Assembly (NCBI GenBank): GCA_007376285.1
Contig: VMFZ01000005.1
Location: forward strand, 699 to 64,698
Origin: Parcubacteria group bacterium Gr01-1014_17
GTDB lineage: Bacteria; Patescibacteriota; Minisyncoccia; Phycocordibacterales; UBA10002
Length of the DNA: 64,000 bases
Reading direction: 5' to 3'
Part shown: piece by piece, positions 1-64,000 of the stretch
How positions within the stretch are numbered: the stretch's first letter is position 1
How the letters are laid out: each line of letters starts with the position of its first letter
The notes under the pieces: model-generated
Told to the model about the DNA's origin: nothing
Seen by the model: the letters and a program-made list of their open reading frames with translations, nothing else
Databases searched by the model: none
Position numbers and translations under genes: made by a program

Positions 1-647
1 GGTTTTGTCGCGACCACAACTTTTACAGGTAAGTCGCGCACGGCGTCAAAAAGAGTTTTATAGTCGCGCCCTAAGTCGCGGCCGACGGATAGAATATACA
101 GCACCCGATGTTGGTCGGCGGCAAACATCGGGTGCAGGAAAGATTTCGCATCAATTCCAATATGGCGAAACACAATTTTTTCTGGAGCAATGCCGGCGTC
201 AATAAGCGGCTGTATTTGCGCGCGTGCGGTACAGACGATAACATCTAAACCCTCAATTGCTTTTTTATTGAACCAATGTAAAAACCCGCGCGGGTGGCGA
301 TGGAGCGCATTTGCAAGGTAAGTGTTGTAAATTACGAACCGCGGCTTTTTCCAGCGCAGGATTTTTTTTGCGAGAAATACGAGCGGGAGTCCTGCGCAGA
401 GAAACACGATGTCGTATTTTTTGATGGCGAAAATGTAGGGAAGATGAACAAGATTGAAAGAAACACGGCGCAAAAACTCCGGCAAACACCACTCAATAAA
501 CTCGGCATTTATGCCGAATTTTTTCATATAATTCAAGCCAAGCAGTTGGGTGTCTGGTACAAGCCCAAGCTTCCATTTTTCATAGAATGCCTTGCGTGAC
601 CCAGCGTATATATAAAGTACGCGAATGCGCTTAGGAATGTTGTTCAT
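1..647 (-). CDS. Glycosyltransferase family 1 (GT4), N-terminal ~215 aa; 3' end lies outside the window
   Basis: Continuous minus-strand frame from the ATG at ~647 to the window edge (MNNIPKRIRVLYIYAG...VLYILSVGRDLGRDYKTLFDAV). It is absent from the ORF track because no stop codon lies in the window. GT4-type N-domain followed by the start of the C-domain (VGRxxxxK-like). Confidence 0.55.
   Translation of the reverse strand, partial: MNNIPKRIRVLYIYAGSRKAFYEKWKLGLVPDTQLLGLNYMKKFGINAEFIEWCLPEFLRRVSFNLVHLPYIFAIKKYDIVFLCAGLPLVFLAKKILRWKKPRFVIYNTYLANALHRHPRGFLHWFNKKAIEGLDVIVCTARAQIQPLIDAGIAPEKIVFRHIGIDAKSFLHPMFAADQHRVLYILSVGRDLGRDYKTLFDAVRDLPVKVVVATK
103..135. repeat. 33 bp perfect palindromic element (11 bp stem CACCCGATGTT, 11 nt loop) inside the GT4 coding sequence, in-frame
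   Basis: CACCCGATGTT-GGTCGGCGGCA-AACATCGGGTG read directly. Its length is a multiple of 3 and it is translated as HPMFAADQHRV in the minus-strand gene. The stem is the same as in the terminators near 53.24 kb and 61.93 kb. Confidence 0.5.
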
Positions 648-724
648 AATTGGCTATTATATAACGAAGTCGCCTCTACTTTCGTTGCAAAAACATACAA
701 TATGAAATTTGTTATAATCGCACA

Positions 725-2917
725 ATGTATAAATTTCTGACCGGACTTCCAATAACAGTTCGCTATTTGATTGCCGGAGGCACATCTACGGCAATTGACC
801 TCGTGATTCTGTATATACTCACAGAGTTTTTCGGATGGTGGTATCTTGCGTCGGCCACTGTAGCGTTTGTGGTGGCGGTTGTCGTTAGTTTCGTCTTGCA
901 AAAGTTTTATACATTCAACAACAGCGACATATCGCAAAAAACAGTCGCCGCACAAAGCACTCTCTACCTTGCGCTTCAAATTACCAATATCGGTATTAAC
1001 ACCATGCTTATGTATGCGCTCGTTGAATGGGCGGGCGTGTGGTATTTTTTTGCGCAAATTATCGCCGCCGCCGCTATCGCCGTTGAAAGTTTCTTTGTGT
1101 ATCGTTTTATCATATTTCACACAACAGCGCCTCTAGCGCATCGCGCGGCACAGGCAGTTGCTGTGCTCCGCTTTCACCACGTGGCTCTCTCGGTAGCTGT
1201 TGTTGTATCTCTTTTGTACGGACTGCACCATTTTTTAATGCCGCAATTTATGCCTGAGGGTTTTGTGTACAAGCCCATTACTTACGAGTCCGACCATGAT
1301 GCTGGCGGATACTACGGACCGCGTGCAAACGCTTTTTTTTCGCGCAACCAACTGGATTCCCCATCTTTTCTTCCTATTCTTAACCCGCTGATTATTGGTG
1401 GTCTTGGCAAGTTACTCGGAAGTATGGAACGGGCATATATTGTTTCTGATTTTCTGTTTCCGCCGCTTATTTTTCTTGCGGTATACGCGCTCGCGCGTGA
1501 GATACTATATCGCCGTCTTCCCTCACTCATCCTCGCTTCGATTTTTATTGTCTCACCGCTTGTCGCGCTTTTTATACCGCCTTTCAACGCGGCAACTCTG
1601 CATAATTTTTTCACAGAGTGGTTTCCAGCTTTCAGAGAGCCCGCGCTTCTACATTTCTCCAGTTTTGAATATCCAAAAATCACCTTTTTGTTTTATGTCT
1701 GTGCTTTGTTTTTTATTTTCCGCGCGGTTGCGCGCGGCGGAAGAAAAAATATATTACTTGCAGGTCTTTTCTTTGGGTCGCTATTTTACACTTATTTGTA
1801 CGATTGGGCGTATATAACTGTCTCGCTTTTCATTATGTTGGTTTGGTTTGCATTGCGGCGAGAATGGAACACGGCGAAATCATGCGCTGGTATTTTCGGT
1901 ATTGGCGCGCTTGTTTCTATTCCGTATTGGCTTAACTTTGCGGCGTTGCGCCGCTTGCCGCAGTATCAAGACATCATCTTCCGCATCGGCGGACTTGAGG
2001 TTGGGCGAAGCTTTCGGTTTTCGTCGGTATGGAAAACCTACGCTCGGCATATTGTATGGATTGGAGCGCTTGCCGTCACTTCGCTTAGACGCATCCCTCG
2101 CGCTGTGATTTTCCTGATAGCGTTGCTTGCCGCGTATTTTGTTGTGGTGAATGTACAGGCGGTACTTGGTTTTTCACCACAGCCGGACCATTGGTATCGC
2201 GAGACCTTTCTTCCAGTACTGCTTTCTCTTGGTGTAGTCGGCGTGTGGACATGGGATCGTTTTCTTTCTGCGCGCATTTCCAGAAAAACAGTGCGCATCT
2301 CCTGTTCTATCTTTTTAGTTTTGTTTTTCGCACAGGCGTTTTACATGCAATATTCACTCAGTCGCAACGATTCGGTCGTGTGGGGCGTGGAACGCCGATA
2401 CGCTGATGCATACGCGTGGCTTGCGGAACATACAGAAGCCGATTCTGTAGTTGGAAGTATAAGCGAAGCAACCAACCGCGACATTTTGCTGTTCTCGCAT
2501 AACTCTCTGTTTTTGCCGAGCGGAGGTACAACTCTTATGTCCAATGAGGAGATTTGGCAACGGTTTTATGTGCTCGCTCTTGCGTGGGAATGGTCGCCGG
2601 AGCAACTGAGCAATTTTGTGCAGAAAAACTCGTACTACTTTTTTCAAGATTATTACCGCTCGAGCGCGATTGACAGTTATTTTAAGACCACACATCTACA
2701 GCTGATTCCGGAAGATGAGTTAGCAATCCACATGTCCGAGTTCGTGGAAACGCAGCAAGATAGCACGCACTCAATACAGTACAGGTTGGATTATCTTTTT
2801 GTTGGACCGCGTGAAGAGGCAATTCTGCGGGTACCAGCATCTTTTGCAAAATTGCCGCTTGCTTATAACGCTGATGGCGTGAGAATATACAGAATAAACC
2901 ATGAAAGAAAGAGATGA
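725..2917 (+). CDS. GtrA-like domain fused to a multi-pass GT-C-fold membrane glycosyltransferase (ArnT/PMT-like) with a C-terminal extracytoplasmic domain
   Basis: 730 aa. The N-terminus (LIAGGTSTAIDLVILYILTEFFGWWYLASATVAFVVAVVVSFVLQKFYTFN) matches the GtrA family. It is followed by more than 10 predicted TM helices and a ~170 aa soluble tail. The adjacent gene is a GtrB-like GT2. Confidence 0.5.
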   Translation: MYKFLTGLPITVRYLIAGGTSTAIDLVILYILTEFFGWWYLASATVAFVVAVVVSFVLQKFYTFNNSDISQKTVAAQSTLYLALQITNIGINTMLMYALVEWAGVWYFFAQIIAAAAIAVESFFVYRFIIFHTTAPLAHRAAQAVAVLRFHHVALSVAVVVSLLYGLHHFLMPQFMPEGFVYKPITYESDHDAGGYYGPRANAFFSRNQLDSPSFLPILNPLIIGGLGKLLGSMERAYIVSDFLFPPLIFLAVYALAREILYRRLPSLILASIFIVSPLVALFIPPFNAATLHNFFTEWFPAFREPALLHFSSFEYPKITFLFYVCALFFIFRAVARGGRKNILLAGLFFGSLFYTYLYDWAYITVSLFIMLVWFALRREWNTAKSCAGIFGIGALVSIPYWLNFAALRRLPQYQDIIFRIGGLEVGRSFRFSSVWKTYARHIVWIGALAVTSLRRIPRAVIFLIALLAAYFVVVNVQAVLGFSPQPDHWYRETFLPVLLSLGVVGVWTWDRFLSARISRKTVRISCSIFLVLFFAQAFYMQYSLSRNDSVVWGVERRYADAYAWLAEHTEADSVVGSISEATNRDILLFSHNSLFLPSGGTTLMSNEEIWQRFYVLALAWEWSPEQLSNFVQKNSYYFFQDYYRSSAIDSYFKTTHLQLIPEDELAIHMSEFVETQQDSTHSIQYRLDYLFVGPREEAILRVPASFAKLPLAYNADGVRIYRINHERKR

Positions 2918-3677
2918 TATTGTCGTGTCGGTCATTATTCCGCTGTACAATGAAGAGCAGCGTTTACATAAAACTTTCGCAGCGATTGAACAGTTCGGAT
3001 TTACACATGGCGTCCATCCTTTTGAAATTGTGTTTGTTGACGACGGTAGCCGCGATGCGACCGTCAAATTAGTGCGTGCATTCATAGCTAATTTTCTCGG
3101 GGCTCGACTCGTCTCACATCCGAAGAATTTAGGAAAAGGTGCGGCAGTACGCACAGGAATGCTTGCGGCGCGCGGAGCGTGGCGGCTTTTTGCGGATGCC
3201 GACATGGCGACCGACCTTAGTGAGTTTCGAAAGTTTATTCCGTTTTTCTCATCTGGCGCACCCGTTATTATCGGTAGTCGCCGTATTTACGGGGCAGAAG
3301 TACTCGTACATCAGTCGCGGTTACGCGAAATAATGGGCGGGGTCTATACGATGCTCGCTAATTTTTTTACCGGTGCCAGCGTGTCCGATTTTACTTGTGG
3401 GTTCAAGTGTTTCCGTGCAGATGCCGCGCACGCAATTTTCTCGCGCTCGCGAATTGCGCGGTGGAGTTATGATGCGGAAATTCTTTTTTTAGCTCACCGT
3501 CTTGGGTTTGCCATTCAAGAAGTCCCGGTGTTGTGGAGAAACGACGGTGCGACGCGCGTCCGGCTGTGGAAAGACGCGCCGCGCGCGTTTTTTGACCTAC
3601 TTCTTTTGCGCGTATATACGGCGATTGGGCGATATAGATTAGGCGCAGTAGAACATATTAGTCGCAATATATCTTGA
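2901..3677 (+). CDS. GT2 polyprenyl-phosphate sugar synthase (Dpm1/GtrB/Alg5-like)
   Basis: VIIPLYNEE...VFVDDGSRDAT...GKGAAVRTG...ADADMATD motifs typical of the GT2 dolichyl/undecaprenyl-phosphate glycosyltransferases. Its start overlaps the preceding GT-C gene. Confidence 0.7.
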   Translation: MKERDDIVVSVIIPLYNEEQRLHKTFAAIEQFGFTHGVHPFEIVFVDDGSRDATVKLVRAFIANFLGARLVSHPKNLGKGAAVRTGMLAARGAWRLFADADMATDLSEFRKFIPFFSSGAPVIIGSRRIYGAEVLVHQSRLREIMGGVYTMLANFFTGASVSDFTCGFKCFRADAAHAIFSRSRIARWSYDAEILFLAHRLGFAIQEVPVLWRNDGATRVRLWKDAPRAFFDLLLLRVYTAIGRYRLGAVEHISRNIS

Positions 3678-3699
3678 TGCATAGGGGTTTTAAGTATAT

Positions 3700-5901
3700 A
3701 TGCGGCTTCTGTTTATTACACAAGCGATTGATGAACGCGACCCTGTGCTCGGGTTTGTGTGTGGGTGGCTTCGCGCGTTTGCTATAGAATTTGAGCATAT
3801 ATCGTCAGTGTGTTTGCGAAAGGGCGGGTATGATTTACCGAAGAATGTATCAGTACATTCTCTCAAAGAGGGCGCCAAACAAACCGAACCAGATGTTGAT
3901 AGGCGGCAAACATCTGGTTCGGTTTCTCGACTGAGATATGTATTGCGTTTTTTGCGCTTTGTATGGCGCACACGTAATGAATACGACGCGGTGTTCGTGC
4001 ATATGAATCAGGAATATATCTTGCTTGCGGGTGTTTTGTGGCGATTGCTCGGAAAACCTGTGGCGCTTTGGTATAACCATACTGCGGGCGGAGTGTGGAC
4101 AAAAATTGCAATTCGCCTTGCGACCGTTGTATTTCACACCTCGCCATACGCGTTTACGGCTGGAACTAAAAAATCAATCCGTATGCCTGCCGGAATTAAT
4201 ACTCAACTTTTCTCTCTTGTTCATGAAATACAGAGGACACAGCATTCAATTTTATATTTAGGAAGAATCGCGCCGATTAAGGGAATAAGGGAAATAGTAC
4301 AGGCGGCTTTAATACTACGCGAACGCAATGAAGATTTTTCTTTAACGATATGCGGAGATGCGCTTCCGCGCGATGCGGCGTACGAAAAAGAAGTTCACGC
4401 GCTCGCGGAGCCGCTCGCGCGGAAGGGGAAGTGTCGTTTTTTGAATGCAATACCAAACTCTGATGCCCCGAACATTTTTTCAGCGCATGAGATTTTTGTA
4501 AACCTCACTCCTTCGGGCAATTACGATAAAACTGTGCTTGAGGCAGCGGCATGCGGCGCAATCCCCATCGTTTCATCGTCCGCGTTCCGCGATGCCTTTC
4601 CGCATGAATTGTTTTTTGAAGAACGAAATCCACAGTCGCTTGCGGATGCGATTGAACGGGTATTTGCACTATCGGACAAAAGAAAAGAAGAAATTAAAAC
4701 ACCACTAAGAAAATATGTCATAGAGACGCACGATTTGAGTTTACTGGTGAAGAAAGTGAAAAAAGTTCTTTCCGCTAAGCGTGTTTATTATGTTGCAAAC
4801 GCTCGCATACCGACAGAAAAGGCGCACGGGATTCAAATTGCAAAAATGAGCGAGGCGCTCCGCAAAATCGGCGCGGCTCTGACGCTTGTCGTTCCACGCC
4901 GTGGGAAGAAAGTGTTGCTCAAAGATTTCTACAATCTTACGGAAGAGGTTCCGCTCATCCGTCTACCATCATTCCCATACCGCGCGAGCTTTCTGCTCGG
5001 CTCACTTTCTTTTATGATTTCTGCGTTTCTGTTTCTTCTTGCGCGGAAAATCCGAGGAGAAAAATTTTTGGTGTACACCATAGATATGGATCAATTCTCT
5101 TTTTCGCTTATTCCGTTTTTGCGGGTGCCGTACTTTGTGGAGATTCACGACGCGAAACGACGCGGAATCTTGTTTCAACGGCTATTCAATCGCGCACAAG
5201 GCATTTTGACGATAAATAACATTATTAAAAATAAATTATGCGCGCGGTTTGTGATGCCGAGCGAAAAAGTGCTCGTTGCACCGAATGGTATTTCCGAAGA
5301 ATTTTTTAAAGCGAGAAATATCAGTGCGGATAAAGCGCGTGCCGTGCTCAATCTTCCGCTTAACAGAAAAATTGCGCTCTACGCAGGACAGTTTTACGCA
5401 TGGAAGGGTTTGGAAATCTTGGCGGAAGCGGCGCGCCGCGCGCCGGCAATTATATTTTACCTTGCGGGTGGGACGCGCGAAGCGTTTGAGCGCATCACCG
5501 ACATCCGCGATATTCCGGCAAATATATTGTTTGGCGGGGTGCGCCCTTATACAGAAATGCCGCTTCTCATGCGCGCGTCCGACGCACTTATCGTGCTCGG
5601 CACTAAACGCGATGAGTATTCATATTTTCACACATCGCCGATGAAACTATTTGAGTATTTGCCAGTCGGAAGACCGATTGTCGCGGCACGGACTCCAGCG
5701 ATTGTTGATATGGTTTCTGAAAAGGAGGTCTTTTTTTACGAACCAGACAATGCAGAAAGTATGGCTCAAGTGACGATGGAAGCTATATGCAATAAAACTT
5801 CCGCCAATGAAAAGGTCTCCGTGGCGCGCAAACTTGCGGAAAAATATACATGGAAAACCCGCGCCGAAGCCGTTCTTACGCTATTGGTGAATGCTGTATA
5901 A
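3700..5901 (+). CDS. Tandem double-domain glycosyltransferase (two GT4/GT-B modules, 733 aa)
   Basis: Two successive GT1-family domains, each with an EAAACG-like or LFEYLPVGRPIV-like C-terminal nucleotide-sugar binding motif (LEAAACGAIPIV at ~aa 280; KLFEYLPVGRPIVAA at ~aa 650). Confidence 0.65.
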   Translation: MRLLFITQAIDERDPVLGFVCGWLRAFAIEFEHISSVCLRKGGYDLPKNVSVHSLKEGAKQTEPDVDRRQTSGSVSRLRYVLRFLRFVWRTRNEYDAVFVHMNQEYILLAGVLWRLLGKPVALWYNHTAGGVWTKIAIRLATVVFHTSPYAFTAGTKKSIRMPAGINTQLFSLVHEIQRTQHSILYLGRIAPIKGIREIVQAALILRERNEDFSLTICGDALPRDAAYEKEVHALAEPLARKGKCRFLNAIPNSDAPNIFSAHEIFVNLTPSGNYDKTVLEAAACGAIPIVSSSAFRDAFPHELFFEERNPQSLADAIERVFALSDKRKEEIKTPLRKYVIETHDLSLLVKKVKKVLSAKRVYYVANARIPTEKAHGIQIAKMSEALRKIGAALTLVVPRRGKKVLLKDFYNLTEEVPLIRLPSFPYRASFLLGSLSFMISAFLFLLARKIRGEKFLVYTIDMDQFSFSLIPFLRVPYFVEIHDAKRRGILFQRLFNRAQGILTINNIIKNKLCARFVMPSEKVLVAPNGISEEFFKARNISADKARAVLNLPLNRKIALYAGQFYAWKGLEILAEAARRAPAIIFYLAGGTREAFERITDIRDIPANILFGGVRPYTEMPLLMRASDALIVLGTKRDEYSYFHTSPMKLFEYLPVGRPIVAARTPAIVDMVSEKEVFFYEPDNAESMAQVTMEAICNKTSANEKVSVARKLAEKYTWKTRAEAVLTLLVNAV
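3884..3922. repeat. 39 bp palindromic element (14 bp stem, 11 nt loop) inserted in-frame in the tandem-GT4 gene
   Basis: CCGAACCAGATGTT-GATAGGCGGCA-AACATCTGGTTCGG. It shares the GATGTT...GGCGGCA...AACATC core with the element at 103-135, and its length is a multiple of 3. It encodes EPDVDRRQTSGSV inside the N-terminal GT domain. Confidence 0.5.
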
Positions 5902-5908
5902 TCATCCT

Positions 5909-6580
5909 ATGAAGTCTTTACTTGGAATTGCGGATTTTTTTGGACTTACAAAAAAGATCATTCGCACGCGAATAGATGCTTTTTTGCAGAAACACGCGAC
6001 AAACGAGCGGACGCTTGATGTGGGGGGAGGTTCTGGGCCGTACAAAAAGTATTTTCCTAACCGCGTGTGCATTGATAACGAGGCGGGCGAGGGGGTTGAT
6101 TTCGTTGGCGACGCCCACGATTTATCGCGCTTCCGTGACGGAGAGTTTGAGTGCGTTCTTTGTACTGAAGTGTTGGAACACTTGCATACGCCGCAGAAAG
6201 CGATTGATGAAATGCGGCGAGTACTTAAACCTGGAGGCACCATCATTTTGACCACCCGTTTTATTTTTCCACTCCACAACATTCCTGGCGACTATTTCCG
6301 CTTTACACGCTACGGTCTCGCACATCTTTTTCGCGATTGGACGAAAGTAGAAATAAAAGAAGAAGGCACAACGATGGAGGCACTTGCGGTATTATCTGAA
6401 CGGATTGGATTCCAGACGGAAACATTTTGGACAAAATGGCTGTCTGTTGACTGGCTTATTTTGGCGAAAATTATCCCGTGGTTTTCATTTTTGATTACCA
6501 AGGAATACGGCGAGGTGGGACGCAAAAATGAAACAAAAAGTATTTTAACGAGCGGATATTTCGTGATTGCGAGAAAGTAG
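5909..6580 (+). CDS. Class I SAM-dependent methyltransferase (Methyltransf_11-like)
   Basis: LDVGGGSGPY...CTEVLEHL...LKPGGTIILTT motifs. The ORF track starts at 5891; ATG 5909 is preferred because the upstream gene stops at 5901. Confidence 0.6.
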   Translation: MKSLLGIADFFGLTKKIIRTRIDAFLQKHATNERTLDVGGGSGPYKKYFPNRVCIDNEAGEGVDFVGDAHDLSRFRDGEFECVLCTEVLEHLHTPQKAIDEMRRVLKPGGTIILTTRFIFPLHNIPGDYFRFTRYGLAHLFRDWTKVEIKEEGTTMEALAVLSERIGFQTETFWTKWLSVDWLILAKIIPWFSFLITKEYGEVGRKNETKSILTSGYFVIARK

Positions 6581-7732
6581 TATAAGTTCGTCGGCAACAC
6601 GCGCAACCATTTCTACAGTAATGTCTTCGCTTTGGCGGCGCGCTTCGCGCGCGTTGTACACAGTATTGTCCAAGATACCGAGCGCGGGCTTTTCGCGTGG
6701 TGCGGCGACCGTGCGGTGGAACTTTCCCTGCGGCGGCTGGATGTTTTCATACATCGGTCCTACGATGTCTATAGTTGGCGTGCCAAACGCTTCCGCAATA
6801 TAGACCGGTCCCGTGTCTGCGCTGATAAAAAGCGAAAACGAAGCAATGATCGCTTTTAATTCTTCCAATGAAAAGCGGTTGAGCGTATTAAGCGCGCTCG
6901 TTTCTTTTTTCACGGCACGCATCATTTTTTCTACTTCCTGCGCGTCACTGCCAACACCCAAAACGAGAATGCGCCCGCCGTGCTTTTGCGCAAGGTAGTC
7001 GGCAACTGCCGCAAACTTCTCCGGCGCCCATCGTTTGATGGGATCGCCGCCAACACCTGGCAAAATGCCGACTATCACATCTCGTTCTGGGGCAATATTT
7101 TGTTTCTCAAAGAAAGCGTTTACGCTTGCTTTCGCTTCTGCGGTATAGGTGAGCCGTTTGGTCGTATCGTCACTTTTAATACCGATGGGCTCAAGGAGCC
7201 GCAGATATTCGCGTGGCACATAACGCTCATTATAATGGGGAATTGCAATAACGGCGCGCAAAAGTTTTTTGTAAGTGCGCGTCTCGTAGGGAGAGTACCC
7301 ACCGACAATTTTCGGCGCGGCAATTGCTTTCACTCCGCCAGCGATAAGGAGCGTAAGGCCGTAAAGCGATGGCAACGGAAGCACGCCAAAGTCGGCGTGC
7401 TCGCGCGCGAGGACGCGCGCGGCGCTCCAAAAACTTTTTCCGATGACGATATACTTATCCACCTCCGGATGCCCGTGCAAAAGTTTTTGATTAACCGCAT
7501 CGCCTAACACCACAAGTCGCGCATGCGGGAAGCGCTTCTTAATCGCGTGAAAAAGAGGTGTCGTGCACACCATGTCGCCGAGTTTTGCTCCCTGCAGAAT
7601 AGCAATCTTACTGGGGTTTTTGGGCGCGCGTCTGCGCGCGCCGAAAAACACGACATGCGCCGATGCGAGTAGAAAAAGTCCAGCGTTTTTAAGCCGTTCA
7701 ATAACGGCGCGCCGCCATTTGCGAAATGTCAT
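6545..7732 (-). CDS. Glycosyltransferase family 9 (ADP-heptose:acceptor heptosyltransferase-like)
   Basis: KIAILQGAKLGDMVCTTPLFHAIKKRFPHARLVVLG N-terminal signature of the RfaF/WaaC/WaaQ family. C-terminal ADTGPVYIAEAFGTPT motif. Confidence 0.65.
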   Translation of the reverse strand: MTFRKWRRAVIERLKNAGLFLLASAHVVFFGARRRAPKNPSKIAILQGAKLGDMVCTTPLFHAIKKRFPHARLVVLGDAVNQKLLHGHPEVDKYIVIGKSFWSAARVLAREHADFGVLPLPSLYGLTLLIAGGVKAIAAPKIVGGYSPYETRTYKKLLRAVIAIPHYNERYVPREYLRLLEPIGIKSDDTTKRLTYTAEAKASVNAFFEKQNIAPERDVIVGILPGVGGDPIKRWAPEKFAAVADYLAQKHGGRILVLGVGSDAQEVEKMMRAVKKETSALNTLNRFSLEELKAIIASFSLFISADTGPVYIAEAFGTPTIDIVGPMYENIQPPQGKFHRTVAAPREKPALGILDNTVYNAREARRQSEDITVEMVARVADELILLSRNHEISAR

Positions 7733-7788
7733 AGTGTGTCGTATTATAACGCTTTAGCCAGCCCGTTTGTTTTCATAAAAAAGCGAAT
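7733..7788. promoter_or_regulatory. Divergent intergenic region between the GT9 gene (-) and the heptose module (+); presumed promoters
   Basis: 56 bp AT-rich spacer between divergent start codons. No motif could be verified. Confidence 0.25.
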
Positions 7789-8655
7789 ATGAAAGAGAAA
7801 ATAATCGTGTTGGGCGCTGACCATAACGGAGTTGCGGTAAAAGCCGTTATTAAAGAACTCCTGAGTAAACTCGGATTTATTCCTATTGACCTTGGTCCGC
7901 ACACTGAGAGCGAGAAAGTTGATTATACGGATTATGCGCAAATGCTTGGGCATATCGTCAATAATGGCGATTCAACGCGAGGGATTCTTGTTTGCGGAAC
8001 GGGCGTCGGTATGAGTATCGTTGCTAACCGCTTTCCAAATGTGCGCGCCGCACTCGCGCACAGCGCGGAGGTAGCGCAAAAGACACGCGAGCACAACGAT
8101 GCGAATGTATTGTGTCTCGGCGCATGGGTGAACTCGCTTCCCGAGAACTTGCGCATTGTTCGTGCATGGCTTAATACTGAGTTTGGCGAAGGCAGACATG
8201 TGCGGCGGGTGGAAAAAACAAAAGAGCACTCGCGCGATAAGATTGTTTTTACAAACGGAATTTTTGATATTTTGCACAAAGGGCATATTGAACTCTTTAA
8301 ATTTGCAAAATCCCTAGGCGGGCGGCTTATTGTCGGAATCAATTCAGACCGCACGACTAAGTTGCTTAAAGGGAAAGGCAGACCCATCAATTCCGCGCAA
8401 GAAAGAAAAGCCACACTTGAAACCATACAATACATTGACCAAGTCGTTGTTTTTGACGACACAAAAACAATCGGCATTATCCAAGATGTGAAGCCGGATA
8501 TTGTGGTAAAAGGCGGAGAATGGACTTCTGCGGAAGTGCGACGGCGCGACAAAATTCCAGAAAAGATAGAAGTGCGAGTTTGCCCTTTGGTAATGCAGTC
8601 GTCCGGAATTAAATATTCTTCAACCAATGTTATTGAAAAAATCAAAAACAGATAA
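7789..8655 (+). CDS. Fusion: RpiB/LacAB-family sugar-phosphate isomerase (N-terminal) plus heptose-1-phosphate adenylyltransferase (RfaE/HldE domain II-like cytidylyltransferase fold, C-terminal)
   Basis: N-terminus GADHNG...ILVCGTGVGMSIVANR...GEGRHVRRV matches RpiB. C-terminus IVFTNGIFDILHKGHIELFKFAKSLGGRLIVGINSDRTTKLLKGKGRPINSAQER...VKGGEW matches HldE domain II. Confidence 0.7.
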   Translation: MKEKIIVLGADHNGVAVKAVIKELLSKLGFIPIDLGPHTESEKVDYTDYAQMLGHIVNNGDSTRGILVCGTGVGMSIVANRFPNVRAALAHSAEVAQKTREHNDANVLCLGAWVNSLPENLRIVRAWLNTEFGEGRHVRRVEKTKEHSRDKIVFTNGIFDILHKGHIELFKFAKSLGGRLIVGINSDRTTKLLKGKGRPINSAQERKATLETIQYIDQVVVFDDTKTIGIIQDVKPDIVVKGGEWTSAEVRRRDKIPEKIEVRVCPLVMQSSGIKYSSTNVIEKIKNR

Positions 8656-9565
8656 GCCGATTTTGGTTATTGGGGATGTCATTTTAGACATCTATCATTT
8701 TGGAGACCATCTTGCCGACTCCGAAGGAGTAGCAGTTGGGCGTGACAGAGAAACGCGCCACTCGTGGGGCGGGGCGGGACTTTTAGTGCGCAACCTTCTG
8801 GAGTTGGGACAAAAAGTATCTTTCATTTCTCTGGTAGGAGACGACCAATGGGGTGAATATGAGAAACAGTGGACGCACCGCAACTTGACGAAATATTTTG
8901 TGCGCGAACGCGTAAGAAAAACCGTCGTCAAAGAGCGGTTTGTGGTGGACGGTAAAAAAGTGTTTAAGTGGAATTCGTTAGAAGATAAAAGGACGAGCCC
9001 TGCGACCGGGAGGCGTATGCTCTCTTTGGTAAAAAAAATCCTTCCACAATGCAGGGTACTCGTCATCTCCGACTATCGGCACGGCCTTTTGAGCAGACAC
9101 CTTGCGACGCAACTGGTGACGCTTGCAAAAAAAACGGACATACCGGTTGTCGTTGATTCTCAGGTGTCGCAACGGGAGAGCAACCACCAGTGGTACGCTG
9201 GAGCCGATGTGTTTTGTTTGAATGAAGAGGAGGCGCGTTCCATTGAGCCTGCATTTGATGCGGAAAATATAGAGCGTTCGCTTCAGCAACTCTCCAAAAT
9301 TCTGGATAGTAAATATATTGTGGTAAAAAGAGGAGAACGCGGTTCGGTGGCACTTATATCCGGTGCATATATAATGTCGCTGCCGCACAAAGTCAAAGCG
9401 GTTGATTCGTGTGGTGCGGGAGATGCGTTTCTCGCGGCGCTTGCCTCGCGTGGATTTCCCCCCAACGAAGACGCACTTCGATTTGCTAACTTCTGGGCGG
9501 CGCTTTCAACCACCGTTATCGGCGCCGAACCGCCAAAATATGTGCAAAAATATGTACGGCATTGA
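8627..9565 (+). CDS. PfkB-family carbohydrate kinase (heptose 7-phosphate kinase, RfaE/HldE domain I-like)
   Basis: ILVIGDVILD N-terminus and the DSCGAGDAF PfkB signature. It overlaps the preceding adenylyltransferase gene by 29 bp. Confidence 0.65.
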   Translation: MLLKKSKTDKPILVIGDVILDIYHFGDHLADSEGVAVGRDRETRHSWGGAGLLVRNLLELGQKVSFISLVGDDQWGEYEKQWTHRNLTKYFVRERVRKTVVKERFVVDGKKVFKWNSLEDKRTSPATGRRMLSLVKKILPQCRVLVISDYRHGLLSRHLATQLVTLAKKTDIPVVVDSQVSQRESNHQWYAGADVFCLNEEEARSIEPAFDAENIERSLQQLSKILDSKYIVVKRGERGSVALISGAYIMSLPHKVKAVDSCGAGDAFLAALASRGFPPNEDALRFANFWAALSTTVIGAEPPKYVQKYVRH

Positions 9566-10643
9566 TATAAAAACATTGGACCAGTTTATTACTACCCCAC
9601 AGACGGAAAAAAGGCCGTGGGGTATTTTCAGCATGATTGCGGATGTGCCGGAATTCCGATTTGAGCGATGGGAAATGATTGCGGGAAAATCGGCTTCGTT
9701 TTTGGTTGGCGCGAAACGAGAGGCGACCATTTTTATTGAATCCGGCGCGCTTATTGTTGGAAAAGCGGAGATTCTTGAGCGGCAAGCAATTACTCTGGCG
9801 ACTAAAAAACGGCTCACGCTTCATGCGACTGTAGATACAGTCGCTTATGTGTTCCACGGTCCGCCAAGCGGAAAGGGCGGTTCTAGAAAGATATTTTGCA
9901 CAACTGACTTTCGCGATAAGTACTGGGGTACTATTGAAACAATTGTGAGTACTCCGGGGTATGCGGCAAAGCGGATGCTCGTGAAAAAAGGATGCGCCGC
10001 AAGTTTGGAGTATCATTGCAGAAAGATGGAAAGTTACTACATTCACTCCGGAAAATTGCTTCTTCGTTTGCGCGCCGGGCGCGGCGAGGACCGGTTTTTT
10101 GAAATGGAGGCCGGCGCCGCCGCGCTGATTCCGCCAGGGCTTATGCATCAGCGCGGCGGCAGAGAAGATGCGGTGATTATTGAGATTTCAACAAAAGACG
10201 AAGACAGCGACTCGTTTTTAGTAGAAGATGGGGCGAAACATCCGATGCCTAGACTATGCGCGGGCTTGCCCTCCGTAGCCTTGGCGAAGGAGGGGAAACG
10301 GATTTGTTTTGATATAGACGGCGTGCTATGCAATCAAGTGGAAGGGTTGGACTATCGCGAAGCAAAACCAAACCAAGAGGCGATTGCGCTAGTTAATAAA
10401 CTCTACGACGAAGGGCACACGATATACCTTTTCACCGCGCGTTTTATGGGGCGGAACAAAAATGATTGGAAAAAAGCGTACGAGGATGGGTATGTGTTTA
10501 CAAAAAAGCAACTTGAAAGGTGGGGCGTCAAATTCCACGACTTGTTTTTCGGCAAGCCAAACCTAGATATTATTATTGATGACCGTGCTGTTTTTTATAA
10601 ACCAGATTTACAACTCATTGAAAAAGAAATAAGAAAGAGGTAG
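9552..10643 (+). CDS. Double cupin (type II phosphomannose-isomerase-like) fused to a HAD-IIIA phosphatase (GmhB-like)
   Basis: RPWGIF cupin motif and a second cupin (LEYHCRKMESYYIHSGK) resembling the ManC C-terminal PMI domain. C-terminus ICFDIDGVLCN...IIIDDRA is HAD. The ORF track start at 9402 overlaps the upstream gene by 160 bp, so ATG 9552 is preferred. Confidence 0.55.
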   Translation: MYGIDIKTLDQFITTPQTEKRPWGIFSMIADVPEFRFERWEMIAGKSASFLVGAKREATIFIESGALIVGKAEILERQAITLATKKRLTLHATVDTVAYVFHGPPSGKGGSRKIFCTTDFRDKYWGTIETIVSTPGYAAKRMLVKKGCAASLEYHCRKMESYYIHSGKLLLRLRAGRGEDRFFEMEAGAAALIPPGLMHQRGGREDAVIIEISTKDEDSDSFLVEDGAKHPMPRLCAGLPSVALAKEGKRICFDIDGVLCNQVEGLDYREAKPNQEAIALVNKLYDEGHTIYLFTARFMGRNKNDWKKAYEDGYVFTKKQLERWGVKFHDLFFGKPNLDIIIDDRAVFYKPDLQLIEKEIRKR

Positions 10644-10709
10644 GATGCAGATAGATTGAAAAGTCGCCTCATCGGCGACTCGCCGAAGAGGCGAGAAAGG
10701 TCTTTGATT

Positions 10710-11384
10710 ATGAGCGAAAATGAATTGTTGCGAACAGTGTGTGCACAGAACAAGCGGTTGGCGGAACTAGGGCTTGTGATACTTACCGAAGGCAATGTGT
10801 CGCAAAGGCAAGATAGTGTAATGGCCATAAAACCGTCCGGTATCCCATACAACAGGCTCACTTCGGACTCCATAGTGATTGTTGGAATTGCAAGTGGTCA
10901 CATACTGATAAGCGAGTTTTCTCGCGCTCCCTCGGTTGACACACCAATTCATCTGGAAATATACCGGCGGTTTCCGGAAGTGGGCGGCATCGCGCATACG
11001 CATTCGCCGTATGCAACTGCATTCGCGCAAGCTGGACAGCCGATTCCGTGTTGTGGGACAACGCACGCTGATGCGTTTTTTGGGGAAGTGCCTGTAACGC
11101 GGATTCTGACCGAACAAGAAGTGGAGGGCGATTATGAACGGAATATTGGCGTACTCATTGCATCAATGCTCAAACCAGATGCTATACCTGCGATACTGAT
11201 GAATGGGCACGGCCCATTTACTGTCGGCAAAACGGCACAGGAGGCAGTTGATAATGCGTTGATTTTGGAAAAAGTTGCCATGTTGGCACTTGTGGGTCTG
11301 CAGCCACTTTACCTGCCTTCGTATTTGCAGAAAAAACATTTTTTGCGAAAGCACGGTCAGGCCGCCTCGTACGGCCAGCTATAG
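10710..11384 (+). CDS. Class II aldolase/adducin family protein (L-ribulose-5-P 4-epimerase / fuculose-P aldolase-like)
   Basis: GNVSQR...IKPSG...HTHSPYATAFAQAG...GHGPFTVGKT motifs of the AraD/FucA family. An upstream stem-loop and RBS favour ATG 10710 over the track start at 10656. Confidence 0.65.
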   Translation: MSENELLRTVCAQNKRLAELGLVILTEGNVSQRQDSVMAIKPSGIPYNRLTSDSIVIVGIASGHILISEFSRAPSVDTPIHLEIYRRFPEVGGIAHTHSPYATAFAQAGQPIPCCGTTHADAFFGEVPVTRILTEQEVEGDYERNIGVLIASMLKPDAIPAILMNGHGPFTVGKTAQEAVDNALILEKVAMLALVGLQPLYLPSYLQKKHFLRKHGQAASYGQL

Positions 11385-11398
11385 GATTCTCTTTCACA

Positions 11399-11432
11399 AA
11401 GCGTCTCCCTACGGGAGACGCTTTTCTTTTGT
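11399..11432 (+). terminator. Rho-independent terminator (GCGTCTCCC-TAC-GGGAGACGC followed by a T-tract)
   Basis: A perfect 9 bp GC-rich stem followed by TTTTCTTTTG, directly after the aldolase stop codon. Confidence 0.6.
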
Positions 11433-11457
11433 ATGTTTTCTGCTATTATGAAAAACC

Positions 11458-12198
11458 ATGAAATTATTTCTTGATTCCGCAAATTTGGGAGAAATCAAAG
11501 AGGCGCTTGAAAGCGGGCTCATTTTAGGCATTACCACAAATCCGTCGCTTCTTTCAAAAGAGCCGAAAGGAAGCTACCTCACGCATATGAAAGACATCGT
11601 TTCGCTCCTTAAAAAAGACGGAAGAAATCTTTCTTTAAGCGTTGAAGTATTTTCCGAGAAGCCGGAGGAAATGTTCAAACAAGCCAGAGAATTTAAAAAA
11701 GCGCTGAAATACAAAAACTTAGCGATAAAGATTCCCGTCAATTATAAAGGGCAAAGTTATCTAGGTGTTGTTCGGCAGTTGAGCGATGAAGGTGTTATGG
11801 TAAATTGCACGGCGTGTATGACACCCCTCCAACTCTCTATGGCCGCCGCGGCAGGCGCACGATTCGTGAGTTTATTTTACAATCGCGTACGCGACGGGGC
11901 GAAAGACACAGAATATGAAGCAGTACGAAAAGAAATGCTGGAAAAGAAAGACATTGAGCAAGCCGATTTTGAACCGAATAATGTGCTCCGCGAGGCGCGC
12001 GCGCTTCTCGCGCCGTACCCCAAAGCGGAAATCATTGCCGGCAGTATTCGCTCGGTATTGGATATTAAAGAGGCGGGGCTTGCCGGCGCGCATATCGTGA
12101 CTGCATCTTTTAAGACGCTCAAAGCCGCGCTCACGCACTTCAAAACCGACCACGCCGTAGGTAATTTTCTGAACGATTTCAAGCAGTGGTGTGCGTAG
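11458..12198 (+). CDS. tal: Transaldolase / fructose-6-phosphate aldolase family (short TalC/MipB type)
   Basis: MKLFLDSANLGEIKEA...GITTNPSLL N-terminal signature. The ~245 aa length is typical of the short transaldolase subfamily. Confidence 0.7.
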   Translation: MKLFLDSANLGEIKEALESGLILGITTNPSLLSKEPKGSYLTHMKDIVSLLKKDGRNLSLSVEVFSEKPEEMFKQAREFKKALKYKNLAIKIPVNYKGQSYLGVVRQLSDEGVMVNCTACMTPLQLSMAAAAGARFVSLFYNRVRDGAKDTEYEAVRKEMLEKKDIEQADFEPNNVLREARALLAPYPKAEIIAGSIRSVLDIKEAGLAGAHIVTASFKTLKAALTHFKTDHAVGNFLNDFKQWCA

Positions 12199-12228
12199 GG
12201 TTTGTAATGGTAATATATCAACGGCACT

Positions 12229-12945
12229 ATGAATATTATTCACCGAATAAAAAGAACAAAGAAAAGATTTTATATCTGGCGGCGCAACCGTCACTTTCAC
12301 TTGTTCGGTCGTAAATTCATTCCAAAGGCCGAAATCCTTCCTTTTGATTCAAGGAATATTCTGCGCACTGACTATTTTTCCAGACAACTTGAGAAAGTTA
12401 GAAATATAAATGGCTCGGTGATTGAATGCGGTGTGTGGCGCGGCCGTTCCCTCTTCATATTGTCAACGCTTGCCCATAATCGCCGAGTTTTTGCCTTTGA
12501 TTCATTTGAAGGTTTTCCAAGTCCGGAAGGAGGGAAAAATGATAATCCTGAAGCGGCGCTCAAATACCATTTCAAGAACACTTCACCAGAGATGGTTCGT
12601 GAATTTCTGAATATGAGCAAGGCGGTCAGTAAATTACCAGACAATGTACGCATTGTGCAGGGGTATTTTGAAGATATATTACCTCAATGGAAAAAAGAAA
12701 TAGGACAGATTGCGCTCATCCATCTCGACTGCGATATTTATGAATCGTATCATGTATGTTTCTCCAATCTATACGACCAACTGTCCACAGGAGGTTTGAT
12801 CTTGTTTGACGAATATCTGTCAGGAAATAATGCGATTGAATGGCCCGGCGCCAAGAAAGCGATCGATGAATTCTGTGTGCGCACAGGCGAACGCGTTGAG
12901 CATGATGAGCGGTCCAACAAGTATTTCGTGACGAAGCGCCGGTAA
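12229..12945 (+). CDS. TylF/MycF-family (macrocin-type) sugar O-methyltransferase
   Basis: ECGVWRGRS...FDSFEGFP...HLDCDIYES...GGLILFDEY motifs. Confidence 0.65.
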   Translation: MNIIHRIKRTKKRFYIWRRNRHFHLFGRKFIPKAEILPFDSRNILRTDYFSRQLEKVRNINGSVIECGVWRGRSLFILSTLAHNRRVFAFDSFEGFPSPEGGKNDNPEAALKYHFKNTSPEMVREFLNMSKAVSKLPDNVRIVQGYFEDILPQWKKEIGQIALIHLDCDIYESYHVCFSNLYDQLSTGGLILFDEYLSGNNAIEWPGAKKAIDEFCVRTGERVEHDERSNKYFVTKRR

Positions 12946-12977
12946 CTTTTTACGAAGTATAAAAGTTGTGAAGTAAG

Positions 12978-14363
12978 ATGAACCACATACTCGTTTCAGC
13001 GTCAACGGGCGCGTTTGTCCGTAATTTTTTGCGCGGGGGTTTTCTCGATGAAGCCCGACGCACCGGTCTTTTGCTGGTTTTTGTAGTGCCTCCAGAAAAA
13101 ATTGACGCGTATAAAAAAGAATTCGGAGCGCATGGGGTTAGTTTTGAAATAGCGCCGCGGCAAGATTTCTCGTTTTTGGAGTCCTTGTTCAAAACACTAG
13201 AAAAGTGGAGCGTGCATACCCGTTTCATGTTTTTACATCATATGTTTTTTCTCCGGCGGTGCAGTTCGCAAGACGCGTTCTCTGTTCGTATTATTCTTTT
13301 TGCCATACGGATGCTTTTATGGTTTTTGGGGCAATTCCGTTTGTTCCGCGCGTTCGTTCGCTTGGCATATGCGGCTCTGCCTGCGTCGTCCGTGCGCGAA
13401 TTTCTTAAAACCCGCCAGCCCACACTCGTGTTTTGTCCCGCTGTTCTTTACGGTTCAGAGTGGCAATTCATTAAAGAGGCGAAAAAATTAGGCATCAAAA
13501 CAGTCGGCATGCTTTCCAGTTGGGATAATTTTTATTCCAAAACATTTCTGCGCACGCTTCCGGATTATTTGTTGGTGCAAAATGAATTACTCAAACGGCA
13601 AGCGGTAAGTTTTGCGGATTATCCGGAAAAACAAATTCGTGTTGTTGGCGCGCCGCAATATGATCGCCACATTATGCGAATGGGGGTTATAGGAAGGAAC
13701 GAGTTCTTTCGGAGTATTGGTGCGGACCCGGTGAAAAAGCTCATATTGTATGCATTTTCTGGAAAGATAAGCGAAGCCGTTGATAATGAAATGCTCGCCG
13801 TTCTTCATCGCATACTCACAGAAAGCGGATTGGCGCAGGAAGCGCAGGTGCTCGTGAGACCATACCCGAAACGCAATTTTTCTCCGCGGAAAGCGTCATG
13901 GGCAAGGCATACTTTTGGGTTTTTAGTGGAAGAATCATCAACGGAAATTGGCGCAGGGAGAGACAAATGGGAGATGGATGAAAACGCTCTTCGCTTTATG
14001 GCGAACTCGATTGCGCATGCCGATATCGTGATAACCGCATGCTCCACCTTTTTTGTAGAAGCTACGATTTTCGGAGTGCCACTAATCGGTATCTCTTTTG
14101 ACGGCGCGTTGAAACTGGACAAATGGAATTCAACACGCCGTTTTCGCACATGGGAGCATATTGCAGATTTGGAACGGACTTGGGGCGTGTGGTTTGTGGA
14201 AAGCGAAGCGGAACTTACGAAAGCACTTCAAGCATATCTTTCTTCGCGGGCATTGCACGCTGAAGGGCGCAAGTGCATTATAGATGAGCAGCTTGCCGGT
14301 CTTGGTGGCAAAGCGGCGGAGGCGATCGCTCATTCGCTTAAAGATATTCTTAGTGTTGTATGA
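12978..14363 (+). CDS. GT-B-fold transferase, TagB/TagF (CDP-alditol phosphotransferase, Glyphos_transf)-like; paralog 1 of 5
   Basis: Shares with four other ORFs in the window the block SWDN...(V)VG-PQYD, the KLILYAFSG segment and the C-terminal ITACSTFFVEATIFGVPLIGISFD motif, which resembles the TagF LITDYSSvxFD region. Confidence 0.4.
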   Translation: MNHILVSASTGAFVRNFLRGGFLDEARRTGLLLVFVVPPEKIDAYKKEFGAHGVSFEIAPRQDFSFLESLFKTLEKWSVHTRFMFLHHMFFLRRCSSQDAFSVRIILFAIRMLLWFLGQFRLFRAFVRLAYAALPASSVREFLKTRQPTLVFCPAVLYGSEWQFIKEAKKLGIKTVGMLSSWDNFYSKTFLRTLPDYLLVQNELLKRQAVSFADYPEKQIRVVGAPQYDRHIMRMGVIGRNEFFRSIGADPVKKLILYAFSGKISEAVDNEMLAVLHRILTESGLAQEAQVLVRPYPKRNFSPRKASWARHTFGFLVEESSTEIGAGRDKWEMDENALRFMANSIAHADIVITACSTFFVEATIFGVPLIGISFDGALKLDKWNSTRRFRTWEHIADLERTWGVWFVESEAELTKALQAYLSSRALHAEGRKCIIDEQLAGLGGKAAEAIAHSLKDILSVV

Positions 14364-15274
14364 AAAAATTACTATTTTCTTTTTTTAAATTGGCGACTCG
14401 CTTGTTTCAGGGTAAAAATTTGGGCGCATGGATACCCGGCTTGCGCCCGTCCCACCGCTTTTTGCTGAATGCGCTCAAGCCAAAAGGGGTTGTAGAAATA
14501 ATTGTGTTTGGTAAAACGCTTTTTGTAGATACACGCGATTCTGGCGAAGCAAACGAAATAATTTTAGGTGAACAATATAGCCCGTACGAAACAGAAATAT
14601 TCCGCTCGCTGGTAAATCCAGGTATGACAATCGCCGACATTGGTGCGCATATCGGCTACTTCACGATTATGGCAGCGGACTTAGTTGGTCCATCGGGTCG
14701 CGTATACGCATTTGAGCCAGATCCTAAAAATTTCGCGTTATTGTCGCGTTCTATATCCGCGAACCAGTTTGTTAATGTCGTATCGGAGAATAAGGCGGTC
14801 TCAAACAAAGCTGGAATTGAGACATTGTTTCTGGACCGTTCCAATTTAGGTAATATGTCTTTTTCTAGACAAAATATACCTGCCGACTCTTCTGGCGGAA
14901 ATGTTAGTGTGCCCACAGTAACGCTTGATGAGTATTTTTCCGGATTATCATTAGATATCATCAAAATTGATGTGCAGGGTGCAGAAGGCCGCGTGTTTGA
15001 ATGTAGTAAGGATACACTCCATAAGGTGCAGTTTGTACTTGCGGAGTTTTGGCCGTTCGGCTTGCGGAATGTCGGCACTGATCCGCGCGCATTTCTTGAG
15101 ATGTTTGTACGCGCTGGTTTTTCTCTCTATCTGTTGAATGAAGGCGCGCATACCATGAAGAAAAAGACCATCGATGAGCTTCTTTTAATTTCCGGTAATC
15201 GTCCGGAAGGGAAAGGATGGGCGAATATTTTATGCGTGCGTGATTCGCCGCAAGCATTATTATATGGTCATTAA
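14360..15274 (+). CDS. FkbM-family methyltransferase
   Basis: IADIGAHIGYFT...YAFEPDPKNF...IKIDVQGAE motifs. Confidence 0.6.
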   Translation: MKKLLFSFFKLATRLFQGKNLGAWIPGLRPSHRFLLNALKPKGVVEIIVFGKTLFVDTRDSGEANEIILGEQYSPYETEIFRSLVNPGMTIADIGAHIGYFTIMAADLVGPSGRVYAFEPDPKNFALLSRSISANQFVNVVSENKAVSNKAGIETLFLDRSNLGNMSFSRQNIPADSSGGNVSVPTVTLDEYFSGLSLDIIKIDVQGAEGRVFECSKDTLHKVQFVLAEFWPFGLRNVGTDPRAFLEMFVRAGFSLYLLNEGAHTMKKKTIDELLLISGNRPEGKGWANILCVRDSPQALLYGH

Positions 15275-15848
15275 ACCGACTGGTAGCAGGCAAAGTAAAA
15301 TTGTGCGAAGCGGCGAAGCCGCGCGCATATTTCATGCATTCGGACCGAAGAAAGGCCGCGTGCTTGATATGGGGTGCGGCGCATTTCCATTCCAGCCGTC
15401 TGGTAGCGGATATGAAGTAGTGGGGATTGATCAAGACAAAGTAGGGTTTGTGCACTGCGATTTTTCATACGACCAACTCCCGTTTCCAGATGAGTCGCTT
15501 GATGCCGTGACCGCTTGGGAGGTCTTTGAACATCTTGAAAATCCATTTTTTGCGATGCGCGAAGTGCGTCGTGTACTCAAGTCAGGCGGAAGATTTTTTA
15601 TGTCTGTGCCGAATCCAGCGCATATAGAAAGCCGTGTGCACTTCTTTTTATATGGCGATTTACCGCGTTGGCGGCGGCGAAGCGACCATATTTTTATTCC
15701 GCTTCCCGCAATTATGCGTAAGACATTCGCAAAAAGATTCAACCTCATTTCTATGAGGTACGCCTTACCATCTTTATTGGGATTTCGTTTGCCGTTTTGT
15801 GCAGGTAAGCATACTGGGTTGAACGCGGTGTGGATGTTTGAGAAGTGA
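15264..15848 (+). CDS. Class I SAM-dependent methyltransferase
   Basis: VLDMGCGAF...AWEVFEHLENP...LKSGGRFFMSVPN motifs. Its 3' end overlaps the convergent nucleotidyltransferase gene by ~97 bp. Confidence 0.55.
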   Translation: MVIKPTGSRQSKIVRSGEAARIFHAFGPKKGRVLDMGCGAFPFQPSGSGYEVVGIDQDKVGFVHCDFSYDQLPFPDESLDAVTAWEVFEHLENPFFAMREVRRVLKSGGRFFMSVPNPAHIESRVHFFLYGDLPRWRRRSDHIFIPLPAIMRKTFAKRFNLISMRYALPSLLGFRLPFCAGKHTGLNAVWMFEK

Positions 15849-16572
15849 AATACTTCTCCGCCTTTTGGAGCCATTCCACATCCGTTGTCGTCGTTGCGGG
15901 AATGTTGGTTTCAAATGCGCCAAGGAGTCCTTTTTCCGCAAGGTCGCTCAAAAATTGATGATGTAGACAGAAGTTATCCGGTACGACTAGCGGCAGGTTT
16001 TCAGTTACTACTTGTTTTTTGAGCAGGAAAAAGCCAATGTCTTGTCCATGGTAAAAAGGGTCTGGAGACAACCGGTTATCGTATCTTTCTATCAGGCCCT
16101 TTTTATTGATATGGACATTATTGTTTGGTCCGTAGATTCCGTCTTTGTTTTTGTTTCTGTAGACAGTCATCATCGATGGAACATTAAGCTCGTTAAAGCG
16201 CGCTAGGTGCTTTTCTAAATTGAACGGCCAGTATATGTCATTTTTGTGAAGAACGAAAAAATCATCCAAGAGCGGGATGGCGCGCGCGAAACGCGCGCCA
16301 TGGTTCAGTGCGGAAGGTGCATGCTGGTACGATATTTCTACACCAAATTTTTTTCCACTACCTAAATACTCTGTAATGCTTTCTTCTGCGTGTCCAGTAA
16401 GTATCAAAAAACGTTTAAGCCCGTTTGCCTTGAAAAGTTCAATCAAGTGTTCTAGAAACGGCTTCCTGGCGACTTTTACCATCCCTTTATTTATATTTTT
16501 AGTCAAAGAGATTAACCGCTCGCCGCGTCCACCCGAAAGAATAACGACTTGTGTAATGTTTGACTTTTTCAT
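15751..16572 (-). CDS. Sugar-1-phosphate nucleotidyltransferase (NTP_transferase family)
   Basis: VVILSGGRGERLISLT...KGMVKVARKPFLEHLIE N-terminal G-rich loop. Confidence 0.6.
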   Translation of the reverse strand: MKKSNITQVVILSGGRGERLISLTKNINKGMVKVARKPFLEHLIELFKANGLKRFLILTGHAEESITEYLGSGKKFGVEISYQHAPSALNHGARFARAIPLLDDFFVLHKNDIYWPFNLEKHLARFNELNVPSMMTVYRNKNKDGIYGPNNNVHINKKGLIERYDNRLSPDPFYHGQDIGFFLLKKQVVTENLPLVVPDNFCLHHQFLSDLAEKGLLGAFETNIPATTTTDVEWLQKAEKYFTSQTSTPRSTQYAYLHKTANEIPIKMVRRTS

Positions 16573-16594
16573 TTGATGGTGTCAATCTTTTCAT

Positions 16595-17341
16595 ATGAAT
16601 ATACCGCATTTTAAGCAGTATGCAAATGATTTGCAGGTGATTGAAAAAGCATTTGGCCATCTTCCTGATTTTGATGTGAATGCTGTGTTTGCCACATGGG
16701 AGGCGGGAAATCTATTTCTTCCTGAATGGAAAAACAGTAAGTTATTTGGTTGGTGGATGAATGTAGCTGCGCATATGAGCGTTGCCGCTGTGCTTGGCTA
16801 TAAGTTGTCTTTATTTATGAAAGATTCTCTTGCGAAAGAAGGGTTTACACCGAAAGATATTATAGAAGCACTACTTGTACATGATTGGGCGAAACGTTTG
16901 GAATCTGATGTACTGGCAGATGGCGCAGAAATGGTAATGCGTGAATCAGAGATGCATCATAAGACTCTTTTGCAGTGGTTTCCGGAAAAAGTTACCGAGC
17001 TCACTGCCGCTACGGGTGACAATGGGGTACAAATTACGGACACGCGCCAATTTACCTCTGGCGAGAAAATAATCTTTTACAGCGATTATTGCACTTCTAG
17101 TTGCCGCATCGTTCCTTTCGTAAAACGACTTGAAGAATTACTGCCGCATTTCGCGCGTGGCGGGCGGTACGAAAAAGCGGATGCATACTACAAAAAACAC
17201 TACAGGATGAGCCATAATGAAAAAATAACACAATTACTTGCACCGATTGAGGCGGAGTTTATTGCACTAACAGGAGGCGCAAAAAAAAACTTCCCAGCAT
17301 GTCTCATTCCTGATGAGTTTTGCGAAAATACATATGAATAA
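16595..17341 (+). CDS. Hypothetical protein (possible HD-like motif)
   Basis: No confident family assignment. LLVHDWAKR could be an HD motif. It lies 22 bp from the divergent nucleotidyltransferase start. Confidence 0.3.
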   Translation: MNIPHFKQYANDLQVIEKAFGHLPDFDVNAVFATWEAGNLFLPEWKNSKLFGWWMNVAAHMSVAAVLGYKLSLFMKDSLAKEGFTPKDIIEALLVHDWAKRLESDVLADGAEMVMRESEMHHKTLLQWFPEKVTELTAATGDNGVQITDTRQFTSGEKIIFYSDYCTSSCRIVPFVKRLEELLPHFARGGRYEKADAYYKKHYRMSHNEKITQLLAPIEAEFIALTGGAKKNFPACLIPDEFCENTYE

Positions 17342-18413
17342 ACGTATTTTAATCACCGGTTCGGAGGGGTATTTGGGGAGCGTTATTGCGCCGTTTTTAA
17401 TTGAGCGCGGATACGACACAACAGGTCTGGACATCGGTCTTTTTAATGACGCCTTGCTTTATAAAGCGCCGCATTTTCGCGTTATTAAAAAAGACGCGCG
17501 AAATGTTTCCGCAAGAGACCTAAGGGGAATTGACGCAGTTGTGCATCTAGCGGGTATTTCTATAAACGACCCGTTCGGAAACTTGCCTCCAGAAAAACTG
17601 TACGGTCCTACGCGTGAGTACGCACGCAACATAGCGGCGCTATGCAAAAAAGCGGGCGTAAAGTTTATCTTCGCATCAAGTTGTTCAATTTACGGAAAGT
17701 CGGGGGAAGAAATGTTGAACGAGGATTCGGTCGTCCATCCGCAGATTGACTATGCAAAAAACAAACTTCAAGTGGAAGAGGACTTGGCGCTTTTGGCAGA
17801 TAAGAGCTTTTCGCCGATTGCGCTCCGTTTTGCGACTGCGTTTGGAACATCTCCGCGTATGCGGTTTGATATTGTTATAAATATGTTTGCTGGAATGGCG
17901 TTTACGGAAAAGAAAATTACGCTAAACTCGGACGGGCAAGCGTGGCGGCCGAATGTGCATATCTCGGACATTGCGCGCGCCGTGGAATGCGCGCTACGCG
18001 CGGATTATGCGGGCGGGAAATTGCTTGTACTCAATGTGGGTACGGAAAACAATAATATGAAAATTGCAGACATTGCAAACATAGTAAGCGAGGAGTGCGG
18101 AGGCACGCCGATTTTGTTTGCATTCAAGGAAGCGCGCGGCGCAAGAAGCGCATTCGTTACTAGTGCTGCGGTTTCCGCAAGCGGCGCGGATTCGCGCAAT
18201 TATCGCGTGTCGTTCGCACTCGTTAAAGAATACTTTCCAGATTTTGAATGCAAGTATTCAGTTCGCTATGGCGTAAAGGAAATGCTCGCGCAGTTCCGCA
18301 AGATTAATATGACGCCAGCGCAATTTAGAGACCGTGGATTTTACCGAATTAAACGGCTTGAAGATTTGTATTCAAAAGGCGAGATTGACAGCGAGGTAAG
18401 ATTGAAAAAATAA
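17334..18413 (+). CDS. NAD-dependent epimerase/dehydratase (extended SDR)
   Basis: RILITGSEGYLGS Rossmann motif and YAKNK catalytic region. Paralogous to the ORF at 24588-25526 (shared LRFATAFGTSPRMRFD vs LRLATVFGMSPRMRLD). Confidence 0.65.
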   Translation: MNKRILITGSEGYLGSVIAPFLIERGYDTTGLDIGLFNDALLYKAPHFRVIKKDARNVSARDLRGIDAVVHLAGISINDPFGNLPPEKLYGPTREYARNIAALCKKAGVKFIFASSCSIYGKSGEEMLNEDSVVHPQIDYAKNKLQVEEDLALLADKSFSPIALRFATAFGTSPRMRFDIVINMFAGMAFTEKKITLNSDGQAWRPNVHISDIARAVECALRADYAGGKLLVLNVGTENNNMKIADIANIVSEECGGTPILFAFKEARGARSAFVTSAAVSASGADSRNYRVSFALVKEYFPDFECKYSVRYGVKEMLAQFRKINMTPAQFRDRGFYRIKRLEDLYSKGEIDSEVRLKK

Positions 18414-18415
18414 CT

Positions 18416-19297
18416 ATGGAATATCGCGCGCTTGGAAAGACAGGAATGAAAGTGTCGGTGGTGGGAATTGAAACCCATCAGTGGAGCGGTATGGGAGGAA
18501 GATTGTTTTCTGTGCTTGATATTCGCGCTATTCTCGCGCGTGCTGAGAAAAGCGGAATAAACTTTATTGACACCGGCGAATGTTATTTCTTCCACGCCGC
18601 GGAGCGACTTTTAGGGGATGCACTCGGAAAAAACAGAAAGAAATTCATCATTGCAACCAAGTTTGGACACAAGAGCGAGCCGCAAAGAGTTGTTCCTGCG
18701 TGGACGAAAGAAGCGATTCAGAAGTCGTTGGAAAATTCTATGAAAGCACTCAATACTGATTACATTGACCTCTATCAGATTCATCTTAATAGCACTGAAG
18801 ACGCACAGAGCATTCGTACAAATATATCATCTATTAAAGAAGTGTTGCATGAAGCATGGCGCACGGGAAAAGTTCGCGCGGTCGGCATATGTTTGGGCGA
18901 TAATGAATTATTTGACACTAATGGCGCGTTGCTAAAAGATGTTGCGAAAATGCTTGATATAGAAATTGTACAATTCGTTTACAGCCGCCTTGCACGGGAA
19001 GCCGAAAAACAAATTTTGCCTTTTGCGAAAAAGCATGAACTCGGCGTGATTGCGCGCGCGCCGCTCTCTAAAGGATACCTTTCCACGCGTTTTAAGCCGA
19101 CAAATAAGAGTTATGATGCGGAGCGTATGAAAGAAGTTGAGAAAATAAAAGAAACGGAAGTGCCAGCGGGCGCAGATTTGTCGGAATGGGCGATTGCGTG
19201 GTGCGCAAGCAATCCGCTTGTGTCATCGGTTGTTCCTGGGTGCAGCGCGCCGGAACAGATTGATTCTACTGTGCGCGCGCTCAAAATTAAGGTATAG
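18416..19297 (+). CDS. Aldo/keto reductase
   Basis: YRALGKTGMKVS...INFIDTGECY...LYQIH typical AKR blocks. Confidence 0.7.
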   Translation: MEYRALGKTGMKVSVVGIETHQWSGMGGRLFSVLDIRAILARAEKSGINFIDTGECYFFHAAERLLGDALGKNRKKFIIATKFGHKSEPQRVVPAWTKEAIQKSLENSMKALNTDYIDLYQIHLNSTEDAQSIRTNISSIKEVLHEAWRTGKVRAVGICLGDNELFDTNGALLKDVAKMLDIEIVQFVYSRLAREAEKQILPFAKKHELGVIARAPLSKGYLSTRFKPTNKSYDAERMKEVEKIKETEVPAGADLSEWAIAWCASNPLVSSVVPGCSAPEQIDSTVRALKIKV

Positions 19298-19306
19298 TTT
19301 AGCGGT

Positions 19307-20560
19307 ATGAAAAATAGGATATGCAGAGTATGCAAAAGCACTGCTGTCAAGCCGTTTCTTGACTTGGGAAATCAGCCACACGGCGACAGTTTTATCGCAA
19401 CGAAGGATTTGAATGAGCACGAGCCACACTATCCTCTCCGCGCATGTTTTTGTTTGGATTGCACTACTGCGCAGATTGATTATACAGTTCCGAAAGAAGT
19501 AATGTTTGAGTATTATCCGTATGTATCAGGTACTACACGAATGCTCAAGGAGCATTTTGAAAAAAGCACTGAGCGGCTTATTAAGAAACTAAAATTAAAA
19601 AAAGGGGACTTCGTCGTAGATATAGGCTCAAACGACGGCACATGGCTTGAGTGTTATAAAAATACCGGCATCCGCTTTTTGGGGATTGACGGTGCGAAAA
19701 ATCTTGCAAAGATTGCAAACGCTAAAGGATTGGAAACATGGCCTAAGTTTTTTAACAAAAAAATCGCGCAAGAAGTAATTGCAAAAAAAGGAGGCGCAAA
19801 TCTCGTAACCGCAGCTGGCGTTTTCTTTCATCTGGAAGAACTACATTCCGTAACGGAAGGAATTGCAGAGCTTATCGGAGGCACGGGAGTACTCTGCGTT
19901 CAGGCGATTTATTTGGGAGAAATGGTGAATATCGGCGCGTTTGACCAGATTTACCATGAGCATCTAACTTATTGGACATTGCGTTCAATTGAACATTTGC
20001 TTGGGTATTATGGACTGGAGGTATTTTCGGTGGAGTTTTTCCCGATCCACGGCGGCACGATTGAATATCTGATTGCGAAGAATGGCGTGCGCAAAATTGA
20101 ACCGTCTGTTGCGGCAATGAGGAGCAAGGAAAAGAAACTCCGACTCGGAGATATTAAGACCTTTGAAAAGTTCGGTGCGCGCGTATGGGAGATGAAAAAA
20201 GAACTTATACCGATTCTTCGGAAATATAAAAAAAAAGAAAAGCGGATATTCGCACTTGGCGCGCCGATTAAGGGTTCTACGCTCCTAAATTCGTTCGGCA
20301 TCGGCACTGAACTGGTGGAATGCGCTGTGGAAGTAAACCCGCTTAAAATAGGGAAGTATATTCCTGGCGTTCGCATTCCTATTAAAGATGAGCGGACAGC
20401 CGGCGAACCGGACGCGTACCTAGTTTTACCGTGGAATTTCCTACCAGAACTTCTACGAAAAATGGAGTCGTATATAAAGGGCGGCGGCGCATTTATCGTA
20501 CCCGTGCCGAAACCAATGGTGATTGATAAAAATAATTATCACAAATTTACAAAGAAATGA
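19307..20560 (+). CDS. NDP-sugar C-methyltransferase family (TylCIII/TcaB9-like: zinc-ribbon, MT core and C-terminal domain)
   Basis: 417 aa. N-terminal CRVC...CLDC four-cysteine motif, a central SAM-MT region (VVDIGSNDG) and a C-terminal domain. The architecture matches C3/C5 sugar methylases. Confidence 0.5.
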   Translation: MKNRICRVCKSTAVKPFLDLGNQPHGDSFIATKDLNEHEPHYPLRACFCLDCTTAQIDYTVPKEVMFEYYPYVSGTTRMLKEHFEKSTERLIKKLKLKKGDFVVDIGSNDGTWLECYKNTGIRFLGIDGAKNLAKIANAKGLETWPKFFNKKIAQEVIAKKGGANLVTAAGVFFHLEELHSVTEGIAELIGGTGVLCVQAIYLGEMVNIGAFDQIYHEHLTYWTLRSIEHLLGYYGLEVFSVEFFPIHGGTIEYLIAKNGVRKIEPSVAAMRSKEKKLRLGDIKTFEKFGARVWEMKKELIPILRKYKKKEKRIFALGAPIKGSTLLNSFGIGTELVECAVEVNPLKIGKYIPGVRIPIKDERTAGEPDAYLVLPWNFLPELLRKMESYIKGGGAFIVPVPKPMVIDKNNYHKFTKK

Positions 20561-21459
20561 ATATATTCGTAACAGGCGGAACTGGATTTTTGGGTAGACA
20601 TTTGGTGCCCCACTTACAAGAAAAGGGGCACAGAGTGGTTGTCATTAATTCCAAGAATTGCGATTTGCGTGAGAAGCAGAACCTACTGCAGTTTAATGAT
20701 CAAACATTTGACAGAATTTACCATCTTGCGGCGTGGACTAAGGCGGGGGATTTCTGCCTGTACCACCAAGGAGAACAGTGGGTCATCAACCAGCAAATCA
20801 ATACGAACATTCTTTGGTTTTGGAAAGAGTTTCAGGAAAAGGCGCTTATGGTAACGATGGGCACAAGTTGCGCCTACCCGCTTGGAGATGCCGCGCTCAA
20901 GGAAGAAAATTATATGGCGGACGAGCCGGACCCGCATCTTGCCACCTACGCTTATACCAAGCGTATGCTCTACGCCGGGCTGCTGGCTTTTCAGATGCAG
21001 TTCGGAATGAAATTTCAGCACCTCATTCCGTCTACGCTTTACGGACCGAAGTTTGAAGCCGGTGATAACCACTTTATCTTTGACTTGATAAAGAAAATCC
21101 ACGCCGGAAAAACGCGCGAAGAAGAAGTGGTACTCTGGGGCACGGGCGAGCAGGTGCGCGAGCTGATGTTCGTTGACGACGCTGTACGACTCATTGAGTT
21201 TGCGGCAGAGCTTCCACAAAGCGAGTTGTTGAACCTCGGAAGCGGCGCGGGCTACAACATTCGACAGTATGCCGAGATGCTCTGCGAGATTATGGGTTAC
21301 GACCCGAAAAAGATTCGGTACGACACCACGAAGTACAGTGGAAACCCAAAACGGTTTTTTGATACAACCAAGATTAAGAAACTCTTTCCCGACTTTGAAT
21401 ATACCGATATACGCGAAGGGTTGCGCAAAACAGTTGCGTATTACGAATCCATAGTGTAG
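20557..21459 (+). CDS. GDP-L-fucose synthase-like (GDP-4-keto-6-deoxy-sugar 3,5-epimerase/4-reductase family SDR)
   Basis: MNIFVTGGTGFLGRHL...YAYTKRMLYAG...LNLGSG pattern resembles Fcl/WcaG. Confidence 0.5.
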   Translation: MNIFVTGGTGFLGRHLVPHLQEKGHRVVVINSKNCDLREKQNLLQFNDQTFDRIYHLAAWTKAGDFCLYHQGEQWVINQQINTNILWFWKEFQEKALMVTMGTSCAYPLGDAALKEENYMADEPDPHLATYAYTKRMLYAGLLAFQMQFGMKFQHLIPSTLYGPKFEAGDNHFIFDLIKKIHAGKTREEEVVLWGTGEQVRELMFVDDAVRLIEFAAELPQSELLNLGSGAGYNIRQYAEMLCEIMGYDPKKIRYDTTKYSGNPKRFFDTTKIKKLFPDFEYTDIREGLRKTVAYYESIV

Positions 21460-21468
21460 GTTTCTATT

Positions 21469-21939
21469 ATGAAGCAGAAGAAATCAACAATGAAAATGCG
21501 GGTTTTCAACCCCGTATGCAATCTCAATACAATTAAAGACGGCCGGGGCGGGGTATTTTCGTTTGTCCCGCCTGCGCCGATTGCCGAATGGACTCATCAG
21601 TTTATCAAGGCGGGAAAGATACGCGGCAACCATTACCACCCGGAGTTTGACGAATATGTACTTCTTGTTGATGGCGCTGGTGTGGAAGTGGAGAAAGACC
21701 ACAAAACAAAGCAGGAACATTTTGTATATATGAGCAAAGGCACTTGCATTTTCATTCCGCGCAACACGCGCCATGTGTTTATGGCGATGACGGATTGCGA
21801 GTCGGTGTCTTTTCTCACGAAACCGTGGGACAAGTGCAAGCGCCCGATTGTACATGAAAACTTAGGACTCGGCATAGGCGACCACGGCGACCCAAAAAGC
21901 GAGTACTATAAAGCAAGGAATCAGAAAATTACATCATAA
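21469..21939 (+). CDS. Cupin-domain protein (sugar keto-isomerase/epimerase-like, WxcM/FdtA-like)
   Basis: Small cupin fold with HYHPEFDEYVLLVDG...IFIPRNTRH. Sits among NDP-sugar modifying genes. Confidence 0.4.
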   Translation: MKQKKSTMKMRVFNPVCNLNTIKDGRGGVFSFVPPAPIAEWTHQFIKAGKIRGNHYHPEFDEYVLLVDGAGVEVEKDHKTKQEHFVYMSKGTCIFIPRNTRHVFMAMTDCESVSFLTKPWDKCKRPIVHENLGLGIGDHGDPKSEYYKARNQKITS

Positions 21940-22901
21940 TGCCTGTTCGTTTTGGAATCATCGGGTGTTCGCGGGTGGCGCAGCGGCGATTTTTGCCCGC
22001 CCTCGCCGCTTCGGAACGCGCGGCGCTTTCTTTTGTCGGCAGTCGAGATGCGGAGAAGGCAAAAAAATATGCAAATGAATTTCACGCTGCGCATTTTGGA
22101 AATTACGAAGATGTTCTCGCGAGCAAGAATGTTGATGCTGTGTACATTTCAACTCCGCCAACTTTGCATTACGAGTGGATTGTGAAATCCGCGCGCGCTG
22201 GTAAGCATATTATCTGCGAGAAGCCCGCGTGTATGGACTATGAATCGGCGCACCGAGCAGTTCAAATATGCAGAGAAGCGGGCGTGCGCCTTATGGAAAA
22301 TTACGCCTTTTTATACCACCCACAACACGCCGCCGCGCGCGATATTATGTCAGAAATCGGAAGCATAAAACGAATAAGCGCGCGCTATCTTTATCCGTTT
22401 CCGCATGGAGGAGATATCCGATTTAATCCTGCATTGGGCGGCGGCGTGTTCCACGATTCGTTTGGATATCCGCTAGCGCTCGCACGATTTTACTTCGGAC
22501 AATTTCCGGAATCAATATCATGCGTGCAAACAATGGACGCGCATCGCGGTATTGATACTGCAGCGGAAATTGTTTTACATTTCTCACGAAATCGCGCGCT
22601 TGATGGAAAGGTGCAAATGGGAAGTGCCGAATACGCATCGTCGTATACTTTACAAGGAGATAGCGGAAGTGTGGAAATAGTGCGTGCATTTGCCGTTGAT
22701 GCCGATAAACCCGCGGAAATCTTGCGTACAATCAATGGCGAGATTGAAAAGATTCAGATACCACCAGCAAGCCAGTTTCAGCTCGCGCTTGACGATTTCT
22801 GCGATGTTGTAAGAGGGAAAACACAAAAGGATTTTGATGGGGAACTTATTGCACGCGCAAAAATTAAAGATGCCGCAGAGCAGTGTCTTATGAGAAAATA
22901 A
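21939..22901 (+). CDS. Gfo/Idh/MocA-family NAD(P)-dependent oxidoreductase
   Basis: VRFGIIGCSRVAQRRFLPAL...EKP motif region and a C-terminal alpha/beta domain. Confidence 0.65.
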   Translation: MPVRFGIIGCSRVAQRRFLPALAASERAALSFVGSRDAEKAKKYANEFHAAHFGNYEDVLASKNVDAVYISTPPTLHYEWIVKSARAGKHIICEKPACMDYESAHRAVQICREAGVRLMENYAFLYHPQHAAARDIMSEIGSIKRISARYLYPFPHGGDIRFNPALGGGVFHDSFGYPLALARFYFGQFPESISCVQTMDAHRGIDTAAEIVLHFSRNRALDGKVQMGSAEYASSYTLQGDSGSVEIVRAFAVDADKPAEILRTINGEIEKIQIPPASQFQLALDDFCDVVRGKTQKDFDGELIARAKIKDAAEQCLMRK

Positions 22902-23868
22902 TTTGCGAGCCGGGTGCATTTATTTTTACCGGCAGAATATCTTTTTTAGGAAAGGTCTTTGTAAGTTTCGCGCGCGCGTACGGCGGAGCGAAAAAAAGAA
23001 CATATCCTCCTCCGCCCGCGCCAAGTAGCTTACCACCCCATGCACCAGCCTCTAATCCTTTTTGATATAGACTATCTATGGTCGGATTGGACACTCCTCC
23101 GTCAAGCGTGCGTTTTATTTTCCACGCATCGTGGAGCTGTTCTCCAAATAGTTGGAGCGGCTTATTTTTTGTCAGAATGTCATATCCTCTGTACGCCATT
23201 TCTTTGAGGGTGCGTAGCGCATCGGTATTTTGGTCTATGCGTTTTATTTGGTGTGCGGTTACAGCAGATGCTCTTCGCATAATGCCAGTATAGACGAGAA
23301 AAAGATGACTCTCAAAATCAGCAAGCCGTTTGTGAGAGATGGATACGGGGCGCACTAGGAAATCTTTTTCTGTTTTGAATTCAATCAAATTGAAACCTCC
23401 ATACGCCGCGGTAACTTGATCCTGACAACCAACTTTATCCTTTACTTTGTGTTTTTCAATAAAGATTGCCTCGCGTGCCAGTTTTTCCGCCGTTACTATT
23501 TTTTTATTAAAACAGTGTAGAGCATGAAGTACCGATACAGTTAGCGAGGAAGATGAGCCGAGCCCACTGAATGCGTGAGTATCAAAAATACTATGTAGCG
23601 CGACATCTTTTGCAACCCCCGTGTGTTTAAGGCACTCTCTAAACACATTATGTTGTATATGATGCACTGTTTTTGCCAATTCCACACTGCTGTATGAAAG
23701 GCGGATTGCATAATCAAACATATGGCTCAAAAATCGGTTTGCGGTAACATACGCATATTTATCAATCGCCGTTGCCAACACAGCGCCCCCTTCCTTAAGA
23801 AAGTATTCGGGATGGTCGGTACCTCCGCCGAAAAAACTTATGCGGAGTGGAGTGCGCGCAATAATCAT
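22888..23868 (-). CDS. hddA: GHMP kinase, D-glycero-alpha-D-manno-heptose 7-phosphate kinase (HddA)-like
   Basis: MIIARTPLRISFFGGGTDHPEYF N-terminus is the HddA hallmark. GHMP motif SGLGSSSS. Sits in an operon with an HddC-like nucleotidyltransferase. Confidence 0.65.
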   Translation of the reverse strand: MIIARTPLRISFFGGGTDHPEYFLKEGGAVLATAIDKYAYVTANRFLSHMFDYAIRLSYSSVELAKTVHHIQHNVFRECLKHTGVAKDVALHSIFDTHAFSGLGSSSSLTVSVLHALHCFNKKIVTAEKLAREAIFIEKHKVKDKVGCQDQVTAAYGGFNLIEFKTEKDFLVRPVSISHKRLADFESHLFLVYTGIMRRASAVTAHQIKRIDQNTDALRTLKEMAYRGYDILTKNKPLQLFGEQLHDAWKIKRTLDGGVSNPTIDSLYQKGLEAGAWGGKLLGAGGGGYVLFFAPPYARAKLTKTFPKKDILPVKINAPGSQIIFS

Positions 23869-23875
23869 GATTCGA

Positions 23876-24595
23876 TTACATTACCACAGGGTACATCTTA
23901 CGCGCTATTCTGTAACGTTCGGGTACCCCGATGTCAATAAGAATCTCGTCTGTTCTGAAACCATAACAATGTCGACGGAAAAGGGTGGGGAAGAATTCAT
24001 CTTCAAGTGAAAACGCGCTTTTATCCGGAAATAGTTTCGCGATTTTGCGGTTGACGATGTAGATTCCGGCATTCAAATGAAATGTTCCGTTGGCATCTGC
24101 GTCGGTTTTTTTTCTCCAGCCAGTAACACGCTGCGTCTCATCCATCTCCACTATGTTTCCACTGTCCCCTCTGTACGATTTGGTAAGCGCCATCGATAAG
24201 ATTCCTTCTTTTTCATTGTGGAAAGCACATAGTGCGTTAAAGTCAGGACTGAAGACCATATCTCCATTCATAATGAAAAATCGCTCTGCGCCGTTCGTAA
24301 AATGGAGCGCCCGTTTAACAGCGCCGCCAGTGCCAAGCGGTTCATCTTCTTCGGAAAATACGACGCGGTAGCCGCGCTCTTCACAATGTGCTTTCACCTG
24401 TTCTTTGAGATATCCGACGCTTAAAATGATTTTCTCAAAACCCGCTTTCGTAAGCATTGTCATAATCATATCCAAAAGCGTTTTATCGCCCATCGAGGCG
24501 AGTATTTTTGGCAGGTCAACAAAAACACTGCGCAAACGCGTACCAAGACCGCCGCACAAAACAATGATAGGTATATTTCGCAGTTCGTTAGACAT
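23876..24595 (-). CDS. hddC: D-glycero-alpha-D-manno-heptose 1-phosphate guanylyltransferase (HddC)-like nucleotidyltransferase
   Basis: IPIIVLCGGLGTRLRSV...LPKILASMGDKTLLD...LGTGGAV NTP-transferase motifs. Adjacent to the HddA-like kinase. Confidence 0.55.
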   Translation of the reverse strand: MSNELRNIPIIVLCGGLGTRLRSVFVDLPKILASMGDKTLLDMIMTMLTKAGFEKIILSVGYLKEQVKAHCEERGYRVVFSEEDEPLGTGGAVKRALHFTNGAERFFIMNGDMVFSPDFNALCAFHNEKEGILSMALTKSYRGDSGNIVEMDETQRVTGWRKKTDADANGTFHLNAGIYIVNRKIAKLFPDKSAFSLEDEFFPTLFRRHCYGFRTDEILIDIGVPERYRIARKMYPVVM

Positions 24596-25526
24596 TTGAA
24601 TACTGGTTGTTTTTGAGAATCGTAAAACCTTTGATGAGTTCCTCTATACCACGGTCCAGATTCCATTCTGTGTTGAATCCGGCGGCGGCAATGCGCGCAT
24701 TGGAGACGATATAATCGCGCTTATCTGGGTCTTCGCCAATTGGAGCTTCAATATAGGTAAACTTTGGCAGATGTTTTTTAATAATCGCACACAACTCAAG
24801 TTTTGAGAGGTTGGCGTCATCAAGCCCCACATTGTAGGGCCTGCCTCTCATTTTTTGAAAGTTTTCTATGCCGTGGATAAATACTCGCACGACATCCTGG
24901 ATATGTATGTAGTTTCGCTTGAAGTGCCATTCAAAAATAAGCATTGCGCGATCATTCACGGCGCGGTACACGAAATCGTTGACCAGCAAATCCAATCGCA
25001 TTCTTGGCGACATTCCAAATACGGTCGCAAGGCGGAAGCTTAACCCATTTTCGCGCGCCAACGCCACTTTCTCGGCCTTTACTTTGGTGACACCGTAGAA
25101 AGAGATTGGGCGGAGTGGCGACTTTTCAGTACAGAACTTATTTTTTTCGCCAATGCCATATCCGCTGTTGGTAATGGGGATGAGCATGCGCTGGCTCTTG
25201 CTCATAAGTTTTCCGAGCAGGGCGACTGCCCCAAAGTTGGTTGTTTCCGCCGCGATTTTGTTTTGCTCGCAAAGCGGCGCTCCCACGAGCGCCGCGAGCG
25301 GAATAATAATGTCGGCTTTTTCTACGAGTGGCTTGATTGTATTTTTGTCGCGGCAGTCACCACGCACAATGTTGAATGTTTTATACTGGCAACAATCGGT
25401 CAAACTGTTCTGGCGGTACATAAAGTTGTCCAACACGGTAACCACATAACCACTTTCAAGAAGCGCCGGGGTCAATACCGAGCCGATGTACCCCGCGCCG
25501 CCGGTGATGAGTATTTTTTGGATCAT
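24588..25526 (-). CDS. NAD-dependent epimerase/dehydratase (extended SDR; candidate NDP-heptose modifying enzyme)
   Basis: KILITGGAGYIGS and YGVTKVKAEK. First gene of the minus-strand hddA/hddC operon. Confidence 0.6.
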   Translation of the reverse strand: MIQKILITGGAGYIGSVLTPALLESGYVVTVLDNFMYRQNSLTDCCQYKTFNIVRGDCRDKNTIKPLVEKADIIIPLAALVGAPLCEQNKIAAETTNFGAVALLGKLMSKSQRMLIPITNSGYGIGEKNKFCTEKSPLRPISFYGVTKVKAEKVALARENGLSFRLATVFGMSPRMRLDLLVNDFVYRAVNDRAMLIFEWHFKRNYIHIQDVVRVFIHGIENFQKMRGRPYNVGLDDANLSKLELCAIIKKHLPKFTYIEAPIGEDPDKRDYIVSNARIAAAGFNTEWNLDRGIEELIKGFTILKNNQYSNV

Positions 25527-25632
25527 ACGTCTCTAGAAAGGCACACTATATCTCTTGTCTGCGATTTTTGCAATTTCCCAGCATATTTTTTGTGTTTCCA
25601 ATGTGGGGGTGATAGGATGAAAAAACACTCCT
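25527..25632. promoter_or_regulatory. Divergent intergenic region (epimerase operon on -, E1 alpha/beta operon on +)
   Basis: ~105 bp spacer between divergent starts. No motif verified. Confidence 0.25.
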
Positions 25633-26559
25633 ATGAACATGGACAAAAGAAGCATCGCGCGCGAGGTTATTCGATTGCGCGTACAGCAAATGGTAGTCAA
25701 TGAATGGTATAAAGCAGGAAGATTTAAAATCCCCATTCACCTTGGCTTCGGTCATGAGGCGCTCGCGGTTGCGGTAAGTGCCGTGATGGGGCGCGGCGAC
25801 TGGTTGTTTTTGACACACAGAAATATCGCCTATAATCTTGGTCGGGAAAAATCTCTCAAACCATTTCTTGATGAATATTCGCTTAAACCGACCGGTGTTG
25901 CTGGCGGGCGATTCGGCTCCATGAATTTGATACATCCTTCGCGCGGCATTCTGTATACATCAAGCATTTTAGCAAATCAGTTTCCAGTGGCGGTTGGGTC
26001 CGCGTTTGGCTTCACGGTTTCCGATGCAAACGGTATTGCTATTGTGTGCGGTGGCGATGGAGCAATTGAAGAAGGCGCATTTTACGAAAGCGTACTTATG
26101 GCAGCAAGCATCAAAGCTCCCATACTTTTTTTAATTGAAAATAACGAGTGGTCAATGCATACCTCCATTCGCGAACGCCGTGTGGATATTGACCTTAAAA
26201 AACTAGCGAGTTCGCTAGGAGTGCTGTATGTGTCCTTGAAAGGTAATAATGTGTTCGCCTATATTCAGGCGCTTGCCCGCGCTCGAAAACAAATTCTTAC
26301 ATCGCGCGCGCCGCTCTGTATTGAGGTAAAGGTAAATACACTGGGCGATTGGTATGATATGAAAAATCCGCTCTATCCTCAAGGTAAATTTGTCAAATAT
26401 CATACAGGAGCTTCGCCAAGCGTTATGCTCTCAGAAGAAGTGGTGCTCCAAAAAAATGCTGACGATCCGCTTTTTGTTTTAGGAAAACTTATTTCAGAGG
26501 CATCAGTAAAAAAAATGGCCGTTCAAGAATTGGCACACATAAGAAAAGAAATGATATGA
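25633..26559 (+). CDS. Thiamine-diphosphate-dependent E1 component, alpha subunit (pyruvate/acetoin dehydrogenase-like)
   Basis: GGRFGSMNL and GDGAIEEGAFYESVLMAASIKAPILFLIENNEWSMHTS match the E1 alpha TPP motif (GDG...NN), not transketolase. Confidence 0.7.
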   Translation: MNMDKRSIAREVIRLRVQQMVVNEWYKAGRFKIPIHLGFGHEALAVAVSAVMGRGDWLFLTHRNIAYNLGREKSLKPFLDEYSLKPTGVAGGRFGSMNLIHPSRGILYTSSILANQFPVAVGSAFGFTVSDANGIAIVCGGDGAIEEGAFYESVLMAASIKAPILFLIENNEWSMHTSIRERRVDIDLKKLASSLGVLYVSLKGNNVFAYIQALARARKQILTSRAPLCIEVKVNTLGDWYDMKNPLYPQGKFVKYHTGASPSVMLSEEVVLQKNADDPLFVLGKLISEASVKKMAVQELAHIRKEMI

Positions 26560-27491
26560 CTTACCTTTCATTTTTAAATTGTATTTTAAGAAAAGAGATT
26601 GCCACTCATACGAATCTCGTCGTGTTCGGGCAAAATATTTCCGCCGGTTCATACCTTGGTGGGCTCACCGCCGGTCTTTCTGTACCGCCAGAATCACGCA
26701 TTATCAATACCATTAATGCAGAGAATTCTCTCGTTGGTTTCGGTTTCGGGTTGGCGCTTTCAGGCACCAATGCAATATTTTTTATGCGGCAGATTGATTT
26801 TTTACTTCTCACAACTGACCAACTAGTAAATACCTACAATATCATCCGCAATAATCCCGCAGGACTTCCTGGCTCTTTCACCATTATGACTACTGTTATT
26901 GACCAAGGGTATGAAGGTCCGCAGTCAAGCTCCAACAATTTGGGGGACTTTTGTTCGCTTGCCCGCATTGACGCGTTTACCGTCACGAACAAAAGAGATA
27001 TTGAAGCGATTATTCCCGCACAACTGGTGTCGCCTGGTTTTCGAATTATCGCGGCGAGTCCGCGGTTGTACAAAACCGACCTGCTTGAACCGCCACTTGC
27101 CTATCGTTCTCCAACCGGCAACCTTTTTCAGTATCAGGAAGGGAATGATACGACGATTATCTGTTTTAATTTATCTTTTCCATATGGGTACGCACTTGCT
27201 CAAGCGATGCAGACAAAAGGGCTCCACCCGTCGCTTTTCAGCGTAAATATTCCCGTGCCGATTAAGTGGAATGTTATTTTAGAAAGTGTGAAAAAAACAA
27301 AAAAGCTCGTTATATTTGACGACAGTAAAAGTATGAATTGTTCGTATTACGCGCTTTTGGCGGAGGCGCGACTCCGTTTCAATTTGCAAAAAGAAATTAT
27401 CATTACCCGGCATTTAGGGAGTGATTGGCTTACGCCGAATTCGGACCAACTTGAAATTGATTACCAAAAGGTTATTAAAGATATCGTATGA
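26556..27491 (+). CDS. E1 component beta subunit (transketolase-like pyrimidine-binding and C-terminal domains)
   Basis: VVFGQNI...GFGFGLALSG pattern of E1 beta. Translationally coupled to the alpha subunit (ATGA overlap). Confidence 0.6.
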   Translation: MTYLSFLNCILRKEIATHTNLVVFGQNISAGSYLGGLTAGLSVPPESRIINTINAENSLVGFGFGLALSGTNAIFFMRQIDFLLLTTDQLVNTYNIIRNNPAGLPGSFTIMTTVIDQGYEGPQSSSNNLGDFCSLARIDAFTVTNKRDIEAIIPAQLVSPGFRIIAASPRLYKTDLLEPPLAYRSPTGNLFQYQEGNDTTIICFNLSFPYGYALAQAMQTKGLHPSLFSVNIPVPIKWNVILESVKKTKKLVIFDDSKSMNCSYYALLAEARLRFNLQKEIIITRHLGSDWLTPNSDQLEIDYQKVIKDIV

Positions 27492-28252
27492 ATTTTGAAT
27501 ATAACGAGATAAAAGGAAAACGCGTGCTGGTTACAGGCGCGAGTTCAGGAATTGGAGCCGCGATTGCAAGACAATTCGGTGCACGCGGCGCGCGCGTTGG
27601 AATCCATTACGGTAAAAACCACATCGCGGCTCTTGCTGTGCTTCGTATGATTCGAAAATCCGGTGGCGAGGGTAAACTTTTTGGCGGAGATCTTCGTATA
27701 GAAAAAGTCGCACAAAATCTCATGAGAGATTTTGTGCGCGCATTTGGCGGCATTGATGTTTTGGTGAATAACGCAGGTGCGCTCTATACTTACCGTCATT
27801 TTAGCCAATTAGATGGAAAAATGTTTGATGATATGTTTGTGTTACATTCAAAAGCGCCGTTTTTGCTTATGCAAGCCGCTTTTGTTCCTATGCAAAAGCA
27901 ACGCTTTGGGCGAATCATCAACATAAGCACCAACGCCATTACATACGCCGGTTCGCACACGCTGAACTATTGTGCCTCAAAAGCCGCGCTTGAGGCGATA
28001 TCTGCCGGTTTTGCGCGCGAGGGGGCGAAGGATAACATATTGGTAAATGTAGTGCGCTGTGGATTGATTGATACGCCAATGCATCGTAAGACTCAGGAGT
28101 ACGGAGAAACACGCTTTCAAGAAAGAATAAAAATGATTCCGCTTGGCCATGCGGGCAGTCCCGATGACATTGCGCAAATGGTTCTCTTTTTGGCGTCAGC
28201 GTGCGGCGATTTTATTACCAACGAGATATTTACTATTGCCGGAGGAGAATGA
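27488..28252 (+). CDS. Short-chain dehydrogenase/reductase (SDR)
   Basis: VLVTGASSGIGAAIA...NNAG...YCASKAALE classical SDR motifs. Confidence 0.75.
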   Translation: MNFEYNEIKGKRVLVTGASSGIGAAIARQFGARGARVGIHYGKNHIAALAVLRMIRKSGGEGKLFGGDLRIEKVAQNLMRDFVRAFGGIDVLVNNAGALYTYRHFSQLDGKMFDDMFVLHSKAPFLLMQAAFVPMQKQRFGRIINISTNAITYAGSHTLNYCASKAALEAISAGFAREGAKDNILVNVVRCGLIDTPMHRKTQEYGETRFQERIKMIPLGHAGSPDDIAQMVLFLASACGDFITNEIFTIAGGE

Positions 28253-28254
28253 AC

Positions 28255-28292
28255 AACCCCCACACTTGTCCGACAAGTGTGGGGGTATTGTG
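28255..28292. terminator. Bidirectional terminator hairpin (15 bp perfect stem ACCCCCACACTTGTC / GACAAGTGTGGGGGT)
   Basis: Perfect inverted repeat between convergent gene ends (SDR + strand, radical SAM - strand), followed by a T-rich run on the + strand. Confidence 0.6.
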
Positions 28293-29231
28293 TTATTTGA
28301 AGTACTTTCCCGCTTCCGTGTAGGGAACGGTGCAGTGCTTGCACATAGGCAAGTTATTTTTCTTGCCATCCAGATGCAGTTTTCGTACGGTCCCAAACTT
28401 TGGGGAATTAAATATCGCGATGGTGTTATCGTTTGCGACATTACCAAAGTTGTATTTTCCCTCGCTCCAATCTTCACAGCAGTAAGTTACTTGGCCATCG
28501 GCAAGTATATACATCACCTGGAACGGGAAAGGACAGGCGGTTTTTTCAAGAGTGTCATCTCGGTTGATTCCAACTTCAAGCGAACCCCATGAATGGGCCG
28601 GCAGGACTCCAAGGAAGTCACGCCGCGCGCGGTCTATGCGATGTTCCCAGAACTCAAGAAACGCTTTTTCTTCATGCGCATTGGTTTCTTGTCTGACAAA
28701 CCGTACAAGAAATCGCGTCTGGTAATTGCCTTCATTTCGCAAGGCAATCATCTGTAGGCAGTTCGCGACCGTCTTTTCCAAACGGCCGTTGACTCGAATC
28801 GCTTCATAAATCGGCGCGGTTGCGCCGTCAATAGAAAAGATAATCGTGTCAATACCGCTTTCAAGCATTTCTTCCTGTTTCTCCCGCGACAGGTTAAACA
28901 GCGCCATATTGCTGGAGAAGCCGATGTTTCTGAACCCGTGTTTTTTTGCATACCGAATTCTTCTCGACATCAGTTGGTCAAGAAACGGCTCTCCCAAGCC
29001 AAAGAGGTCCATCATCTCAACCTCTCCATTATGTGGAGAAAGGTCGTTGATGATTTTCTCAAAAAGCTCCATCGTCATAATGCCACGGACTTTTTTTGTT
29101 GGCGTGCTTATTGGGCACATTGGGCATCGCAAGTTGCAAATGCCACCGATTGTTTCAATCGTTACTCTCCGCGGAATAATTTGTCCCTGCGGAGCTGAAG
29201 GGGGCGTAAATGCCCATGGTTTTTCTGTCAT
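28293..29231 (-). CDS. Radical SAM protein with C-terminal SPASM/twitch cysteine cluster
   Basis: CNLRCPMCP (CxxxCxxC) near the N-terminus. C-terminal CPFPF...YCCEDW...CKHC cluster. The start is placed at MTEKPW because the upstream gene stops at 29228. Confidence 0.65.
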   Translation of the reverse strand: MTEKPWAFTPPSAPQGQIIPRRVTIETIGGICNLRCPMCPISTPTKKVRGIMTMELFEKIINDLSPHNGEVEMMDLFGLGEPFLDQLMSRRIRYAKKHGFRNIGFSSNMALFNLSREKQEEMLESGIDTIIFSIDGATAPIYEAIRVNGRLEKTVANCLQMIALRNEGNYQTRFLVRFVRQETNAHEEKAFLEFWEHRIDRARRDFLGVLPAHSWGSLEVGINRDDTLEKTACPFPFQVMYILADGQVTYCCEDWSEGKYNFGNVANDNTIAIFNSPKFGTVRKLHLDGKKNNLPMCKHCTVPYTEAGKYFK

Positions 29232-29800
29232 AATACTCCTTTCGTTGTTCGGACAAATTCTTTCCATGTCCCGTAGTTTTTGTGAGTTTCAGATATAAGC
29301 GGCTTGACACAGTCGAGCGGCCATTTGATGTTCACATCAGAGTCATTCCATATGATTCCGGCGCTTAAGTCCTCACGAAACCGATTGTCGGCAAAAGCCA
29401 TAACTTCTGCGTTGTTGGTTATAGATAGACATCCGTGTGCAAAACCGCGCGGCACGAACAGTGCATTGTGTTTTTCTGCTGTTAAGTCAACGGCGAGCCA
29501 TTCGCCGAGAGTAGGGCTTTTTTTTCTGATGTCTATGACCGCCCAAAACATTCTGCCTCGCGTTGCTACCAGCATTTTCCCTTCCATTTCTGGCGGAAGT
29601 TGCACATGCATACCGCGCAAGACATTTTTGTGTTTTGAGTGTACCAGACTTATCTGTTTCCACTCCGGTATGCCCCCAATTTTCTTTTTGAGTTCTTTCT
29701 CATCAAAAAACCGAGTCAGGCAGCCCCTGTGGTCCGTTATATGCCAAGGGATAATCTCAACTACCCCCGCCAATTTTGTCGGACGGATTTCCAGTTCCAT
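29228..29800 (-). CDS. NDP-4-keto-6-deoxy-sugar 3,5-epimerase (RmlC/RfbC-like cupin)
   Basis: GVVEIIPWHITDHRGCLTRFF...RGMHVQ...FVPRGFAHG motifs of the dTDP-4-dehydrorhamnose 3,5-epimerase family. Confidence 0.7.
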   Translation of the reverse strand: MELEIRPTKLAGVVEIIPWHITDHRGCLTRFFDEKELKKKIGGIPEWKQISLVHSKHKNVLRGMHVQLPPEMEGKMLVATRGRMFWAVIDIRKKSPTLGEWLAVDLTAEKHNALFVPRGFAHGCLSITNNAEVMAFADNRFREDLSAGIIWNDSDVNIKWPLDCVKPLISETHKNYGTWKEFVRTTKGVL

Positions 29801-29884
29801 TTTCTTTCCTTTTTTTAAAGACCAGTCTATCGCGAATTCTATGTCATTTAGTTCGTCTTGTCAAAAAAAACAAGAAACCGGTAT

Positions 29885-30727
29885 TCATCTTTTCTGAATC
29901 GCGAGAGCCATTACCGCATAATGATTCCGCAGAGTTTTTATCCGCCTTATGCTCAATGCTTCAAAGCCGCATTCTTTAAGAATCCGTGTAAGCGTTTCCT
30001 GGTCAAACATCCACAAGTGGCACGCATTAAAAATATCATCATCTTTTGGTTTGAGGCGAGACGCCAGTGCATCAGGCACTTCAACATAAAGAAACGAATT
30101 TGCATCCATATCTTTGCGAACGCTTTTCAGAAGCGACCTGGGATTCGCCATATGTTCCAAGACATAAACAAGGGAAATAAGATTGAATTTCCTATGAAAT
30201 CGGTTGGGCTTGTAAAACTTCTGTATCAGCGGAATTTTCAGTTTCTTTTTTACAAAGTCGTTGTTTTTGGCAGGGTCAATAATATAAGAACGCCAAAGGC
30301 GGTCTTGAAACTCATAAGCGAAAATTGCCGCGCCGCCTCCTATATCAAGCGCCGAGAACGGCGGCGCGGGCTTTTTAATAATGCCGTCTTCCCACACCCT
30401 TTCGATCGTTTCTTTTATCCAGCAAACTCTCTTCTTTGTTTCAGATTGATGTTCCGGCAGAGCTGTTATTTTGTTGAAGATTTCTTCTGCGGTTTCTTTT
30501 CTCCAATTGGCATTCGTGTCTCTATAGGCCGTTTCGTATATTGTGTGTATGACTTTCGGCGGTCTGGAATAGATGGAATAAAAGAAACCGCATTTTGAAC
30601 ACCGAACCCACTTTCGGAAATAATTTTTTGCGGTTACTCTCACTGCCGCTTCATATCGGTCCGGTTCTTTGTATGAGAAGATTACTTTATGAGAAGACGA
30701 CTTGCATAAAAGGCACGGCGATGGCAT
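29885..30727 (-). CDS. Class I SAM-dependent methyltransferase with N-terminal zinc-ribbon
   Basis: CLLC...CSKC cysteine pairs, then LDIGGGAAIF...LVYVLEHM MT motifs. Confidence 0.55.
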   Translation of the reverse strand: MPSPCLLCKSSSHKVIFSYKEPDRYEAAVRVTAKNYFRKWVRCSKCGFFYSIYSRPPKVIHTIYETAYRDTNANWRKETAEEIFNKITALPEHQSETKKRVCWIKETIERVWEDGIIKKPAPPFSALDIGGGAAIFAYEFQDRLWRSYIIDPAKNNDFVKKKLKIPLIQKFYKPNRFHRKFNLISLVYVLEHMANPRSLLKSVRKDMDANSFLYVEVPDALASRLKPKDDDIFNACHLWMFDQETLTRILKECGFEALSIRRIKTLRNHYAVMALAIQKR

Positions 30728-30793
30728 ATAGTGAAAGATACTATTCCAACTGCGTGTTGGAGTCAATTTTGTTTCGTGCTATTCTTTTTTTCT

Positions 30794-31690
30794 ATGATAC
30801 CTCACACAGAGCGTCGACACCCTTTGGTCAGTATCGGCGTTCCCACCTATAATCGAGCCGACCTTTTGCAACTCACACTCGATTCGCTTCTTGCGCAGAC
30901 CGACAAAAATGTAGAAATTATTATCTCGGACAACGCGTCAACCGACGGCACTGAAGCACTCTGCCGCGCATATGCAGATAGAGAAAATCGAATTTTCTAC
31001 TTTCGACAAGAAAAAAACAGAGGTCAAATGAACAATTATTCGTTCCTTTTGCAGAAAGCGCGCGGGAAGTATTTTATGTGGGCGCAAGACGACGATTCTA
31101 TAGACCAAAACTATGTGGAAGTTCTTACTGATGTGTTAGAAAAGAATCCTGAATACTCGGTTGCCTTGAGCCATTATTACGAAAAACGAGTTGGCGCACT
31201 GACTCCCTTGCCCATCCGCGCTATCACCCACGACTACACGCATAAAAGTTATCGCGAACTGTACGAGCGTTGCCTGTATGGGAAAATCAGCGCGCTTCTG
31301 CTCTACGGTTTATATCGGACCGCGTGTATAAAAGTGCTCTACGCCCGACAGCTTCCCCTCACCTTTAACAATCTTTTGTTGTGGATGTCGGAACTCGTGC
31401 TTGCGGTAAAGGTGTATTCGGTGCCCCTGCTTTTATATACGCATACGCAAGATGTCAGGAGCCACGAAGCGCGACAACCAGACGGTCCGCTTACGCTCGC
31501 AGAGAAAAGGCCTTTTGCAATTACACACTATGTCGCGACCGGCCCCTTTTGGCTTCTTACTTCGCGCGCGATTCCCTTACATAGGAAATTATTGATTTTC
31601 GGCCCGTGGATTCGCCGCGCGTGGAAATATAAACGCAAAATATTTAATGAATGGCGCTGCGCATTTCTCAATATGTTTCGGCGCGTATGA
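30794..31690 (+). CDS. GT2-family glycosyltransferase
   Basis: VSIGVPTYNRADLL...IISDNASTDGT...DDD typical GT-A motifs. The track start at 30731 overlaps the divergent gene, so ATG 30794 is preferred. Confidence 0.65.
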   Translation: MIPHTERRHPLVSIGVPTYNRADLLQLTLDSLLAQTDKNVEIIISDNASTDGTEALCRAYADRENRIFYFRQEKNRGQMNNYSFLLQKARGKYFMWAQDDDSIDQNYVEVLTDVLEKNPEYSVALSHYYEKRVGALTPLPIRAITHDYTHKSYRELYERCLYGKISALLLYGLYRTACIKVLYARQLPLTFNNLLLWMSELVLAVKVYSVPLLLYTHTQDVRSHEARQPDGPLTLAEKRPFAITHYVATGPFWLLTSRAIPLHRKLLIFGPWIRRAWKYKRKIFNEWRCAFLNMFRRV

Positions 31691-31693
31691 TAT

Positions 31694-33595
31694 TTATCGC
31701 TTGAGGAGTTGTATCAACGCATCCAGAGCCGCGTTCAGTGATCCAACAACTTGAGAAATTGCCGCGAGATTTTCTTTTCGTCTTTGTAGAGAGGTTGTGG
31801 TAGAAGTGTTTGTAGAAGGAGCAGAATTTACACCCGTAAGCGTGAACGGTAATGTGGCAGCGATTGATTGGCATCTCACAGATGCACTCGGCATATAAGT
31901 GCCGTAACATACGCGAGCACTATAATTTCCAGGCAAAGACGAGCGGGTGTCAAAACCGTCAATACCGGACGACGCATTATGACTGCCGATATTTACTGCT
32001 GTCCCATCGGGTTTTACTATTTCCGAGTGTACCGTAATAACCGATGGACAAGTGTAAGAAACATATATCACATCTCCGATTGCAAATGTAGTTTTATTAT
32101 TCGAAAGCGTAAACGTGAGATTAGAACATGTGTTCGCCGCAGTCGTAAAAGTATGTTCGGGCGGATAGCCGGTACTGAGTACCGCTGAATTTCCCTTTGC
32201 ATCAAAGTTATAAACTCTAAATGTGTAGAGCGTACCGCTTTTTAGATTTGAGAGGGTATAAGAATGCGGGGTCACATATGCCGCCCAAGAATTATCGTAC
32301 GGGGTAATCGCCCAATCCGCCACACTTCCATAGTTCACATATCCAAGGGCCGGTTCATCGGTAGTCCAAGTGATGACCGCTGAATTTGCGGTAATTGAAG
32401 AAGCCAACACTGATGACACGACTGGGGGCGTTATATCCGGTTTCGGAATAGTGAAATAATTGTCACTGTCGTCATACACTTCCGGACTGTCCCAATTAAA
32501 GACCCTTATTTTATAGTCGCTTCCAAAGCCGATTGCATTGTAGTATGGAGACGCCACCCTATCTCCCGAAGACGGTTCTCTCTCTACTGATGGCGGAAGC
32601 GACAAAGTTGTAGAATTAGTGGTAATTGGAGCGCTGTTGCTGTACACAACCTGTGAACCTTTTAAAATCTTGAATCCAACCCGACTCACTCCCTTTAACA
32701 AATAATTGATACCCTGATTAGAAAAATACATATCCCATGTTTCTCCCCCGTTTGGTGATGTGATGGTTATGGGAACGGTATTCTGCAGTGGCGGTGGTGT
32801 GGAGGTAGTATTAGATGCAGTTGTAATGGATGAGGAGATTGTTGCCGTTGTTGTTGTAGAAGGAGTAGAAACTGTAATCGTTGTTTGACTTGTCCCCGAA
32901 GAGGTACCGTTGACAGGTGCGACAGTCGTTGTCACCTCAACAATGGTAGTCGTTGCGCTTGTGGTAGTAGTAGAGGGTGCAAAAGGCGTGGTCGTTGTTG
33001 CAATCGGCAATTGTATTTCAGATGTTGTTGCGAGTTTCTTTTGAATGCCGGGCACCATCGTGAGCCCGGGCGGCACAACATCTGACTTGCCGGAGCCGCT
33101 CGTCAGCAAGTCGTTTATTTTGGTGAGCGTTTTCGGCCCTATATTTCCGACTGCTTCAATGTTGTGGCGCTCTTGGAACTTGCGGACTGCGGCGGCTGTG
33201 AGAGACCCGTAGAAGCCGGTTTGGAGTTTCTCAGGATAAAGGTCTGGAAATTGTGATAGAAACTTTTGAAGTTCACGCACATCCTCTCCACGCGAGCCGA
33301 TGGAAAGGGTGCGTGTGAAAATTGGTGCATTAATTTCTTGCGCTGCAGGTTGCCAGATAAGCGCACTAGGTTCTTCTTTTTCGCGCCGGAGCGCGTCACG
33401 CGCTTCAGTGAGCCGTACTTGAAGCACGACGATTTGGATTTCAATTTCTTGAATGGTACGCTCGAGCCCGCCGAGCGTATCTCCGCCCGCCGTCGTTTGG
33501 GCGTGCGCGCCAAAACCATACAAGAAAGCAAAGAGAAACACTCCTATTGCAAGAATCTCGGTACTTCTATGTTGCTTACGAGCGAACAATGACAT
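31694..33595 (-). CDS. Cell-surface protein: N-terminal signal/anchor, coiled-coil, peptidoglycan-binding domain, ~70 aa Thr/Ser-rich linker, then beta-rich (FN3-like) domains
   Basis: Hydrophobic N-terminus LAIGVFLFAFLYGFGAHA. PG_binding_1-like GSRGEDVRELQKFLS...GPKTLTKI. A TTTTPFAPSTTTTSATTTIVEVTTTVAPVNGTSSGTSQTTITVSTPSTTTTATISSSITTASNTTSTP stretch. C-terminal repeats with YTF/VY beta patterns. Confidence 0.5.
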   Translation of the reverse strand: MSLFARKQHRSTEILAIGVFLFAFLYGFGAHAQTTAGGDTLGGLERTIQEIEIQIVVLQVRLTEARDALRREKEEPSALIWQPAAQEINAPIFTRTLSIGSRGEDVRELQKFLSQFPDLYPEKLQTGFYGSLTAAAVRKFQERHNIEAVGNIGPKTLTKINDLLTSGSGKSDVVPPGLTMVPGIQKKLATTSEIQLPIATTTTPFAPSTTTTSATTTIVEVTTTVAPVNGTSSGTSQTTITVSTPSTTTTATISSSITTASNTTSTPPPLQNTVPITITSPNGGETWDMYFSNQGINYLLKGVSRVGFKILKGSQVVYSNSAPITTNSTTLSLPPSVEREPSSGDRVASPYYNAIGFGSDYKIRVFNWDSPEVYDDSDNYFTIPKPDITPPVVSSVLASSITANSAVITWTTDEPALGYVNYGSVADWAITPYDNSWAAYVTPHSYTLSNLKSGTLYTFRVYNFDAKGNSAVLSTGYPPEHTFTTAANTCSNLTFTLSNNKTTFAIGDVIYVSYTCPSVITVHSEIVKPDGTAVNIGSHNASSGIDGFDTRSSLPGNYSARVCYGTYMPSASVRCQSIAATLPFTLTGVNSAPSTNTSTTTSLQRRKENLAAISQVVGSLNAALDALIQLLKR

Positions 33596-33667
33596 TGTCT
33601 GTAGTGTACGATATTATCACTCAAACACAAGCCAATTATCCACATTGGCTTACTGTGTTATATTGTC

Positions 33668-35269
33668 TTGGAATATATGCTTCACAACTTCATTGTTTTC
33701 TTTGAGACCATTCTCTTTTTGTACATTTCGTATGTTGCAGGAAGGGCTTTCTTGCCGCGGCTCGGCGTCAAAGCGGTTTCCGGAATAGTGGTTGCGGTGC
33801 AGGCGGTTCTGCTCGGTTTGGGTATGTTCGCGCTCGCTGGTTTGGCGTTCGGACTCTTGGGGATATTCAATGCGGTAACGCTCTGGGCGTTTACGGCGAT
33901 GCTTGTGTTTGTCGCGCGAAAACAGATTCGGGCACACTTCTTATCGCTTACCATGGAAAACACGCGGCGCGTTTTCCATGCATTCCTCGGTTTGTTTAGG
34001 GAGAATACTTTTTTAAAAATACTGATTGCGGTATGGTTGGTTGCTAATTTTTCTCTCGCGTTCGTGCCGCTTACCGCGCACGACACCATAGATTACCATC
34101 TGCCCATTGTGCTGGACATTGTGGAAAAGGGGCGGACGGACTTTACGAGCGCGATTGAGCACTATAGTTTTACGCCCGTTCTCGCGGAGATTTTATACGC
34201 TGTGCCCGCCGTGCTGTTCAACGAAAAAACTGCTCCATTCGTCTTTCAGCCGCTACAGTATATGACGCTCCCGCTTTTTCTCGCGCTCGCGTACGGGTTT
34301 TTGCGGGATAAGCTCAAACGGCGCTGGCTCGCGCCGGCGGCGCTTCTCGCGGTGTTGGGCATGATGGCCCTCCAAAGAGAGGTTTTACACATGGGGTATG
34401 TGGACACCTTTGCGTTTTTATACGGATTTGCGGCGCTTTTCCCGCTTTTGGAATATGCGTCACAACAAAACGGAAACGCAAAACCGCATTTTTCGGAATT
34501 GATGTTTTCCGCCGTGATGCTCGGGATTTCGCTCGGTATGAAATATTTCGGTTTTTTCTTCGGCGTATTCGCCATTGTGTTTCTGGTCGTCGCATGGAGG
34601 CGTTTCTCTATAACGGCGCATGAAATGGGGCGAATGCTTTTTATATTCTGCGCGATTGTCGCGGCTATTTCCTTATTTTGGTACGCCAAGAATTGGTTCT
34701 GGTTCGACAATCCGCTGTACCCGATGTTTTCATCCGACCCTGCGATTGCGATAACTCAGCAAGGTATTAAGTCGTTTCTGCTTGACCGAACATTTTTGAA
34801 TTTTTTTATTTTCCCCTTTGCGCTTTTCGGTCAATGGTTTTTGAATCCCGCGGTAGAGAGTTCAAGCAATCTGGTGATTTTTGCGTATTTTGTATTGCTG
34901 TATCTGCTTGTCGCTCCGCGGATTTTCACGCGCGAGAAGTTTACGCGCGCGGAAGTATTGCTGTTTGTGTTCGTGCATGGCTATCTCGCATTCCACTTCG
35001 TACTCTCGCATTACCTCCGCTACCTCTTGCCGTCGGTGATGATTTTACCTGTGCTCCTTGCGCTTCTCGCGGACAGGCTCTTCTCTACCGCGGAACGCGC
35101 GCTTTCCGCGCTGCGGTTTTCTGTACTTCACAAAACCGCTCACCTCATTGTGGCGCTCGCTATTTTGGTTGTGTTTCTCGGAAACTTCCATTATTTCCAA
35201 ATTCGTTTTTCCTATATTTTAGGTATTTATAATGAACAAGAATATGTACGAAAAATCGGAAGCCAATAA
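33668..35269 (+). CDS. GT-C-fold integral membrane glycosyltransferase (ArnT/PMT/GT39-83-like)
   Basis: 533 aa with about 13 predicted TM helices and no soluble catalytic domain. Immediately followed by a GtrB-like GT2. Confidence 0.5.
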   Translation: MEYMLHNFIVFFETILFLYISYVAGRAFLPRLGVKAVSGIVVAVQAVLLGLGMFALAGLAFGLLGIFNAVTLWAFTAMLVFVARKQIRAHFLSLTMENTRRVFHAFLGLFRENTFLKILIAVWLVANFSLAFVPLTAHDTIDYHLPIVLDIVEKGRTDFTSAIEHYSFTPVLAEILYAVPAVLFNEKTAPFVFQPLQYMTLPLFLALAYGFLRDKLKRRWLAPAALLAVLGMMALQREVLHMGYVDTFAFLYGFAALFPLLEYASQQNGNAKPHFSELMFSAVMLGISLGMKYFGFFFGVFAIVFLVVAWRRFSITAHEMGRMLFIFCAIVAAISLFWYAKNWFWFDNPLYPMFSSDPAIAITQQGIKSFLLDRTFLNFFIFPFALFGQWFLNPAVESSSNLVIFAYFVLLYLLVAPRIFTREKFTRAEVLLFVFVHGYLAFHFVLSHYLRYLLPSVMILPVLLALLADRLFSTAERALSALRFSVLHKTAHLIVALAILVVFLGNFHYFQIRFSYILGIYNEQEYVRKIGSQ

Positions 35270-36032
35270 AAGAAACAGCGTCGTGGTGATTATGCCTGCG
35301 TATAATGCGGCTCGGACTTTGGAGAAAACATATAGGGCGATTCCGTATGGCGCGGTGGATGAAATTATTCTGGTAGACGATGCAAGCCGCGATGATACTC
35401 TCGCGGTCGCACACACGCTCCCTATCCGTGTGTTCAAGCACAAGCGCAATTACGGATACGGCGCGAACCAAAAGACCTGCTACACCGAAGCGCTTAAAAC
35501 AGACAACGATATTATCGTTATGCTTCATCCCGATTATCAGTACGACCCGTCGCTTTTACCGACGCTTATTGCGCCCATTGCGGAGGGCCGCTCGGACATC
35601 GTGCTGGGCTCACGGCTTATGGGGAAGAGCCCTGTTGCGCAGGGAATGCCGTGGTGGAAATACCTCGGCAATCGACTCCTCACTCGTTTAGAAAATATCG
35701 TGTTTGGTTTGCATTTATCCGAATATCATACCGGTTATCGCGCGTACGCGCGCCGCGTGCTTGAGGAGGTGCATTATGAAATGAATTCGGATAAGTTTGT
35801 GTTTGACCAAGAGTTTATCGCGCAGGCGGTGTGCAACAAGTACCGGATTGTGGAAGTGCCCGTGCCGACAAAATATTTTCCGGAAGCATCGTCTGCGAGT
35901 TTCCGCGCCAGCGTCGTGTACGGTTTTTCTATTTTGTTTCTGTTGGCGCGCTACCTTCTCCATCGGAATGGGTGGGTGTGTTCTATGCAGTTTGAGAGCT
36001 TGCCGAGGCGATATAAAACGGCGGTTCGTTAA
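35232..36032 (+). CDS. GT2 polyprenyl-phosphate sugar synthase (GtrB/Dpm1-like) with C-terminal TM helix
   Basis: VVIMPAYNAARTL...VDDASRDDT...YGYGANQK. C-terminal FSILFLLARYLL hydrophobic segment. Confidence 0.7.
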   Translation: MNKNMYEKSEANKRNSVVVIMPAYNAARTLEKTYRAIPYGAVDEIILVDDASRDDTLAVAHTLPIRVFKHKRNYGYGANQKTCYTEALKTDNDIIVMLHPDYQYDPSLLPTLIAPIAEGRSDIVLGSRLMGKSPVAQGMPWWKYLGNRLLTRLENIVFGLHLSEYHTGYRAYARRVLEEVHYEMNSDKFVFDQEFIAQAVCNKYRIVEVPVPTKYFPEASSASFRASVVYGFSILFLLARYLLHRNGWVCSMQFESLPRRYKTAVR

Positions 36033-36851
36033 CATATTCCGCTGTTTAGCATTAAGCCACGGCCGTATCTTATTGCTAAATGCGCACATACACTATCTTT
36101 AACGGTCGTCAGAGATAGTGTATCCAAGTATTTTGCAAAATACTGAAATAGAAAAATAAACATTTTTTACGATTTTGCGCTTTGGTTTTTTGCGATAAAG
36201 TGGTATTATTTTTTGTATGAATCTCATTGTAAAACGAATCTTTACCTGTTTTGTTATTTTACTAATTCTTTATTATGCTGTGATTTTATTGCTTACACCA
36301 CCAAAGGAATCGTGGCCAGTTTTCTCTCTTAAAACTGGGGAATTTAAATGTTGGACCTAAGGGTATCGAGAAAAATCTAGTTTTGAAAGACGTCTATTCA
36401 ACAATGGAAACGCTTTTAAGAAAATTTGATGGATGTTACTTTGATTTGACAGATATGAACTACTCAATTAACACCTCATTAAACAGAGAGAAACTTGTAG
36501 TCGAACCAAATGAATATGTTAATCTTTCTAACGAACGCGAGTTTGTTTTTCCAGTAAGACTTGATGGTTTGAGCCGGATTTTTATTCTGCTTCAGATTCT
36601 ATTTGTTGGATTACCTTTGGTATTGTTAGTCTTCAAAACCATCATCAAGTTTGTTATTAAAGGTAGAGACTTTTTTATAAAATAATTTATGAATCTATCC
36701 AACAACGAAAAACTGGATGTCTACGAGTTGGTCTGACATTCCTACATTCCTAGGAAAGTAGGAATATCAGCACATTGGGACATTCTTATATTTCTAGTGT
36801 ATCGTACAATGTGGCACAGTTCTTCACAATAAAACAACAAGAAAGGCGGCT
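36033..36851. other. AT-rich non-coding stretch at the start of a lower-GC island
   Basis: A visibly lower GC content than the flanking genes. Contains a hairpin CACTATCT...AGATAGTG (~36095-36125). No long ORF. Confidence 0.4.
36404..36685 (+). CDS. Small hypothetical protein with a C-terminal TM segment
   Basis: The track ORF 36383-36685 uses a TTG start; ATG 36404 is preferred. C-terminal hydrophobic segment IFILLQILFVGLPLVLLVF. Low-GC codon usage. Confidence 0.25.
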   Translation: METLLRKFDGCYFDLTDMNYSINTSLNREKLVVEPNEYVNLSNEREFVFPVRLDGLSRIFILLQILFVGLPLVLLVFKTIIKFVIKGRDFFIK

Positions 36852-37643
36852 ATGGTCAAAAGACAAGAAACGCGGTATCTCATTTCCCGAAGCGAGCAAA
36901 GCATCTTTTCCGAAATCTACTTCCCCAAAAGAGCGGCGTACTATGGCACTATCTTTGATGCCTTGCGTAAAGGTTATAAAGAGGATGTCGTTAAAAAATA
37001 CATGGACACTAATGCGCCGGTTCTCCTTGAAGAGTACCAAGCATATCCTGCACTCTTTGACCCAGATGACTACACAAAAGCACGGAGAGTAACAGAGCCA
37101 GTCTCAGTTGAGAAAGCGCGCGAACGCATCAAAATGTACCAATCCCCATTTAAAGGTTGGTCAACTTATAGCGTAGACGGTGTCTTTTTTGATAAAAAGA
37201 ACAAAATGTACGAGGAAGCGGTCCAAGTAGTGCGCATTATGTTCCGCTTCCAGAGTTCTTTCGCTCTCGTAGCAGAAAAGGAGGGATGCAGTGATGTATT
37301 GCGATGCATGCTGGTATGGCTTGCTACCCGCCAAGGACGGTTGGCTGGCCACAAAATATGGTTTGAGAGCGAGAAACGGCTTTTCGTCACAAACCAGCCG
37401 CCTTTTCCGAAACGCAAGCGCGCTTTTGTAGAACAGCACTTCGCTAGCATCGCCAGAGAAGTGAATAAATGGATTGACGACCGCGGGCTTTTCACCTTTG
37501 CGTATTTGGTCCATAAGTTTGCAGAAAATGTGCTTGCCGAGCAACTGTACGAAAAAGAGATTTGGGCGACCAATCTTTTTAATCAAAACCTCATTATAAC
37601 GAGCCGTGTTGAAAACGGCGAAAATCACATAACGCAGAAATGA
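36852..37643 (+). CDS. Hypothetical protein (263 aa), no recognisable domain
   Basis: Clean ATG-to-stop ORF inside the low-GC island. No motif recognised. Confidence 0.4.
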   Translation: MVKRQETRYLISRSEQSIFSEIYFPKRAAYYGTIFDALRKGYKEDVVKKYMDTNAPVLLEEYQAYPALFDPDDYTKARRVTEPVSVEKARERIKMYQSPFKGWSTYSVDGVFFDKKNKMYEEAVQVVRIMFRFQSSFALVAEKEGCSDVLRCMLVWLATRQGRLAGHKIWFESEKRLFVTNQPPFPKRKRAFVEQHFASIAREVNKWIDDRGLFTFAYLVHKFAENVLAEQLYEKEIWATNLFNQNLIITSRVENGENHITQK

Positions 37644-37655
37644 AAGGAAAAATAA

Positions 37656-37997
37656 ATGAAAGAAAGTAAGATTCATCCAAAAGTCACGGAACTCTTGCAA
37701 GAAGTATTCGGTTGGTTTAACGAAGATGAAGGCGAGCGAGCCGGAAAATATCCAGAAGTTTATCTCGTGTCTTTGTTAGAAAATATCAAAGAGGAATTGC
37801 CCGAAGTATCAGCGATGCTCTATTCAGCGGTTGATATGGCAAGATTCGGTCCTGATGTAAAAGGATTCAGATTCGGTCCCGCGACAGAAAGATTCCAAAA
37901 GATATTATCTGTCGTTCAACCAAATGAGAAAGTACCATCTCATAAAATGGGAAAGAAATCTCTAAAACGCCGACATTTGCAAAAAATTGCCGCGTAA
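37656..37997 (+). CDS. Hypothetical acidic protein (113 aa) with a basic C-terminal tail
   Basis: Begins 13 bp after the previous ORF. Ends KKSLKRRHLQKIAA. Followed by a terminator. Confidence 0.35.
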   Translation: MKESKIHPKVTELLQEVFGWFNEDEGERAGKYPEVYLVSLLENIKEELPEVSAMLYSAVDMARFGPDVKGFRFGPATERFQKILSVVQPNEKVPSHKMGKKSLKRRHLQKIAA

Positions 37998-38015
37998 CTT
38001 CTTGTTGTGTTCTCG

Positions 38016-38048
38016 CAAGCCCCGTTCAAATGGACGGGGCTTTTCTGT
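38016..38048 (+). terminator. Rho-independent terminator (AGCCCCGT-loop-ACGGGGCT followed by TTTTCT)
   Basis: An 8 bp GC-rich stem with a T-tract, directly after the island's last ORF. Confidence 0.55.
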
Positions 38049-38063
38049 ACTATATGGTAATAT

Positions 38064-39428
38064 TTGTCGGCGCGGCGATATCTTTTCTTTTTCCCGAATT
38101 GCGTCGGCGACCAATTGCAGAAAATTGCCGCGGCGCGGAATGATATACGCATCGTCTTTTTGGTTCTGAAAAAGGATTACGAACGCTACAAGCTGTTTCT
38201 GACTCGATTTCCCAGTGAACGCGTTATTGTGGAATCAGTATTACTTTCTTTCCAGAGAACTTTTTTTCAGAAGATTGTCCGCTTTTTTTATTCGTACCTT
38301 CTCTATACCAACACGACGCGTATTCTCGCAACGATGGGTATGCGCCCAGGCGAACCTCCCGCGGGAGGCAATCGTTTTATGGCGCCGCTCAAATGGCTCA
38401 TCGCGAACTCATTTGGGCGTTCGCGTTTTGTGCGTTTGAAAGTCGCGCCCTTTTTGCATTATCTCGCATTCAAGGACAGGCCGCTCGCTCCGTTGTTTGA
38501 GAAATACCGTCCCGATGCGGTATTTCTCTCCAGCATGTACGACCGTTTTGAAACACAAGTTATTCCGGAAGCAAAACGCCGCGGCATAAGAACCATCGCC
38601 ATGCCCGCGAGTTGGGACCATGTGGACAAATATTATTTGCCGTTCCATGCGGATATATTCGTGGCGCACAGCGAGCAGATAAAGCGCGCGGCAATCCGTT
38701 TCCAAAGTTATGCGCCCGAGTCCATCGTCGTGACTGGTTACCCGCATTTTGATTTTTTGGCGAGCAGAGAGTCGGTGCTTTCGCGCGAAGATACGCTCAA
38801 GGATCTCAACTTGCCGGCGGACTCACGCTACATTTTGTACGTGTCGGGAAGCGCGTATTGCCCCGATGAGCCGGACATTGTGGCTGAAATGTTGAAGTGG
38901 GTTGACGCTGGCGCGTTCGGCGAGAACACTTATATTGTTTTGCGACCGTACCTCGGTTCGCGAAGCAAAGATAAGGATTTTGACGCAGAAAAATATACGC
39001 GCCTATCGGAACATCCGCGCCTGCGCGTATTTGACAAGCGCGGCGTTGAAAAATTAGACGAGTCGGTGCTCTATCTCAATGTGATGCGGCATTCCGCAAT
39101 GGTGCTTGCTGTGTACAGCACGGTGTTTTTGGAATCAGTTGTGTTTGACCGCCCGCTCGTTGCGGCGCCATTTGACGGGTGGAATACGCGGCCGCTGTAC
39201 CGCTCAATACGGCGTTTTGAAGGATTTGAGCATTTTAAGGATGTTGCAGCGATCGGCGCGATTCGCGCGGCGCGCTCTTTTCCGGAATTGAAAAAAGTTA
39301 TTTCGGATTATCTTGCACATCCTGAACGGGATGCGGAAAAGCGTGAGAAAATGCGTCGCGAAATTTGTTGGAAGCTGGACGGTCGTTCTAGTGAACGATT
39401 AGTGAATCTTATTTTGGAAAATCTGTGA
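38064..39428 (+). CDS. TagF-like GT-B transferase, paralog 2 of 5
   Basis: ASWDHVDKY...VTGYPHFD...ILYVSGSAY...VYSTVFLESVVFDRPLVAAPFD...LDGRSSERL blocks shared with the other paralogs. Apparent TTG start. Confidence 0.4.
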   Translation: MSARRYLFFFPNCVGDQLQKIAAARNDIRIVFLVLKKDYERYKLFLTRFPSERVIVESVLLSFQRTFFQKIVRFFYSYLLYTNTTRILATMGMRPGEPPAGGNRFMAPLKWLIANSFGRSRFVRLKVAPFLHYLAFKDRPLAPLFEKYRPDAVFLSSMYDRFETQVIPEAKRRGIRTIAMPASWDHVDKYYLPFHADIFVAHSEQIKRAAIRFQSYAPESIVVTGYPHFDFLASRESVLSREDTLKDLNLPADSRYILYVSGSAYCPDEPDIVAEMLKWVDAGAFGENTYIVLRPYLGSRSKDKDFDAEKYTRLSEHPRLRVFDKRGVEKLDESVLYLNVMRHSAMVLAVYSTVFLESVVFDRPLVAAPFDGWNTRPLYRSIRRFEGFEHFKDVAAIGAIRAARSFPELKKVISDYLAHPERDAEKREKMRREICWKLDGRSSERLVNLILENL

Positions 39429-40762
39429 AGACCATCTTTATCATTTGCTTCCACCCGCTCATCTCGCGCAATATTTTGAGCGCGCCATTTTTTAAGATAC
39501 TTGCCGGTGTTGCAGGATTGCGCATTGTGTTGGTTGTTTCTGAAAAGAAGATTGATTTCTTTGAGAAGTTTTACCAAAAAGACAATGTCATTATAGAAGG
39601 CATTCCACGGAAATTAAACGAAGCCGATTATTTGTTTAAGGACTTGGCGGCGGCGGCGATTCGCACGCGCACGCGGAAGCTGATACGCAATATGCGCCTT
39701 GGACACGAACGGTGGAATGCGCTTCGCGTGTTTTTTTGGGCACCGCTCATCCGTCCGCTTATTCCAAAGCTTTATGCGTGGTGTATGCCATGCAAGCGGT
39801 ACGCTACACTGTTTGAAAAATACAAGCCCACTGAGGTGTTTGCAACGGATATTTTTAATCCGATGGATGTCATTTTTATGTACGAAGCGAAACAGCGCGG
39901 CATCGCCACCGTCGGAATGGTGCGCTCGTGGGACAACTTGACCGCCAAAGGCGGATTTAGGGTGGTGCCGGACACGCTCGTTGTACAAAACGAGATTATT
40001 AAAAAAGAAGCGCAAGATATTCACGACATTCCGGAAACTAAAATCCGCGTCGTCGGCATTCCGCATTACGACAAATATCGGAATGGCGCGCCAATGCCGC
40101 GAACAGATTTTTGCGCGACACTAGGTATCCCTCCGGAGAGAAAATTTATTTTGTACGCCCCGGTGGGAAATCGATTCTTCACAAAGAATACCTTTGACCG
40201 AGAAATGATACTGATTCTTCGCGCTATACTTCCTGATAATTTTTATCTTTTGGTGCGTACGCCACCAGGCGACCCGGTTGATATGGAAGGAATACCACTC
40301 GACCCGCACATTATTATTGACGAGCCGGGTACGCGGTTTCCGTGGGCGGGGGAGCGGCTGATTGATACGGAAATGTCTCCGCAGGACGATGACTGGCTTG
40401 CCGCAACACTTTCGCATTGCGAGCTTTTGGTTTCCGGCTTCACCACGCTCATTGTTGATGCGGCGCGGTTCGGCAAGCCGATTATTGTGGTGGGTTTTGA
40501 TGCGAAAACGCCTTTGCCATATAACGAAAGCGTCTTGCGCCAGCTTGGGTTCAATCATTTTCAGCCAATCTTAAAAAGCGGCGGCGCGCGAGTGGCGCGG
40601 AATGAAAAAGAATTGAAGCTGGTTATAGATGAGTATCTTGCGAATCCGGAACATGATGCGGAGGCGCGGCAGAGAATGGTTACCGAGCAGTGTTTCAGAT
40701 ATGACGGCAAGTCAAGCGAACGGCTCCTCCGCGTTATTTTGGAGAATATAAAGATATGTTAA
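39425..40762 (+). CDS. TagF-like GT-B transferase, paralog 3 of 5
   Basis: RSWDNLTAKG...VVGIPHYDKY...FILYAPVGN...GFTTLIVDAARFGKPIIVVGFD...YDGKSSERL blocks. Confidence 0.4.
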   Translation: MKTIFIICFHPLISRNILSAPFFKILAGVAGLRIVLVVSEKKIDFFEKFYQKDNVIIEGIPRKLNEADYLFKDLAAAAIRTRTRKLIRNMRLGHERWNALRVFFWAPLIRPLIPKLYAWCMPCKRYATLFEKYKPTEVFATDIFNPMDVIFMYEAKQRGIATVGMVRSWDNLTAKGGFRVVPDTLVVQNEIIKKEAQDIHDIPETKIRVVGIPHYDKYRNGAPMPRTDFCATLGIPPERKFILYAPVGNRFFTKNTFDREMILILRAILPDNFYLLVRTPPGDPVDMEGIPLDPHIIIDEPGTRFPWAGERLIDTEMSPQDDDWLAATLSHCELLVSGFTTLIVDAARFGKPIIVVGFDAKTPLPYNESVLRQLGFNHFQPILKSGGARVARNEKELKLVIDEYLANPEHDAEARQRMVTEQCFRYDGKSSERLLRVILENIKIC

Positions 40763-40772
40763 TCTTGCTCGT

Positions 40773-42566
40773 ATGAACATTTTAGGCCTTAAAATTAAAC
40801 AACATGACACGGGTGCCGCGCTTATTGCCGGCAATCGCGTGGTCGCGATTGCCGAGGAACGGTTGAATCGCGTGAAGCATTCCCGCGATATGTTTCCAAA
40901 TCTCTCCATTGAGTATTGCTTGAACACACTCTGCGTGCGGCCGGAGGAGGTGGATTTAGTGGTACTGGATCAAGTCGGCTCGCATACGAAGCGCCCCTCT
41001 GAAGTTGTTTTTAAGCGAAATGGAGGAGGGCGGTTTACAAAAGCGCGCGTTGAAACCATCAACCATCATGATGCGCACGCGGCGGCGGCTTTTTTCTGTT
41101 CCCCGTTTCTGGAGGCAGGCATATTGATTGTAGACGGCGTCGGAGAGACTCTTCGCGATAATTTGGGGGCGCTCGGCACGGAAACGGAAACCATCTACCG
41201 CGGAGATGAAAATCATCTCGTCATGCTTCAAAAAACCCGCCACCTGCGTGAAATGCTTGGATTTCCCTATACGACCGGCATCGGAAAACTCTACTCATTT
41301 ATTTCAGATGGATACCTTAACTTCGGCGATTACAACGAAGGCAAAATGATGGGTTTGGCGCCCTATGGAGACGGTAGAATTTTGGAAAAGTATCCGCTTT
41401 CGCGCTGGTTTCGCATAGACGCGGAAGGTAGGGTTTTGTGCAACCCGCTCATTTCGTTCGCGGGGCGCGAAGAGTCGAAAGGATTTCGCCAGAAATCATA
41501 TCCGCAGGGTTGGCTGCGATGGTTTCTGAATGAAGCGCTACGGAAAACCGCATACGGGTTGTTTCGCGCCGCATACCGCAGGCGCGAGCCGTCTTTAACG
41601 GAACCAATTTTGTTTGATGAGATTCATTTGCGCAAGCCGCGGCGGAAAGCCGAAACGCTTCCGGAGCCGTATTACGCCGCGGCGGCATACGCGGTACAAA
41701 AGGTGTTGGAAGAGGTAATGGTAGTATGGGGGAAACGGATCAAATCTATGACAGGCGTAGATAATCTATGCCTCGCCGGAGGAGTCGGTTTGAACATTGA
41801 CGCGAATCGAAGGTTCCTGGAGGATGTCGGCTTCAAAAAGCTTTTTGTTCAACCAGCAGCATCCGACACCGGCATTGCGCTTGGGTGCGCGTTGTGGGGC
41901 GCACACCAGATTTTGAGATTGCCCCGTTTTTATGAAATGAAAAGCGCATCGCTCGGTAAAACCTATTTGGAAACAGACATCACCAACGCGCTTGAAAAAT
42001 ACAAAGACAAAATTACGGCGCGCCGTTCGAACGACTTTGCGAGCGATGCCGCAAAGTTAATTGCGAGCGGCAAAATTATCGGCTGGTTTCAGGGCGGGAG
42101 CGAATACGGGCCACGCGCGCTCGGCAACCGCTCTATCATTGGTGATGCCCGCAATCCTGAAATGGCGAACATCATTAACAAAAAAGTGAAGCACCGCGAG
42201 CCGTGGCGGCCATTCGCGGCAAGTGTTCTTGCTGAGAAGCAACGCGAATGGTTTGAGTTGGAACACCCAAGCCCGTTTATGCTTCTTGCCGCGCCGGTGA
42301 TGAAAGAGAAGCGCGCGCTCGTTCCTTCGATTGTGCATATAGATGGGAGTTGCCGTATTCAATCCGTAACAGCGGAAGCAAACGAGCCGTATTATGCATT
42401 GCTTAAAGTGTTTGAAAAAGAGACCGGCGTACCGCTCGTTCTCAATACTTCTTTCAACGACGCGGGCGAACCCATTGTGGAGACGCCCGAAGATGCACTC
42501 CGGTGTTTTTTGAATACGGAAATGGACGCGCTCGTACTTCACAATTGGATTGTAGAGAAGAAGTAA
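40773..42566 (+). CDS. Carbamoyltransferase (NodU/CmcH family)
   Basis: ILGLKIKQHDTGAALI...HHDAHAAAAFF N-domain and the C-terminal Carbam_trans_C region (GPRALGNRSI...HIDGSCRIQ). Confidence 0.8.
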   Translation: MNILGLKIKQHDTGAALIAGNRVVAIAEERLNRVKHSRDMFPNLSIEYCLNTLCVRPEEVDLVVLDQVGSHTKRPSEVVFKRNGGGRFTKARVETINHHDAHAAAAFFCSPFLEAGILIVDGVGETLRDNLGALGTETETIYRGDENHLVMLQKTRHLREMLGFPYTTGIGKLYSFISDGYLNFGDYNEGKMMGLAPYGDGRILEKYPLSRWFRIDAEGRVLCNPLISFAGREESKGFRQKSYPQGWLRWFLNEALRKTAYGLFRAAYRRREPSLTEPILFDEIHLRKPRRKAETLPEPYYAAAAYAVQKVLEEVMVVWGKRIKSMTGVDNLCLAGGVGLNIDANRRFLEDVGFKKLFVQPAASDTGIALGCALWGAHQILRLPRFYEMKSASLGKTYLETDITNALEKYKDKITARRSNDFASDAAKLIASGKIIGWFQGGSEYGPRALGNRSIIGDARNPEMANIINKKVKHREPWRPFAASVLAEKQREWFELEHPSPFMLLAAPVMKEKRALVPSIVHIDGSCRIQSVTAEANEPYYALLKVFEKETGVPLVLNTSFNDAGEPIVETPEDALRCFLNTEMDALVLHNWIVEKK

Positions 42567-42568
42567 TT

Positions 42569-43201
42569 ATGCAGAATATACACTACGGTGTGTTACAGTG
42601 TTACGGTATGAAAAAACCACATTGGTCATGTTGGCGACATCTCAATTATTTATTTTACCAACAGCACCTTTCTGGTTTGCGTGGCACCCTGCTTGATGTC
42701 GGAGTCGGGAAGAGGCACCTCAAAAATTTATTCACTGGTTTTAATTATAAGGGAGTTGATTGGGCGGGAGATGCCGATGTGTTATGTGATTTGAATGCGG
42801 AGTGGCCGTTTCAGAAAGAAAAATTTGATGTCATCATTTGCTCAAACACGCTGGAACATATAAAAAATCCTCATTTTCTCGCCGAGAATATGCTCAAGAG
42901 CTTACGCGGCACTCTATTAGGTACGGTTCCTTATATTACAAAATTACATCAAGAACCGCATGATTATTTCCGTTATACGCCCTACGCGCTTATGGATCTT
43001 TTAGAAGGCGTGAAAATATATCCTCTTGGGAGCGCCATAGACGCGCTTCACTTGATACGGAAAAAAGTCGCTCATGACATGCAGCCGATTTTTAAAAACA
43101 GATTATGGCATTTTGTTAATAAATTGACTGATAGGATAGAACCGAAACTTGATCCTTCTTGGCAAATGCCGTTGGGATATTGGTTTATGGTTAAAAAGTA
43201 A
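42569..43201 (+). CDS. Class I SAM-dependent methyltransferase
   Basis: LLDVGVGKRHL...ICSNTLEHIKNP motifs. The track start at 42503 overlaps the upstream gene, so ATG 42569 is preferred. Confidence 0.55.
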   Translation: MQNIHYGVLQCYGMKKPHWSCWRHLNYLFYQQHLSGLRGTLLDVGVGKRHLKNLFTGFNYKGVDWAGDADVLCDLNAEWPFQKEKFDVIICSNTLEHIKNPHFLAENMLKSLRGTLLGTVPYITKLHQEPHDYFRYTPYALMDLLEGVKIYPLGSAIDALHLIRKKVAHDMQPIFKNRLWHFVNKLTDRIEPKLDPSWQMPLGYWFMVKK

Positions 43202-43213
43202 CTATCTTTAAAA

Positions 43214-44215
43214 ATGATGCCGACGATTTTATATGTGTATGAAGAGCGGATTCTGGAGGCGCTTCGCGCGTTGGTGTTTTCGCATTTTCCTTCCCGTGAG
43301 TTTTCGGTTGAGCAGATGACCTATGCGGCACCGCTTTCTGAACAAAAAGAGAAATTATCGCGTGCCGACGCCGTGTTTTTCGCGCCGGGAAGGTTTTTAT
43401 CCGACGAAGCGATGCACGCGGCTTCGCGCTGTCGGCTCATGCAGTTATGGAGTTCCGGATTTGACAAGTTTAATGTACATGGGGCGACCGCGGCGGGGAT
43501 TCCGGTCGCGACAAACGGCGGCGCAAACGCTTCGTCAGTTGCCGAACACGCCGTTCTTTTGATGCTTGCGGTGTCGCGCCGCCTTCCAGAAATGGATATA
43601 AAGGCGCGGAGCGGACAGTGGGGCGGTAGCAGTTATGGTTTGGAAATGCAGATGCTTGAGAAAAAACGGCTCGGCATTGTGGGGTTCGGGAACATTGGGC
43701 AGAAAGTCGCGGAAAAAGTGGCAGGGTTCGGTATGGAGATTTGTTATTATGACACGCGCCGCGCCGCTCTCGAGGAAGAAAAGCGGCTGAATGTGCGCTC
43801 TATTTCTTTTGACGAATTACTCCGCGCCTCCGACATTATTACCCTACACCTTCATTTAAACGAAACTACCAAACGCCTTATTGATGCGCGCGCGTTTTCT
43901 CTGATGAAAAAGGGCGCGATACTTATTAATGCGGCGCGCGCGGAATTGGTTGACAAAGACGCGTTCTGCAAGGCGCTCAAAACAGGCATCGTGCGCGGCG
44001 CGGGGCTGGATGTATTTGCAGAAGAGCCGCCTCGTTCCGATGATGCACTCTTTTCTTTTCCGACGGTCGTGGCGACTCCACATATTGCCGGTTCAAACCG
44101 TGATGCGTATGAGGAGGTGATGAAGCGCTCGCTTCAGAACATTAAACGCGCGCTCAAAGGAGAAGATATTCTCTGGTCCGTCAACGGATTAATCCGCCGT
44201 AAACTTATCGTATGA
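43214..44215 (+). CDS. D-isomer-specific 2-hydroxyacid dehydrogenase (glycerate/phosphoglycerate dehydrogenase family)
   Basis: LGIVGFGNIGQKVAEK NAD motif and HIAGSN catalytic His region. Confidence 0.75.
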   Translation: MMPTILYVYEERILEALRALVFSHFPSREFSVEQMTYAAPLSEQKEKLSRADAVFFAPGRFLSDEAMHAASRCRLMQLWSSGFDKFNVHGATAAGIPVATNGGANASSVAEHAVLLMLAVSRRLPEMDIKARSGQWGGSSYGLEMQMLEKKRLGIVGFGNIGQKVAEKVAGFGMEICYYDTRRAALEEEKRLNVRSISFDELLRASDIITLHLHLNETTKRLIDARAFSLMKKGAILINAARAELVDKDAFCKALKTGIVRGAGLDVFAEEPPRSDDALFSFPTVVATPHIAGSNRDAYEEVMKRSLQNIKRALKGEDILWSVNGLIRRKLIV

Positions 44216-45030
44216 TAAAATTGATGAAGCGCACATTCTGGAAGATATTCTGGTGTTTCTTTTTGGTATTATGGAAGTGCATTCCCTTGAGGCGCAAAGC
44301 GCTTTTGTTGGAACAGGAGCCGCTTCACGGCGCCCTCGATTGGGATAGAAGTGTTTTACTATCCGTCAGTTCTTTGCAGGACATACGGCGATTGCGTGCC
44401 GCTGGGAGTGAACCCTACACCGCGCGGTGGATTGCAGAAGATATGCGCGACGGCGATTGCCTCTACGATATCGGCGCTTCCGTCGGGGCGTATTCTTTTA
44501 TTGCCGCGCGTGCGCATAAAAACATAACGATTTACGCGTTTGAGCCGTCAGCCGCAAGTTTCGCATCGCTTCTAGCGAATATCGCGCGCAACGGATGTGG
44601 CGCGCGCGTCATTCCTCTTTCAGTAGCTCTTGGCGAACGAACAGGATTTACAACTTTTATCTACGCTTCGCTCTTTTCGGGCGCGACAAAACAGCATGGC
44701 ATCAAAGGCGTGGGCGCACTTTCCGATACACGGCAAGTTGTATACGCATGGGCGCTTGACGACCTTATTGTCGGAGCAAAACTCGCACCGCCGACGCATA
44801 TTAAAATAGATGTAGACGGCTCCGAGATAATGGTAATGCTTGGAATGCTAAAAACACTTGCATTTCCGTCCGTACGACTCGTGCAAGTTGAGGCAAGCCA
44901 GGGGAAGGAAGGTACGGCGGGTACGATTTCCGAAATACTGACTGGTGCCGGGTTTGTATTAGCGGAGACCAATCGCGCGGACAACTTTCGTGCGACCGAT
45001 TACTTATTTCGCCGTGCTTCCGTTATATAG
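44212..45030 (+). CDS. FkbM-family methyltransferase
   Basis: LYDIGASVGAYS...YAFEPSAASF...IKIDVDGSE motifs. Confidence 0.55.
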   Translation: MIKLMKRTFWKIFWCFFLVLWKCIPLRRKALLLEQEPLHGALDWDRSVLLSVSSLQDIRRLRAAGSEPYTARWIAEDMRDGDCLYDIGASVGAYSFIAARAHKNITIYAFEPSAASFASLLANIARNGCGARVIPLSVALGERTGFTTFIYASLFSGATKQHGIKGVGALSDTRQVVYAWALDDLIVGAKLAPPTHIKIDVDGSEIMVMLGMLKTLAFPSVRLVQVEASQGKEGTAGTISEILTGAGFVLAETNRADNFRATDYLFRRASVI

Positions 45031-45033
45031 TAT

Positions 45034-46389
45034 ATGCCGTACAAAAAGATACTCTTTTTTGTAAAGTCATTGCGATTTCTGCGCTATTTTAAAAGTGTGG
45101 TTGAAGCTCTGCTTCGCCGTGGGTTTGCTGTGCATATTGTGTTTGATTCGGAGAAATATGAAGAACCGTCCGACAATTCTCTGGAACAATTTAAAAAAGA
45201 ACACCCGCTTTTTTCATGGGAGAATGGGCCGCTTCGCACCGACCGATGGGCTCGCTTTATCATCGCGTGCCGCAATATACGCAATTACGCTTTTTTGGTT
45301 CGCATCCGCGCGGTAAAGCGCCATACTGACCGGATGTTCCAATATCTTCCTGTCTCGTTGAGGAAAAGCATTGCACGCATGCCGTTTTTGCGGTTTGTGA
45401 TTGCACTGCGCCCCGTGGACTTTTTCTTATCTCTCTGCGAATACATGGTGCCGCCAGATATAAGTATTACGAACTATATTCGCGCCGCGCGTCCGAGCGC
45501 CATACTGGTATCGTACCGCAACTTTCCCTGCACTTCTCCTGATATAGATTATCTTAAGTCAGCAAGAAAGTTACGCATACCCGCGGCAACCATCACGCCT
45601 TCGTGGGACAACCTGACGACTAAATCGCTGATTCAAGTAAAACCAGACGCTGTATTGGTTTGGAACGAAGAGCACGCGCATTCAGTGCATCGCTATCATC
45701 ATATTCCGAAAGAGACCATAAAAATAGTTGGCGCCCCCCAGTTTGATGCGTGGTTTGAACGCCGCGTCCCCTTTCAAATTCGTGAACGCTTTATAGACTC
45801 ATATGGGCTTGACCCGAACCGGAAATTTCTTTTGTATATCTCTTCGGCATCGGCTGGACGGCGCAACCCGAACGCGATTCACCTGCTTCGTGAGGCGTGC
45901 AACGCCAGCACGGACCCGCTCGTGCGCACGATACACATTCTCGTGCGCCCCTATCCAGGATACGAAGGATTTTCAGCAGTAGGGAATATATTCGGCGTCA
46001 CGGTCCTGCCGGCTCCGGCAGAGGGGAGACGCACACTTCAAGATGACGCGCTGTTTTACGATTCCATTTTTCATTCTTTTGCGGTGATTGCTTTGGATAG
46101 TGCGGCGTTTTTTGATGTGATGGCGGTCGGCAGACCGGGCATTGTCTACCGAGATGCGCATTTTTCCGACATTCAAAGTGCTGAACATTTTTCAGCACTT
46201 ATGGGGCGTGGAGCGCTCTATGAGGCGAATTCTGGATATAGGTTCACCTCCCTTGTTTCCAGATTACTTGCCGGTAAGGATGAATTTGCCGCGCGTCGCG
46301 CAGAATATTTAAAAAGATTTATACGCCCGCGCGGCATAGAACGAAGTGCCGGTGAAGCCGTTGCAGATGAAGTAGAAAAATTCTTATGA
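45034..46389 (+). CDS. TagF-like GT-B transferase, paralog 4 of 5
   Basis: PSWDNLTTKS...IVGAPQFDAW...FLLYISSASAG...VIALDSAAFFDVMAVGRPGIVYRD blocks. Confidence 0.4.
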   Translation: MPYKKILFFVKSLRFLRYFKSVVEALLRRGFAVHIVFDSEKYEEPSDNSLEQFKKEHPLFSWENGPLRTDRWARFIIACRNIRNYAFLVRIRAVKRHTDRMFQYLPVSLRKSIARMPFLRFVIALRPVDFFLSLCEYMVPPDISITNYIRAARPSAILVSYRNFPCTSPDIDYLKSARKLRIPAATITPSWDNLTTKSLIQVKPDAVLVWNEEHAHSVHRYHHIPKETIKIVGAPQFDAWFERRVPFQIRERFIDSYGLDPNRKFLLYISSASAGRRNPNAIHLLREACNASTDPLVRTIHILVRPYPGYEGFSAVGNIFGVTVLPAPAEGRRTLQDDALFYDSIFHSFAVIALDSAAFFDVMAVGRPGIVYRDAHFSDIQSAEHFSALMGRGALYEANSGYRFTSLVSRLLAGKDEFAARRAEYLKRFIRPRGIERSAGEAVADEVEKFL

Positions 46390-47588
46390 TTCATTCTCTT
46401 TTCAAGAGATTTCGGCTACATTTTTTCGCACTCGCCGCGCTCGCGCTTTTTCCGCTTCTCGCGATTCTTGCTCGCATTCGTGCGCGGGGACGCACCGGCA
46501 ACGCACCGCGTATATTGGTCGTACCAATACTGACGCGCGTCGGGGATTTGGTGTGTTCAACACCGGTGTTTCGGGAAATAAAGATGCACTTTCCAAACGC
46601 CCACCTTGCAGTGGTCGTCGGTCGGAAAGCAAAGGGAATTCTTGTGCACAATCCACGGATTGACGATCTGATTGATTACAATAATGAGCGTTTTCATGGA
46701 TTTGCTGGACGCTGGAGGTTTTTCTATTTTTTATATTCGCAAAAATTTGACGCGGTATTTTCATTGGGAACGAGCGTTATCGGTACGCTTTCCTGTATTT
46801 TCGCCGCCGCTCCGATTCGTGTGAAGACCGTGGTGGCGCACCCGCCGTTTTTTGAGCGATTGACCGATTGGATGAACACAGATCGGGTAACCTATACGCA
46901 CGGCACATTTCTCCAGAAACATTATGTGTCGCTTCTTTCCGCGCTGGGAGTTCGTTCTGCACAACCGATCAAAGAGGTATTCACGACCGAGGCGGGCGAG
47001 AGGAAAGCGCGCGCATTTTTTGATGGCGCGTTTGGAGGCGTTCCGCCGCTTTTGGTTGGTATGACTGTCTCTGCGGGCAACAAGATAAAAGAATGGCCAC
47101 TGGCGCGTTTCGCGGAGGTTGCGGATATACTGGTGGAGAAATATGGAGCAAGAATTATTTTCATAGACAGTCCGGCGAATCGCGAACGCACTGAAGAGGT
47201 GGTGGGTCTGATGAAACGGCGTGCTGCGGCGTGCGCAATAGATTTTTCTTTGGAAGAACTACCTTCGCTCATTAAACGATTACACGCTTTTGTGGCGGTA
47301 GACACGGGCGCTATTTATATTGCGCACGCGCTTGGCGTTCCATTGGTTGATATTATTGGACCCGTTGAGCCGAATGAACAGCCGCCCTCTGATGAAAAGA
47401 GTGTTCAGGTCCTTCCGGCGAGTGGAATCGAGCCCACCTCATTTGTTTTCTATTCGAATGAGTGTAACGGCAATTATATGCCGGCGGTTCTCTCTATTAC
47501 CGCGCCACAAGTCGTTGCGGCTTTTGAGTTGCTCATTGCGCGCGGATTTGTACGCAATGCGCAACCTTTTTATGAAAAGAATTCGTAA
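46386..47588 (+). CDS. Glycosyltransferase family 9 (heptosyltransferase-like), second copy
   Basis: RILVVPILTRVGDLVCSTPVFREIKMHFPNAHLAVVVG N-terminal GT9 signature and VDTGAIYIAHALGVP. Confidence 0.6.
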   Translation: MIHSLFKRFRLHFFALAALALFPLLAILARIRARGRTGNAPRILVVPILTRVGDLVCSTPVFREIKMHFPNAHLAVVVGRKAKGILVHNPRIDDLIDYNNERFHGFAGRWRFFYFLYSQKFDAVFSLGTSVIGTLSCIFAAAPIRVKTVVAHPPFFERLTDWMNTDRVTYTHGTFLQKHYVSLLSALGVRSAQPIKEVFTTEAGERKARAFFDGAFGGVPPLLVGMTVSAGNKIKEWPLARFAEVADILVEKYGARIIFIDSPANRERTEEVVGLMKRRAAACAIDFSLEELPSLIKRLHAFVAVDTGAIYIAHALGVPLVDIIGPVEPNEQPPSDEKSVQVLPASGIEPTSFVFYSNECNGNYMPAVLSITAPQVVAAFELLIARGFVRNAQPFYEKNS

Positions 47589-49353
47589 CATCGCATCGCA
47601 TTGGTGGCGGTTGTTTAATACGCTGTACCGTAGTTGCCGGCGCCGCATGGCATTTGTCGTGTTTCTCGGCTTTGCCTCAAGTTTTTTTGAAGGATTTGGC
47701 GTGGTGCTTCTTGTTCCGCTTATTGCGTTTCTCGTAGGAGGACAGGGTGCGCCAACCGGCGCATTAGCGAACTTTCTTTCAAACATTCCTCTTGGTTTCT
47801 TGGGTGGGTGGTCGTTCAAGGCGGTTTTCGTTCTGGTTGTGGTTTTGTTTTTGGCAAAAGGCGCTCTACTGTTTTGGGCAGGCGTATTCCGTGCGAACAC
47901 ACTGACGAGCTATAGCAGAATGATGCGCGAACGCTTATACCGCCAAATGCTCGGTTCCTCATTTTCTTATTTACGCGCTCAGAAAATAGGAAATTTTAAC
48001 CATATATTGATTTCTGATTTGAAGGCGAGCGTCAAATTGCTTCATTTTTCCACGGATGTTATCCGTTCGGTTGCAAACCTCTTTTCATACGCCGCACTTG
48101 CTTTTCTCCTCTCGCCGGCCATCGCGGGGTTGACGCTTGCCGGAGGCGCGTTGTTTCTCCTTGCATGGAATCCGGTTTTTGCGCGTTTACGGAACTATAT
48201 GCGCAAGCTTATGCGTGTCCGAGCGGACATGACTCACGCTATAGATGAGACGCTCATCGGCATCAAAACCATCAAGGCGCTTGGGGTTGAGAAGGAATCG
48301 CTTCTGCGGGTGCGAGGCTATTTTAATGAGACAGAAGAAGTTGAGCGAAGGAAAGACCTTGCGCGCCTTACCGCCAAGCTCTCTGTTGAGCCCGTATCAC
48401 TCTTTTTCATTATAAGCGTCTTTGCTATATCGTATTACTATTTATCGTTTGATGTAACCACATTCATTCCGATTGTGTATTTGATACAACAGATGTTTAC
48501 GCGCATTGGCAAGATACAGTCTTCGCTTAATGTGGTAGATGATTCCATTGCACATGCGGAAAAAGTCGCGGCTATCATTGCTGAAACTGAAGCTAACAAA
48601 GAGCCGCGCGGCGGTGCTATTCCTTTTTTATTTGAAAGAGAATTGGCGCTTTCGCATATTGAATTTTCATACCGCGGAGAGCCGATTTTTTCTGATTTAT
48701 CTTTTTTCGTGAAGCGAGGCGAATTTGTCGGCATAATCGGACCAACGGGTTCCGGCAAGACAACGATGGTTGATTTATTGCTTCGTTTGATGGAGCCTGC
48801 GGATGGGCATGTGCTTCTTGATGGTAGAGATGTGTCGCAGTTTTCAATTTCTGACTGGCGCAAAAAAATCATGTATGTTCCGCAGGAGAGTTTTCTTTTG
48901 AATGCGACCATAGCAGACAATGTGCGATTTTTGCAGGACATTCCCGATGCGTCAGTGAGGCAGGCGATTTCTCGGGCACAATTAGGGGATTTGGTGGCGC
49001 GCTGGCCGAAAGGAATTGATACGCAGGTTGGTGAGCGCGGCGCCGAACTTTCCGGCGGGGAGCGCCAGCGCATCGCCATTGCCCGCGCGCTTGCGCGCAA
49101 CCCCGATGTGCTCATCTTGGACGAAGCGACGAGCGCGCTTGATTTTGAAACAGAAGCTTCTGTGAAGAATGTTATTGACTCCCTGAAAGGAATGGTAACG
49201 ATTATCGTCATTGCGCACCGCATTTCCACCGTGCTCGGCGCGGACCGTATTATCGCTTTAGAAAATGGGCGGATTGTTGAAGAGGGAAGCCCGAAAGAAC
49301 TTCAGGTGAATCCAGATTCATATTTGTCGCGGATGCTGTCGTTTATCTCATGA
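47557..49353 (+). CDS. ABC exporter, fused permease-ATPase (MsbA/type I exporter-like)
   Basis: Six N-terminal TM helices, then Walker A GPTGSGKTT, signature LSGGERQR and Walker B LILDEAT. The track ORF starts at 47320 inside the upstream gene; an internal ATG (47557 or 47572) is preferred. Confidence 0.8.
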   Translation: MRNLFMKRIRNIASHWWRLFNTLYRSCRRRMAFVVFLGFASSFFEGFGVVLLVPLIAFLVGGQGAPTGALANFLSNIPLGFLGGWSFKAVFVLVVVLFLAKGALLFWAGVFRANTLTSYSRMMRERLYRQMLGSSFSYLRAQKIGNFNHILISDLKASVKLLHFSTDVIRSVANLFSYAALAFLLSPAIAGLTLAGGALFLLAWNPVFARLRNYMRKLMRVRADMTHAIDETLIGIKTIKALGVEKESLLRVRGYFNETEEVERRKDLARLTAKLSVEPVSLFFIISVFAISYYYLSFDVTTFIPIVYLIQQMFTRIGKIQSSLNVVDDSIAHAEKVAAIIAETEANKEPRGGAIPFLFERELALSHIEFSYRGEPIFSDLSFFVKRGEFVGIIGPTGSGKTTMVDLLLRLMEPADGHVLLDGRDVSQFSISDWRKKIMYVPQESFLLNATIADNVRFLQDIPDASVRQAISRAQLGDLVARWPKGIDTQVGERGAELSGGERQRIAIARALARNPDVLILDEATSALDFETEASVKNVIDSLKGMVTIIVIAHRISTVLGADRIIALENGRIVEEGSPKELQVNPDSYLSRMLSFIS

Positions 49354-50705
49354 AAACTATTTTTATTTCAATTCTTTCCGGCGTTGAGGCGAAAGCGATT
49401 TTGCGAACCGATATTCTCGGGACGCTTCTGGCGCGTGGAAACATTCGCGTGGTGCTGTTTGTGAAGAACGCAGCACGCGCCGCATTTTATGAAAAAGAGT
49501 TTTTGCATCCTCGAGTTTGTTACGAAGTAATTGACGCATATGCATTTTCGCCCATAAACACATTGTTTGATTTTCTGAAAAATTTTTTAGTGCGCACTAA
49601 TACGCTCGCGCTCTATCGCCGACTTCTCCTCATTGACCGTAAAAATGTCTTCGTATTTGTCGGAGGTTTTCTGTTCAGTGCACTGTTAGCCAGGCCGCTC
49701 TTTCAGCGTATCGCTCGATTTCTGGACGCCAGTTTTGTGCGCGACCAGATTTTTTACTCGGTGTTTGAGCGCTACAGGCCGTCTCTCGTATTTCTCGCCA
49801 ATCTTTTTGATACGGTGGAAGTAAGTATGCTCCGCGAAGCAAAACGGCGCGGAATTCGCAGTGTAGGTTTTGTTAATTCATGGGACAAAATTGCATCAAA
49901 GGGTTTTTTGCGGCTTGTGTCTGATGTAGTGATTGCACCAAACCATATCGTTAAAGAAGAGGCCATATATTATGATAATGTGCCACGCGAAAAGATTTTT
50001 GTGTCAGGCGTTCCACAATACGATATGTATTGGAGTATAGAAAATATTCTGCCTCGCGAGGTGTTTTTCCAAAAAATGAAGATGGACCCGAAGAAGCGCC
50101 TTATTATATTTGGCCCTATAGGAAAAACACTCAGCAATTCCGATTGGGAGATGATTGACACCATGCATTCATTACTCCAAGTGCATATTCCAGAAACGCA
50201 GATGCTTGCCCGTTTTCAACCAAATGACTTTGCGGGTGATGAAGCAGAATTTCGGAAGCGTCCTTGGCTTCATGTAGATGTTCCTGGTGTGCGCTTTGGT
50301 ACGGGTATTGGGATGGACTGGGATATGACTGCCGCTGAACTCCTTCATTTGAAAAATACACTTTTCCATTGTGCGCTTCTTGTTTCTTATGCCTCCAGTA
50401 TTTCAATCGACGCGGCGGTTTTTGACAAGCCGATAATAAATATTGGATTTGAAATACGCCATGGCGACCCAGCATGGAAACAGCCGACGCGCCGATATGC
50501 AACCGTGCATTACCAAAAAGCGCTCGCAACTGGTGGGATTCGTTTGGTTAAAAGCGAAGAAGAATTGATTGAGTGGATTAAGAAATATCTGGCGCATCCG
50601 CAATTGGACCGTAAAGGCCGCGCGCGCCTCGTGCACGAACAGTGCGTGTATACCGATGGCAAAACAGGCAAGCGCATAGCAGATTTTCTCTTGCGGCAGT
50701 TATAA
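49350..50705 (+). CDS. TagF-like GT-B transferase, paralog 5 of 5
   Basis: NSWDKIASKG...VSGVPQYDMY...LIIFGPIGK...LLVSYASSISIDAAVFDKPIINIGFE...TDGKTGKRI blocks. Confidence 0.4.
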   Translation: MKTIFISILSGVEAKAILRTDILGTLLARGNIRVVLFVKNAARAAFYEKEFLHPRVCYEVIDAYAFSPINTLFDFLKNFLVRTNTLALYRRLLLIDRKNVFVFVGGFLFSALLARPLFQRIARFLDASFVRDQIFYSVFERYRPSLVFLANLFDTVEVSMLREAKRRGIRSVGFVNSWDKIASKGFLRLVSDVVIAPNHIVKEEAIYYDNVPREKIFVSGVPQYDMYWSIENILPREVFFQKMKMDPKKRLIIFGPIGKTLSNSDWEMIDTMHSLLQVHIPETQMLARFQPNDFAGDEAEFRKRPWLHVDVPGVRFGTGIGMDWDMTAAELLHLKNTLFHCALLVSYASSISIDAAVFDKPIINIGFEIRHGDPAWKQPTRRYATVHYQKALATGGIRLVKSEEELIEWIKKYLAHPQLDRKGRARLVHEQCVYTDGKTGKRIADFLLRQL

Positions 50706-50714
50706 TAGAGCGTT

Positions 50715-51932
50715 ATGAATGTCGTGCGTAAAAAAATATGCGTGGTGAACGGAAAGCGGGGCGGTTTTAACGCGCTTCTGCCGACGATGCGCGCGATTGA
50801 AGCGGAACCATCGCTTGAATTGCAGGTGCTTCTGACTGATATGCATCTTTCCGAACAATTCGGATATACCCTTGAGTACGCAAAACGCTACATCTCTATT
50901 GCACGTACCGTTCCCTTGAATCAAACAGGAGGCACGGCACGGGAGAGAGTTGAGGCGCTTGGCCGCGGACTTTCGGGACTAGCAGGCGCGTTTGACGACT
51001 TGAAGCCGGATATTGTGCTTCTTCTCGGCGATCGTTCCGAGACACTCGTTGCCGCATTTGCGGCTTTGCAATTGGGCATTCCAGTCGCGCACATTCAGGG
51101 AGGCGAAGTATCGGGCAATTTAGACGGAATCCAGCGGCACGCGATTACCAAGCTCGCGCATCTTCACTTCACCGAAACTGAACGCGCTCGTCGGACTGTT
51201 CTACATTTAGGCGAAGAACGATGGCGCGTTCAGCGCGTCGGCGCACCGTATTTAGATTTTATTTTCCAAAAATTATACACGCCGGAGCAAGAAGTCCGCG
51301 CGAAGTTTAATCTTCAAGAAAATGAGCCGTTTCTTTTAATTCTTCAGCATCCGGAAACCAGAATGCCTGAGCGTAGTCGGAGCGACATGGAAGAAATCTT
51401 ATCTGCGGTTGAAGCAACGAGCCTGCGCGCGGTGGTCGCGTATCCGTGTTCAGACCAGGGATATGAAGGCATTATTGAAGCAATTGAGACGCGGCGCGGC
51501 AACCCGCAGTTTTCCATCCACAAAAATATCCCAGCTGAGGACTTTATCGGGCTTCAGGCGTGCGCGTCTGTGCTTGTGGGTAATTCTTCGGCAGCGATTT
51601 ATGAAGCGCCGTATTTGTATTTGCCGTCGGTGTCGGTCGGGAGCCGCCAGCGCAAGCGCGAACGGGAAAATAATATCATAGATGTTTTGCCGGAACGCCG
51701 CTTGATTAAAAAAGCGATTGATACGGCGCGTTTTGATGTGATTTTTCGGAAAAAGTTACACAGCCTGCGCCGTATCTACGGAGACGGAAAAGCGCATAAA
51801 CGAATTGTAAACGCTTTGCGCAAAGCCCCTCCGCGCGCGCGACTGTTTAAGAAGTCCCTCACTCATTACAGCATAAAACGCCAACTATTTGACCGATATG
51901 TAAAGCCACTAACCGACCGCTTGCGCGCGTAA
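50715..51932 (+). CDS. UDP-N-acetylglucosamine 2-epimerase (WecB/NeuC family)
   Basis: ICVVNGKRGGFNAL...LLLGDRSETLVAAFAA...HIQGGEVSG...THLHF motifs. Confidence 0.8.
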   Translation: MNVVRKKICVVNGKRGGFNALLPTMRAIEAEPSLELQVLLTDMHLSEQFGYTLEYAKRYISIARTVPLNQTGGTARERVEALGRGLSGLAGAFDDLKPDIVLLLGDRSETLVAAFAALQLGIPVAHIQGGEVSGNLDGIQRHAITKLAHLHFTETERARRTVLHLGEERWRVQRVGAPYLDFIFQKLYTPEQEVRAKFNLQENEPFLLILQHPETRMPERSRSDMEEILSAVEATSLRAVVAYPCSDQGYEGIIEAIETRRGNPQFSIHKNIPAEDFIGLQACASVLVGNSSAAIYEAPYLYLPSVSVGSRQRKRERENNIIDVLPERRLIKKAIDTARFDVIFRKKLHSLRRIYGDGKAHKRIVNALRKAPPRARLFKKSLTHYSIKRQLFDRYVKPLTDRLRA

Positions 51933-52004
51933 CAAAAACCGAGTTATTTTCGTTCCAAGAAATGGATATGCACGGAGAAAATAGAAAAATCAGAAAGGTA
52001 AGAA

Positions 52005-53231
52005 ATGAAGATAGAAAAAGAAGAGAAACAATTGACGGTATTAGTATTGGGTGGCGACGGATATCTCGGGTGGCCTACCGCGATGCATTTTGCGGCGCGA
52101 GGCCATGCGGTTGCGATTGCGGATAACCTCCAAAAACGGCGGATGGAAGAAGAAGTTGGCGGCGAACCCTTGTTTCTCCGCCCGACGCTTCAGCGGCGGG
52201 TCAAGCTTTGGAATTCGCTCAATGCCGGACATTACATTGCATTGCCCCCGGGCAATGTCATTGATATTGCGCAAAATGGGCCTGCGCTCATTGACTTCAT
52301 ACTTCGGTTTGAGCCTGATGTCATCATCCATTACGCGGAGCAGCCATCGGCACCATACTCAATGTGGAGCCGTTCGCGGGCAGTCAATACGGTTGTAAAC
52401 AATAGCGCTGGAACGCTCAATGTGTTGTTTGCGATTCGCGAGCTAAAGCGTCAAAACGGCAAAGACGCGCATCTTATCAAGTTGGGAACAATGGGCGAGT
52501 ATGGGACGCCAAACATTGATATTGAAGAGGGGTGGTTGGAAGTTGAACACAATGGTCGCAAAGACCGTTTGCCGTTTCCGAAACTCCCCGGCAGTTTCTA
52601 TCACGCTAGCAAAGTTGCGGACTCTGCCTACATTGAGTTCGCGTGTCGCGCGTGGGGGATTCGGGCGACTGACCTCAATCAGGGAGTGGTGTACGGAATC
52701 GATACGGCCGAGACAACACTTCATACTGACTTGGTCACCAGCTTCCACTATGATGCCGTGTTTGGTACCGCACTCAATCGCTTCATTGCGCAGGCGGTCG
52801 TGGAAGTCCCGCTTACGGTGTACGGCAAGGGTGGGCAGACGCGCGGATATTTGAACATTCGCGATACACTCCAGTGTGTTGCCTTGGCGGCGCAGAGTCC
52901 GCCGAATGCCGGAGAGTTCCGTGTGTTTAACCAGTTCACCGAGCAGTTCTCTGTGCTGGATCTTGCGGAAAAGGTGAAACGAGTTGGCAACACGCTCGGT
53001 CTCATCGTGGTCATTGACCACATTCAAAATCCACGCGTGGAGAAAGAGGCGCACTATTACAACCCCAAGCACACCGGTCTTTTGTCGCTTGGGCTTCAGC
53101 CACATCTGCTCACCGACGAAGTGATCACCGAAATGATACAAAAAGTCATCACAGCGCAAAAGGCGATTGACCGCGATGTCATTGCGCCTCGCATCCTTTG
53201 GCGTCCAGTCGAGGAAGCGCCATCAATCTAA
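52005..53231 (+). CDS. sqdB: UDP-sulfoquinovose synthase (SqdB/SQD1/Agl3 family)
   Basis: VLVLGGDGYLGW, HYAEQPSAPYSM, IKLGTMGEYGTPNIDIEEGW and RATDLNQGVVYG are the hallmark blocks of the UDP-sulfoquinovose synthases. Confidence 0.8.
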   Translation: MKIEKEEKQLTVLVLGGDGYLGWPTAMHFAARGHAVAIADNLQKRRMEEEVGGEPLFLRPTLQRRVKLWNSLNAGHYIALPPGNVIDIAQNGPALIDFILRFEPDVIIHYAEQPSAPYSMWSRSRAVNTVVNNSAGTLNVLFAIRELKRQNGKDAHLIKLGTMGEYGTPNIDIEEGWLEVEHNGRKDRLPFPKLPGSFYHASKVADSAYIEFACRAWGIRATDLNQGVVYGIDTAETTLHTDLVTSFHYDAVFGTALNRFIAQAVVEVPLTVYGKGGQTRGYLNIRDTLQCVALAAQSPPNAGEFRVFNQFTEQFSVLDLAEKVKRVGNTLGLIVVIDHIQNPRVEKEAHYYNPKHTGLLSLGLQPHLLTDEVITEMIQKVITAQKAIDRDVIAPRILWRPVEEAPSI

Positions 53232-53235
53232 ACAT

Positions 53236-53272
53236 AGCACCCGATGTCTGCAAAACATCGGGTGTTTTTTAT
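53236..53272 (+). terminator. Rho-independent terminator (CACCCGATGT-CTGCAAA-ACATCGGGTG followed by TTTTTT)
   Basis: A 10 bp stem with a T6 tract after the sqdB stop. The stem is the same as in the in-frame palindromes at 103-135 and 3884-3922. Confidence 0.65.
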
Positions 53273-53288
53273 AAGTTATACTGTCTGT

Positions 53289-54191
53289 ATGCGTTTGCTT
53301 ATCACCGGCAGTTCCGGCTTTATTGGCTCGTATGTCGCAGAAGAAGCTCGTGCGCGCGGGCATGAGGTATTTCCTTTTGATATAAAAGGAAGTTCACGCA
53401 ATGATTTTCGTCATTTTAGCGCAATCAAAAATGCGTGCAAAAAAGCAAAACCAGAGGCCGTCGTCATACATCTCGGCGCGTTACCATCGGTACAGCAGTC
53501 AATTAAAGAGCCGGAAGTAACCTATGAGACGAATGTACGCGGCACATGGAATGTGCTGGAAGCCGCGCGCCTAGGAGGCGCGCGGCGGTTCGTATTTGCA
53601 TCTTCCGCCGCGGTATATGGCACGACCGGCGAAGAATATGACGGCAAGCCGCTATCGGAAGATTTACCGCTTCAACCGAAAAATCCGTATGGACTTGCGA
53701 AAAAAATCGGCGAGCAGATGGTGGAAATGTGGTCGCGCGACACATTATGGAAAAACATTGACGGCGTGTCTTTGCGGTTTTTCAATGTATTTGGTCCTCG
53801 CCAAAGGCGGGATAGCGCGTACGCTACTGCTATTGAAAAGTTTTTGTATCAAGTTGCGAAAAAAGAGCCGCTTACTGTTGTCTCTCCAGGCACTCAGCGC
53901 CGCGATATGGTATTTGTGAGGGATGTTGCGCGCGCCGTGCTTGCCGCCGCGGAAGCAAAGAAGCCGTTGTGCGGTGTCGCCATAAATATCGGGAGCGGCG
54001 CGAATTACTCCATTCAGGAGATTGCGGATATAATTGGCGGTAAAAAATATCCGCGTGTTATGCTCCCACCACGGCAAGGCGATGTACTCGAAGTCCTCGC
54101 GGACATCTCGCGCGCCAAGACACTCCTAAACTGGTCGCCCGAGGTCTCGTTTGAAGAAGGGATTAAAATTATAAAAAAATGCAAGCAATAA
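53289..54191 (+). CDS. NAD-dependent epimerase/dehydratase (UDP-hexose 4-epimerase-like)
   Basis: MRLLITGSSGFIGS and YGLAKKIGEQ. The track start at 53244 lies inside the terminator hairpin, so ATG 53289 is preferred. Confidence 0.7.
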   Translation: MRLLITGSSGFIGSYVAEEARARGHEVFPFDIKGSSRNDFRHFSAIKNACKKAKPEAVVIHLGALPSVQQSIKEPEVTYETNVRGTWNVLEAARLGGARRFVFASSAAVYGTTGEEYDGKPLSEDLPLQPKNPYGLAKKIGEQMVEMWSRDTLWKNIDGVSLRFFNVFGPRQRRDSAYATAIEKFLYQVAKKEPLTVVSPGTQRRDMVFVRDVARAVLAAAEAKKPLCGVAINIGSGANYSIQEIADIIGGKKYPRVMLPPRQGDVLEVLADISRAKTLLNWSPEVSFEEGIKIIKKCKQ

Positions 54192-54871
54192 TTTTAGCAG
54201 CGGGACGCGGCGAACGGCTTCGGCCGCTTACGGATTCCACGCCGAAGCCGCTTATTTTGGTTGAAGGGCAATCAATGATTGCCCATGCTCTTAACGCGTT
54301 ACCTGACGCAGTTACCGAGATTGTTATTGTTGTCGGTTATCTCGGAGAACTTATTGAAAAGATCATAGGATTTTCTTGGAAAGGAAAACCGGTTCGGTAT
54401 GTGCGGCAGGAGAATGGGCGAACTGGAACTTTTGCCGCGCTTTCTGCCGCAAAAAAGATTCTCAGCGAACGATTTTTAGTCCTCGCAAGCGATGTGTTTT
54501 ATAAAAAAGATGACTTAACCAATTTACTTAACCATACGCTCGCCCTTTTAGTTCGGAAAGAAGTTGGCGACGATTCGCGCCGTATCGCGCAATGCATCGT
54601 TGAAAACGAAATTCTTTGCGGTATTAACGAAGGGGAAACCCCGAAAGGAAAGGTGTTTGCGAACTCCTCGGCGTATGTGCTTGATAAACGAATCTTTGAC
54701 GAGCCGGTTGTGCGCGGAGAAAACGGAGAGGAGTGGCTCTCGGTGATGGTGGGAAATCTCGCATCCCGCGTTCCTATTCGCACAGTGGTCAGTACTTTTC
54801 ATGCTACTATCACAAATTCAGAGGACATTCCTCGTGTTGAAAATAAATTACGCGCGCATTTGACAAAATGA
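54179..54871 (+). CDS. Sugar-phosphate nucleotidyltransferase (NTP_transf_3 / MobA-like fold)
   Basis: MQAIILAAGRGERLRPLTDSTPKPLI glycine-rich loop. Confidence 0.55.
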   Translation: MQAIILAAGRGERLRPLTDSTPKPLILVEGQSMIAHALNALPDAVTEIVIVVGYLGELIEKIIGFSWKGKPVRYVRQENGRTGTFAALSAAKKILSERFLVLASDVFYKKDDLTNLLNHTLALLVRKEVGDDSRRIAQCIVENEILCGINEGETPKGKVFANSSAYVLDKRIFDEPVVRGENGEEWLSVMVGNLASRVPIRTVVSTFHATITNSEDIPRVENKLRAHLTK

Positions 54872-54921
54872 CATAACTCGTAATATCCTGCCTACAGGTT
54901 TCCAAAAGAAAAGGATAGTAA

Positions 54922-55506
54922 ATGAACATTGAAAGACGAGAATCAGTTTTGCGGATTGAACAGGACGAAGTCGTGTTTGAGGGTAGGTTTTCCACAACAA
55001 CACAACGACATTTCACGAATACACGGGACGGAAAACACGGTGTCTGGGAAGTTTTTTCGCGCAAAGGCGCAACTGGACGAGTTGTTGGTGTACTTGGAGT
55101 AACATCTGCGTTTGACGCAGTGTTGGTAAATATCTATCGCGTACCACTTCGTGCGTGGGTTGTTTCGTTAGTATACGGAGGGTGTATGTCGGGAGAATCC
55201 GAAACGCAAACGGCTCAGCGCGAGTTTCAAGAAGAAACTGGATATGTTATCAACGAACCTCGTTTGCTTTTTGCAGGCCCTTTTGCGCCCGGGGTAATGG
55301 CGGATGAGATGTCTGTTTTTGTCGGTTTTGGGGCTACGCCGAGCGGAGCGGCTAGTTGTGATGTTGCGGAAGACATAGACATTCTTGTTTTACCTCTCCG
55401 TGACGCAACAAAAGAACTCGCATCACTTTCGCTTTCAGGAAAAGCATTGGTTGATGTGAAAGTTTTTGGTGCGCTATATGCCACAAAAGAAATCTGCGGA
55501 TTGTAG
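54922..55506 (+). CDS. NUDIX hydrolase
   Basis: Nudix box GESETQTAQREFQEETG. Confidence 0.7.
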   Translation: MNIERRESVLRIEQDEVVFEGRFSTTTQRHFTNTRDGKHGVWEVFSRKGATGRVVGVLGVTSAFDAVLVNIYRVPLRAWVVSLVYGGCMSGESETQTAQREFQEETGYVINEPRLLFAGPFAPGVMADEMSVFVGFGATPSGAASCDVAEDIDILVLPLRDATKELASLSLSGKALVDVKVFGALYATKEICGL

Positions 55507-55581
55507 TTTTCGTAAAGGCGCTTCATTACGGGGCGCCTATTTTTTTGGAATATGTTGTCCTGTGTTAGTGTTATAGCAATT

Positions 55582-56295
55582 ATGCAGAAAAAAACATACA
55601 AAGTGCTCGCGACCGTCACGGCGCGCGGGGGGTCAAAAAGGATTCCCAAAAAAAGCATTGTGCCGCTTTTGGGAAAACCTTCAATAATTTATGTGATTGA
55701 AGCGCTTAAAAAAGCGAAGCGCATCACGCGCCTTATTGTAGATACGGATGATGCAGAGATTGCGGACATTGGGCGTAAAGCGGGCACGGAGATTCCCTTT
55801 ATGCGCCCCGCGTATTTGGCGACCGACACCACGCCACATATCGCCGTGCTCAAATACGAACTTGATTTTCTAAAAGAAAAAGAAGGATATGCGCCGGACG
55901 CGGTAGTTTTGGTTCAGCCAACGAGTCCACTGGTCAGTTCCGAAGAAATTGATAAATGCATTGAGCTTTTGTTTAAGGAAAATTTAGATTCAGTTGAATC
56001 GGTTTTTGAAGTGCCAACCCATTTTCACCCGTTTGCACAACGCGTCATTGATACGGAAAGGTACACACATTTTCTTTTTCAAAAAGAACGCACAGAATCA
56101 AAGCGGACGGGGATTAAGCCGACAACTTATGCAATGGGGAATGTGTATTGTTTTCGACCTTCAAATTTGAAGGAATACGGGACGATTCAAGGGGAAAAAA
56201 GCAAGTCAGTGATTATAGAGCGGCGGACCGCCGTGGATATTGATGAGCTGTTTGATGTGGAAATTGCAGAGACAGTACTTAAAAATCTGGCATAA
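55582..56295 (+). CDS. Acylneuraminate cytidylyltransferase family (CMP-nonulosonic acid synthetase, NeuA/LegF/PseF-like)
   Basis: LATVTARGGSKRIPKKSI N-terminal motif. The track start at 55552 is extended; ATG 55582 is preferred. Confidence 0.75.
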   Translation: MQKKTYKVLATVTARGGSKRIPKKSIVPLLGKPSIIYVIEALKKAKRITRLIVDTDDAEIADIGRKAGTEIPFMRPAYLATDTTPHIAVLKYELDFLKEKEGYAPDAVVLVQPTSPLVSSEEIDKCIELLFKENLDSVESVFEVPTHFHPFAQRVIDTERYTHFLFQKERTESKRTGIKPTTYAMGNVYCFRPSNLKEYGTIQGEKSKSVIIERRTAVDIDELFDVEIAETVLKNLA

Positions 56296-56347
56296 AAAAA
56301 TCTTCCTCATCCGCGTTGGGACAAGGAAGATTGTGAGTAACCAGATA

Positions 56348-58330
56348 CTAAACCGTTTCAACAGTTCTGAGCATTTTGGTGACATTCTGTTTGCTGAGAA
56401 CCCGTGATACCCCGATCGGGTCGTTTCCGTAAAGACGCAGTAGGTCGTTGATCTGCGCTTTTTGGCTTTCGGTATGGAAGAATCGCACCCATATTCCTTC
56501 CTGTATAGCATTACCGCAGTTCGAGAAGTCAAAATGAAAGAAACCCTCCCGTACCGTGTCTGTGTCAAGGAACTCATGTTTTTTCATAATGGAAAAGATT
56601 TCCAGTTCATGAAGGTATAAAAGTTCGTCGTTTACTATCGTTCGCGCGCAAAAGAACGCATATTGCATGATCTCATCCACCGCATCCATAAATGCCATGG
56701 CTTTGAAGCGGTATATCATATTACTCCCATGCTTTCCATTAGCATATTCCGCAATTGCAGCAGTATTCTTTGCCGATTTTTGGAGCGCATCTTCTGACAG
56801 AAACAACTCCTCGATTGTTTCTTTTCGGAAACTATTGAAGATATCTTTCAACTTCGGCGGAAAGTTTTCCCTCCAACCATTGAAGAGGTTCAGAATGAAG
56901 TCCGATGTCTTTACTCCACGCTCATTAAGGAACGAAAAAAGTTCTACCAAAATGCTGTCGTTGTAGAACACTTCTATGGCGAGATGGAAGAGCCGCATTT
57001 CCAAATACTCCTCAAACGAGAGGTCTTTTGTAGAAGTACATATTTCTTCAATTTCCACGCTCACGATAGGTTCTTCATTGCCGAACGGATACACGCCGAA
57101 ACATTGCGACATCACCCGGTATCCTGTTTTCATATCAAACTTCTCCCGTGTTTCCGCCGCGCTCATCTCCACTCCCATAAGCATCATGAGCGGATAATTG
57201 CGGATGAACTGAAATCCCGCGTCCAAAAGGATTCGATTGGTCTCAATATGAGACATGACCGAATCCCCCGGCATCGCGAGAATTGACTCCGAGTATACAT
57301 TACTTCCCAGCTCACGGGCTTTTTGCGCAAGCTCCATAAGTTGGTCAGCTTTGATATTATTCCGTTTTATGTTTTTGAGCACTTCTTCGGAGAGCGATTG
57401 CACTGCGCCAGAAAGCCGAAGCGCCCCATGCACATTTTTTGCAACGCGTAGCACCCGCTCTTTCTGGTTTTTACCGGTGGCGACATGAATGTATTCCGGC
57501 CAGCCGAACTCGTTCTGGATGCGCGCAATTGCATCACCGATTTTCTCATCTTCCGGGTACATCCCGAAGTTTGAATCCACGATGTGCAAATCATGGACCG
57601 TCTTGTGTTTACGCTCCGCAATATAGCGCAGTTCTCGTTCAATTGTTTCGGTTCCGCGCCGATTGACTTTGTTGTAATACAGGAGTCCTTCTACGCAGAA
57701 GGTGCAAGTAAACGGACAGCCGCGATTGCACTGAATCATCGGTACGATGTGTGGTTCAAAAAACTCGTCTAATACTCCCGTCAAATATGGCGAGGGTATT
57801 TCGTCAAGGTTTTTTACCCGTTCCGCCGGCGGAACGATGACCGCTTTCCCTTCTCGGATAAAGTGGCAACCGGGCAACGCGATATTTTTTGCCACTTCAG
57901 CATCCCATCCGTTTTCGGTCAGCGCTTCCAAAAGCGCGGTAAAGCCGACCTCCCCCTCTTTGTAGACATAAAAATCTACGAGAGGATATTTTCGGAGAAA
58001 CTGTTCTTGCTCTGCGGGGTTGGTAGGATAATTCGGTCCGCCGAACACGATGATGGTTTGGGGATTTTTTTGCTTAATCCGTTGCGCAAAACTATACGAC
58101 AGGTCAATGTTCCACATATAGTTGCTGAACGCAACCATAGGCGGAATGTCTTGTAACAGAGCGTCAATCAGTTTGTTCGGATATTTGAAAATCCGAAAAT
58201 TAAACCTATCCTCACCTTTCAGGTGGGATGCGGCGTAGGTAACGAGGCACGCGACTGGGTAGGGCATGCAGTTTAAGGCGATGGTCTTGTAAGTATGTGT
58301 TAAATCACATACGAATATTTGTGTATTCAT
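56348..58330 (-). CDS. B12-binding-domain radical SAM protein (class B radical SAM, candidate methyltransferase), ~661 aa
   Basis: N-terminal B12-binding-like region (IIVFGGPNYP), then the radical SAM CxxxCxxC CNRGCPFTCTFC, and a ~250 aa C-terminal extension. The track ORF extends to 59032 with a low-complexity 234 aa N-terminus overlapping the divergent neuB gene. That extension is judged not to be real, and the start is placed at MNTQIF. Confidence 0.65.
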   Translation of the reverse strand: MNTQIFVCDLTHTYKTIALNCMPYPVACLVTYAASHLKGEDRFNFRIFKYPNKLIDALLQDIPPMVAFSNYMWNIDLSYSFAQRIKQKNPQTIIVFGGPNYPTNPAEQEQFLRKYPLVDFYVYKEGEVGFTALLEALTENGWDAEVAKNIALPGCHFIREGKAVIVPPAERVKNLDEIPSPYLTGVLDEFFEPHIVPMIQCNRGCPFTCTFCVEGLLYYNKVNRRGTETIERELRYIAERKHKTVHDLHIVDSNFGMYPEDEKIGDAIARIQNEFGWPEYIHVATGKNQKERVLRVAKNVHGALRLSGAVQSLSEEVLKNIKRNNIKADQLMELAQKARELGSNVYSESILAMPGDSVMSHIETNRILLDAGFQFIRNYPLMMLMGVEMSAAETREKFDMKTGYRVMSQCFGVYPFGNEEPIVSVEIEEICTSTKDLSFEEYLEMRLFHLAIEVFYNDSILVELFSFLNERGVKTSDFILNLFNGWRENFPPKLKDIFNSFRKETIEELFLSEDALQKSAKNTAAIAEYANGKHGSNMIYRFKAMAFMDAVDEIMQYAFFCARTIVNDELLYLHELEIFSIMKKHEFLDTDTVREGFFHFDFSNCGNAIQEGIWVRFFHTESQKAQINDLLRLYGNDPIGVSRVLSKQNVTKMLRTVETV

Positions 58331-58429
58331 GCGGTTGGTCTTTCTGTTTGAGGTTTTTTGTAAAGGTTCTTTTCCGGTAGTATTCTCACATAACTTTTCT
58401 TGTTTCGCAAGTGTTCTATAATTCACCAT
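58331..58429. promoter_or_regulatory. Divergent promoter region between the class B radical SAM gene (-) and the NeuB-family gene (+)
   Basis: ~100 bp AT-rich spacer between divergent ATGs. No motif verified. Confidence 0.3.
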
Positions 58430-59443
58430 ATGAATAAGAATTCTGTATTTATAATTTGCGAGGCAGGCGTAACAAATTACGGCGATTTTAACATCGCAAA
58501 AAAGCAAATTGATGCCGCGGTTGCCGCACAGGCGGATGCGGTAAAGTTTCAACTCTGGCGCACCGAAGATTTGGTGTCCAAAAAAGTCGCCAAGAAATAC
58601 CAGAAAGAATTGGGTTACGACTGGTTCGCGCGGCTCAAATATAAAGAGCTTGCGCCTCGAGAAATAAAAGCATTGCAGGCATATGCAAAAGAGAAACATA
58701 TTTTGTTTTTTGCGACGGCACATGATGTGGCAAGTTTGGAATATTTGGACAAAGAATTGCATGTGCCGTTTTTCAAAGTCGGTTCCGGTGAAGCTGGAAA
58801 TATTGATTTTCTCAAAAATGTCGGTAAGCGCAGAAAACCTGTTTTTATTTCCTTTGGTTTTCACACGGATGCGGAAGCGCGCAAAGCGATGCGCGTACTG
58901 AAAAAGTCCGGCGCGCCGAGAGTTATTCCGCTCCATTGCGTTACGGTGTATCCGACTCCGTTTAACCAAGTTAATCTTCTTCGTATTGGTTGGTTTCGCC
59001 GCGCGTTCGGCATTGCTGGTTTTTCCGACCATAGCGTCGGCCGCGCTGCGTGCCTCGCGGCGGTTGCGCGCGGCGCGTCAGTGATTGAAAAACATTTGAC
59101 TTTTGACAAAAAGGACCCGCGTTCGCTGGACAATCCAGGCGCGCTTTTGCCGGATGAATTTGTCGCGCTGGTGCGCGAGGTTCGAGACATTGAAAGTGCA
59201 TTGCGTGTTCCTTCTTCTGTCGCCCTTCAAAAAGCGCGCGCAAAAGCGCGCGCGTGGGCCGAGCAGGCGATTGTTGCGGCGCGAGACATTGCGGCTGGAG
59301 AAAAAGTCACTCGCGCGATGCTTGCGTTCAAACGGCCTGCGAAAGGCGGTGTTTCGTCAAACGAAATTGGCACCGTACTAGGAAAAAACGCAAGAGTTGC
59401 GATACCTGCAGATGAACAGGTACTTCTGAAAGATCTATCATAA
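58430..59443 (+). CDS. neuB: N-acylneuraminate (nonulosonic acid) synthase, NeuB family with C-terminal SAF domain
   Basis: FIICEAGVTNYGD...AVKFQ...FKVGSGE NeuB motifs and a C-terminal SAF/antifreeze-like domain. Substrate specificity (Neu5Ac, Leg, Pse or Kdn) cannot be read from the sequence. Confidence 0.7.
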   Translation: MNKNSVFIICEAGVTNYGDFNIAKKQIDAAVAAQADAVKFQLWRTEDLVSKKVAKKYQKELGYDWFARLKYKELAPREIKALQAYAKEKHILFFATAHDVASLEYLDKELHVPFFKVGSGEAGNIDFLKNVGKRRKPVFISFGFHTDAEARKAMRVLKKSGAPRVIPLHCVTVYPTPFNQVNLLRIGWFRRAFGIAGFSDHSVGRAACLAAVARGASVIEKHLTFDKKDPRSLDNPGALLPDEFVALVREVRDIESALRVPSSVALQKARAKARAWAEQAIVAARDIAAGEKVTRAMLAFKRPAKGGVSSNEIGTVLGKNARVAIPADEQVLLKDLS

Positions 59444-59486
59444 CATTTGACTTTTTGACGGCGTTGCAGTAAAAGTAACTTCTCTT

Positions 59487-61025
59487 ATGCACACGCCGGA
59501 CACTTCCAAATTTAATTTTGACGGGCTTTTTACTCTTGAGATGGCGAACAACCATCAAGGGTCTTTAGAGCATGGCAAGCGCATTATCCGCGAAGCGGCA
59601 GCGGCGGTCAAAGAATCTGGTGTTCGCGCCGCGGTAAAACTCCAACTCCGCGACCTTGACTCATTCATTCACCCTGCATTCCGCGAGCGAAAAGATGTAA
59701 AACATATTCCGCGTTTTCTTTCCGCCCGCCTCGGGCGGGATGAGTTCCGCGAACTCGTAGAAGAAACGCGCCGGCATGGGCTCTATACTATGGCGACCCC
59801 GTTTGACGAGCCATCTGTGGATTTTCTAAATTCGCTCGGTGTGGAGATTGTAAAAGTCGCGAGTTGCAGCGCGCAGGATTGGCCGCTTTTGGAAAAGATT
59901 GCTGGGGCAGGGAAGCCGGTCATTGTGTCTGTCGGCGGGCTGTCGGTAAAAGAGGTGGATAAAGTGGTTTCGTTTTTTGAGCATCGCGGCGTGCACTTTG
60001 CATTGATGCATTGCGTGGCGCTCTACCCAACACCTTCGGACAAATTCTCGCTTGGCTATCTTGACGCAATGAAGAGCCGTTACCCGCATTTGACTATCGG
60101 GTTTTCAACGCATGAAGCGCCGTCCGACACTTCTACTATTGGGCTTGCGTACGCAAAGGGCGCACGAATTTTTGAGAAACACATAGGCGTGCCGACCGAT
60201 ACGATTACGCTCAATGCGTACTCCGCAAATCCGCAGGAACTGCGTTTGTGGTTCGCGGCGTATCAGAATGCAGCCACTGCGTGCGGCGGAAGCGGGCGTC
60301 CTGTTACAGAAGCAGAGCGCGCTGATTTACAGTCGTTGAAGCGTTGCGTGTTTGCGAAAGTGCCTATTCGTGCAGGAGAGAAGATTTCGCGCGAGCATGT
60401 GTTTTTTGCTATGCCGCTTGTTTTACCCGAACATTTAACGAGCGGCGAGTTTCGCGTCGGTGCTGTTGCCGACCGCGACTATGCGGAAGGTGAGGCGCTT
60501 TCTGGCAAACTCGCACCGCGCGGTTTTTCAAAACAGGAAACCATTTCCGAAGCTGTGCGCGAAGCAAAGGGAATGCTTAATTTTGCGAAGATTCCACTCT
60601 CGCACGATTTTACCGTTGAAGTGTCACATCATTACGGCTTGGAGCGGTTTAAGGAAGTCGGTTGCATTATTATTGATTGCATAAACCGCGAATATGCGCG
60701 CAAGCTTGTGGTGCAATTTCCGGGACAGTACCATCCGGTGCATTACCACAAAGTGAAAGATGAAAGCTTTCATGTGCTCTCAGGTACTGTGGAGATGGAC
60801 GTGGAAGGGAAGAAGAAGGTGCTTATGCCCGGCGACACTTTGTGGATGCCGCGCGGCGTGTGGCACGGATTTCGCACTGATACAGGCGTCGTGTTTGAAG
60901 AGATATCAACAACTTCACTGGAAACGCAGGGCGATTCGTACTACATAGATAAGAGCATTTCCGCTATGCCGCGCGAAGCGCGCAAAACCAAGCTCTTGAA
61001 CTGGGGGCGGCATCAGTTTGACTAA
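59487..61025 (+). CDS. Second NeuB-family synthase with an extra C-terminal cupin domain (512 aa)
   Basis: FTLEMANNHQGSLEHG...VKLQ...VKVASCS NeuB core and a SAF domain. A ~100 aa C-terminal cupin follows (QYHPVHYHKVKDESFHVLSGTVEM...WMPRGVWHGF). Confidence 0.6.
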   Translation: MHTPDTSKFNFDGLFTLEMANNHQGSLEHGKRIIREAAAAVKESGVRAAVKLQLRDLDSFIHPAFRERKDVKHIPRFLSARLGRDEFRELVEETRRHGLYTMATPFDEPSVDFLNSLGVEIVKVASCSAQDWPLLEKIAGAGKPVIVSVGGLSVKEVDKVVSFFEHRGVHFALMHCVALYPTPSDKFSLGYLDAMKSRYPHLTIGFSTHEAPSDTSTIGLAYAKGARIFEKHIGVPTDTITLNAYSANPQELRLWFAAYQNAATACGGSGRPVTEAERADLQSLKRCVFAKVPIRAGEKISREHVFFAMPLVLPEHLTSGEFRVGAVADRDYAEGEALSGKLAPRGFSKQETISEAVREAKGMLNFAKIPLSHDFTVEVSHHYGLERFKEVGCIIIDCINREYARKLVVQFPGQYHPVHYHKVKDESFHVLSGTVEMDVEGKKKVLMPGDTLWMPRGVWHGFRTDTGVVFEEISTTSLETQGDSYYIDKSISAMPREARKTKLLNWGRHQFD

Positions 61026-61063
61026 AGAAAGGAATGGTGCTAGTATTCTGTTTGGAAAAATGA

Positions 61064-61150
61064 AACATCCCCCCAACCCCCCTTGAAAGGGGGAGCCTCA
61101 GAAAATCCTCCCTTGAGGGAGGTGTCTCCCGTAGGGAGACGGAGGATGTT
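61064..61150 (+). repeat. 87 bp structured repeat element, copy 1 (terminal inverted repeats AACATCC/GGATGTT, three internal hairpins)
   Basis: AACATCCCCCCAACCCCCCTTGAAAGGGGGAGCCTCAGAAAATCCTCCCTTGAGGGAGGTGTCTCCCGTAGGGAGACGGAGGATGTT. Hairpins: CCCCCC/GGGGG, CCTCCC-TTGA-GGGAGG and GTCTCCC-GTA-GGGAGAC. Confidence 0.6.
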
Positions 61151-61174
61151 GTCTTAAAAACAAAAGGAAAACAA

Positions 61175-61831
61175 ATGCACAAAAAATTAGTAGTGGTCTT
61201 TGATTTTGACGGCGTACTCACGGTTGGCGGCGAAGGGTTGAAGCAAAAAGCGTGGGACATTCTTGCGTTGCCGCTTCATCAAGAAAATGCAAATTTGCTC
61301 TATAAAAAGCGAGAGGAATTCTCTGGCGGCAAGGGCTCTCGGAACGATATTCTCCGTGAGACATTCGCAGAGTTCTATCCCCCATACAATGTGGGTCTTC
61401 TCACCGCCGGTTACGCCGACTGTTACAACACAATTGTGCATAAACTGTTGGAGCAATCCGGAATGCCAGAGGGGACGGAACAGACGCTTGCGACTCTCGC
61501 GAAGTTTTGCACTCTGTTTGTGAATTCTGCGACGCCGGAAAAAGCGGTACGGGAATCGGTGCAGAACTTCAACATTGTGCAACACTTCCGCGGCATCTTC
61601 GGCCAGCCGATTTCCAAAGTGGACAATCTTGCTCGTGCCCAGCATCTGACACAAGTTGACAGAGAGTTTATACTCTTTGTAGGCGACAGCGATGGAGATG
61701 CCAAAGCCGCAAAAGAGTTTGGGTGCGATTTCGTGGGGGTCGCAAATGATTGGAACAAGTGGACAAAGGAGACCGTCAAGTTTCCGCTTGTTGGTTCCAT
61801 AGCCGAACTTCCGAAATTGCTGGAAACATAA
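61175..61831 (+). CDS. HAD-superfamily hydrolase (candidate sugar-phosphate phosphatase, e.g. nonulosonate-9-P phosphatase)
   Basis: VVVFDFDGVLT motif I and FVGDSDGD motif IV. Flanked on both sides by the 87 bp element. Confidence 0.6.
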   Translation: MHKKLVVVFDFDGVLTVGGEGLKQKAWDILALPLHQENANLLYKKREEFSGGKGSRNDILRETFAEFYPPYNVGLLTAGYADCYNTIVHKLLEQSGMPEGTEQTLATLAKFCTLFVNSATPEKAVRESVQNFNIVQHFRGIFGQPISKVDNLARAQHLTQVDREFILFVGDSDGDAKAAKEFGCDFVGVANDWNKWTKETVKFPLVGSIAELPKLLET

Positions 61832-61918
61832 AACATCCCCCCAACCCCCCTTCAAAGGGGGAGCTTCTGAAAATCCTCCCTTGAGGGAGGTGTCTCCCGT
61901 AGGGAGACGGAGGATGTT
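61832..61918 (+). repeat. 87 bp structured repeat element, copy 2 (3 substitutions relative to copy 1, all in a hairpin loop or the first linker)
   Basis: Same sequence as copy 1 except TTCAAA for TTGAAA and GCTTCTG for GCCTCAG. Begins directly after the HAD stop codon. Confidence 0.6.
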
Positions 61919-61920
61919 CA

Positions 61921-61960
61921 TAACACCCGATGAAAATCGGGTGTTTTCTTTTGTTTCTTT
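61921..61960 (+). terminator. Rho-independent terminator (ACACCCGAT-GAAA-ATCGGGTGT followed by a T-rich tract)
   Basis: Hairpin with a T-tract immediately after repeat copy 2. Same CACCCGAT stem family as the other palindromes. Confidence 0.6.
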
Positions 61961-61989
61961 TTTCCTCCCTCTGTGGTTATATAATTCGT

Positions 61990-62712
61990 ATGAAGATTTA
62001 CGCCATTATTCCTGCGCGGGGCGGCTCAAAAGGCGTGCCTGGGAAAAATGTGAAGGACTTATGCGGCAAGCCGCTTATTGCGTGGACAATTGAAGCCGCG
62101 AAAAAAGTTCCGGAGATTTCTCGTGTCATTGTGAATACCGATGACGTAGATATTGCGGAGGCGGCAAAAAAGTATGGCGCGGAAGTCTTTCACCGACCGA
62201 AGAAATTGGCGCAAGACCTCACACTGGATTTGCCGGTTTTTGAACATCATTTGCGCGCGCTTGAAGCGGATGGGGACTTGCCAGACATAGTTGTTGACAT
62301 TCGCGCGACTGCGCCGCTTCGGCGCAGTGCGCGAATTGCGGAGGGGATTGCTCTTCTGAAACGGCTCGGGCGCGCCCGCGCGGACTCTGTTCGCGCGGTG
62401 TCAAAAGCAAGCAAGCATCCGTACAAAATGTGGCGGTTTCAAGGAGAACACATTGAGCCGTTTTTACCGGAAGCGCATACGGGAATGAAAGAGCCATACA
62501 ACGCGCCGCGCCAGATTTTGCCGGATGTGTTTCAAAACAATGGTTGTGTTAACATATTTTGGCCCGAGACGATTTTGGAGAAAAAATCAATGACTGGAGA
62601 AAAAATTGCCGGGTTTGTGATGGATGAGTGGGAGTCGGTGAATATCGACCACCCGATTGATTTTTTTGTAGCGGAACATTTAATGCGCGCACATCGCGAA
62701 AAATTCTTATGA
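61990..62712 (+). CDS. Second acylneuraminate cytidylyltransferase-family protein (CMP-sugar synthetase)
   Basis: MKIYAIIPARGGSKGVPGKN N-terminal signature. The track start at 61930 lies in the terminator, so ATG 61990 is preferred. Confidence 0.7.
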   Translation: MKIYAIIPARGGSKGVPGKNVKDLCGKPLIAWTIEAAKKVPEISRVIVNTDDVDIAEAAKKYGAEVFHRPKKLAQDLTLDLPVFEHHLRALEADGDLPDIVVDIRATAPLRRSARIAEGIALLKRLGRARADSVRAVSKASKHPYKMWRFQGEHIEPFLPEAHTGMKEPYNAPRQILPDVFQNNGCVNIFWPETILEKKSMTGEKIAGFVMDEWESVNIDHPIDFFVAEHLMRAHREKFL

Positions 62713-63779
62713 AAGTGAAAATCATAGGAGCGGGGTCAATAGGGAATCACTTGACGCAGGCGTGCCGGCGGATGGGGTGGAGCGTGTGCATTGTAGATGC
62801 AGACCCAAAGGCGCTTCTGCGGATGAAGAATGAGATTTATCCGACTCGCTACGGAGCGTGGGACAGTGCGATTAAACAATATACGCTAGATGAGGCGCCG
62901 AGCGGCGGTTTTGACATTATTATGGTCGGGACGCCGCCGCATGTTCGGATGGCGGTGGCGCTTGAAATGCTTGCAGAAAAGCCGAAAATACTTCAGTTGG
63001 AAAAGCCATTATGCGCGCCGTTTGATAAAAATCTGCGGAAGTTTGTTACGGCGTATAAAAAACAAAAAACTACAAAAGTAATCGTCGGATATGACCATTC
63101 GGTTGCGAAGGCAATGCATCGTGTCGCTGAATTGATTGCAAGCGGCATTACCGGAGAGGTGAAAACAATTGATGTTGAGTTTCGGGAACATTGGGAAGGA
63201 ATCTTCAAGGCGCACCCATGGCTCAAGGGTCCGCAGGATACCTATTTGGGATATTGGAAAAAGGGCGGCGGGGCAAGCGGAGAGAACTCTCACGCGCTTC
63301 ATTTGTGGCAGTATCTGGCGCGTATTTCCGGGTTTGGCGTATGGAAGAAAATGTCGGCGGCGATGAAAATGGAAAAAGATGGAAAAGTAGAATACGATTC
63401 TCTCTCTGCGTTTTTGTTTGAAACAGATACGGGAAAAGTCGGGCGCGTGATTCAAGATGTCGTCACAAAGCCGACGCGCAAGTGGGCGCGGCTTCAGGGT
63501 GTAGATGGTTTTATTGAGTGGATATGCAACGGCGTTCCTGGCGGCGACCTTGTGAGATATGCCGGCGCGGATGGCGTGGTGAAAGAAGAGATATTTGAAA
63601 AGAAACGACCAGATGACTTTTATCAAGAGACGCTCCATATCGCGGGTTTACTGTCCGGCAAAATCCACTTTGCAGATTCACCTCTTTCATTTGAAAGCGC
63701 GCTATCGGTGATGTCGGTTTTGGAGACCGCGTGGAGAAACAACAAAACGCAACTTGCGTATATCCGCAAGGTATGTTAG
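62709..63779 (+). CDS. Gfo/Idh/MocA-like NAD(P)-binding oxidoreductase
   Basis: MKVKIIGAGSIGNHL Rossmann N-terminus and an EKP motif region. Confidence 0.5.
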   Translation: MKVKIIGAGSIGNHLTQACRRMGWSVCIVDADPKALLRMKNEIYPTRYGAWDSAIKQYTLDEAPSGGFDIIMVGTPPHVRMAVALEMLAEKPKILQLEKPLCAPFDKNLRKFVTAYKKQKTTKVIVGYDHSVAKAMHRVAELIASGITGEVKTIDVEFREHWEGIFKAHPWLKGPQDTYLGYWKKGGGASGENSHALHLWQYLARISGFGVWKKMSAAMKMEKDGKVEYDSLSAFLFETDTGKVGRVIQDVVTKPTRKWARLQGVDGFIEWICNGVPGGDLVRYAGADGVVKEEIFEKKRPDDFYQETLHIAGLLSGKIHFADSPLSFESALSVMSVLETAWRNNKTQLAYIRKVC

Positions 63780-63829
63780 TATATTTTCGGAGTTCTAGAA
63801 GGTCTTTCACAATCAAATAGGAGGTCTGA

Positions 63830-64000
63830 ATGCATAAATGGATGAAGTGGACGGTGCTTGAAGCGGCGTCCAAAACGGTAGTGCGTTTGTTGCAGAAAGT
63901 TCTAGGAGACGCAACGACAACACTCGGCGGTGTCAGCGCGGTTATCTTCTTAACCGGTTTTGTACAGCTCGTGATGGGTCTTTTCGGTCTATTGTCCAAG
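63830..64000 (+). CDS. Hypothetical protein, 5' portion only (runs off the window end); possibly membrane-associated
   Basis: AGGAGG RBS 7 bp upstream of the ATG. Hydrophobic stretch VSAVIFLTGFVQLVMGLFGLL. Confidence 0.3.
   Translation, partial: MHKWMKWTVLEAASKTVVRLLQKVLGDATTTLGGVSAVIFLTGFVQLVMGLFGLLSK

Follow-up and report, generated by a model that had tools for sequence, protein, structure and literature searches.

Does a long run of sugar genes in a tiny genome specify one elaborate glycan or several? The question is raised by the DNA analysed here (the window, 64,000 nucleotides), which lies on a 65,147-bp metagenome-assembled contig of Parcubacteria group bacterium Gr01-1014_17, an ultrasmall, uncultivated groundwater member of the CPR. 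All non-nested ORFs of at least 100 aa were compared with Pfam and/or NCBIfam profiles, and about 56 of the 62 credible genes received a carbohydrate or glycan family, covering sugar activation, tailoring, glycosyl/phospho-transfer and export. The initial annotation, made from the letters alone, had described a contiguous, unusually rich locus with nearly every gene glycan-related, and both descriptions were borne out. The window has genes for six sugar nucleotidyltransferases, for the pathways leading up to them and for tailoring enzymes, as well as for 13-14 glycosyl/phospho-transferases (GT4, GT2, two GT9, five TagF/TarL-like GT-B, plus one or two membrane enzymes of GT-C type); most genes are co-oriented and closely packed. 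The mean total of CAZy genes in freshwater CPR genomes is about 15 (PMC9166423), so this transferase density is well above background. Judged from sequence, nearly the entire 64 kb is a single real, conserved gene cluster for cell-surface sugar synthesis and decoration. The window is likely to be a cell-envelope glycan island of modular build, producing a teichoic-acid-like polymer and protein O-glycosylation rather than one glycan. A literature search found no description of the locus, in keeping with the earlier view that the surface glycan is probably undescribed, and no mention of nonulosonic acids in CPR. For so small a genome the locus is a large outlay, and it includes several sugar pathways that are so far undescribed.

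The contig is metagenome-assembled and its composition dips locally at 32-34 kb and 36-38 kb, as might be expected of a chimeric or mis-binned assembly of unrelated glycan loci. However, the 4-mer profile of every 8 kb segment agrees with the rest of the window (r 0.94-0.97), and the dips fall on a Thr/Ser-rich gene and on a small cassette that is itself conserved. An independent contig (L001) is identical over 17.2-28.8 kb, and synteny extends over 1-20 kb in L002, L003, L008 and L129, over 29-51 kb in L006 and L007, and over 50.7-63.8 kb in L052. Independent assemblies thus jointly reproduce the gene order over about 1-64 kb, five of them together covering all joins. Even composition and this synteny argue against a chimera, named at the outset as a possible flaw, which we regard as extremely improbable. 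In L129 the left border consists of housekeeping genes (S6, SSB, S18, EF-P, RecA, FtsK), and the locus is therefore chromosomal.

The left end contains transferases and a first pair of GT2 and membrane protein:

3-647, minus: GT4 glycosyltransferase, N-terminal part, gene continuing past the left end (Pfam Glyco_transf_4)
725-2917, plus: GtrA domain joined to an 11-TM protein that has a soluble tail (about 190 aa) (GtrA_DPMS_TM, 68.7 bits; 11 hydrophobic segments)
2901-3677, plus: GT2, polyprenyl-phosphate-sugar-synthase-like (Glycos_transf_2, 100 bits)
3700-5901, plus: double GT4/GT1 glycosyltransferase (Pfam)
5891-6580, plus: class I methyltransferase (Pfam)
6545-7732, minus: GT9 (Pfam)

The GtrA fusion and its GT2, kept together in L002 and L008, are a candidate lipid-linked extracytoplasmic glycosylation system; the C-terminal part of the fusion stays unclassified, matching neither PDB or NCBIfam entries nor the A5 profile. 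L002 and L010 have homologs of the GT4 at this position, and the gene order of 3700-7732 is kept in L002, L008, L010 and L129.

Several activated sugars would be made first, in the cytoplasm. Most tailoring enzymes score far below NCBIfam equivalog cutoffs, and sugar identities are therefore guesses. The first activation module reads:

7789-8655, plus: RpiB–HldC-like nucleotidyltransferase fusion (best PDB matches 5x9q, cytidylyltransferase-family, and RpiB; nearest rfaE domain II)
8627-9565, plus: HldA-like PfkB kinase (full-length best PDB match HldA, 4e84)
9540-10643, plus: PMI-like bicupin fused to an AfhF-like HAD phosphatase (best PDB match 9iqw, AfhF)
10656-11384, plus: AraD-like class II epimerase/aldolase (profile search)
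11458-12198, plus: FSA/transaldolase-like (profile search)

These genes lie side by side in about 25 loci from other genomes, roughly half of which have a GT9 at most 10 kb away; a Tal-cupin fusion occurs in relative P0356, and the bicupin and HAD architecture is seen in an AF2 model (pLDDT 90). Two nucleotide-heptose routes had been annotated. The likeness holds at family level, but all scores are under the equivalog cutoffs (HldE domain I 151 against 345, domain II 134 against 181; HddA 142 against 600, HddC 138 against 300) and no GmhA/SIS gene occurs in the window. The second supposed route, weakly HddA/HddC-like, reduces to a generic pair of GHMP kinase and pyrophosphorylase, and the first to a non-canonical HldA/HldC-like module whose sugar is predicted. 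Compared with the ADP-L-glycero-beta-D-manno-heptose pathway (GmhA, HldE or HldA + HldC, GmhB, HldD; GT9), the locus shares a kinase nearest HldA, a nucleotidyltransferase nearest HldC/HldE domain II, a HAD phosphatase, two GT9 genes and the same kinase, phosphatase, nucleotidyltransferase logic. It differs in having no clear HldD, in the bicupin, RpiB domain, transaldolase-like and AraD-like enzymes present instead, in the novel RpiB–nucleotidyltransferase and bicupin–HAD fusions, and in the organism's having no LPS context. The module might supply an ADP-heptose-like sugar, with the transaldolase-like enzyme and PMI-like bicupin (plus RpiB and the AraD-like enzyme) replacing GmhA. A pentofuranose or octose could be the alternative product, because the HAD domain is nearest, among characterised proteins, to the sugar-1,5-bisphosphate phosphatase AfhF (31% identity to 9iqw), which acts on the pentose D-arabinose-1,5-bisphosphate and not on a heptose, and the RpiB domain scores above the equivalog cutoff for R5P isomerase. 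Phage UDP-Araf synthesis follows the same kinase, phosphatase, nucleotidyltransferase logic (PMC13326640). Both the phage UDP-D-arabinofuranose pathway (arabinose-5-P isomerase, AfhE kinase/pyrophosphorylase, AfhF) and the lincomycin GDP-octose pathway (LmbR, N, P, K, O) proceed, as the module would, from sugar-n-phosphate through 1,n-bisphosphate and 1-phosphate to NDP-sugar, and the dedicated transaldolase parallels LmbR (reaction in PMC5854111). Unlike the module's PfkB and HldC-like enzymes, they use APH-like or GHMP kinases with NTP_transferase, and their isomerases belong to other families.

The next block is devoted to tailoring:

12229-12945, plus: TylF-type O-methyltransferase (Pfam)
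12978-14363, plus: TagF-like paralog 1 (Pfam and paralogy comparison)
14360-15274, plus: FkbM methyltransferase (Pfam)
15240-15848, plus: class I methyltransferase (Pfam)
15751-16572, minus: NTP transferase
16595-17341: conserved unknown
17313-18413: SDR
18416-19297: aldo-keto reductase
19307-20560: sugar C-methyltransferase
20557-21459: GDP-fucose-synthase-like SDR
21469-21939: small cupin
21939-22901: GFO/IDH/MocA oxidoreductase
22888-23868, minus: GHMP kinase
23876-24595, minus: NTP transferase
24588-25526, minus: SDR
25633-26559: E1 alpha
26556-27491: E1 beta
27488-28252: FabG-like ketoreductase
28293-29267, minus: radical SAM-SPASM
29228-29800, minus: RmlC-like epimerase
29885-30766, minus: methyltransferase
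30731-31690, plus: GT2 glycosyltransferase (Pfam, 111 bits; kept in L006, L007)

On its gene content, 15751-30766 is a predicted NDP-sugar tailoring module. Profile searches recovered the previously noted E1 alpha/beta pair (25633-27491), both radical SAM enzymes (the SPASM type here and a B12-binding type at 56348-58330) and, where at least eight methyltransferases had been counted, eight SAM methyltransferases (starts 5891, 12229, 14360, 15240, 19307, 29885, 42503, 44212). The module may produce one or two NDP-deoxy/branched sugars bearing a C-methyl group and a two-carbon branch of AviB1/B2 type, followed by keto-reduction; the AviB1/B2 E1-like pair with its ketoreductase is a precedent for installing such a branch (PMC4753412). 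As in the AviB1/AviB2 systems (Pau11/Pau12; C-4 acetyl branches on deoxysugars, then Pau7), a ketoreductase directly follows the E1 pair, and an AKR, a sugar C-methyltransferase and NDP-sugar SDRs share the block. However, the likeness is one of gene set and order, the pair lies in an envelope locus of a non-actinomycete, and both it and the SPASM gene are missing in L007. Since the best-known examples of AviB1/B2-type E1 pairs, TylC3-type C-methyltransferases, TylF-type O-methyltransferases and KedN5-like B12 radical-SAM enzymes come from actinomycete pathways for antibiotic sugars, the stretch of about 15.7-30.8 kb might instead be a cluster for a glycosylated small molecule. We judge this improbable: profile searches found no PKS, NRPS, terpene or aglycone genes throughout the 64 kb, the block is flanked by glycosyltransferase and export genes and syntenic with envelope-type genes in relatives, and bacterial O-antigens, too, can contain C-4 branched octoses (PMC4753412).

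Assembly and export of an envelope polymer can be assigned to the following genes:

38064-39428, plus: TagF-like paralog 2
39425-40762, plus: TagF-like paralog 3
40773-42566, plus: carbamoyltransferase (both Pfam domains, confirming the first call)
42503-43201, plus: methyltransferase
43214-44215, plus: D-2-hydroxyacid dehydrogenase
44212-45030, plus: FkbM methyltransferase
45034-46389, plus: TagF-like paralog 4
46386-47588, plus: GT9
about 47608-49353, plus: MsbA/HepA/PglK-type ABC exporter
49350-50705, plus: TagF-like paralog 5

The GT-B enzymes (GT4, GT9, TagF-like) would assemble a heavily O-methylated, carbamoylated polymer on a polyprenyl carrier, partly phosphodiester-linked and resembling a teichoic acid or secondary cell-wall polymer; the ABC exporter would flip or export it, and outside the membrane two GT2 and GT-C systems would add further sugars from polyprenyl-phosphate donors. 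Gram-positive tag/tar and secondary cell-wall polymer loci likewise combine TagF/TarL-like GT-B enzymes with cytoplasmic assembly followed by ABC export, GtcA/CsbB/YfhO-type three-component systems combine GtrA-family, GT2 and polytopic membrane GT proteins, and the organism has a peptidoglycan-anchored wall protein. In contrast to tag/tar, the five TagF-like paralogs form a divergent, CPR-specific family (PF04464 match confined to the C-terminal part; TarL PDB profile match E only 0.011), export falls to a fused MsbA/PglK-type half-transporter rather than to TagGH, and the sugar repertoire is far richer. No TagO, TagA, TagD or LCP genes, no other initiating phosphoglycosyltransferase and no Wzx/Wzy or O-antigen-ligase-type gene occur in the window. 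Two GT9 (heptosyltransferase-family) genes, the MsbA-like exporter and the HldA/HldC-like enzymes would also suit LPS inner core or O-antigen synthesis in a diderm cell. This is very improbable, as the window has no lipid A/Kdo genes (Lpx, KdsA/B, WaaA), the TagF-like enzymes and PG_binding_1 wall protein suit a monoderm-type envelope, and the host is a CPR bacterium, a group generally described as having no LPS biosynthesis. Furthermore, GT9-related bacterial autotransporter heptosyltransferases also heptosylate proteins.

The candidate protein arm of the island lies upstream of these genes and is followed by a low-GC stretch:

31694-33595, minus: secreted/anchored wall protein, fn3/Ig-like and PG_binding_1 (signal/anchor segment, domain profiles)
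33668-35269, plus: 10-TM PMT/PMT_2-like GT-C glycosyltransferase (transitive homology)
35232-36032, plus: GT2 partner of the PMT-like protein (Pfam, 82 bits)
36383-37997, plus: low-GC (0.40) stretch with small ORFs of 100, 263 and 113 aa, no function assigned (profile search)

Protein glycosylation had been thought plausible from an adjacent Ser/Thr-rich surface protein. The wall protein is indeed 43% Ser/Thr in its linker (residues 190-270), and the proposal gains support from the neighbouring GT-C and GT2 genes. The 10-TM protein has no direct Pfam or PDB match; of 47 remote relatives, 25 match PMT_2 and 9 match PMT, and it belongs to a small family, with 374 relatives among 1.84 billion representatives. 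Like PMT/GT39 and PMT_2 systems with a polyprenyl-phosphate-mannose synthase, it is polytopic, has a partner GT2 and adjoins a secreted protein with a Thr/Ser-rich linker; unlike theirs, its sugar and acceptor are predictions. It probably O-glycosylates the wall protein, a candidate substrate in a variable slot. The Ser/Thr-rich and PMT-like genes are not kept in all relatives, which counts against the protein arm: both are missing in L007, and L006 keeps the PMT-like/GT2 pair with a different, Cys-rich secreted protein in place of the wall protein. The 263 and 113 aa ORFs recur elsewhere in the locus in L006 and L007 (81% and 57-60% identity), and by this comparison the pair is a conserved, position-shifting cassette.

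The right end carries the predicted sulfoquinovose and ulosonic-acid genes:

50715-51932, plus: NeuC hydrolysing 2-epimerase (equivalog cutoff passed, 336 against 236)
52005-53231, plus: SQD1-type UDP-sulfoquinovose synthase (full-length homology to plant SQD1)
53244-54191, plus: GalE-like SDR
54179-54871, plus: sugar-1-P nucleotidyltransferase
54922-55506, plus: NUDIX hydrolase
55552-56295, plus: CMP-ulosonic-acid synthetase 1 (CTP_transf_3)
56348-58330, minus: B12-binding radical SAM, KedN5-like C-methyltransferase (the 894-aa ORF is over-extended; likely start ATG at 58330)
58400-59443, plus: NeuB-like synthase 1 (NeuB score 270, cutoff 400)
59487-61025, plus: NeuB-like–cupin fusion (synthase 2), second ulosonic-acid module, as are the next three
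61175-61831, plus: HAD phosphatase
61930-62712, plus: CMP-synthetase 2 (CTP_transf_3)
62709-63779, plus: GFO/IDH/MocA-like oxidoreductase

The annotated UDP-sulfoquinovose synthase is well supported: it matches Arabidopsis SQD1 over its full length (452 bits, E 1.5e-134) and conserves the GTMGEYG Thr and the S-F-Y-H-x-S-K motif (Tyr/His/Lys), although the NF041015 score (423 bits) does not reach the cutoff of 575. It would supply UDP-sulfoquinovose in the cytoplasm. L052 retains the gene order NeuC-SQD1-SDR, and its SQD1 shares 80% identity with the one here. Among SQD1/SqdB/Agl3 systems (plant/cyanobacterial sulfolipid; Sulfolobus N-glycan), agl3 and agl4 are adjacent, the neighbour of agl3 being UDP-glucose-pyrophosphorylase-like, and such a gene is also nearby here; in contrast, the host is a CPR bacterium and no SqdX/SQD2-type lipid glycosyltransferase was identified. 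The suggested comparison with archaeal agl loci is relevant for SQD1 but not beyond it. Both annotated NeuB/NeuA pairs were recovered. NeuC, NeuB and a CMP-synthetase may yield a sialic-acid-like CMP-nonulosonate, possibly C-methylated by the B12 radical-SAM enzyme, and the NeuB-cupin, HAD and CMP-synthetase module a second CMP-ulosonate. No DegT-type aminotransferase occurs in the locus, and pseudaminic or legionaminic acid from this locus alone is therefore unlikely. The resemblance to the sialic acid pathway (NeuC/NeuB/NeuA) lies in NeuC and the paired synthases and CMP-synthetases, and that to the KDN-9-P/Neu5Ac-9-P routes (synthase, phosphatase, CMP-synthetase) in the HAD phosphatase adjoining the second synthase. 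Unlike in these pathways, synthase 1 falls under its cutoff, synthase 2 belongs to an uncharacterised 3g8r-like branch, is cupin-fused and travels with a GFO-type oxidoreductase, and a B12 radical-SAM methyltransferase lies within the module. In 39 metagenome loci of at least 12 kb, the NeuB-cupin gene is accompanied by a CMP-synthetase in 38, a GFO-like gene in 32 and a HAD gene in 18.

These data bear on the opening question, which the initial annotation had implicitly answered with a single elaborate glycan. One extremely elaborate repeat-unit glycan, such as an S-layer or wall-protein O-glycan, would fit the single exporter, the co-oriented, closely packed genes and the long syntenic stretches kept by relatives. 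We consider it unlikely, since the E1 alpha/beta, SPASM, PMT-like and Ser/Thr-rich genes vary between relatives, two distinct GT2 and membrane-GT systems are present, and six nucleotidyltransferases with 13-14 transferases exceed the needs of known single repeat units. Instead, the locus is a mosaic of modules differing in conservation, with cassettes missing or replaced in L007 and L006. It appears to consist of a conserved backbone with swappable cassettes, and therefore probably specifies more than one glycoconjugate. The six nucleotidyltransferases, the exporter, the TagF-like enzymes and the two lipid-linked extracytoplasmic systems likewise suggest several products, and the NeuB-cupin module is found by itself in many other contexts.

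About 56 of the 62 credible genes in the window, all scanned with Pfam and NCBIfam profiles, were assigned to carbohydrate or glycan families, and every component on which the initial annotation had based its picture of a single elaborate glycan locus was recovered at family level in this gene-by-gene check. Eight SAM methyltransferases and 13-14 glycosyl- or phosphotransferases were identified, and tRNA and Rfam scans of the window returned nothing. Freshwater CPR genomes are reported to carry a mean of about 15 CAZy genes altogether (PMC9166423), a total matched by the 13-14 transferases of this contig alone, which indicates that envelope glycans take up much of a very small gene complement.

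Proteins identical to those encoded here are on record for Parcubacteria group bacterium Gr01-1014_17 (locus tags G01um101417_*) on a 65,147-bp contig, so that the window spans nearly all of this contig of a CPR/Patescibacteria MAG. GC content stays between 0.44 and 0.52 across the window with one exception (0.40 at 36-38 kb). In 4-mer composition, every 8 kb segment correlates with the rest of the window at r = 0.94-0.97, the Thr/Ser-rich gene and the low-GC cassette being the only places with local dips. Over 17.2-28.8 kb, the proteins of the window are 100% identical to those of a Logan contig from SRR8863434. In related loci from other assemblies, gene order from GT4/GtrA up to the C-methyltransferase (about 1-20 kb) is retained in L002/L003, L008 and L129 (the RpiB-nucleotidyltransferase fusion of L002/L003 is 71% identical to the window copy), the order of 29-51 kb in L006 and L007 (Parcubacteria GW2011_GWA2_47_21; 79% and 67% identity, respectively, for the homolog of the TagF-like gene 39425), and the order of 50.7-63.8 kb, from NeuC through the GFO-like gene, in L052. 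Even composition and a gene order reproduced in independent assemblies argue strongly against a chimeric assembly, a reading that was rejected. The locus is chromosomal, since the L129 copy starts directly after the genes for ribosomal S6, SSB, S18, EF-P, RecA and FtsK.

The first sugar-activation module (7789-12198) comprises the following five genes:

Fusion of an RpiB domain and an HldC/HldE-II-like nucleotidyltransferase
PfkB kinase, for which the heptose-7-P kinase HldA is the sole PDB relative over the full length
367-aa bicupin and HAD protein (AlphaFold model, pLDDT 90)
AraD-like class II epimerase/aldolase (237 bits, cutoff 257)
FSA/transaldolase-like protein (Tal; family match)

This module had been read as a nucleotide-heptose route and was compared with the ADP-heptose pathway. 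The kinase scored 151.5 bits against TIGR02198 (HldE domain I/HldA; cutoff 345), with HldA 4e84 as its best PDB match over the full length (E 8.5e-16), and the nucleotidyltransferase domain scored 134.5 bits against TIGR02199 (HldE domain II/HldC; cutoff 181.5), with 5x9q, a 'putative cytidylyltransferase', as its best PDB match (91.8 bits). The ORFs scanned in the window include none with a SIS domain, the family of the sedoheptulose-7-P isomerase GmhA, and there is none among the module genes of related loci with Pfam listings. The HAD domain matched no GmhB structure in the PDB search; its nearest structures are AfhF (9iqw, E 8.6e-13; 31% identical), a phage D-arabinose-1,5-bisphosphate phosphatase of the UDP-arabinofuranose pathway (PMC13326640), and 1xpj. 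For the 6-epimerase HldD, the best heptose_epim score among the SDRs of the window was 97 (cutoff 275).

The module is conserved. Across 24 fusion proteins, neither the RpiB catalytic residues nor the HxGH motif varies, and a scan of GTDB species representatives yielded 41 loci, 27 of them with a full-length fusion. PfkB, bicupin(-HAD) and/or Tal lie directly beside the fusion in about 25 of these 27 and in none of the RpiB-only or NT-only loci of the same scan, and a GT9 gene occurs within 10 kb of the module in roughly half of the loci. By annotation or score, the relatives of the bicupin are mannose-6-phosphate-isomerase-like or lyxose-isomerase-like cupins. One of them, a 504-aa protein (P0356), joins TAL_FSA to a lyxose-isomerase-like cupin; this Rosetta-stone link suggests that the cupin isomerase acts on what the transaldolase produces. 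By MAG label, carriers include CPR, Woese-/Pacearchaeota (DPANN), Acidobacteria, Bryobacterales, Lacunisphaera (Verrucomicrobia), Armatimonadetes and one Pelagibacteraceae SAG, with several TPA_asm labels appearing unreliable; the presence of the module under CPR, DPANN, Acidobacteria, Verrucomicrobia and Armatimonadetes labels indicates horizontal spread. Most CPR- and DPANN-labelled versions of the module include the AraD-like gene, which is absent from the Acidobacteria, Verrucomicrobia and Armatimonadetes versions. RpiB and Tal might be merely housekeeping pentose-phosphate enzymes of a reduced genome, a reading weakened by the occurrence of the same Tal-containing module in MAGs labelled Acidobacteria, Verrucomicrobia and Armatimonadetes, groups that are expected to have complete central metabolism; for CPR this reading may still hold.

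The sequence of kinase, phosphatase and nucleotidyltransferase is common to the ADP-heptose, phage UDP-Araf and lincomycin GDP-octose pathways, the last of which opens with a dedicated transaldolase, LmbR, acting on a C3 unit and ribose-5-P (PMC5854111). By our proposal, a dedicated transaldolase would make a ketose phosphate, either sedoheptulose-7-P or, as LmbR does, octulose-8-P, and the PMI-like cupin would turn it into a manno-aldose phosphate. This GmhA-type step is chemically the same reaction as the conversion of F6P to Man-6-P. The aldose phosphate would then be phosphorylated at position 1 by the HldA-like kinase, terminally dephosphorylated by the HAD domain and adenylylated by the HldC-like domain to give an ADP-sugar, which GT9 would transfer to non-LPS acceptors, such as Ser/Thr-rich proteins or wall polymers, in organisms that lack an outer membrane. 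We tentatively put forward, with somewhat less than even confidence, that the module, with the AraD-like protein only in some versions, constitutes an undescribed GmhA-independent route to an ADP-activated higher sugar that is transferred by GT9 to non-LPS acceptors. Our subjective estimate gives a heptose about an even chance of being the product, and a pentofuranose and an octose or other sugar each about half that chance. Apart from the precedents cited here, a literature search for an RpiB/HldE/transaldolase pathway found nothing relevant. Two observations concern the neighbourhood and the gene models. In a Doudnabacteria relative (L004), a split transketolase, a GT2, a DegT-type aminotransferase and an acetolactate-synthase/YerE-like TPP enzyme lie at 16404-20897, about 6 kb downstream of the module; CPR glycan loci may often include ThDP-dependent sugar chemistry. 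Within the window, the TTG start at 9402 over-extends its ORF, for which a start near 9540 is likely.

The second proposed heptose route lies in a tailoring block:

15.7-30.8 kb, around a GHMP kinase/NTP transferase pair: SDRs, RmlC-like epimerase, small cupin, GFO-type oxidoreductase, TylC3-type sugar C-methyltransferase (Methyltransf_13/14), AKR and methyltransferases
Within the same block, E1 alpha/beta pair, followed by a FabG-like ketoreductase and a SPASM radical-SAM enzyme

The GHMP kinase matched HddA (142, cutoff 600) and the NTP transferase HddC (138, cutoff 300) only weakly, and neither GmhA nor GmhB of the GDP-D-glycero-alpha-D-manno-heptose pathway was found in the window, so the assignment of this pair to a nucleotide-heptose route was not sustained. 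The two genes could equally be a sugar-1-kinase and pyrophosphorylase salvage pair, and the nearby 4,6-dehydratase-like SDR, RmlC-like epimerase (128, cutoff 156) and GDP-fucose-synthase-like SDR suit 6-deoxy-heptose and 6-deoxy-hexose tailoring equally well. The pair matched E1_dh, PDH E1 alpha (140 bits) and, weakly, Transket_pyr and Transketolase_C; no E2 or E3 gene is present in the window, and the FabG-like SDR lies immediately downstream of the pair in an NDP-sugar context. E1-like pairs (AviB1/B2, Pau11/12) have been proposed to add a pyruvate-derived C-4 acetyl branch to deoxysugars, which a ketoreductase then converts to hydroxyethyl, and C-4 branched octoses are known in O-antigens too (PMC4753412). 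By analogy, the block may make C-methyl and/or two-carbon-branched deoxysugars. The E1/SPASM cassette is absent from L007 and is thus accessory. A 248-aa protein at 16595-17341 occupies the same position between NTP transferase and SDR in L002 and L129 (56% identity); no family match was found, Pfam at E up to 1 also being empty, and it is probably an unrecognised sugar-tailoring enzyme. The methyltransferase gene at 15240-15848 (+) and the convergent NTP transferase gene at 15751-16572 (-) share 98 nt at their 3' ends; since the domain of the methyltransferase stops near residue 138 of 202, its tail may be a read-through extension.

The right part of the window carries two ulosonic-acid gene sets in one block:

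50.7-63.8 kb, in order: NeuC, SQD1, GalE-like SDR, AglF/GlmU-N-like nucleotidyltransferase, NUDIX hydrolase, CMP-synthetase 1, B12 radical-SAM enzyme, NeuB 1, NeuB 2-cupin fusion, HAD phosphatase, CMP-synthetase 2, GFO-like oxidoreductase

NeuC passed its equivalog cutoff over the full length (TIGR03568, 336.2 bits, cutoff 235.9). NeuB 1 scored 270 (cutoff 399.65) and NeuB 2 145, the CMP-synthetases reached 139 and 126 against PseF (cutoff 205.7), and the Pfam NeuB, SAF and CTP_transf_3 domains all exceeded their gathering thresholds. Synthesis of pseudaminic or legionaminic acid from this locus was rejected as unlikely, because no aminotransferase (DegT/PseC/LegC-type) or acetyltransferase was matched by family in any ORF of the window. 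The set of NeuC, NeuB 1 and a CMP-synthetase is consistent with a product of Neu5Ac type that may be C-methylated. NeuB 2 matched the 3g8r protein (294 bits) far better than bona fide NeuB (85 bits). Its cupin fusion has at least 520 metagenome relatives, and in 39 loci of at least 12 kb it was accompanied by a CMP-synthetase (38/39), a GFO-like gene (32/39) and a HAD gene (18/39). This is a conserved, uncharacterised ulosonic-acid module of a large family whose nearest structure is the unannotated 3g8r, and it may follow a KDN-like route in which the cupin isomerase would supply the sugar phosphate.

The B12 radical-SAM enzyme exceeded the gathering thresholds for B12-binding (34.0 bits, threshold 32.1) and radical SAM (51.2, threshold 29.5), and its best subfamily is that of the KedN5 C-methyltransferases (187, cutoff 700). 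Its mechanically called 894-aa ORF (56348-59032, -) overlaps the NeuB gene at 58400-59443 (+) by about 630 nt; with homology starting at residue 255 and an ATG at 58330 as the likely start, the real gene encodes about 660 aa and is divergent from NeuB. The strongest single call in the window is the SQD1 homolog. It aligned with Arabidopsis SQD1 at 452 bits (E 1.5e-134, query 11-402, SQD1 13-395), its next-best PDB matches reaching only about 40 bits, and it matched NF041015 over the full length at 423 bits, below the cutoff of 575. GGDGYLG, KLGTMGEYG and SFYHASKV lie opposite the same motifs of SQD1, which we take to hold the N-terminal GxxGxxG NAD motif, the catalytic Thr and the Tyr-His-x-x-Lys with its SQD1-specific His. 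Full-length homology and conserved catalytic motifs thus uphold the earlier prediction of a UDP-sulfoquinovose synthase.

As candidates for polymer assembly, the window encodes five TagF-like paralogs (12978, 38064, 39425, 45034 and 49350) of about 450 aa each with mutual identities of 21-34%, nearly all relatives of which in the database search came from Parcubacteria-type MAGs. Three of them matched part of the PF04464 model (38064, 43.4 bits; 39425, 46.9; 49350, 28.9; gathering 22.1); 12978 and 45034 had no Pfam match even at E up to 1 and are paralogs of the other three by BLASTP (E 1e-15 to 1e-48). The paralogs conformed to a TagF/TarL-like GT-B fold, with S168, W169, D170, K175, G211, D216, G248 and R278 invariant and H214 nearly so in the family. 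A PDB sequence search with a single paralog gave no useful match, and a profile of all five gave only a marginal match to TarL (E 0.011); an exact-protein lookup for 45034-46389 returned no record. Interleaved with these genes are a carbamoyltransferase, methyltransferases, a D-2-hydroxyacid dehydrogenase, a second GT9 and a fused TMD-NBD ABC exporter closest to HepA, MsbA and PglK-type transporters, and the order of this assembly and export section is retained in L006 and L007. The carbamoyltransferase exceeded the gathering thresholds for both Carbam_trans_N (129.8 bits) and Carbam_trans_C (234.8 bits), and NodU itself was ruled out (equivalog score 147, cutoff 1000). The TTG start at 47320 over-extends its ORF, whose likely start is near 47608.

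Glycosylation outside the cytoplasm would involve two gene sets, one of them beside a Ser/Thr-rich protein:

31694-33595 (-), Ser/Thr-rich protein with signal/anchor segment, PG_binding_1, Thr/Ser linker and fn3/Ig-like domains
725-3677, GtrA-domain fusion to an 11-TM protein, and a GT2

The linker (residues ~190-270) of the Ser/Thr-rich protein is 43% Thr/Ser, and its divergent neighbour encodes a 10-TM PMT-like protein (33668) that had no Pfam (E up to 1), NCBIfam or useful PDB match. An exhaustive phmmer search of 1.84 billion representative proteins found 374 relatives, and among 47 of them that were scanned, 25 matched PMT_2 and 9 matched PMT; an Asp within a 'PP..D.L.YH' loop motif is invariant. 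The GT2 gene that follows the PMT-like gene is the expected polyprenyl-phosphate-sugar synthase partner. In the other set, the GtrA-fusion protein (725-2917) had no useful PDB match and was not matched by a profile built from the PMT_2-like relatives (A5); its topology and its GT2 and GtrA partners would suit a GT-C enzyme. In L006, the slot of the Ser/Thr-rich gene holds instead a 211-aa protein and a 388-aa Cys-rich secreted protein (2634-4457), and in L007 both the secreted-protein slot and the PMT-like gene are absent; the slot is a variable secreted-protein slot. Protein glycosylation, which had been considered plausible from the Ser/Thr-rich protein, remains plausible and is better supported by the PMT_2/PMT relatives, the GT2 and the Thr/Ser linker; given the differences in L006 and L007, O-glycosylation would be a variable accessory feature of the locus.

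Taken as a whole, the locus resembles in its operation a teichoic-acid or secondary-cell-wall-polymer locus of Gram-positive bacteria, coupled to lipid-linked extracytoplasmic glycosylation. The modules that supply its sugars recall antibiotic deoxysugar pathways as well as capsule, O-antigen and S-layer glycan loci, and the locus belongs to no characterised type; readings as an LPS core locus and as an antibiotic gene cluster were considered and rejected. No initiating phosphoglycosyltransferase, Wzx/Wzy or LCP gene was found in the window. CPR bacteria (Patescibacteria) are ultrasmall with streamlined genomes. Since many are episymbionts that live on host cells, the chemistry of their surface probably plays a central part in their biology. 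Our literature search found no description of this locus, nor of nonulosonic acids or sulfoquinovose in CPR, and on CPR glycans nothing beyond KEGG-level remarks, one of which maps ADP-heptose synthesis to Paceibacteria. The sub-modules deserve experimental follow-up as testable enzymology: a GmhA-free HldA/HldC-type sugar-activation module in several phyla, a widespread NeuB-cupin ulosonic-acid module, an SQD1 homolog from a CPR bacterium, a branched-sugar E1 pair whose setting is a CPR envelope locus instead of an actinomycete antibiotic cluster, and a CPR-specific TagF-like family with five paralogs within one locus. If the proposed activation route is correct, the locus, with the NeuB-cupin/GFO module and the TagF-like family, would encode a glycan class without a characterised counterpart.

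The low-GC cassette (36852-37997, GC 0.40) consists of 263-aa and 113-aa ORFs, which are 81% and 57-60% identical in L006 and L007, where its neighbouring genes are only 45-80% identical. Its position differs in each genome (4985-6111 in L006, 2409-3510 in L007). No Pfam, NCBIfam or PDB match was obtained, Pfam at E up to 1 giving only a chance-level hit for 36852 (E 0.24), and the cassette looks like a mobile or strongly constrained pair. At the right end, a hydrophobic ORF from 63829 (MHKWMKWTVLEAASKT...) exits the window at 64000, and the remaining 1.1 kb of the contig may still belong to the locus.

What the first reader, a model, noticed from the sequence alone, without database searches (positions are those of the whole stretch)
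7789..10643. Non-canonical nucleotide-heptose module with an RpiB-adenylyltransferase fusion and a cupin-HAD fusion, and no SIS-type GmhA
The canonical ADP-heptose route uses GmhA (SIS isomerase), HldE kinase, GmhB phosphatase and HldE adenylyltransferase. Here the kinase (PfkB) and adenylyltransferase domains are on separate genes. The adenylyltransferase is fused to an RpiB-family isomerase. The HAD phosphatase is fused to a type-II phosphomannose-isomerase-like double cupin. Converting sedoheptulose-7-P to D-glycero-D-manno-heptose-7-P is chemically the same aldose-ketose step as F6P to Man6P, so a PMI-type cupin or the RpiB domain could stand in for GmhA. That would be a non-orthologous displacement.
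Basis: partly seen in the sequence, partly recalled or inferred. Interest (0 to 1): 0.65.

Follow-up and report, generated by a model that had tools for sequence, protein, structure and literature searches.

The report
Heptose-type sugar cassette with cupin isomerase
These genes belong to a six-gene cassette, shared by tiny CPR bacteria and many marine phages, that most likely makes an ADP-heptose-like activated sugar using a metal-binding cupin enzyme in place of the usual isomerase GmhA, which would be a previously undescribed way to start this pathway.

Summary
Window 7789-10643 encodes an RpiB+HldC-like nucleotidyltransferase fusion, a separate HldA-like PfkB kinase, and a bicupin+HAD phosphatase fusion. 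No SIS/GmhA gene lies anywhere in the 64 kb.

The unit is larger than reported. An AraD-like epimerase (10710-11384) and a transaldolase (11458-12198) are part of it. The same set (RpiB-NT, PfkB, AraD-like, cupin, TAL, HAD) recurs in about 20 non-viral metagenome/genome loci and in 50 IMG/VR viral contigs, at GC 23-60%.

The cupin is the best candidate to replace GmhA; the RpiB domain is not. Its motifs match D-lyxose isomerase. It is fused independently to two different HAD families, to PfkB, and to PfkB+NT. It travels with NT, kinase and HAD where RpiB is absent (cyanophages S-CAM1 and S-SM2, and a Saccharibacteria locus). Ordinary bacteria carry GmhA at the equivalent position and never this cupin.

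RpiB, TAL and AraD-like look like bona fide enzymes. Either they feed sedoheptulose-7-P, or they build a C8 sugar as LmbR does in lincomycin biosynthesis. This is unresolved.

No enzyme activity was tested, and the rest of the genome could not be searched. I rate this a new variant of a known pathway, of moderately high interest.

The parts
6545..7732 (-). GT9 (heptosyltransferase-family) glycosyltransferase, divergently transcribed. Likely user of the activated sugar.
   Evidence: Pfam Glyco_transf_9 1.4e-16. NCBIfam heptosyltransferase III and II models score 82 and 78 bits, both below cut-off. GT9 genes also lie next to the cassette in L007, L008, L088, L089 and L166.
7789..8232 (+). RpiB domain of the fusion protein (residues 1-148).
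   Evidence: LacAB_rpiB 2.8e-47. TIGR01120 scores 142.1 bits, above the 138.65 cut-off. Best PDB match is Clostridium thermocellum RpiB 3HE8, 1.4e-33. D11, H12, C69, T71, H102, N103, R136, H137 and R140 are invariant across 12 fusions.
8233..8655 (+). HldC/HldE-domain-II-like nucleotidyltransferase domain of the fusion (residues 149-288).
   Evidence: CTP_transf_like 1.6e-21. rfaE_dom_II scores 134.5 bits (cut-off 181.5). Best PDB match is 5x9q 'putative cytidylyltransferase', 3.9e-25. The HxGH motif (H163, G165, H166) is conserved, as is the C-terminal G-x-K-Y-S-[ST]-T motif, which resembles the HENase STT motif described in PMC11461863.
8627..9565 (+). PfkB-family sugar-phosphate kinase (HldA-like). 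Overlaps gene 1 by 29 nt.
   Evidence: PfkB 1.2e-29. rfaE_dom_I scores 151.5 bits (cut-off 345), against 79 bits for ribokinase. Best PDB match is 4E84, D-beta-D-heptose 7-phosphate kinase, 8.5e-16.
9552..9896 (+). N-terminal cupin-like barrel of the bicupin. Poorly conserved, without metal ligands, and lineage-specific.
   Evidence: AF2 model. Alignment A2 shows no conserved His/Glu motif here. This half is absent from the single-cupin viral and marine homologues.
9897..10256 (+). C-terminal catalytic cupin. Proposed ketose/aldose phosphate isomerase (GmhA's role).
   Evidence: Conserved motifs [E/H]153-x-H155-x2-K158-x-E160, PPGLMH199, E211-I-S and D216/D218/D220. These align with the D-lyxose isomerase 3kmh motifs HFHWRKRE, PPGLYH and EVS..DDD. 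Of 33 family members, 19 hit Lyx_isomer and 16 hit MannoseP_isomer in Pfam. Fusion partners elsewhere are listed.
10296..10643 (+). HAD-superfamily phosphatase domain (EcbF/BcbF, 1xpj type). Proposed distal-phosphate phosphatase (GmhB's role).
   Evidence: PDB 9iqw 2.1e-14 and 1xpj 1.2e-10. TIGR01689 4.3e-5. Sequence motifs F-D-I-D-G-V (DxD), T-A-R, G-K-P and D-D-R are seen. In most relatives it is a separate gene lying after TAL.
10710..11384 (+). AraD-like class II aldolase-fold enzyme (L-ribulose-5-P 4-epimerase-like). The ORF can also start at 10656.
   Evidence: Aldolase_II 2.4e-44. PRK08193 scores 237 bits (cut-off 257) and TIGR00760 221 bits (cut-off 389). E. coli AraD 1JDI 2.6e-55, with the C-terminal YGQ retained. 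Present in 15 of 19 longer non-viral loci and 44 of 50 viral loci.
11458..12198 (+). Short-type transaldolase (TalC/FSA subfamily, transaldolase-type residues).
   Evidence: TAL_FSA 5.2e-38. TIGR00875 scores 126 bits (cut-off 246). Best PDB matches are T. maritima, B. subtilis and T. acidophilum transaldolases, about 1e-28. The Schiff-base Lys (IKIP), the Glu (SVEV) and the Phe (SLF-YNR) align. Present in 16 of 19 non-viral and 46 of 50 viral cassette loci.

Best explanation
Genes 7789-12198 form one operon-like cassette that makes a nucleotide-activated higher sugar by the ADP-heptose logic.

Proposed steps, all inferred:
1. The transaldolase builds a 3S,4R ketose phosphate, most likely sedoheptulose-7-P from fructose-6-P plus erythrose-4-P.
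2. The metal-dependent C-terminal cupin, a D-lyxose/mannose-isomerase relative, converts this to the manno-configured aldose phosphate. This is the step normally done by the SIS enzyme GmhA.
3. The PfkB kinase phosphorylates the anomeric O1.
4. The HAD domain fused to the cupin removes the distal phosphate.
5. The HldC-like domain fused to RpiB adds the nucleotide.
6. A GT9 glycosyltransferase uses the product in the surrounding glycopolymer locus.

RpiB and the AraD-like enzyme are accessory pentose-phosphate interconverting enzymes that feed the transaldolase step.

Shown here: the domain content, the conservation of the cassette, the fusions, and the absence of GmhA from the window. Inferred: every catalytic assignment, the substrate, and the identity of the product.
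For: **Domain calls.**

**Cassette conservation.**
- Five gene families recur in 15-18 of 19 longer loci (synteny).
- Among 50 viral contigs with the fusion, 47 have the cupin, 46 TAL, 44 AraD-like, 44 HAD and at least 38 PfkB, in a fixed order.

**Cupin linked to the pathway by four independent fusions.**
- Cupin + HAD-IIIA: the window and P0121-P0177.
- Cupin + HAD_2: Saccharibacteria locus L008.
- PfkB + cupin: P0343, P0352, P0374.
- PfkB + NT + cupin: P0327, followed two genes downstream by a stand-alone HAD gene and with no GmhA on the 7.6 kb contig.

**Core set without RpiB.** NT, kinase, HAD and cupin occur together in cultured cyanophages S-CAM1 and S-SM2.

**GmhA versus cupin.**
- 20 loci with an unfused HldC-like gene carry GmhA nearby and none carries the cupin.
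- Cassette loci carry the cupin. GmhA-like genes are seen in only 2 of 27 non-viral and 0 of 50 viral cassette loci.

**Cupin chemistry.** Its metal, Lys, Glu and Asp motifs align with D-lyxose isomerase 3kmh. Pfam Lyx_isomer or MannoseP_isomer hits occur in 19 and 16 of 33 members. From general knowledge, these enzymes make 2,3-cis (manno/lyxo) aldoses from 3S ketoses, the same stereochemistry as GmhA.

**Kinase and NT.** Both are closest to HldA and rfaE domains.

**Users of the product.** There are two GT9 genes in the window.
Against: - No activity was measured.
- The cupin scores below every curated Pfam cut-off. Foldseek returns only generic bicupins.
- Three loci hold both the cupin and a GmhA-like SIS gene: L166, L007 and L103. 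The two may therefore not be interchangeable.
- Under a plain S7P model, RpiB and AraD-like have no necessary step, yet phages, which have tight genomes, keep them in 44-50 of 50 loci.
- The kinase, NT, AraD-like and TAL proteins all fall below NCBIfam equivalog cut-offs, so their substrates may differ from the canonical ones.
- The rest of the MAG could not be searched for GmhA, transketolase or Rpe.
Confidence: 0.58

Rival explanations
1. The cassette makes a nucleotide-activated octose, or another non-canonical higher sugar, by the lincomycin logic. RpiB, with AraD-like in most variants, supplies a pentose-5-P acceptor. The transaldolase adds a C3 unit to give an octulose-8-P, as LmbR does. 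The cupin isomerises it to the octose-8-P. The PfkB kinase, HAD and NT then activate it.
For: - A dedicated transaldolase is present in nearly every cassette, including phage copies.
- RpiB is physically fused to the last enzyme of the pathway, which argues that RpiB is a pathway member.
- Precedent: LmbR uses F6P or S7P as donor and R5P as acceptor, followed by an isomerase, kinase, phosphatase and nucleotidyltransferase, giving a GDP-octose (PMC5854111; PMC4351081).
- This scheme gives both isomerases a step.
- TAL, AraD-like, kinase and NT all score below equivalog cut-offs.
Against: - Minimal versions without TAL or RpiB (S-CAM1, S-SM2, L165, L166) imply that the cupin's substrate is a common host metabolite such as S7P.
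- R5P is available in every cell, so RpiB is no more 'needed' here than under the heptose model.
- GT9 and the HldA/HldC resemblance point to heptose.
- AraD-like is absent from some otherwise complete cassettes (L003, L092, L177-L180).
Confidence: 0.2
2. A canonical GmhA elsewhere in the genome (or in the phage's host) makes heptose-7-P. The cupin is a tailoring enzyme: a second isomerase giving another C2 configuration, an epimerase, or a non-sugar cupin. RpiB, TAL and AraD-like are ordinary pentose-phosphate genes that are merely co-located or co-transferred.
For: - Cupin and GmhA-like genes co-occur in L166, L007 and L103.
- RpiB passes its equivalog cut-off, and AraD-like and TAL keep their canonical motifs.
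- The 30 viral loci with an unfused NT have neither GmhA nor the cupin nearby, so a missing neighbouring isomerase is not in itself informative.
Against: - Four independent fusions tie the cupin to enzymes acting at the sugar-phosphate stage.
- The GmhA-like genes in L103 and L007 sit beside NeuB or CMP-transferase genes, which suggests another pathway.
- No GmhA was found in 762 kb of cassette-bearing viral sequence or in the 64 kb window.
- The cupin has isomerase-type motifs.
Confidence: 0.14
3. The RpiB domain, not the cupin, is the sedoheptulose-7-P isomerase.
For: RpiB-family enzymes are aldose-ketose isomerases with some breadth: ribose-5-P, allose-6-P, galactose-6-P and erythrulose-4-P families all score against this domain. 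The domain is fused to the NT.
Against: - It scores as a standard RpiB (TIGR01120 above cut-off). Its best structural relatives are R5P isomerases.
- From general knowledge, RpiB handles 3R ketoses, whereas S7P is 3S.
- RpiB is absent from S-CAM1, S-SM2, L008, L165 and L166, which keep NT, kinase, HAD and cupin.
Confidence: 0.06

Closest known systems
ADP-D-glycero-beta-D-manno-heptose pathway with separate HldA and HldC (GmhA, HldA, GmhB, HldC; Burkholderia type)
   Same: The same four-step logic. The kinase's best solved relative is HldA 4E84, and the NT's is 5x9q, with rfaE domain II as best family. A HAD phosphatase is present, and GT9 transferases lie nearby.
   Different: There is no SIS GmhA; a LyxI-like cupin sits in its place. 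The phosphatase is of the EcbF/BcbF (1xpj) type, not GmhB. The NT is fused to RpiB and the cupin to the HAD. A transaldolase and an AraD-like gene are added. All scores are below equivalog cut-offs.
Lincomycin/celesticetin octose route (LmbR transaldolase, LmbN isomerase, LmbP kinase, LmbK phosphatase, LmbO guanylyltransferase)
   Same: As far as I know, this is the only characterised NDP-sugar pathway that starts with a dedicated transaldolase followed by an isomerase, kinase, phosphatase and NT.
   Different: The downstream enzymes come from different families. From general knowledge, LmbN is GmhA-like, LmbP is GHMP-like and LmbO is an NTP_transferase. The Lmb cluster has no RpiB or AraD, and it is a Streptomyces antibiotic cluster rather than a CPR or phage glycan locus.
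[not shown]
   Same: Cupin fold with shared His/His(Glu)/Glu/His, Lys and acidic motifs. Weak Pfam hits occur across the family. These enzymes perform aldose-ketose isomerisation giving manno/lyxo configuration.
   Different: Sequence similarity is marginal (E 5e-4 to 3kmh). The presumed substrate here is a phosphorylated C7 or C8 sugar. The Parcubacteria form has an extra, non-catalytic N-terminal barrel.
Cyanomyovirus 'LPS-like' gene set (S-CAM1 SXBG_00217-00220; S-SM2 SSM2_200-211)
   Same: Homologous NT, kinase, HAD and cupin genes lie side by side. An epimerase, a carbamoyltransferase and glycosyltransferases are nearby, as in the window.
   Different: There is no RpiB fusion and no adjacent TAL; the nearest cyanophage talC matches to the cassette TAL were found elsewhere in other cyanophage genomes (e.g. 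position about 20 kb in S-ShM2 and S-RIM14). The HAD is annotated 'phosphoheptose isomerase' and the cupin 'cysteine dioxygenase' in the records.

Membership tests
ADP-heptose (NDP-beta-D-manno-heptose) biosynthesis module | SIS-type sedoheptulose-7-P isomerase GmhA | tested here: not met
   No hit in the 64 kb window with E. coli GmhA or with a 22-sequence GmhA HMM (best E 1.7).
ADP-heptose (NDP-beta-D-manno-heptose) biosynthesis module | HldA / HldE-domain-I heptose-7-P kinase | tested here: inconclusive
   rfaE_dom_I is the best family but scores 151.5 bits against a 345 cut-off. The best PDB match is HldA 4E84, 8.5e-16.
ADP-heptose (NDP-beta-D-manno-heptose) biosynthesis module | GmhB-type HAD heptose-1,7-bisphosphate phosphatase | tested here: inconclusive
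   A HAD domain with a DxD motif is present. It belongs to the EcbF/BcbF (1xpj, 9iqw) group. E. coli GmhB finds nothing.
ADP-heptose (NDP-beta-D-manno-heptose) biosynthesis module | HldC / HldE-domain-II heptose-1-P nucleotidyltransferase with HxGH and C-terminal STT motifs | tested here: inconclusive
   rfaE_dom_II scores 134.5 bits against a 181.5 cut-off. HxGH and K-Y-S-[ST]-T are conserved. The spacing differs from the (F/L)xxGxSTT motif quoted in PMC11461863.
ADP-heptose (NDP-beta-D-manno-heptose) biosynthesis module | Product is ADP/NDP-D-glycero-beta-D-manno-heptose | not testable with these tools
   Needs enzyme reconstitution and mass spectrometry or NMR.
RpiB ribose-5-phosphate isomerase | Family score above cut-off, and catalytic Cys/Thr, His-Asn, Asp-His and C-terminal Arg residues present | tested here: met
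   TIGR01120 scores 142.1 bits against 138.65, and PRK05571 scores 166.9 against 135. C69, T71, H102, N103, D11, H12, R136 and R140 are invariant in 12 fusions.
D-lyxose isomerase / PMI-type cupin isomerases | Pfam family score above gathering threshold | tested here: not met
   For the window protein, MannoseP_isomer scores 20 bits (cut-off 23.6) and Lyx_isomer is not reported. Across the family, 19 and 16 of 33 members give weak hits.
D-lyxose isomerase / PMI-type cupin isomerases | Metal-binding His/His/Glu/His plus the Lys and acidic residues of the active site | tested here: met
   [E/H]153, H155, K158, E160, H199, E211 and D216/218/220 are conserved. They align to 3kmh HFHWRKRE, PPGLYH and EVS..DDD.
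L-ribulose-5-phosphate 4-epimerase (AraD) | Equivalog score and AraD-specific motifs | tested here: inconclusive
   TIGR00760 scores 220.8 bits against 389.1, and PRK08193 scores 237.3 against 257. E. coli AraD 1JDI gives 2.6e-55 with HTHS, GTTHAD and the C-terminal YGQ aligned.
Transaldolase (short TalC/FSA subfamily) | Pfam TAL_FSA, the Schiff-base Lys, and transaldolase-type Glu and Phe rather than the Gln and Tyr of FSA | tested here: met
   TAL_FSA scores 131.5 bits against a cut-off of 27. The alignment to 1VPX and 3R8R shows IKIP, SVEV and SLF-YNR. The TAL-versus-FSA residue rule is from general knowledge. The NCBIfam equivalog TIGR00875 is not reached (126 against 246).
Lincomycin-type NDP-octose pathway | Dedicated transaldolase plus GmhA-like isomerase, GHMP-type kinase, GmhB-like phosphatase and NTP_transferase | tested here: not met
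   Only the transaldolase is shared. The other four enzymes belong to other families. The window does hold a GHMP kinase and an NTP_transferase at 22888-24595, but these are not in the cassette.

The most novel reading that the evidence does not exclude
The cassette is a self-contained, horizontally mobile route to a sugar that host metabolism does not provide, for example an NDP-octose or an unusual heptose epimer. It would be built from pentose phosphates by AraD-like, RpiB and the transaldolase, then isomerised by a new class of cupin sugar-phosphate isomerase. Large marine phages and CPR bacteria would use it to decorate virions, DNA or cell envelopes. If so, what marine virus studies count as a 'phosphoheptose isomerase' auxiliary gene may partly be the phosphatase of this pathway.
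Probability: 0.2. Interest if true: 0.85.

Novelty: new variant of a known kind. Interest (0 to 1): 0.64.

Why it matters
**A new start to the heptose pathway.** If the cupin really does GmhA's job, the first committed step of nucleotide-heptose synthesis has a second, unrelated solution. Homology searches for GmhA miss it. This matters for surveys of which organisms and viruses can make ADP-heptose-type immune agonists (the Tang et al. 2024 study, as summarised in PMC11461863). It also matters for metabolic reconstructions of CPR bacteria.

**A distinct viral module.** The cassette is on at least 50 viral contigs, and its four-gene core is in cultured cyanophages, directly upstream of a tail-fibre gene in S-CAM1. 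That points to virus-encoded glycan synthesis and gives a tractable system for experiments.

**Likely misannotations in phage genomes.** In S-SM2, two CDSs named 'phosphoheptose isomerase' are HAD phosphatases, and a 'cysteine dioxygenase' is the candidate isomerase.

Tried and rejected
- **Scan of genome contigs.** It gave only three full-length fusions among species-representative genomes. Synteny therefore had to come from metagenome and viral contigs.
- **Whole-genome search for GmhA, transketolase, Rpe or a second Rpi/TAL.** This was not possible for the source MAG, nor for the 930 kb contig behind L003, because only flanks of up to 10 kb can be fetched.
- **Literature searches.** Searches for Parcubacteria + heptose, and for cupin + sedoheptulose-7-P isomerase, found nothing relevant. 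The primary LmbR paper (PMC3486926) is not held.
- **FSA-type aldolase using free dihydroxyacetone.** Rejected, because the aligned residues are transaldolase-type.
- **The GmhA-like genes in L103 and L007 as refutation.** Judged weak, because they sit beside NeuB/KdsC-like or CMP-transferase genes.
- **A specific step for the AraD-like enzyme.** I considered C4 epimerisation of Xu5P to L-Ru5P, or of a heptulose. No evidence discriminates between them.

Full report
**Source and observation.** The window is a contig of the CPR bacterium 'Parcubacteria group bacterium Gr01-1014_17'; protein P0001 is 100% identical to the window's fusion protein.

- Gene 1 (7789-8655) is an RpiB domain plus a cytidylyltransferase-like domain (Pfam 2.8e-47 and 1.6e-21). 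The RpiB half passes NCBI's RpiB equivalog cut-off. The second half is closest to HldE domain II but scores below its cut-off.
- Gene 2 (8627-9565) is a PfkB kinase closest to HldE domain I and to the solved heptose-7-P kinase HldA.
- Gene 3 (best start 9552, end 10643) gave a confident AF2 model (pLDDT 89.5): two cupin barrels followed by a small HAD-like domain. The HAD half matches PDB 9iqw and 1xpj and, weakly, the EcbF/BcbF 'capsule biosynthesis phosphatase' family.
- The genes overlap by 29 and 14 nt, which suggests translational coupling.
- No SIS/GmhA gene exists in the 64 kb, either by single-sequence search or by a profile built from 22 GmhA-like sequences (best E 1.7).

**The unit is larger than reported.** Immediately downstream lie an AraD-like class II aldolase-fold gene (10710-11384) and a short-type transaldolase (11458-12198).

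- I searched the window proteins by tblastn against 27 loci that carry the RpiB-NT fusion, and clustered all ORFs of 19 longer loci. Five families travel together: the fusion, PfkB, the cupin (with or without HAD), TAL and AraD-like. They occur in 15-18 of the 19 loci. No transketolase or Rpe recurs.
- In most relatives the cupin is a single barrel, equivalent to the window's C-terminal barrel, and the HAD is a separate gene after TAL.
- GC content of these loci ranges from 23% to 60%, so the cassette is horizontally mobile.

**The cassette is common in viruses.**

- A scan of IMG/VR found at least 50 contigs with a full-length fusion (49-57% identity), some 157-284 kb long. Of these, 47 have the cupin, 46 TAL, 44 AraD-like, 44 HAD and at least 38 a recognisable PfkB, in the fixed order RpiB-NT, PfkB, AraD-like, cupin, TAL, HAD.
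- Several marine metagenome loci are these same contigs; for example L093 is L184.
- The flanks of one 171 kb contig hit phage PhoH, an exonuclease, phage glycosyltransferases and phage-only families, so it is a genuine phage.
- None of the 80 viral loci has a GmhA-like ORF.
- Cultured cyanomyoviruses lack the RpiB fusion but carry the core. S-CAM1 has carbamoyltransferase, NT, a hypothetical protein, 'phosphoheptose isomerase', 'cysteine dioxygenase', an epimerase and then a tail fibre gene. S-SM2 has a similar set plus a class II aldolase-family gene.
- The two S-SM2 'phosphoheptose isomerase' proteins carry the DxDxT HAD motif, are 39-45% identical to the window's HAD half, and do not match the GmhA profile. 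The 'cysteine dioxygenase' shares the cassette cupin's motifs at 36% identity.

**Which enzyme replaces GmhA?** The evidence favours the cupin.

- *Motifs.* The C-terminal barrel has conserved residues [E/H]153-x-H155-x2-K158-x-E160, PPGLMH199, E211 and an Asp cluster. A profile of the family aligns these to HFHWRKRE, PPGLYH and EVS..DDD of D-lyxose isomerase 3kmh (E 5e-4), and more weakly to cupin-type phosphoglucose isomerase. Lyx_isomer and MannoseP_isomer are the specific Pfam families hit most often across members, in 19 and 16 of 33. From general knowledge, these enzymes give manno/lyxo aldoses from 3S ketoses, which is the stereochemistry of the GmhA reaction and of any transaldolase product.
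- *Fusions.* The cupin is fused to HAD-IIIA in Parcubacteria, to an unrelated HAD_2 phosphatase in a Saccharibacteria locus that lacks RpiB and AraD-like (L008), to PfkB (P0343, P0352, P0374), and to PfkB+NT (P0327). The gene for P0327 is followed two genes downstream by a stand-alone HAD gene on its contig. With kinase, phosphatase and NT accounted for, the isomerase is the one missing activity.
- *Distribution.* Twenty loci with an unfused HldC-like gene from ordinary bacteria have GmhA nearby and never the cupin. Cassette loci have the cupin and almost never GmhA.
- *RpiB.* It scores as a standard RpiB with all catalytic residues, and it is dispensable in S-CAM1, S-SM2, L008, L165 and L166.

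**What remains open.**

- Three loci contain both the cupin and a GmhA-like gene. In L103 and L007 that gene sits beside NeuB/KdsC-like or CMP-transferase genes and may serve another pathway. In L166 it sits with a GHMP kinase and a HAD, which looks like a GDP-heptose branch, next to PfkB-cupin and GT9.
- The roles of RpiB, AraD-like and TAL are not settled. All three keep canonical catalytic motifs. TAL has transaldolase-type residues and is closest to bona fide transaldolases. AraD-like is similar to E. coli AraD (2.6e-55), including the C-terminal YGQ.
- Versions of the pathway without these three genes exist in cyanophages and other contigs. That suggests the cupin's substrate is an ordinary metabolite (S7P), and that the trio boosts its supply in hosts with poor pentose-phosphate flux.
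- Against this, phages retain the trio almost without exception, and RpiB is fused to the last enzyme. The one characterised NDP-sugar pathway with a dedicated transaldolase, lincomycin's LmbR route, uses ribose-5-P as acceptor to make an octose. I therefore keep an NDP-octose or unusual-sugar rival at about 0.2.

**Context in the window.** The whole 64 kb is a glycopolymer locus. It holds two GT9 genes, several GT1/GT2/GT4 genes, three TagF-like glycerophosphotransferases, a carbamoyltransferase, an ABC exporter, many SDR enzymes, methyltransferases, radical-SAM enzymes, a TPP-dependent E1-like pair, and a weak HddA/HddC-like pair. A NeuB-cupin fusion at 59487-61025 carries a paralogue of the cassette cupin. 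This mirrors the SIS-HAD-NeuB arrangement in L103 and hints that this lineage uses cupin isomerases where others use SIS enzymes.

**Comparison and verdict.** The module works like the split HldA/HldC ADP-heptose pathway, but it fails the defining GmhA feature and falls below equivalog thresholds for the kinase and NT. I file it as a new variant of that pathway rather than a member. I found no description of a cupin-type heptose isomerase, of the RpiB-NT fusion, or of this cassette in the searchable literature. The summary of Tang et al. 2024 lists only NT-only, kinase-NT and isomerase/kinase/NT enzymes. All catalytic assignments are inferences from sequence, fusions and synteny.

Noticed in passing
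window 59487-61025 (+): NeuB-family synthase fused to a C-terminal cupin. This cupin is a paralogue of the cassette cupin (28% identity over 102 aa, same YHxxKxES / PxGxxH / EIST..DS motifs). Locus L103 instead has SIS_2, a KdsC-like HAD and NeuB as separate genes. This may be a second case of a cupin replacing an SIS isomerase.
   Followed up: partly
window 22888-25526 (-): GHMP kinase and NTP_transferase whose best NCBIfam families are HddA and HddC (GDP-heptose route), at 142 and 138 bits, far below cut-off. An SDR epimerase lies next to them. No isomerase or phosphatase of their own is nearby, so they might share the cupin-HAD.
   Followed up: partly
L247 (Synechococcus phage S-SM2, NC_015279 146703-161089) and L248 (S-CAM1, NC_020837 170827-183156): CDSs annotated 'phosphoheptose isomerase' (SSM2_207 and SSM2_210; by position also SXBG_00218) are about 105 aa HAD-type proteins with a DxDxT motif, not SIS/GmhA. 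The 'cysteine dioxygenase' CDSs (SSM2_211, SXBG_00217) belong to the cassette cupin family. Marine virome papers treat 'phosphoheptose isomerase' as a well-characterised auxiliary gene (PMC9238414; bioRxiv 10.1101/2024.05.16.594516). I could not check whether their PHROG is this HAD.
   Followed up: partly
window 1-64000: The entire window is one glycopolymer locus. It contains a second GT9 (46386-47588), TagF-like glycerophosphotransferases (38064-40762, 49350-50705), a carbamoyltransferase (40773-42566), an ABC exporter (47320-49353), a sugar C-methyltransferase (19307-20560), a TPP E1-like pair (25633-27491), a radical SAM/SPASM gene (28293-29267) and a B12-radical SAM gene (56348-59032).
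   Followed up: partly
P0005, P0006, P0055: Longer variants of the fusion (441-469 aa) carry a third domain, PF06574 (FAD_syn). Some cassettes (L087, L093, L171) also have a second stand-alone HldC-like NT gene nearby.
   Followed up: no
L165 4144-5907; L166 350-1675: Triple fusion PfkB + CTP_transf_like + cupin (587 aa), followed two genes downstream by a small HAD gene, with an unannotated 332 aa gene in between. Separately, a PfkB + cupin fusion (441 aa) sits next to a GT9-GT1 fusion. In L166 a GHMP kinase, an SIS_2 gene and a HAD lie 6 kb downstream.
   Followed up: partly
window 12978-14363, 16595-17341, 33668-35269, 36852-37643, 45034-46389: ORFs of 248-533 aa inside the glycan locus with no Pfam hit at the thresholds used.
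   Followed up: no
Genome-contig scan: Only 3 of the 80 best loci among species-representative genomes carry the full RpiB-NT fusion. They are labelled Woesearchaeota, Acidobacteria UBA9620 (a 3.5 kb contig) and a Pelagibacteraceae single-cell genome. By contrast, the protein database lists over a hundred fusions, the named ones from Parcubacteria-type bins. The labels of those three contigs may reflect mis-binning or viral DNA.
   Followed up: no

Follow-up and report, generated by a model that had tools for sequence, protein, structure and literature searches.

Parcubacteria group bacterium Gr01-1014_17 (CPR) carries five TagF-like genes in one giant surface-sugar gene cluster. The genes lie within a 64-kb stretch of DNA, which was analyzed as a whole and is called the window here. 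The five copies are true, old and divergent paralogs. On balance they are probably sugar transferases, a reading held at slightly better than even confidence from sequence comparison, which would use an aspartate base to pass a sugar from a nucleotide-sugar to a lipid-linked glycan; the donor of the fifth copy would be a CMP-nonulosonic acid (CMP-NulO).

The five copies and their clades

The five open reading frames (P1 to P5; 445-461 aa, all on the + strand) start at 12978, 38064, 39425, 45034 and 49350, and the family HMM has exactly five matches in the window. The proteins can be aligned end to end with pairwise BLASTP identities of 21-33% (E 1e-10 to 1e-67), which bears out the five divergent paralogs proposed in the initial annotation. 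No DNA-level similarity was found between the genes; therefore, they are not assembly duplicates, as their low identity had already led the initial annotation to argue. Each copy falls in a clade of its own and every clade is conserved across Patescibacteria. Together with the Pfam and hhalign homology and the GT-B fold described below, this agrees with the suggestion of a TagF-like GT-B family with five distinct specificities.

P1 (12978..14363, 461 aa) has the clade signature SWDN(L/F)YSK with RPYP. Its WD motif is at 13518-13529, and its invariant residues are W182, D183, G224, D229 and R294. P1-type genes occur as one copy per locus in 32 loci. P2 (38064..39428, 454 aa, TTG start) has the signature (G/N/S)WDH.-DK with RPY(L/Q/S); its orthologues share 79-90% identity, and in other genomes it usually adjoins P1. 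P3 (39425..40762, 445 aa, GTG start) shares its first 4 bases with the end of P2 and carries SWDNLT(A/T)K with R-x-P-P. P4 (45034..46389, 451 aa; SWDNLTTK with RPYP) is the most divergent copy and has relatives beyond the CPR (Chloroflexi, Gaiellaceae) at 28-32% identity. P5 (49350..50705, 451 aa) carries SWDK with RFQP.

Fold, motifs and predicted catalytic residues

The AF2 models of P1 (pLDDT 93.6) and P5 (pLDDT 94.5) match GT-B structures of the PDB in Foldseek, and the five proteins are predicted from them to be GT-B enzymes. The nearest solved folds of both models are UDP-GlcNAc 2-epimerases (TM 0.55-0.69), followed by generic GT-B enzymes; neither sialyltransferases nor TagF are among the top matches. 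The modeling thus upheld the expected GT-B fold. The reference group for sequence comparison consisted of TagB/TagF/TarB/TarF/TarK/TarL (Pfam PF04464, Glyphos_transf; structures 3L7I-3L7K and 8VA1). In hhalign the family matches seven canonical TagF-like proteins at 98.1% (E 7e-14), and a profile search of the PDB found only TarL, matched in the C-terminal subdomain. Glyphos_transf is above the Pfam gathering score in three of the five copies (P2, E 3e-11; P3, E 2.5e-12; P5, E 7e-7); the Pfam search gave no match for P1 or P4. Homology to TagF/TarL is clear from these comparisons.

Both groups have the GT-B fold, a basic helical membrane-binding insertion, a G-x-P-(R/Q)-x-D motif and the C-terminal blocks D..(S/T)xYS(S/T), (F/Y)D, R and a DGxSxxR tail. 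The insertion of P1 (residues 65-146) contains 13 K/R versus 4 D/E, and hydrophobic residues make up 45 of its 82 positions. Unlike the TagF-like polymerases, P1-P5 do not have the polymerase N-terminal domain. The motifs listed in the initial annotation are all real, but their wording needs correction. SWDN is found in P1, P3 and P4, with SWDH in P2 and SWDK in P5, and the invariant part is only W-D; the following residue is clade-specific (N in P1, P3 and P4; H in P2; K/R in P5). The invariant core of VVG-P-YD is G-x-P-x-x-D. In alignments, the xxSSxxxDxxxFxKPxI block falls on the 'DYSS...KP' block of TagF/TarL. P2, P3 and P5 have a clear DGKSSER tail, whereas that of P1 and P4 is degenerate; since UDP-GlcNAc 2-epimerases have this tail too, it is no TagF-specific feature.

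The main difference from the TagF-like enzymes is in the catalytic residues. Two histidines, TagF H444/TarL H300 (with W299) and TagF H584/TarL H433, are invariant and essential in those enzymes (PMC10901376), and their equivalents are invariant in our set A3 as well. In the P1-P5 family an invariant W-D (91 of 91, 357 of 357 and 110 of 110 aligned domains) stands in place of the W-H, and a conserved His is absent from every alignment column of the N-terminal subdomain. The column aligned to TarL H433, the 'HP' His, holds Y, Y, P, Y and Q in P1 to P5. The W-D seems to occupy the same loop as the catalytic W-H of TagF, an equivalence based on motif shape and strand order only, as hhalign aligned the two in no mode.

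Neighboring genes and the nonulosonic acid link

The neighboring genes described here are also on the + strand. P1 is followed by an FkbM-family methyltransferase (14360..15274; Pfam Methyltransf_21), a conserved partner, and the P1-FkbM-P2 order recurs in seven other loci. A second FkbM-family gene (44212..45030; Methyltransf_21) precedes P4 as its conserved partner, and the order 2-Hacid_dh/FkbM/P4 recurs in two loci. The start of a GT9 (heptosyltransferase-family) glycosyltransferase (46386..47588; Pfam Glyco_transf_9) overlaps the P4 stop; GT9 genes lie beside the family in many CPR loci. Between P4/GT9 and P5 is an ABC exporter with fused TMD and NBD (47320..49353, true start probably near 47587; Pfam ABC_membrane and ABC_tran, NCBIfam HepA/MsbA/PglK-like), which is also found beside the family in four other loci. 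The start of P5 overlaps the exporter stop, so that P4, GT9, the exporter and P5 are chained by overlapping start and stop codons.

P5 ends 10 bases before a NeuC-type (hydrolysing) UDP-GlcNAc 2-epimerase gene, directly downstream (50715..51932; NCBIfam NeuC_NnaA 336 bits, cut-off 235.9; Pfam Epimerase_2). The window also encodes a NeuB-family nonulosonate synthase fused to a cupin (59487..61025; Pfam NeuB and Cupin_2; NeuB/PseI-like) and a HAD phosphatase (61175..61831; Pfam HAD_2), probably a sugar-phosphate phosphatase of the NulO pathway. The two CMP-NulO synthetases of the initial annotation are present as synthetase-like CTP_transf_3 genes at 55552..56295 (PseF-like, E 1.5e-40, below cut-off) and 61930..62712 (PseF-like, E 1.5e-36). 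No window protein matches the Pfam sialyltransferase, Capsule_synth or Maf families, as expected from the earlier failure to recognize a known sialyltransferase, and no other NulO-transferase family was found in the window.

P5-type genes abut NeuC/NeuB/HAD/CTP_transf_3 genes in the window and in five other loci. In one of these, L045, the NeuB-cupin fusion again adjoins a P5-type gene and the order NeuB-cupin/HAD/CTP_transf_3/GFO is kept; in L046 a P5-type gene is beside heptose-type genes, not NulO genes. The proteobacterial branch of the family (Rhizobium, Polaromonas, Herbaspirillum, Rickettsiales) lies within NulO clusters in all 4 loci and carries WD with R-x-H-P. GT-B sialyltransferases (CAZy GT52, GT80, GT38) have D/E-D/E-G and HP motifs and use CMP-activated nine-carbon acids as donors. 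Judged by sequence, this branch has exactly the residue types of their Asp base and HP histidine, and the proposed acidic base in the N-subdomain and C-subdomain residue on the CMP phosphate would be common to both groups. However, these families have no Pfam match to P1-P5 at E<=1, and the HP histidine is missing from the five window copies.

In NCBIfam, each of the five copies has its top match in NF046086, the glycosyltransferase model of the BFO_1060 family (E 1e-12 to 6e-8; P1, 2.8e-8; P2, 3.8e-12; P3, 8.4e-11; P4, 5.8e-8; P5, 1.1e-12); P4 also matches TIGR04396 surf_polysacc (E 4.4e-5). The NF046086 matches score 32-48 bits, where the cut-off is 200, and are confined to the N-terminal half; therefore, the P1-P5 family is separate from NF046086. 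Tannerella forsythia GtfS (Tanf_01245; TFUB4_00887), whose orthologue in strain 92A2 is BFO_1060, works in surface O-glycan assembly, and its knock-out results in loss of the terminal Pse/Leg derivative (PMC5420450, PMC6120980). Like the window proteins, GtfS is a GT-B/TagB-like protein (~445 aa) encoded beside CMP-NulO biosynthesis genes; it is a Pse/Leg-derivative transferase with a TagB domain. In their C-terminal half the window proteins are nearer to TagF/TarL, and GtfS is single-copy versus 3-5 paralogs here.

The synteny, the proteobacterial loci and the NF046086 matches support the assignment of P5 and the non-CPR branch as putative NulO transferases, and P5 would be the best candidate CMP-nonulosonate transferase of the five. 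The alternative raised in the initial annotation, a novel NulO-transferase family, is therefore supported for these members, and much more weakly for P1-P4.

Alternative functions and proposed mechanism

It is possible, but rather unlikely, that NulO transfer is confined to the P5 clade and the proteobacterial branch and that P1-P4 were neofunctionalized in the CPR for NDP-sugars of the locus (heptoses, C-methylated or branched deoxyhexoses, sulfoquinovose) in a conserved glycan backbone. The X9/P3-P1-(FkbM)-P2 triad is kept with or without NulO genes nearby (about half of the complete CPR loci have none within 10 kb of it) and is accompanied by GT9, GT4, dehydratase and C-methyltransferase genes. 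In the window, P1 shares an operon with an HldE-like sugar-nucleotide pathway. The 'AP' matching TarL P395, the residue that makes room for the cytidine N4 amine, is kept in P3 and P5 and lost in P1, P2 and P4, and the clade-specific residue after W-D points the same way. However, P1-type genes directly adjoin NeuB or CMP-synthetase genes in five loci, NulO genes of one super-locus can be separated from them by more than 10 kb (L026/L045 and the window), and the BFO_1060 model is matched equally by all five copies.

The initial annotation also proposed CDP-alditol or sugar-phosphate transfer, and relatives are named 'CDP-glycerol glycerophosphotransferase family protein' by PGAP. P1-P5 would then be genuine TagF-like phosphotransferases with a variant catalytic set (Asp base, Arg294/His394 on the phosphates), and the product a teichoic-acid-like glycan with several phosphodiester links. 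The Glyphos_transf and hhalign matches and the C-terminal motifs common to TarL are consistent with this, the Arg-rich insertion could hold an anionic polymer, and an Asp could in principle serve as base in phosphoryl transfer. This proposal is nevertheless improbable and was not borne out, since both essential histidines are missing and CDP-glycerol/CDP-ribitol synthesis genes are not co-located; the neighbors are NulO genes instead. No TarI/TarJ homologues are found in 39 CPR loci (650 kb in total), where the only TagD-like matches are an ORF of one locus and an RpiB-fused cytidylyltransferase-like domain at 7789 in the P1 operon. The latter is 40% identical to TagD over 97 aa, but scores better as HldE domain II (134 bits versus 58 bits for TagD-like), and GT9 enzymes able to use the product are present. 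The O-methyltransferase beside many paralogs fits sugars better than polyol-phosphates, and the NulO synteny and BFO_1060 link also point elsewhere.

It is very improbable that P1-P5 are sugar-nucleotide epimerases or hydrolases, since the nearest folds, the DGK..R tail common to NeuC, a low-confidence alignment of D183 with the catalytic loop of the epimerases, which follows the corresponding strand of the N-subdomain, and a weak Epimerase_2 match of P5 (E 0.042, far below the Pfam threshold) are outweighed by a non-significant hhalign match to NeuC (5.7%), by a membrane-type insertion and 3-5 paralogs per locus, which are atypical of epimerases, and by the bona fide NeuC already in the window.

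The sugar-transferase reading is preferred. Against it count the Foldseek ranking, the low NF046086 scores, the presence of two CMP-synthetases for five paralogs in the window, the triad loci that have no NulO genes nearby and the P5-type gene of L046. P1-P5 would be membrane-associated, single-domain GT-B transferases of an uncharacterized sister family of TagF/TarL that kept the nucleotide-binding C-terminal subdomain, the G-x-P-x-x-D motif and the helical insertion, which probably anchors the enzyme at the cytoplasmic membrane face. The catalytic apparatus may have been swapped, with Trp-Asp where TagF-like enzymes appear to have Trp-His as the base; the Asp would be the general base, as in GT-B sialyltransferases, and the second, phosphate-contacting histidine would be dispensable. 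Instead of polyol-phosphate from CDP-alditols, the enzymes would transfer a sugar from a nucleotide-sugar to the growing lipid-linked glycan, which the ABC exporter may then move outward. By analogy with GtfS, P5 most likely transfers CMP-NulO made by the adjacent NeuC/NeuB/CMP-synthetase products. P1-P4 may perform the same chemistry with separate specificities, for which additional ulosonic acids or other activated sugars from this locus are possible donors.

With about 2,700 clusters at 50% identity, annotated as glycerophosphotransferase, this is a large TagF-like family without a characterized member. Little is known so far about NulO transferases as an enzyme class, and at least one of the five copies looks like a member.

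Five divergent paralogs of a TagF-like family

The window has five open reading frames on the forward strand, at 12978-14363 (P1), 38064-39428 (P2), 39425-40762 (P3), 45034-46389 (P4) and 49350-50705 (P5), which are the TagF-like paralogs placed there by the initial annotation. The proteins align end to end, and the window has exactly five matches to a family HMM. Their pairwise identity is as low as had been claimed (21-33%, BLASTP E values of 1e-10 to 1e-67), and the lack of similarity at the DNA level rules out duplication during assembly. The shared motifs are real, but the invariant core is smaller than first described and consists of W182-D183, G224-x-P-x-x-D229, R294, H394 and R431 in P1 numbering; P2 has SWDH in place of SWDN, and P5 has SWDK. 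The DGKSSER tail is present in the family, but it is degenerate in P1 and P4 and is also found in NeuC-type epimerases.

Clustering of 91 members from 36 loci put every window copy in a separate clade. The P1 clade occurs in 32 loci, P2 in 22, P3 together with its sister clade X9 in 20, P4 in 4 and P5 in 6, in a sample biased towards P1 neighbourhoods because the GTDB loci were gathered with a P1-type sub-alignment. A database search adds >100 further P5-type proteins to those from the six clustered loci. Most loci of the candidate phyla radiation (CPR) have 2-5 tandem copies, and a core of [X9/P3]-[P1]-(FkbM methyltransferase)-[P2] recurs with GT9, GT4 and methyltransferase genes and the same ABC exporter. 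The separate conserved clades and the tandem cores indicate that the five copies are ancient paralogs with distinct conserved roles. GT-B domains with the invariant Trp-Asp of this family (W-D) also occur as tandem fusions in P0210, P0211, P0212, P0214, P0216 (~900 aa) and P0258 (1546 aa). Such fusions carry two or three domains, which suggests that the paralogs work one after the other on a single glycan.

The homologues in database searches number in the hundreds and come almost exclusively from Patescibacteria (Giovannoni-, Sung-, Taylor- and Harrisonbacteria and Parcubacteria MAGs); their records read "hypothetical" or "CDP-glycerol glycerophosphotransferase family protein". An exact-sequence look-up of P2 gave no match. 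At 50% identity, an exhaustive profile search yields 2,726 clusters with E<=1e-30 and 5,945 with E<=1e-10. No paper tying Patescibacteria or CPR bacteria to glycerophosphotransferases or nonulosonic acids (NulO) was found in the literature library searched.

The AlphaFold2 models of P1 and P5 (pLDDT 93.6 and 94.5) have two Rossmann-like halves and match GT-B enzymes, in keeping with the fold first proposed. Residues 65-146 of P1 form a hydrophobic, Arg-rich insertion of five helices, which may bind the membrane. In Foldseek searches of the PDB, the nearest structures to both models are UDP-GlcNAc 2-epimerases and MshA (TM 0.5-0.69); TagF/TarL and sialyltransferases are absent from the top 50 for P1 and P5. 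These top 50 are generic GT-B enzymes and UDP-GlcNAc 2-epimerases, and they do not discriminate between the hypotheses. The resemblance to the epimerases is at the fold level only, and an epimerase-like role for P1-P5 is unlikely on sequence grounds: hhalign of the W-D family with the window NeuC gives a probability of 5.7%, and Epimerase_2 (PF02350) matches P5 only, at an E value of 0.042 and with 13 bits where the cut-off is 30.6.

Catalytic residues and CDP-polyol genes

The initial annotation considered P1-P5 as possible CDP-alditol phosphotransferases, and the nearest characterised family by sequence is indeed TagF-like. TarL is the sole match in a profile search of PDB sequences, and hhalign of the W-D family with seven canonical TagF-like proteins from annotated plasmids gives 98.1% (E 7e-14). 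Glyphos_transf (PF04464) scores 43.4 bits for P2, 46.9 for P3 and 28.9 for P5 against a gathering cut-off of 22.1, and it has no match in P1 or P4 even at E<=1.

In TagF-like enzymes the base is a His stacked on the preceding Trp (H444 in TagF, H300 in TarL), a second His (TagF H584, TarL H433) touches the alpha-phosphate, and mutation of either abolishes activity (PMC10901376). Both are invariant in the canonical set, where W299-H300 is kept in 7/7 proteins. In the window family, a conserved His is absent from every column of the N-terminal subdomain. The loop after the fifth strand has the invariant W-D, seen in 91/91 members from the loci, 357/357 database-hit domains and 110/110 relatives from Proteobacteria. 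Whichever hhalign mode was used (local, low-mact, global or alternative), this W-D was never aligned with the catalytic Trp-His of TagF/TarL; a coincidental 'KTVG' was paired instead, with a predicted helix against a strand. Therefore, the alignment of this subdomain is treated as unreliable and the absence of a conserved His, which is independent of the alignment, is relied on. Judging from the motif shape W-[H/D]-x4-5-K and the strand order, the Asp would stand in for the base His.

The second His falls in the C-terminal subdomain, where the alignment is confident. The column aligned to H433 holds Y in P1, P2 and P4, P in P3 and Q in P5, and the invariant R294 is two residues upstream. An equivalent His is kept in 104/357 domains sampled from the wider family (29%). 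The proteobacterial clade has R-x-H-P in 107/110 sequences, with W-D in 110/110. An acidic base and an 'HP' His are the residue pair of GT-B sialyltransferases (PMC5420450), and the Asp and 'HP' His of the proteobacterial W-D clade form a like pair. The 'AP' matching P395 of TarL, in the cytidine amine pocket, is kept in P3 and P5 and is not kept in P1, P2 and P4. From this, different copies may use different donor nucleotides, although the indication is weak.

Canonical TagF-like plasmid loci have TarI/TarJ or TagD beside the transferase gene. TarI/TarJ occur in none of the 39 CPR loci (650 kb) or the window, and Pfam/NCBIfam scans of the ~57 ORFs in the window recognised neither TagD nor TarI/TarJ. 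The only TagD-like matches in these loci and the window are an RpiB-fused domain in the window and one ORF in the related locus L029. Both are HldE-II-like domains; the one in the window scores better as HldE domain II, and two GT9 enzymes in the window could use its product. With both TagF-type catalytic His missing and genes for CDP-polyol synthesis not co-located, the CDP-alditol reading is not supported, and it is rather unlikely that P1-P5 are classical TagF-like phosphotransferases.

Proposed nonulosonic acid transfer

The initial annotation had offered a family of NulO transferases as the alternative. P1-P5 have no Pfam match at E<=1 to GT52 (PF07922), GT38 (PF07388), GT80, GT42, PF05159 or PF01973. 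The same NulO/ulosonic-acid transferase families (GT52, GT38, GT80, GT42, Capsule_synth and Maf) are absent from the other window proteins at a Pfam E<=0.001, and no sialyltransferase, Capsule_synth or Maf was recognised among the ~57 ORFs by Pfam/NCBIfam.

The start of P5 overlaps the stop codon of the ABC exporter and its end is 10 bases upstream of NeuC; P5, NeuC and a CMP-synthetase form one operon. P5-type genes have the same position relative to NeuC/NeuB-cupin/HAD/CTP_transf_3 in three related loci (L020, L045 and the P0191 locus) and are next to NulO genes in L035 and L039. The neighbours in L046 are of heptose type instead. For P1-P4 in the window, CMP-NulO genes are neighbours solely at the level of the whole super-locus; elsewhere, five loci have a P1-type gene that directly adjoins one for NeuB or a CMP-synthetase. 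No more than 8/16 complete CPR loci have NulO genes within 10 kb, and such genes are farther off in the same super-locus in L026/L045 and the window. In a search of 72,556 plasmid records, the sole homologue is a Rhizobium "hypothetical protein" that directly follows neuB, kpsF, neuC and an acylneuraminate cytidylyltransferase gene. Its clade, with members from Polaromonas, Herbaspirillum and a Rickettsiales MAG, is inside NulO clusters in 4/4 loci. The NulO proposal is supported by the context of P5 and of the proteobacterial branch, and much more weakly for P1-P4.

Two other loci have related features. On a Rhizobium sp. WL3 plasmid (L047, 946-6795), four consecutive 'hypothetical proteins' of 449-513 aa are encoded upstream of neuB, and the C-terminal halves of two weakly match BFO_1060_trans and TIGR04396 (surface carbohydrate biosynthesis protein). 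They may be distant relatives that form a second multi-paralog array beside NulO genes. In the NulO cluster of a Rickettsiales MAG (L050, 10054-12086), the genes for the family member and a CMP-synthetase have two sulfotransferase genes immediately downstream, which hints at sulfated NulO glycans.

The top NCBIfam match for all five copies is the BFO_1060 family (NF046086, E 1e-12 to 6e-8), above any Tar model. The match is limited to the N-terminal half (model positions ~18-183 of 365), with scores of 32-48 bits against a cut-off of 200. BFO_1060 is the strain 92A2 orthologue of Tanf_01245 (GtfS), a 445-aa TagB-domain protein (PMC5420450, PMC6120980). Deletion of gtfS results in loss of the terminal Pse5Am7Gra, or of a Leg derivative in UB4, from the Tannerella S-layer O-glycan (PMC5420450, PMC6120980); this loss on knock-out is documented for Tanf_01245/TFUB4_00887 only (PMC5420450). 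The B. subtilis TagB-domain protein SpsB is dispensable for Leg transfer (PMC7439481); therefore, NulO transfer cannot be concluded from a TagB-like domain alone. TagB-like NulO transferases are already known from one genetic study and modelled by database curators. The W-D family is distinct from the BFO_1060 model and much larger, with no characterised member. It is annotated as a teichoic-acid enzyme and is expanded to 3-5 paralogs in CPR bacteria.

P5 probably transfers a CMP-activated nonulosonic acid, and P1-P4 share its catalytic core. The five proteins are most likely monotopic GT-B glycosyltransferases on the cytoplasmic face, which extend a lipid-linked glycan by single residues ahead of its export through the ABC transporter.

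Gene content and implications of the super-locus

Pfam and NCBIfam scans of ~57 ORFs show that the window is almost wholly one glycan-biosynthesis super-locus. It has GT2, GT4 and GT9 enzymes and a GtrA fusion protein, >10 methyltransferases, one carbamoyltransferase, one 2-hydroxyacid dehydrogenase, an MsbA/PglK/HepA-like ABC exporter, and genes for deoxysugars of C-methylated and two-carbon-branched types. There are two activation routes of the heptose type, one through an RpiB-HldE-II fusion and a PfkB kinase and the other through an HddA/HddC-like pair. The NulO set contains NeuC, which scores above its NCBIfam cut-off, a NeuB-cupin fusion, a HAD phosphatase and the two CMP-NulO synthetases noted earlier, both PseF-like. 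There is no DegT-type aminotransferase in the window; therefore, the NulO product may be a Kdn/Neu-like acid and not a 5,7-diamino acid.

The C-terminal cupin fusion of NeuB (59487-61025, +) is also present in L045 (5782-7377) and is weakly like mannose-6-phosphate and lyxose isomerases. The order of NeuB-cupin, HAD phosphatase, CMP-synthetase and GFO-type oxidoreductase is kept between the window and L045. Wzy_C+TPR proteins of 740-790 aa flank the NulO genes in L045 and the P0191 locus; no Wzy_C protein was recognised in the window. The NulO gene set is split in two by an 894-aa B12-binding radical SAM protein (56348-59032, -), a gene type seen again in the related loci L030 and L046, and a radical SAM/SPASM protein (28293-29267, -) adjoins an RmlC-like epimerase. 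Each of the two radical SAM proteins may act on unactivated carbons of sugars.

The operon at 7789-12198 (+) has an unusual set of sugar-activation genes. Its RpiB-type sugar-phosphate isomerase carries a fused HldE-domain-II/TagD-like nucleotidyltransferase, and it also encodes a PfkB kinase resembling HldE domain I, a cupin protein, a class II aldolase and a transaldolase/FSA. The set resembles a route of ADP-heptose type assembled from different parts. A TylC3-type NDP-hexose C-methyltransferase (19307-20560, +) and a TPP-dependent E1-alpha/E1-beta pair with an SDR (25633-28252, +) are of gene types linked to C-methyl and two-carbon-branched deoxysugars of antibiotic pathways; their presence in a genome-reduced CPR bacterium is unexpected. 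The 408-aa product of 52005-53231 (+) is strongly UDP-sulfoquinovose-synthase-like (NF041015, 423 bits, E 8e-127, cut-off 575), and genes for a GalE-like epimerase and an AglF-like sugar-1-phosphate nucleotidyltransferase come next. The L045 counterpart of the synthase-like gene adjoins a PAPS-reductase-family gene, a possible source of sulfite, and the glycan may contain sulfoquinovose.

A region of low GC (36033-38063, 0.40 vs ~0.47) splits the upstream genes from the P2-P3 operon and contains only short ORFs or ORFs with no Pfam match (263 aa and 113 aa). The closest relative, L001, has another set of unannotated small genes in its place. A 730-aa protein (725-2917, +), long and unannotated beyond its N-terminal GtrA domain, and a 533-aa protein with no Pfam/NCBIfam match (33668-35269, +) are conserved in related loci. 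The two may provide the system with its membrane glycosyltransferase or ligase.

The pathways for Pse, Leg and related nine-carbon acids are known and few of their transferases are, which is a recognised gap (PMC5420450, PMC7439481). The W-D family is a candidate set of such enzymes, including those of cultivable Rhizobium, Polaromonas and Herbaspirillum strains. It could, tentatively, be a major unrecognised bacterial family of nonulosonic/ulosonic-acid transferases that evolved from the TagF scaffold through a His-to-Asp switch and expanded in CPR glycan synthesis. If so, the switch would shift the attack from the beta-phosphorus to the anomeric carbon, and a phosphotransferase scaffold would have become a glycosyltransferase by a change of chemistry within one fold. 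Thousands of clusters labelled 'CDP-glycerol glycerophosphotransferase' or 'hypothetical' would then be NulO transferases, and the 3-5 paralogs of Parcubacteria would together make an ulosonic-acid-rich, heavily methylated and carbamoylated surface glycan. This would be a large outlay for genomes of ~1 Mb and could matter for host attachment. The "glycerophosphotransferase" label looks like a systematic mis-annotation, one that would falsely imply teichoic acids in CPR bacteria. For CPR biology, the W-D family points to elaborate surface glycans that may contain sialic-acid-like sugars.
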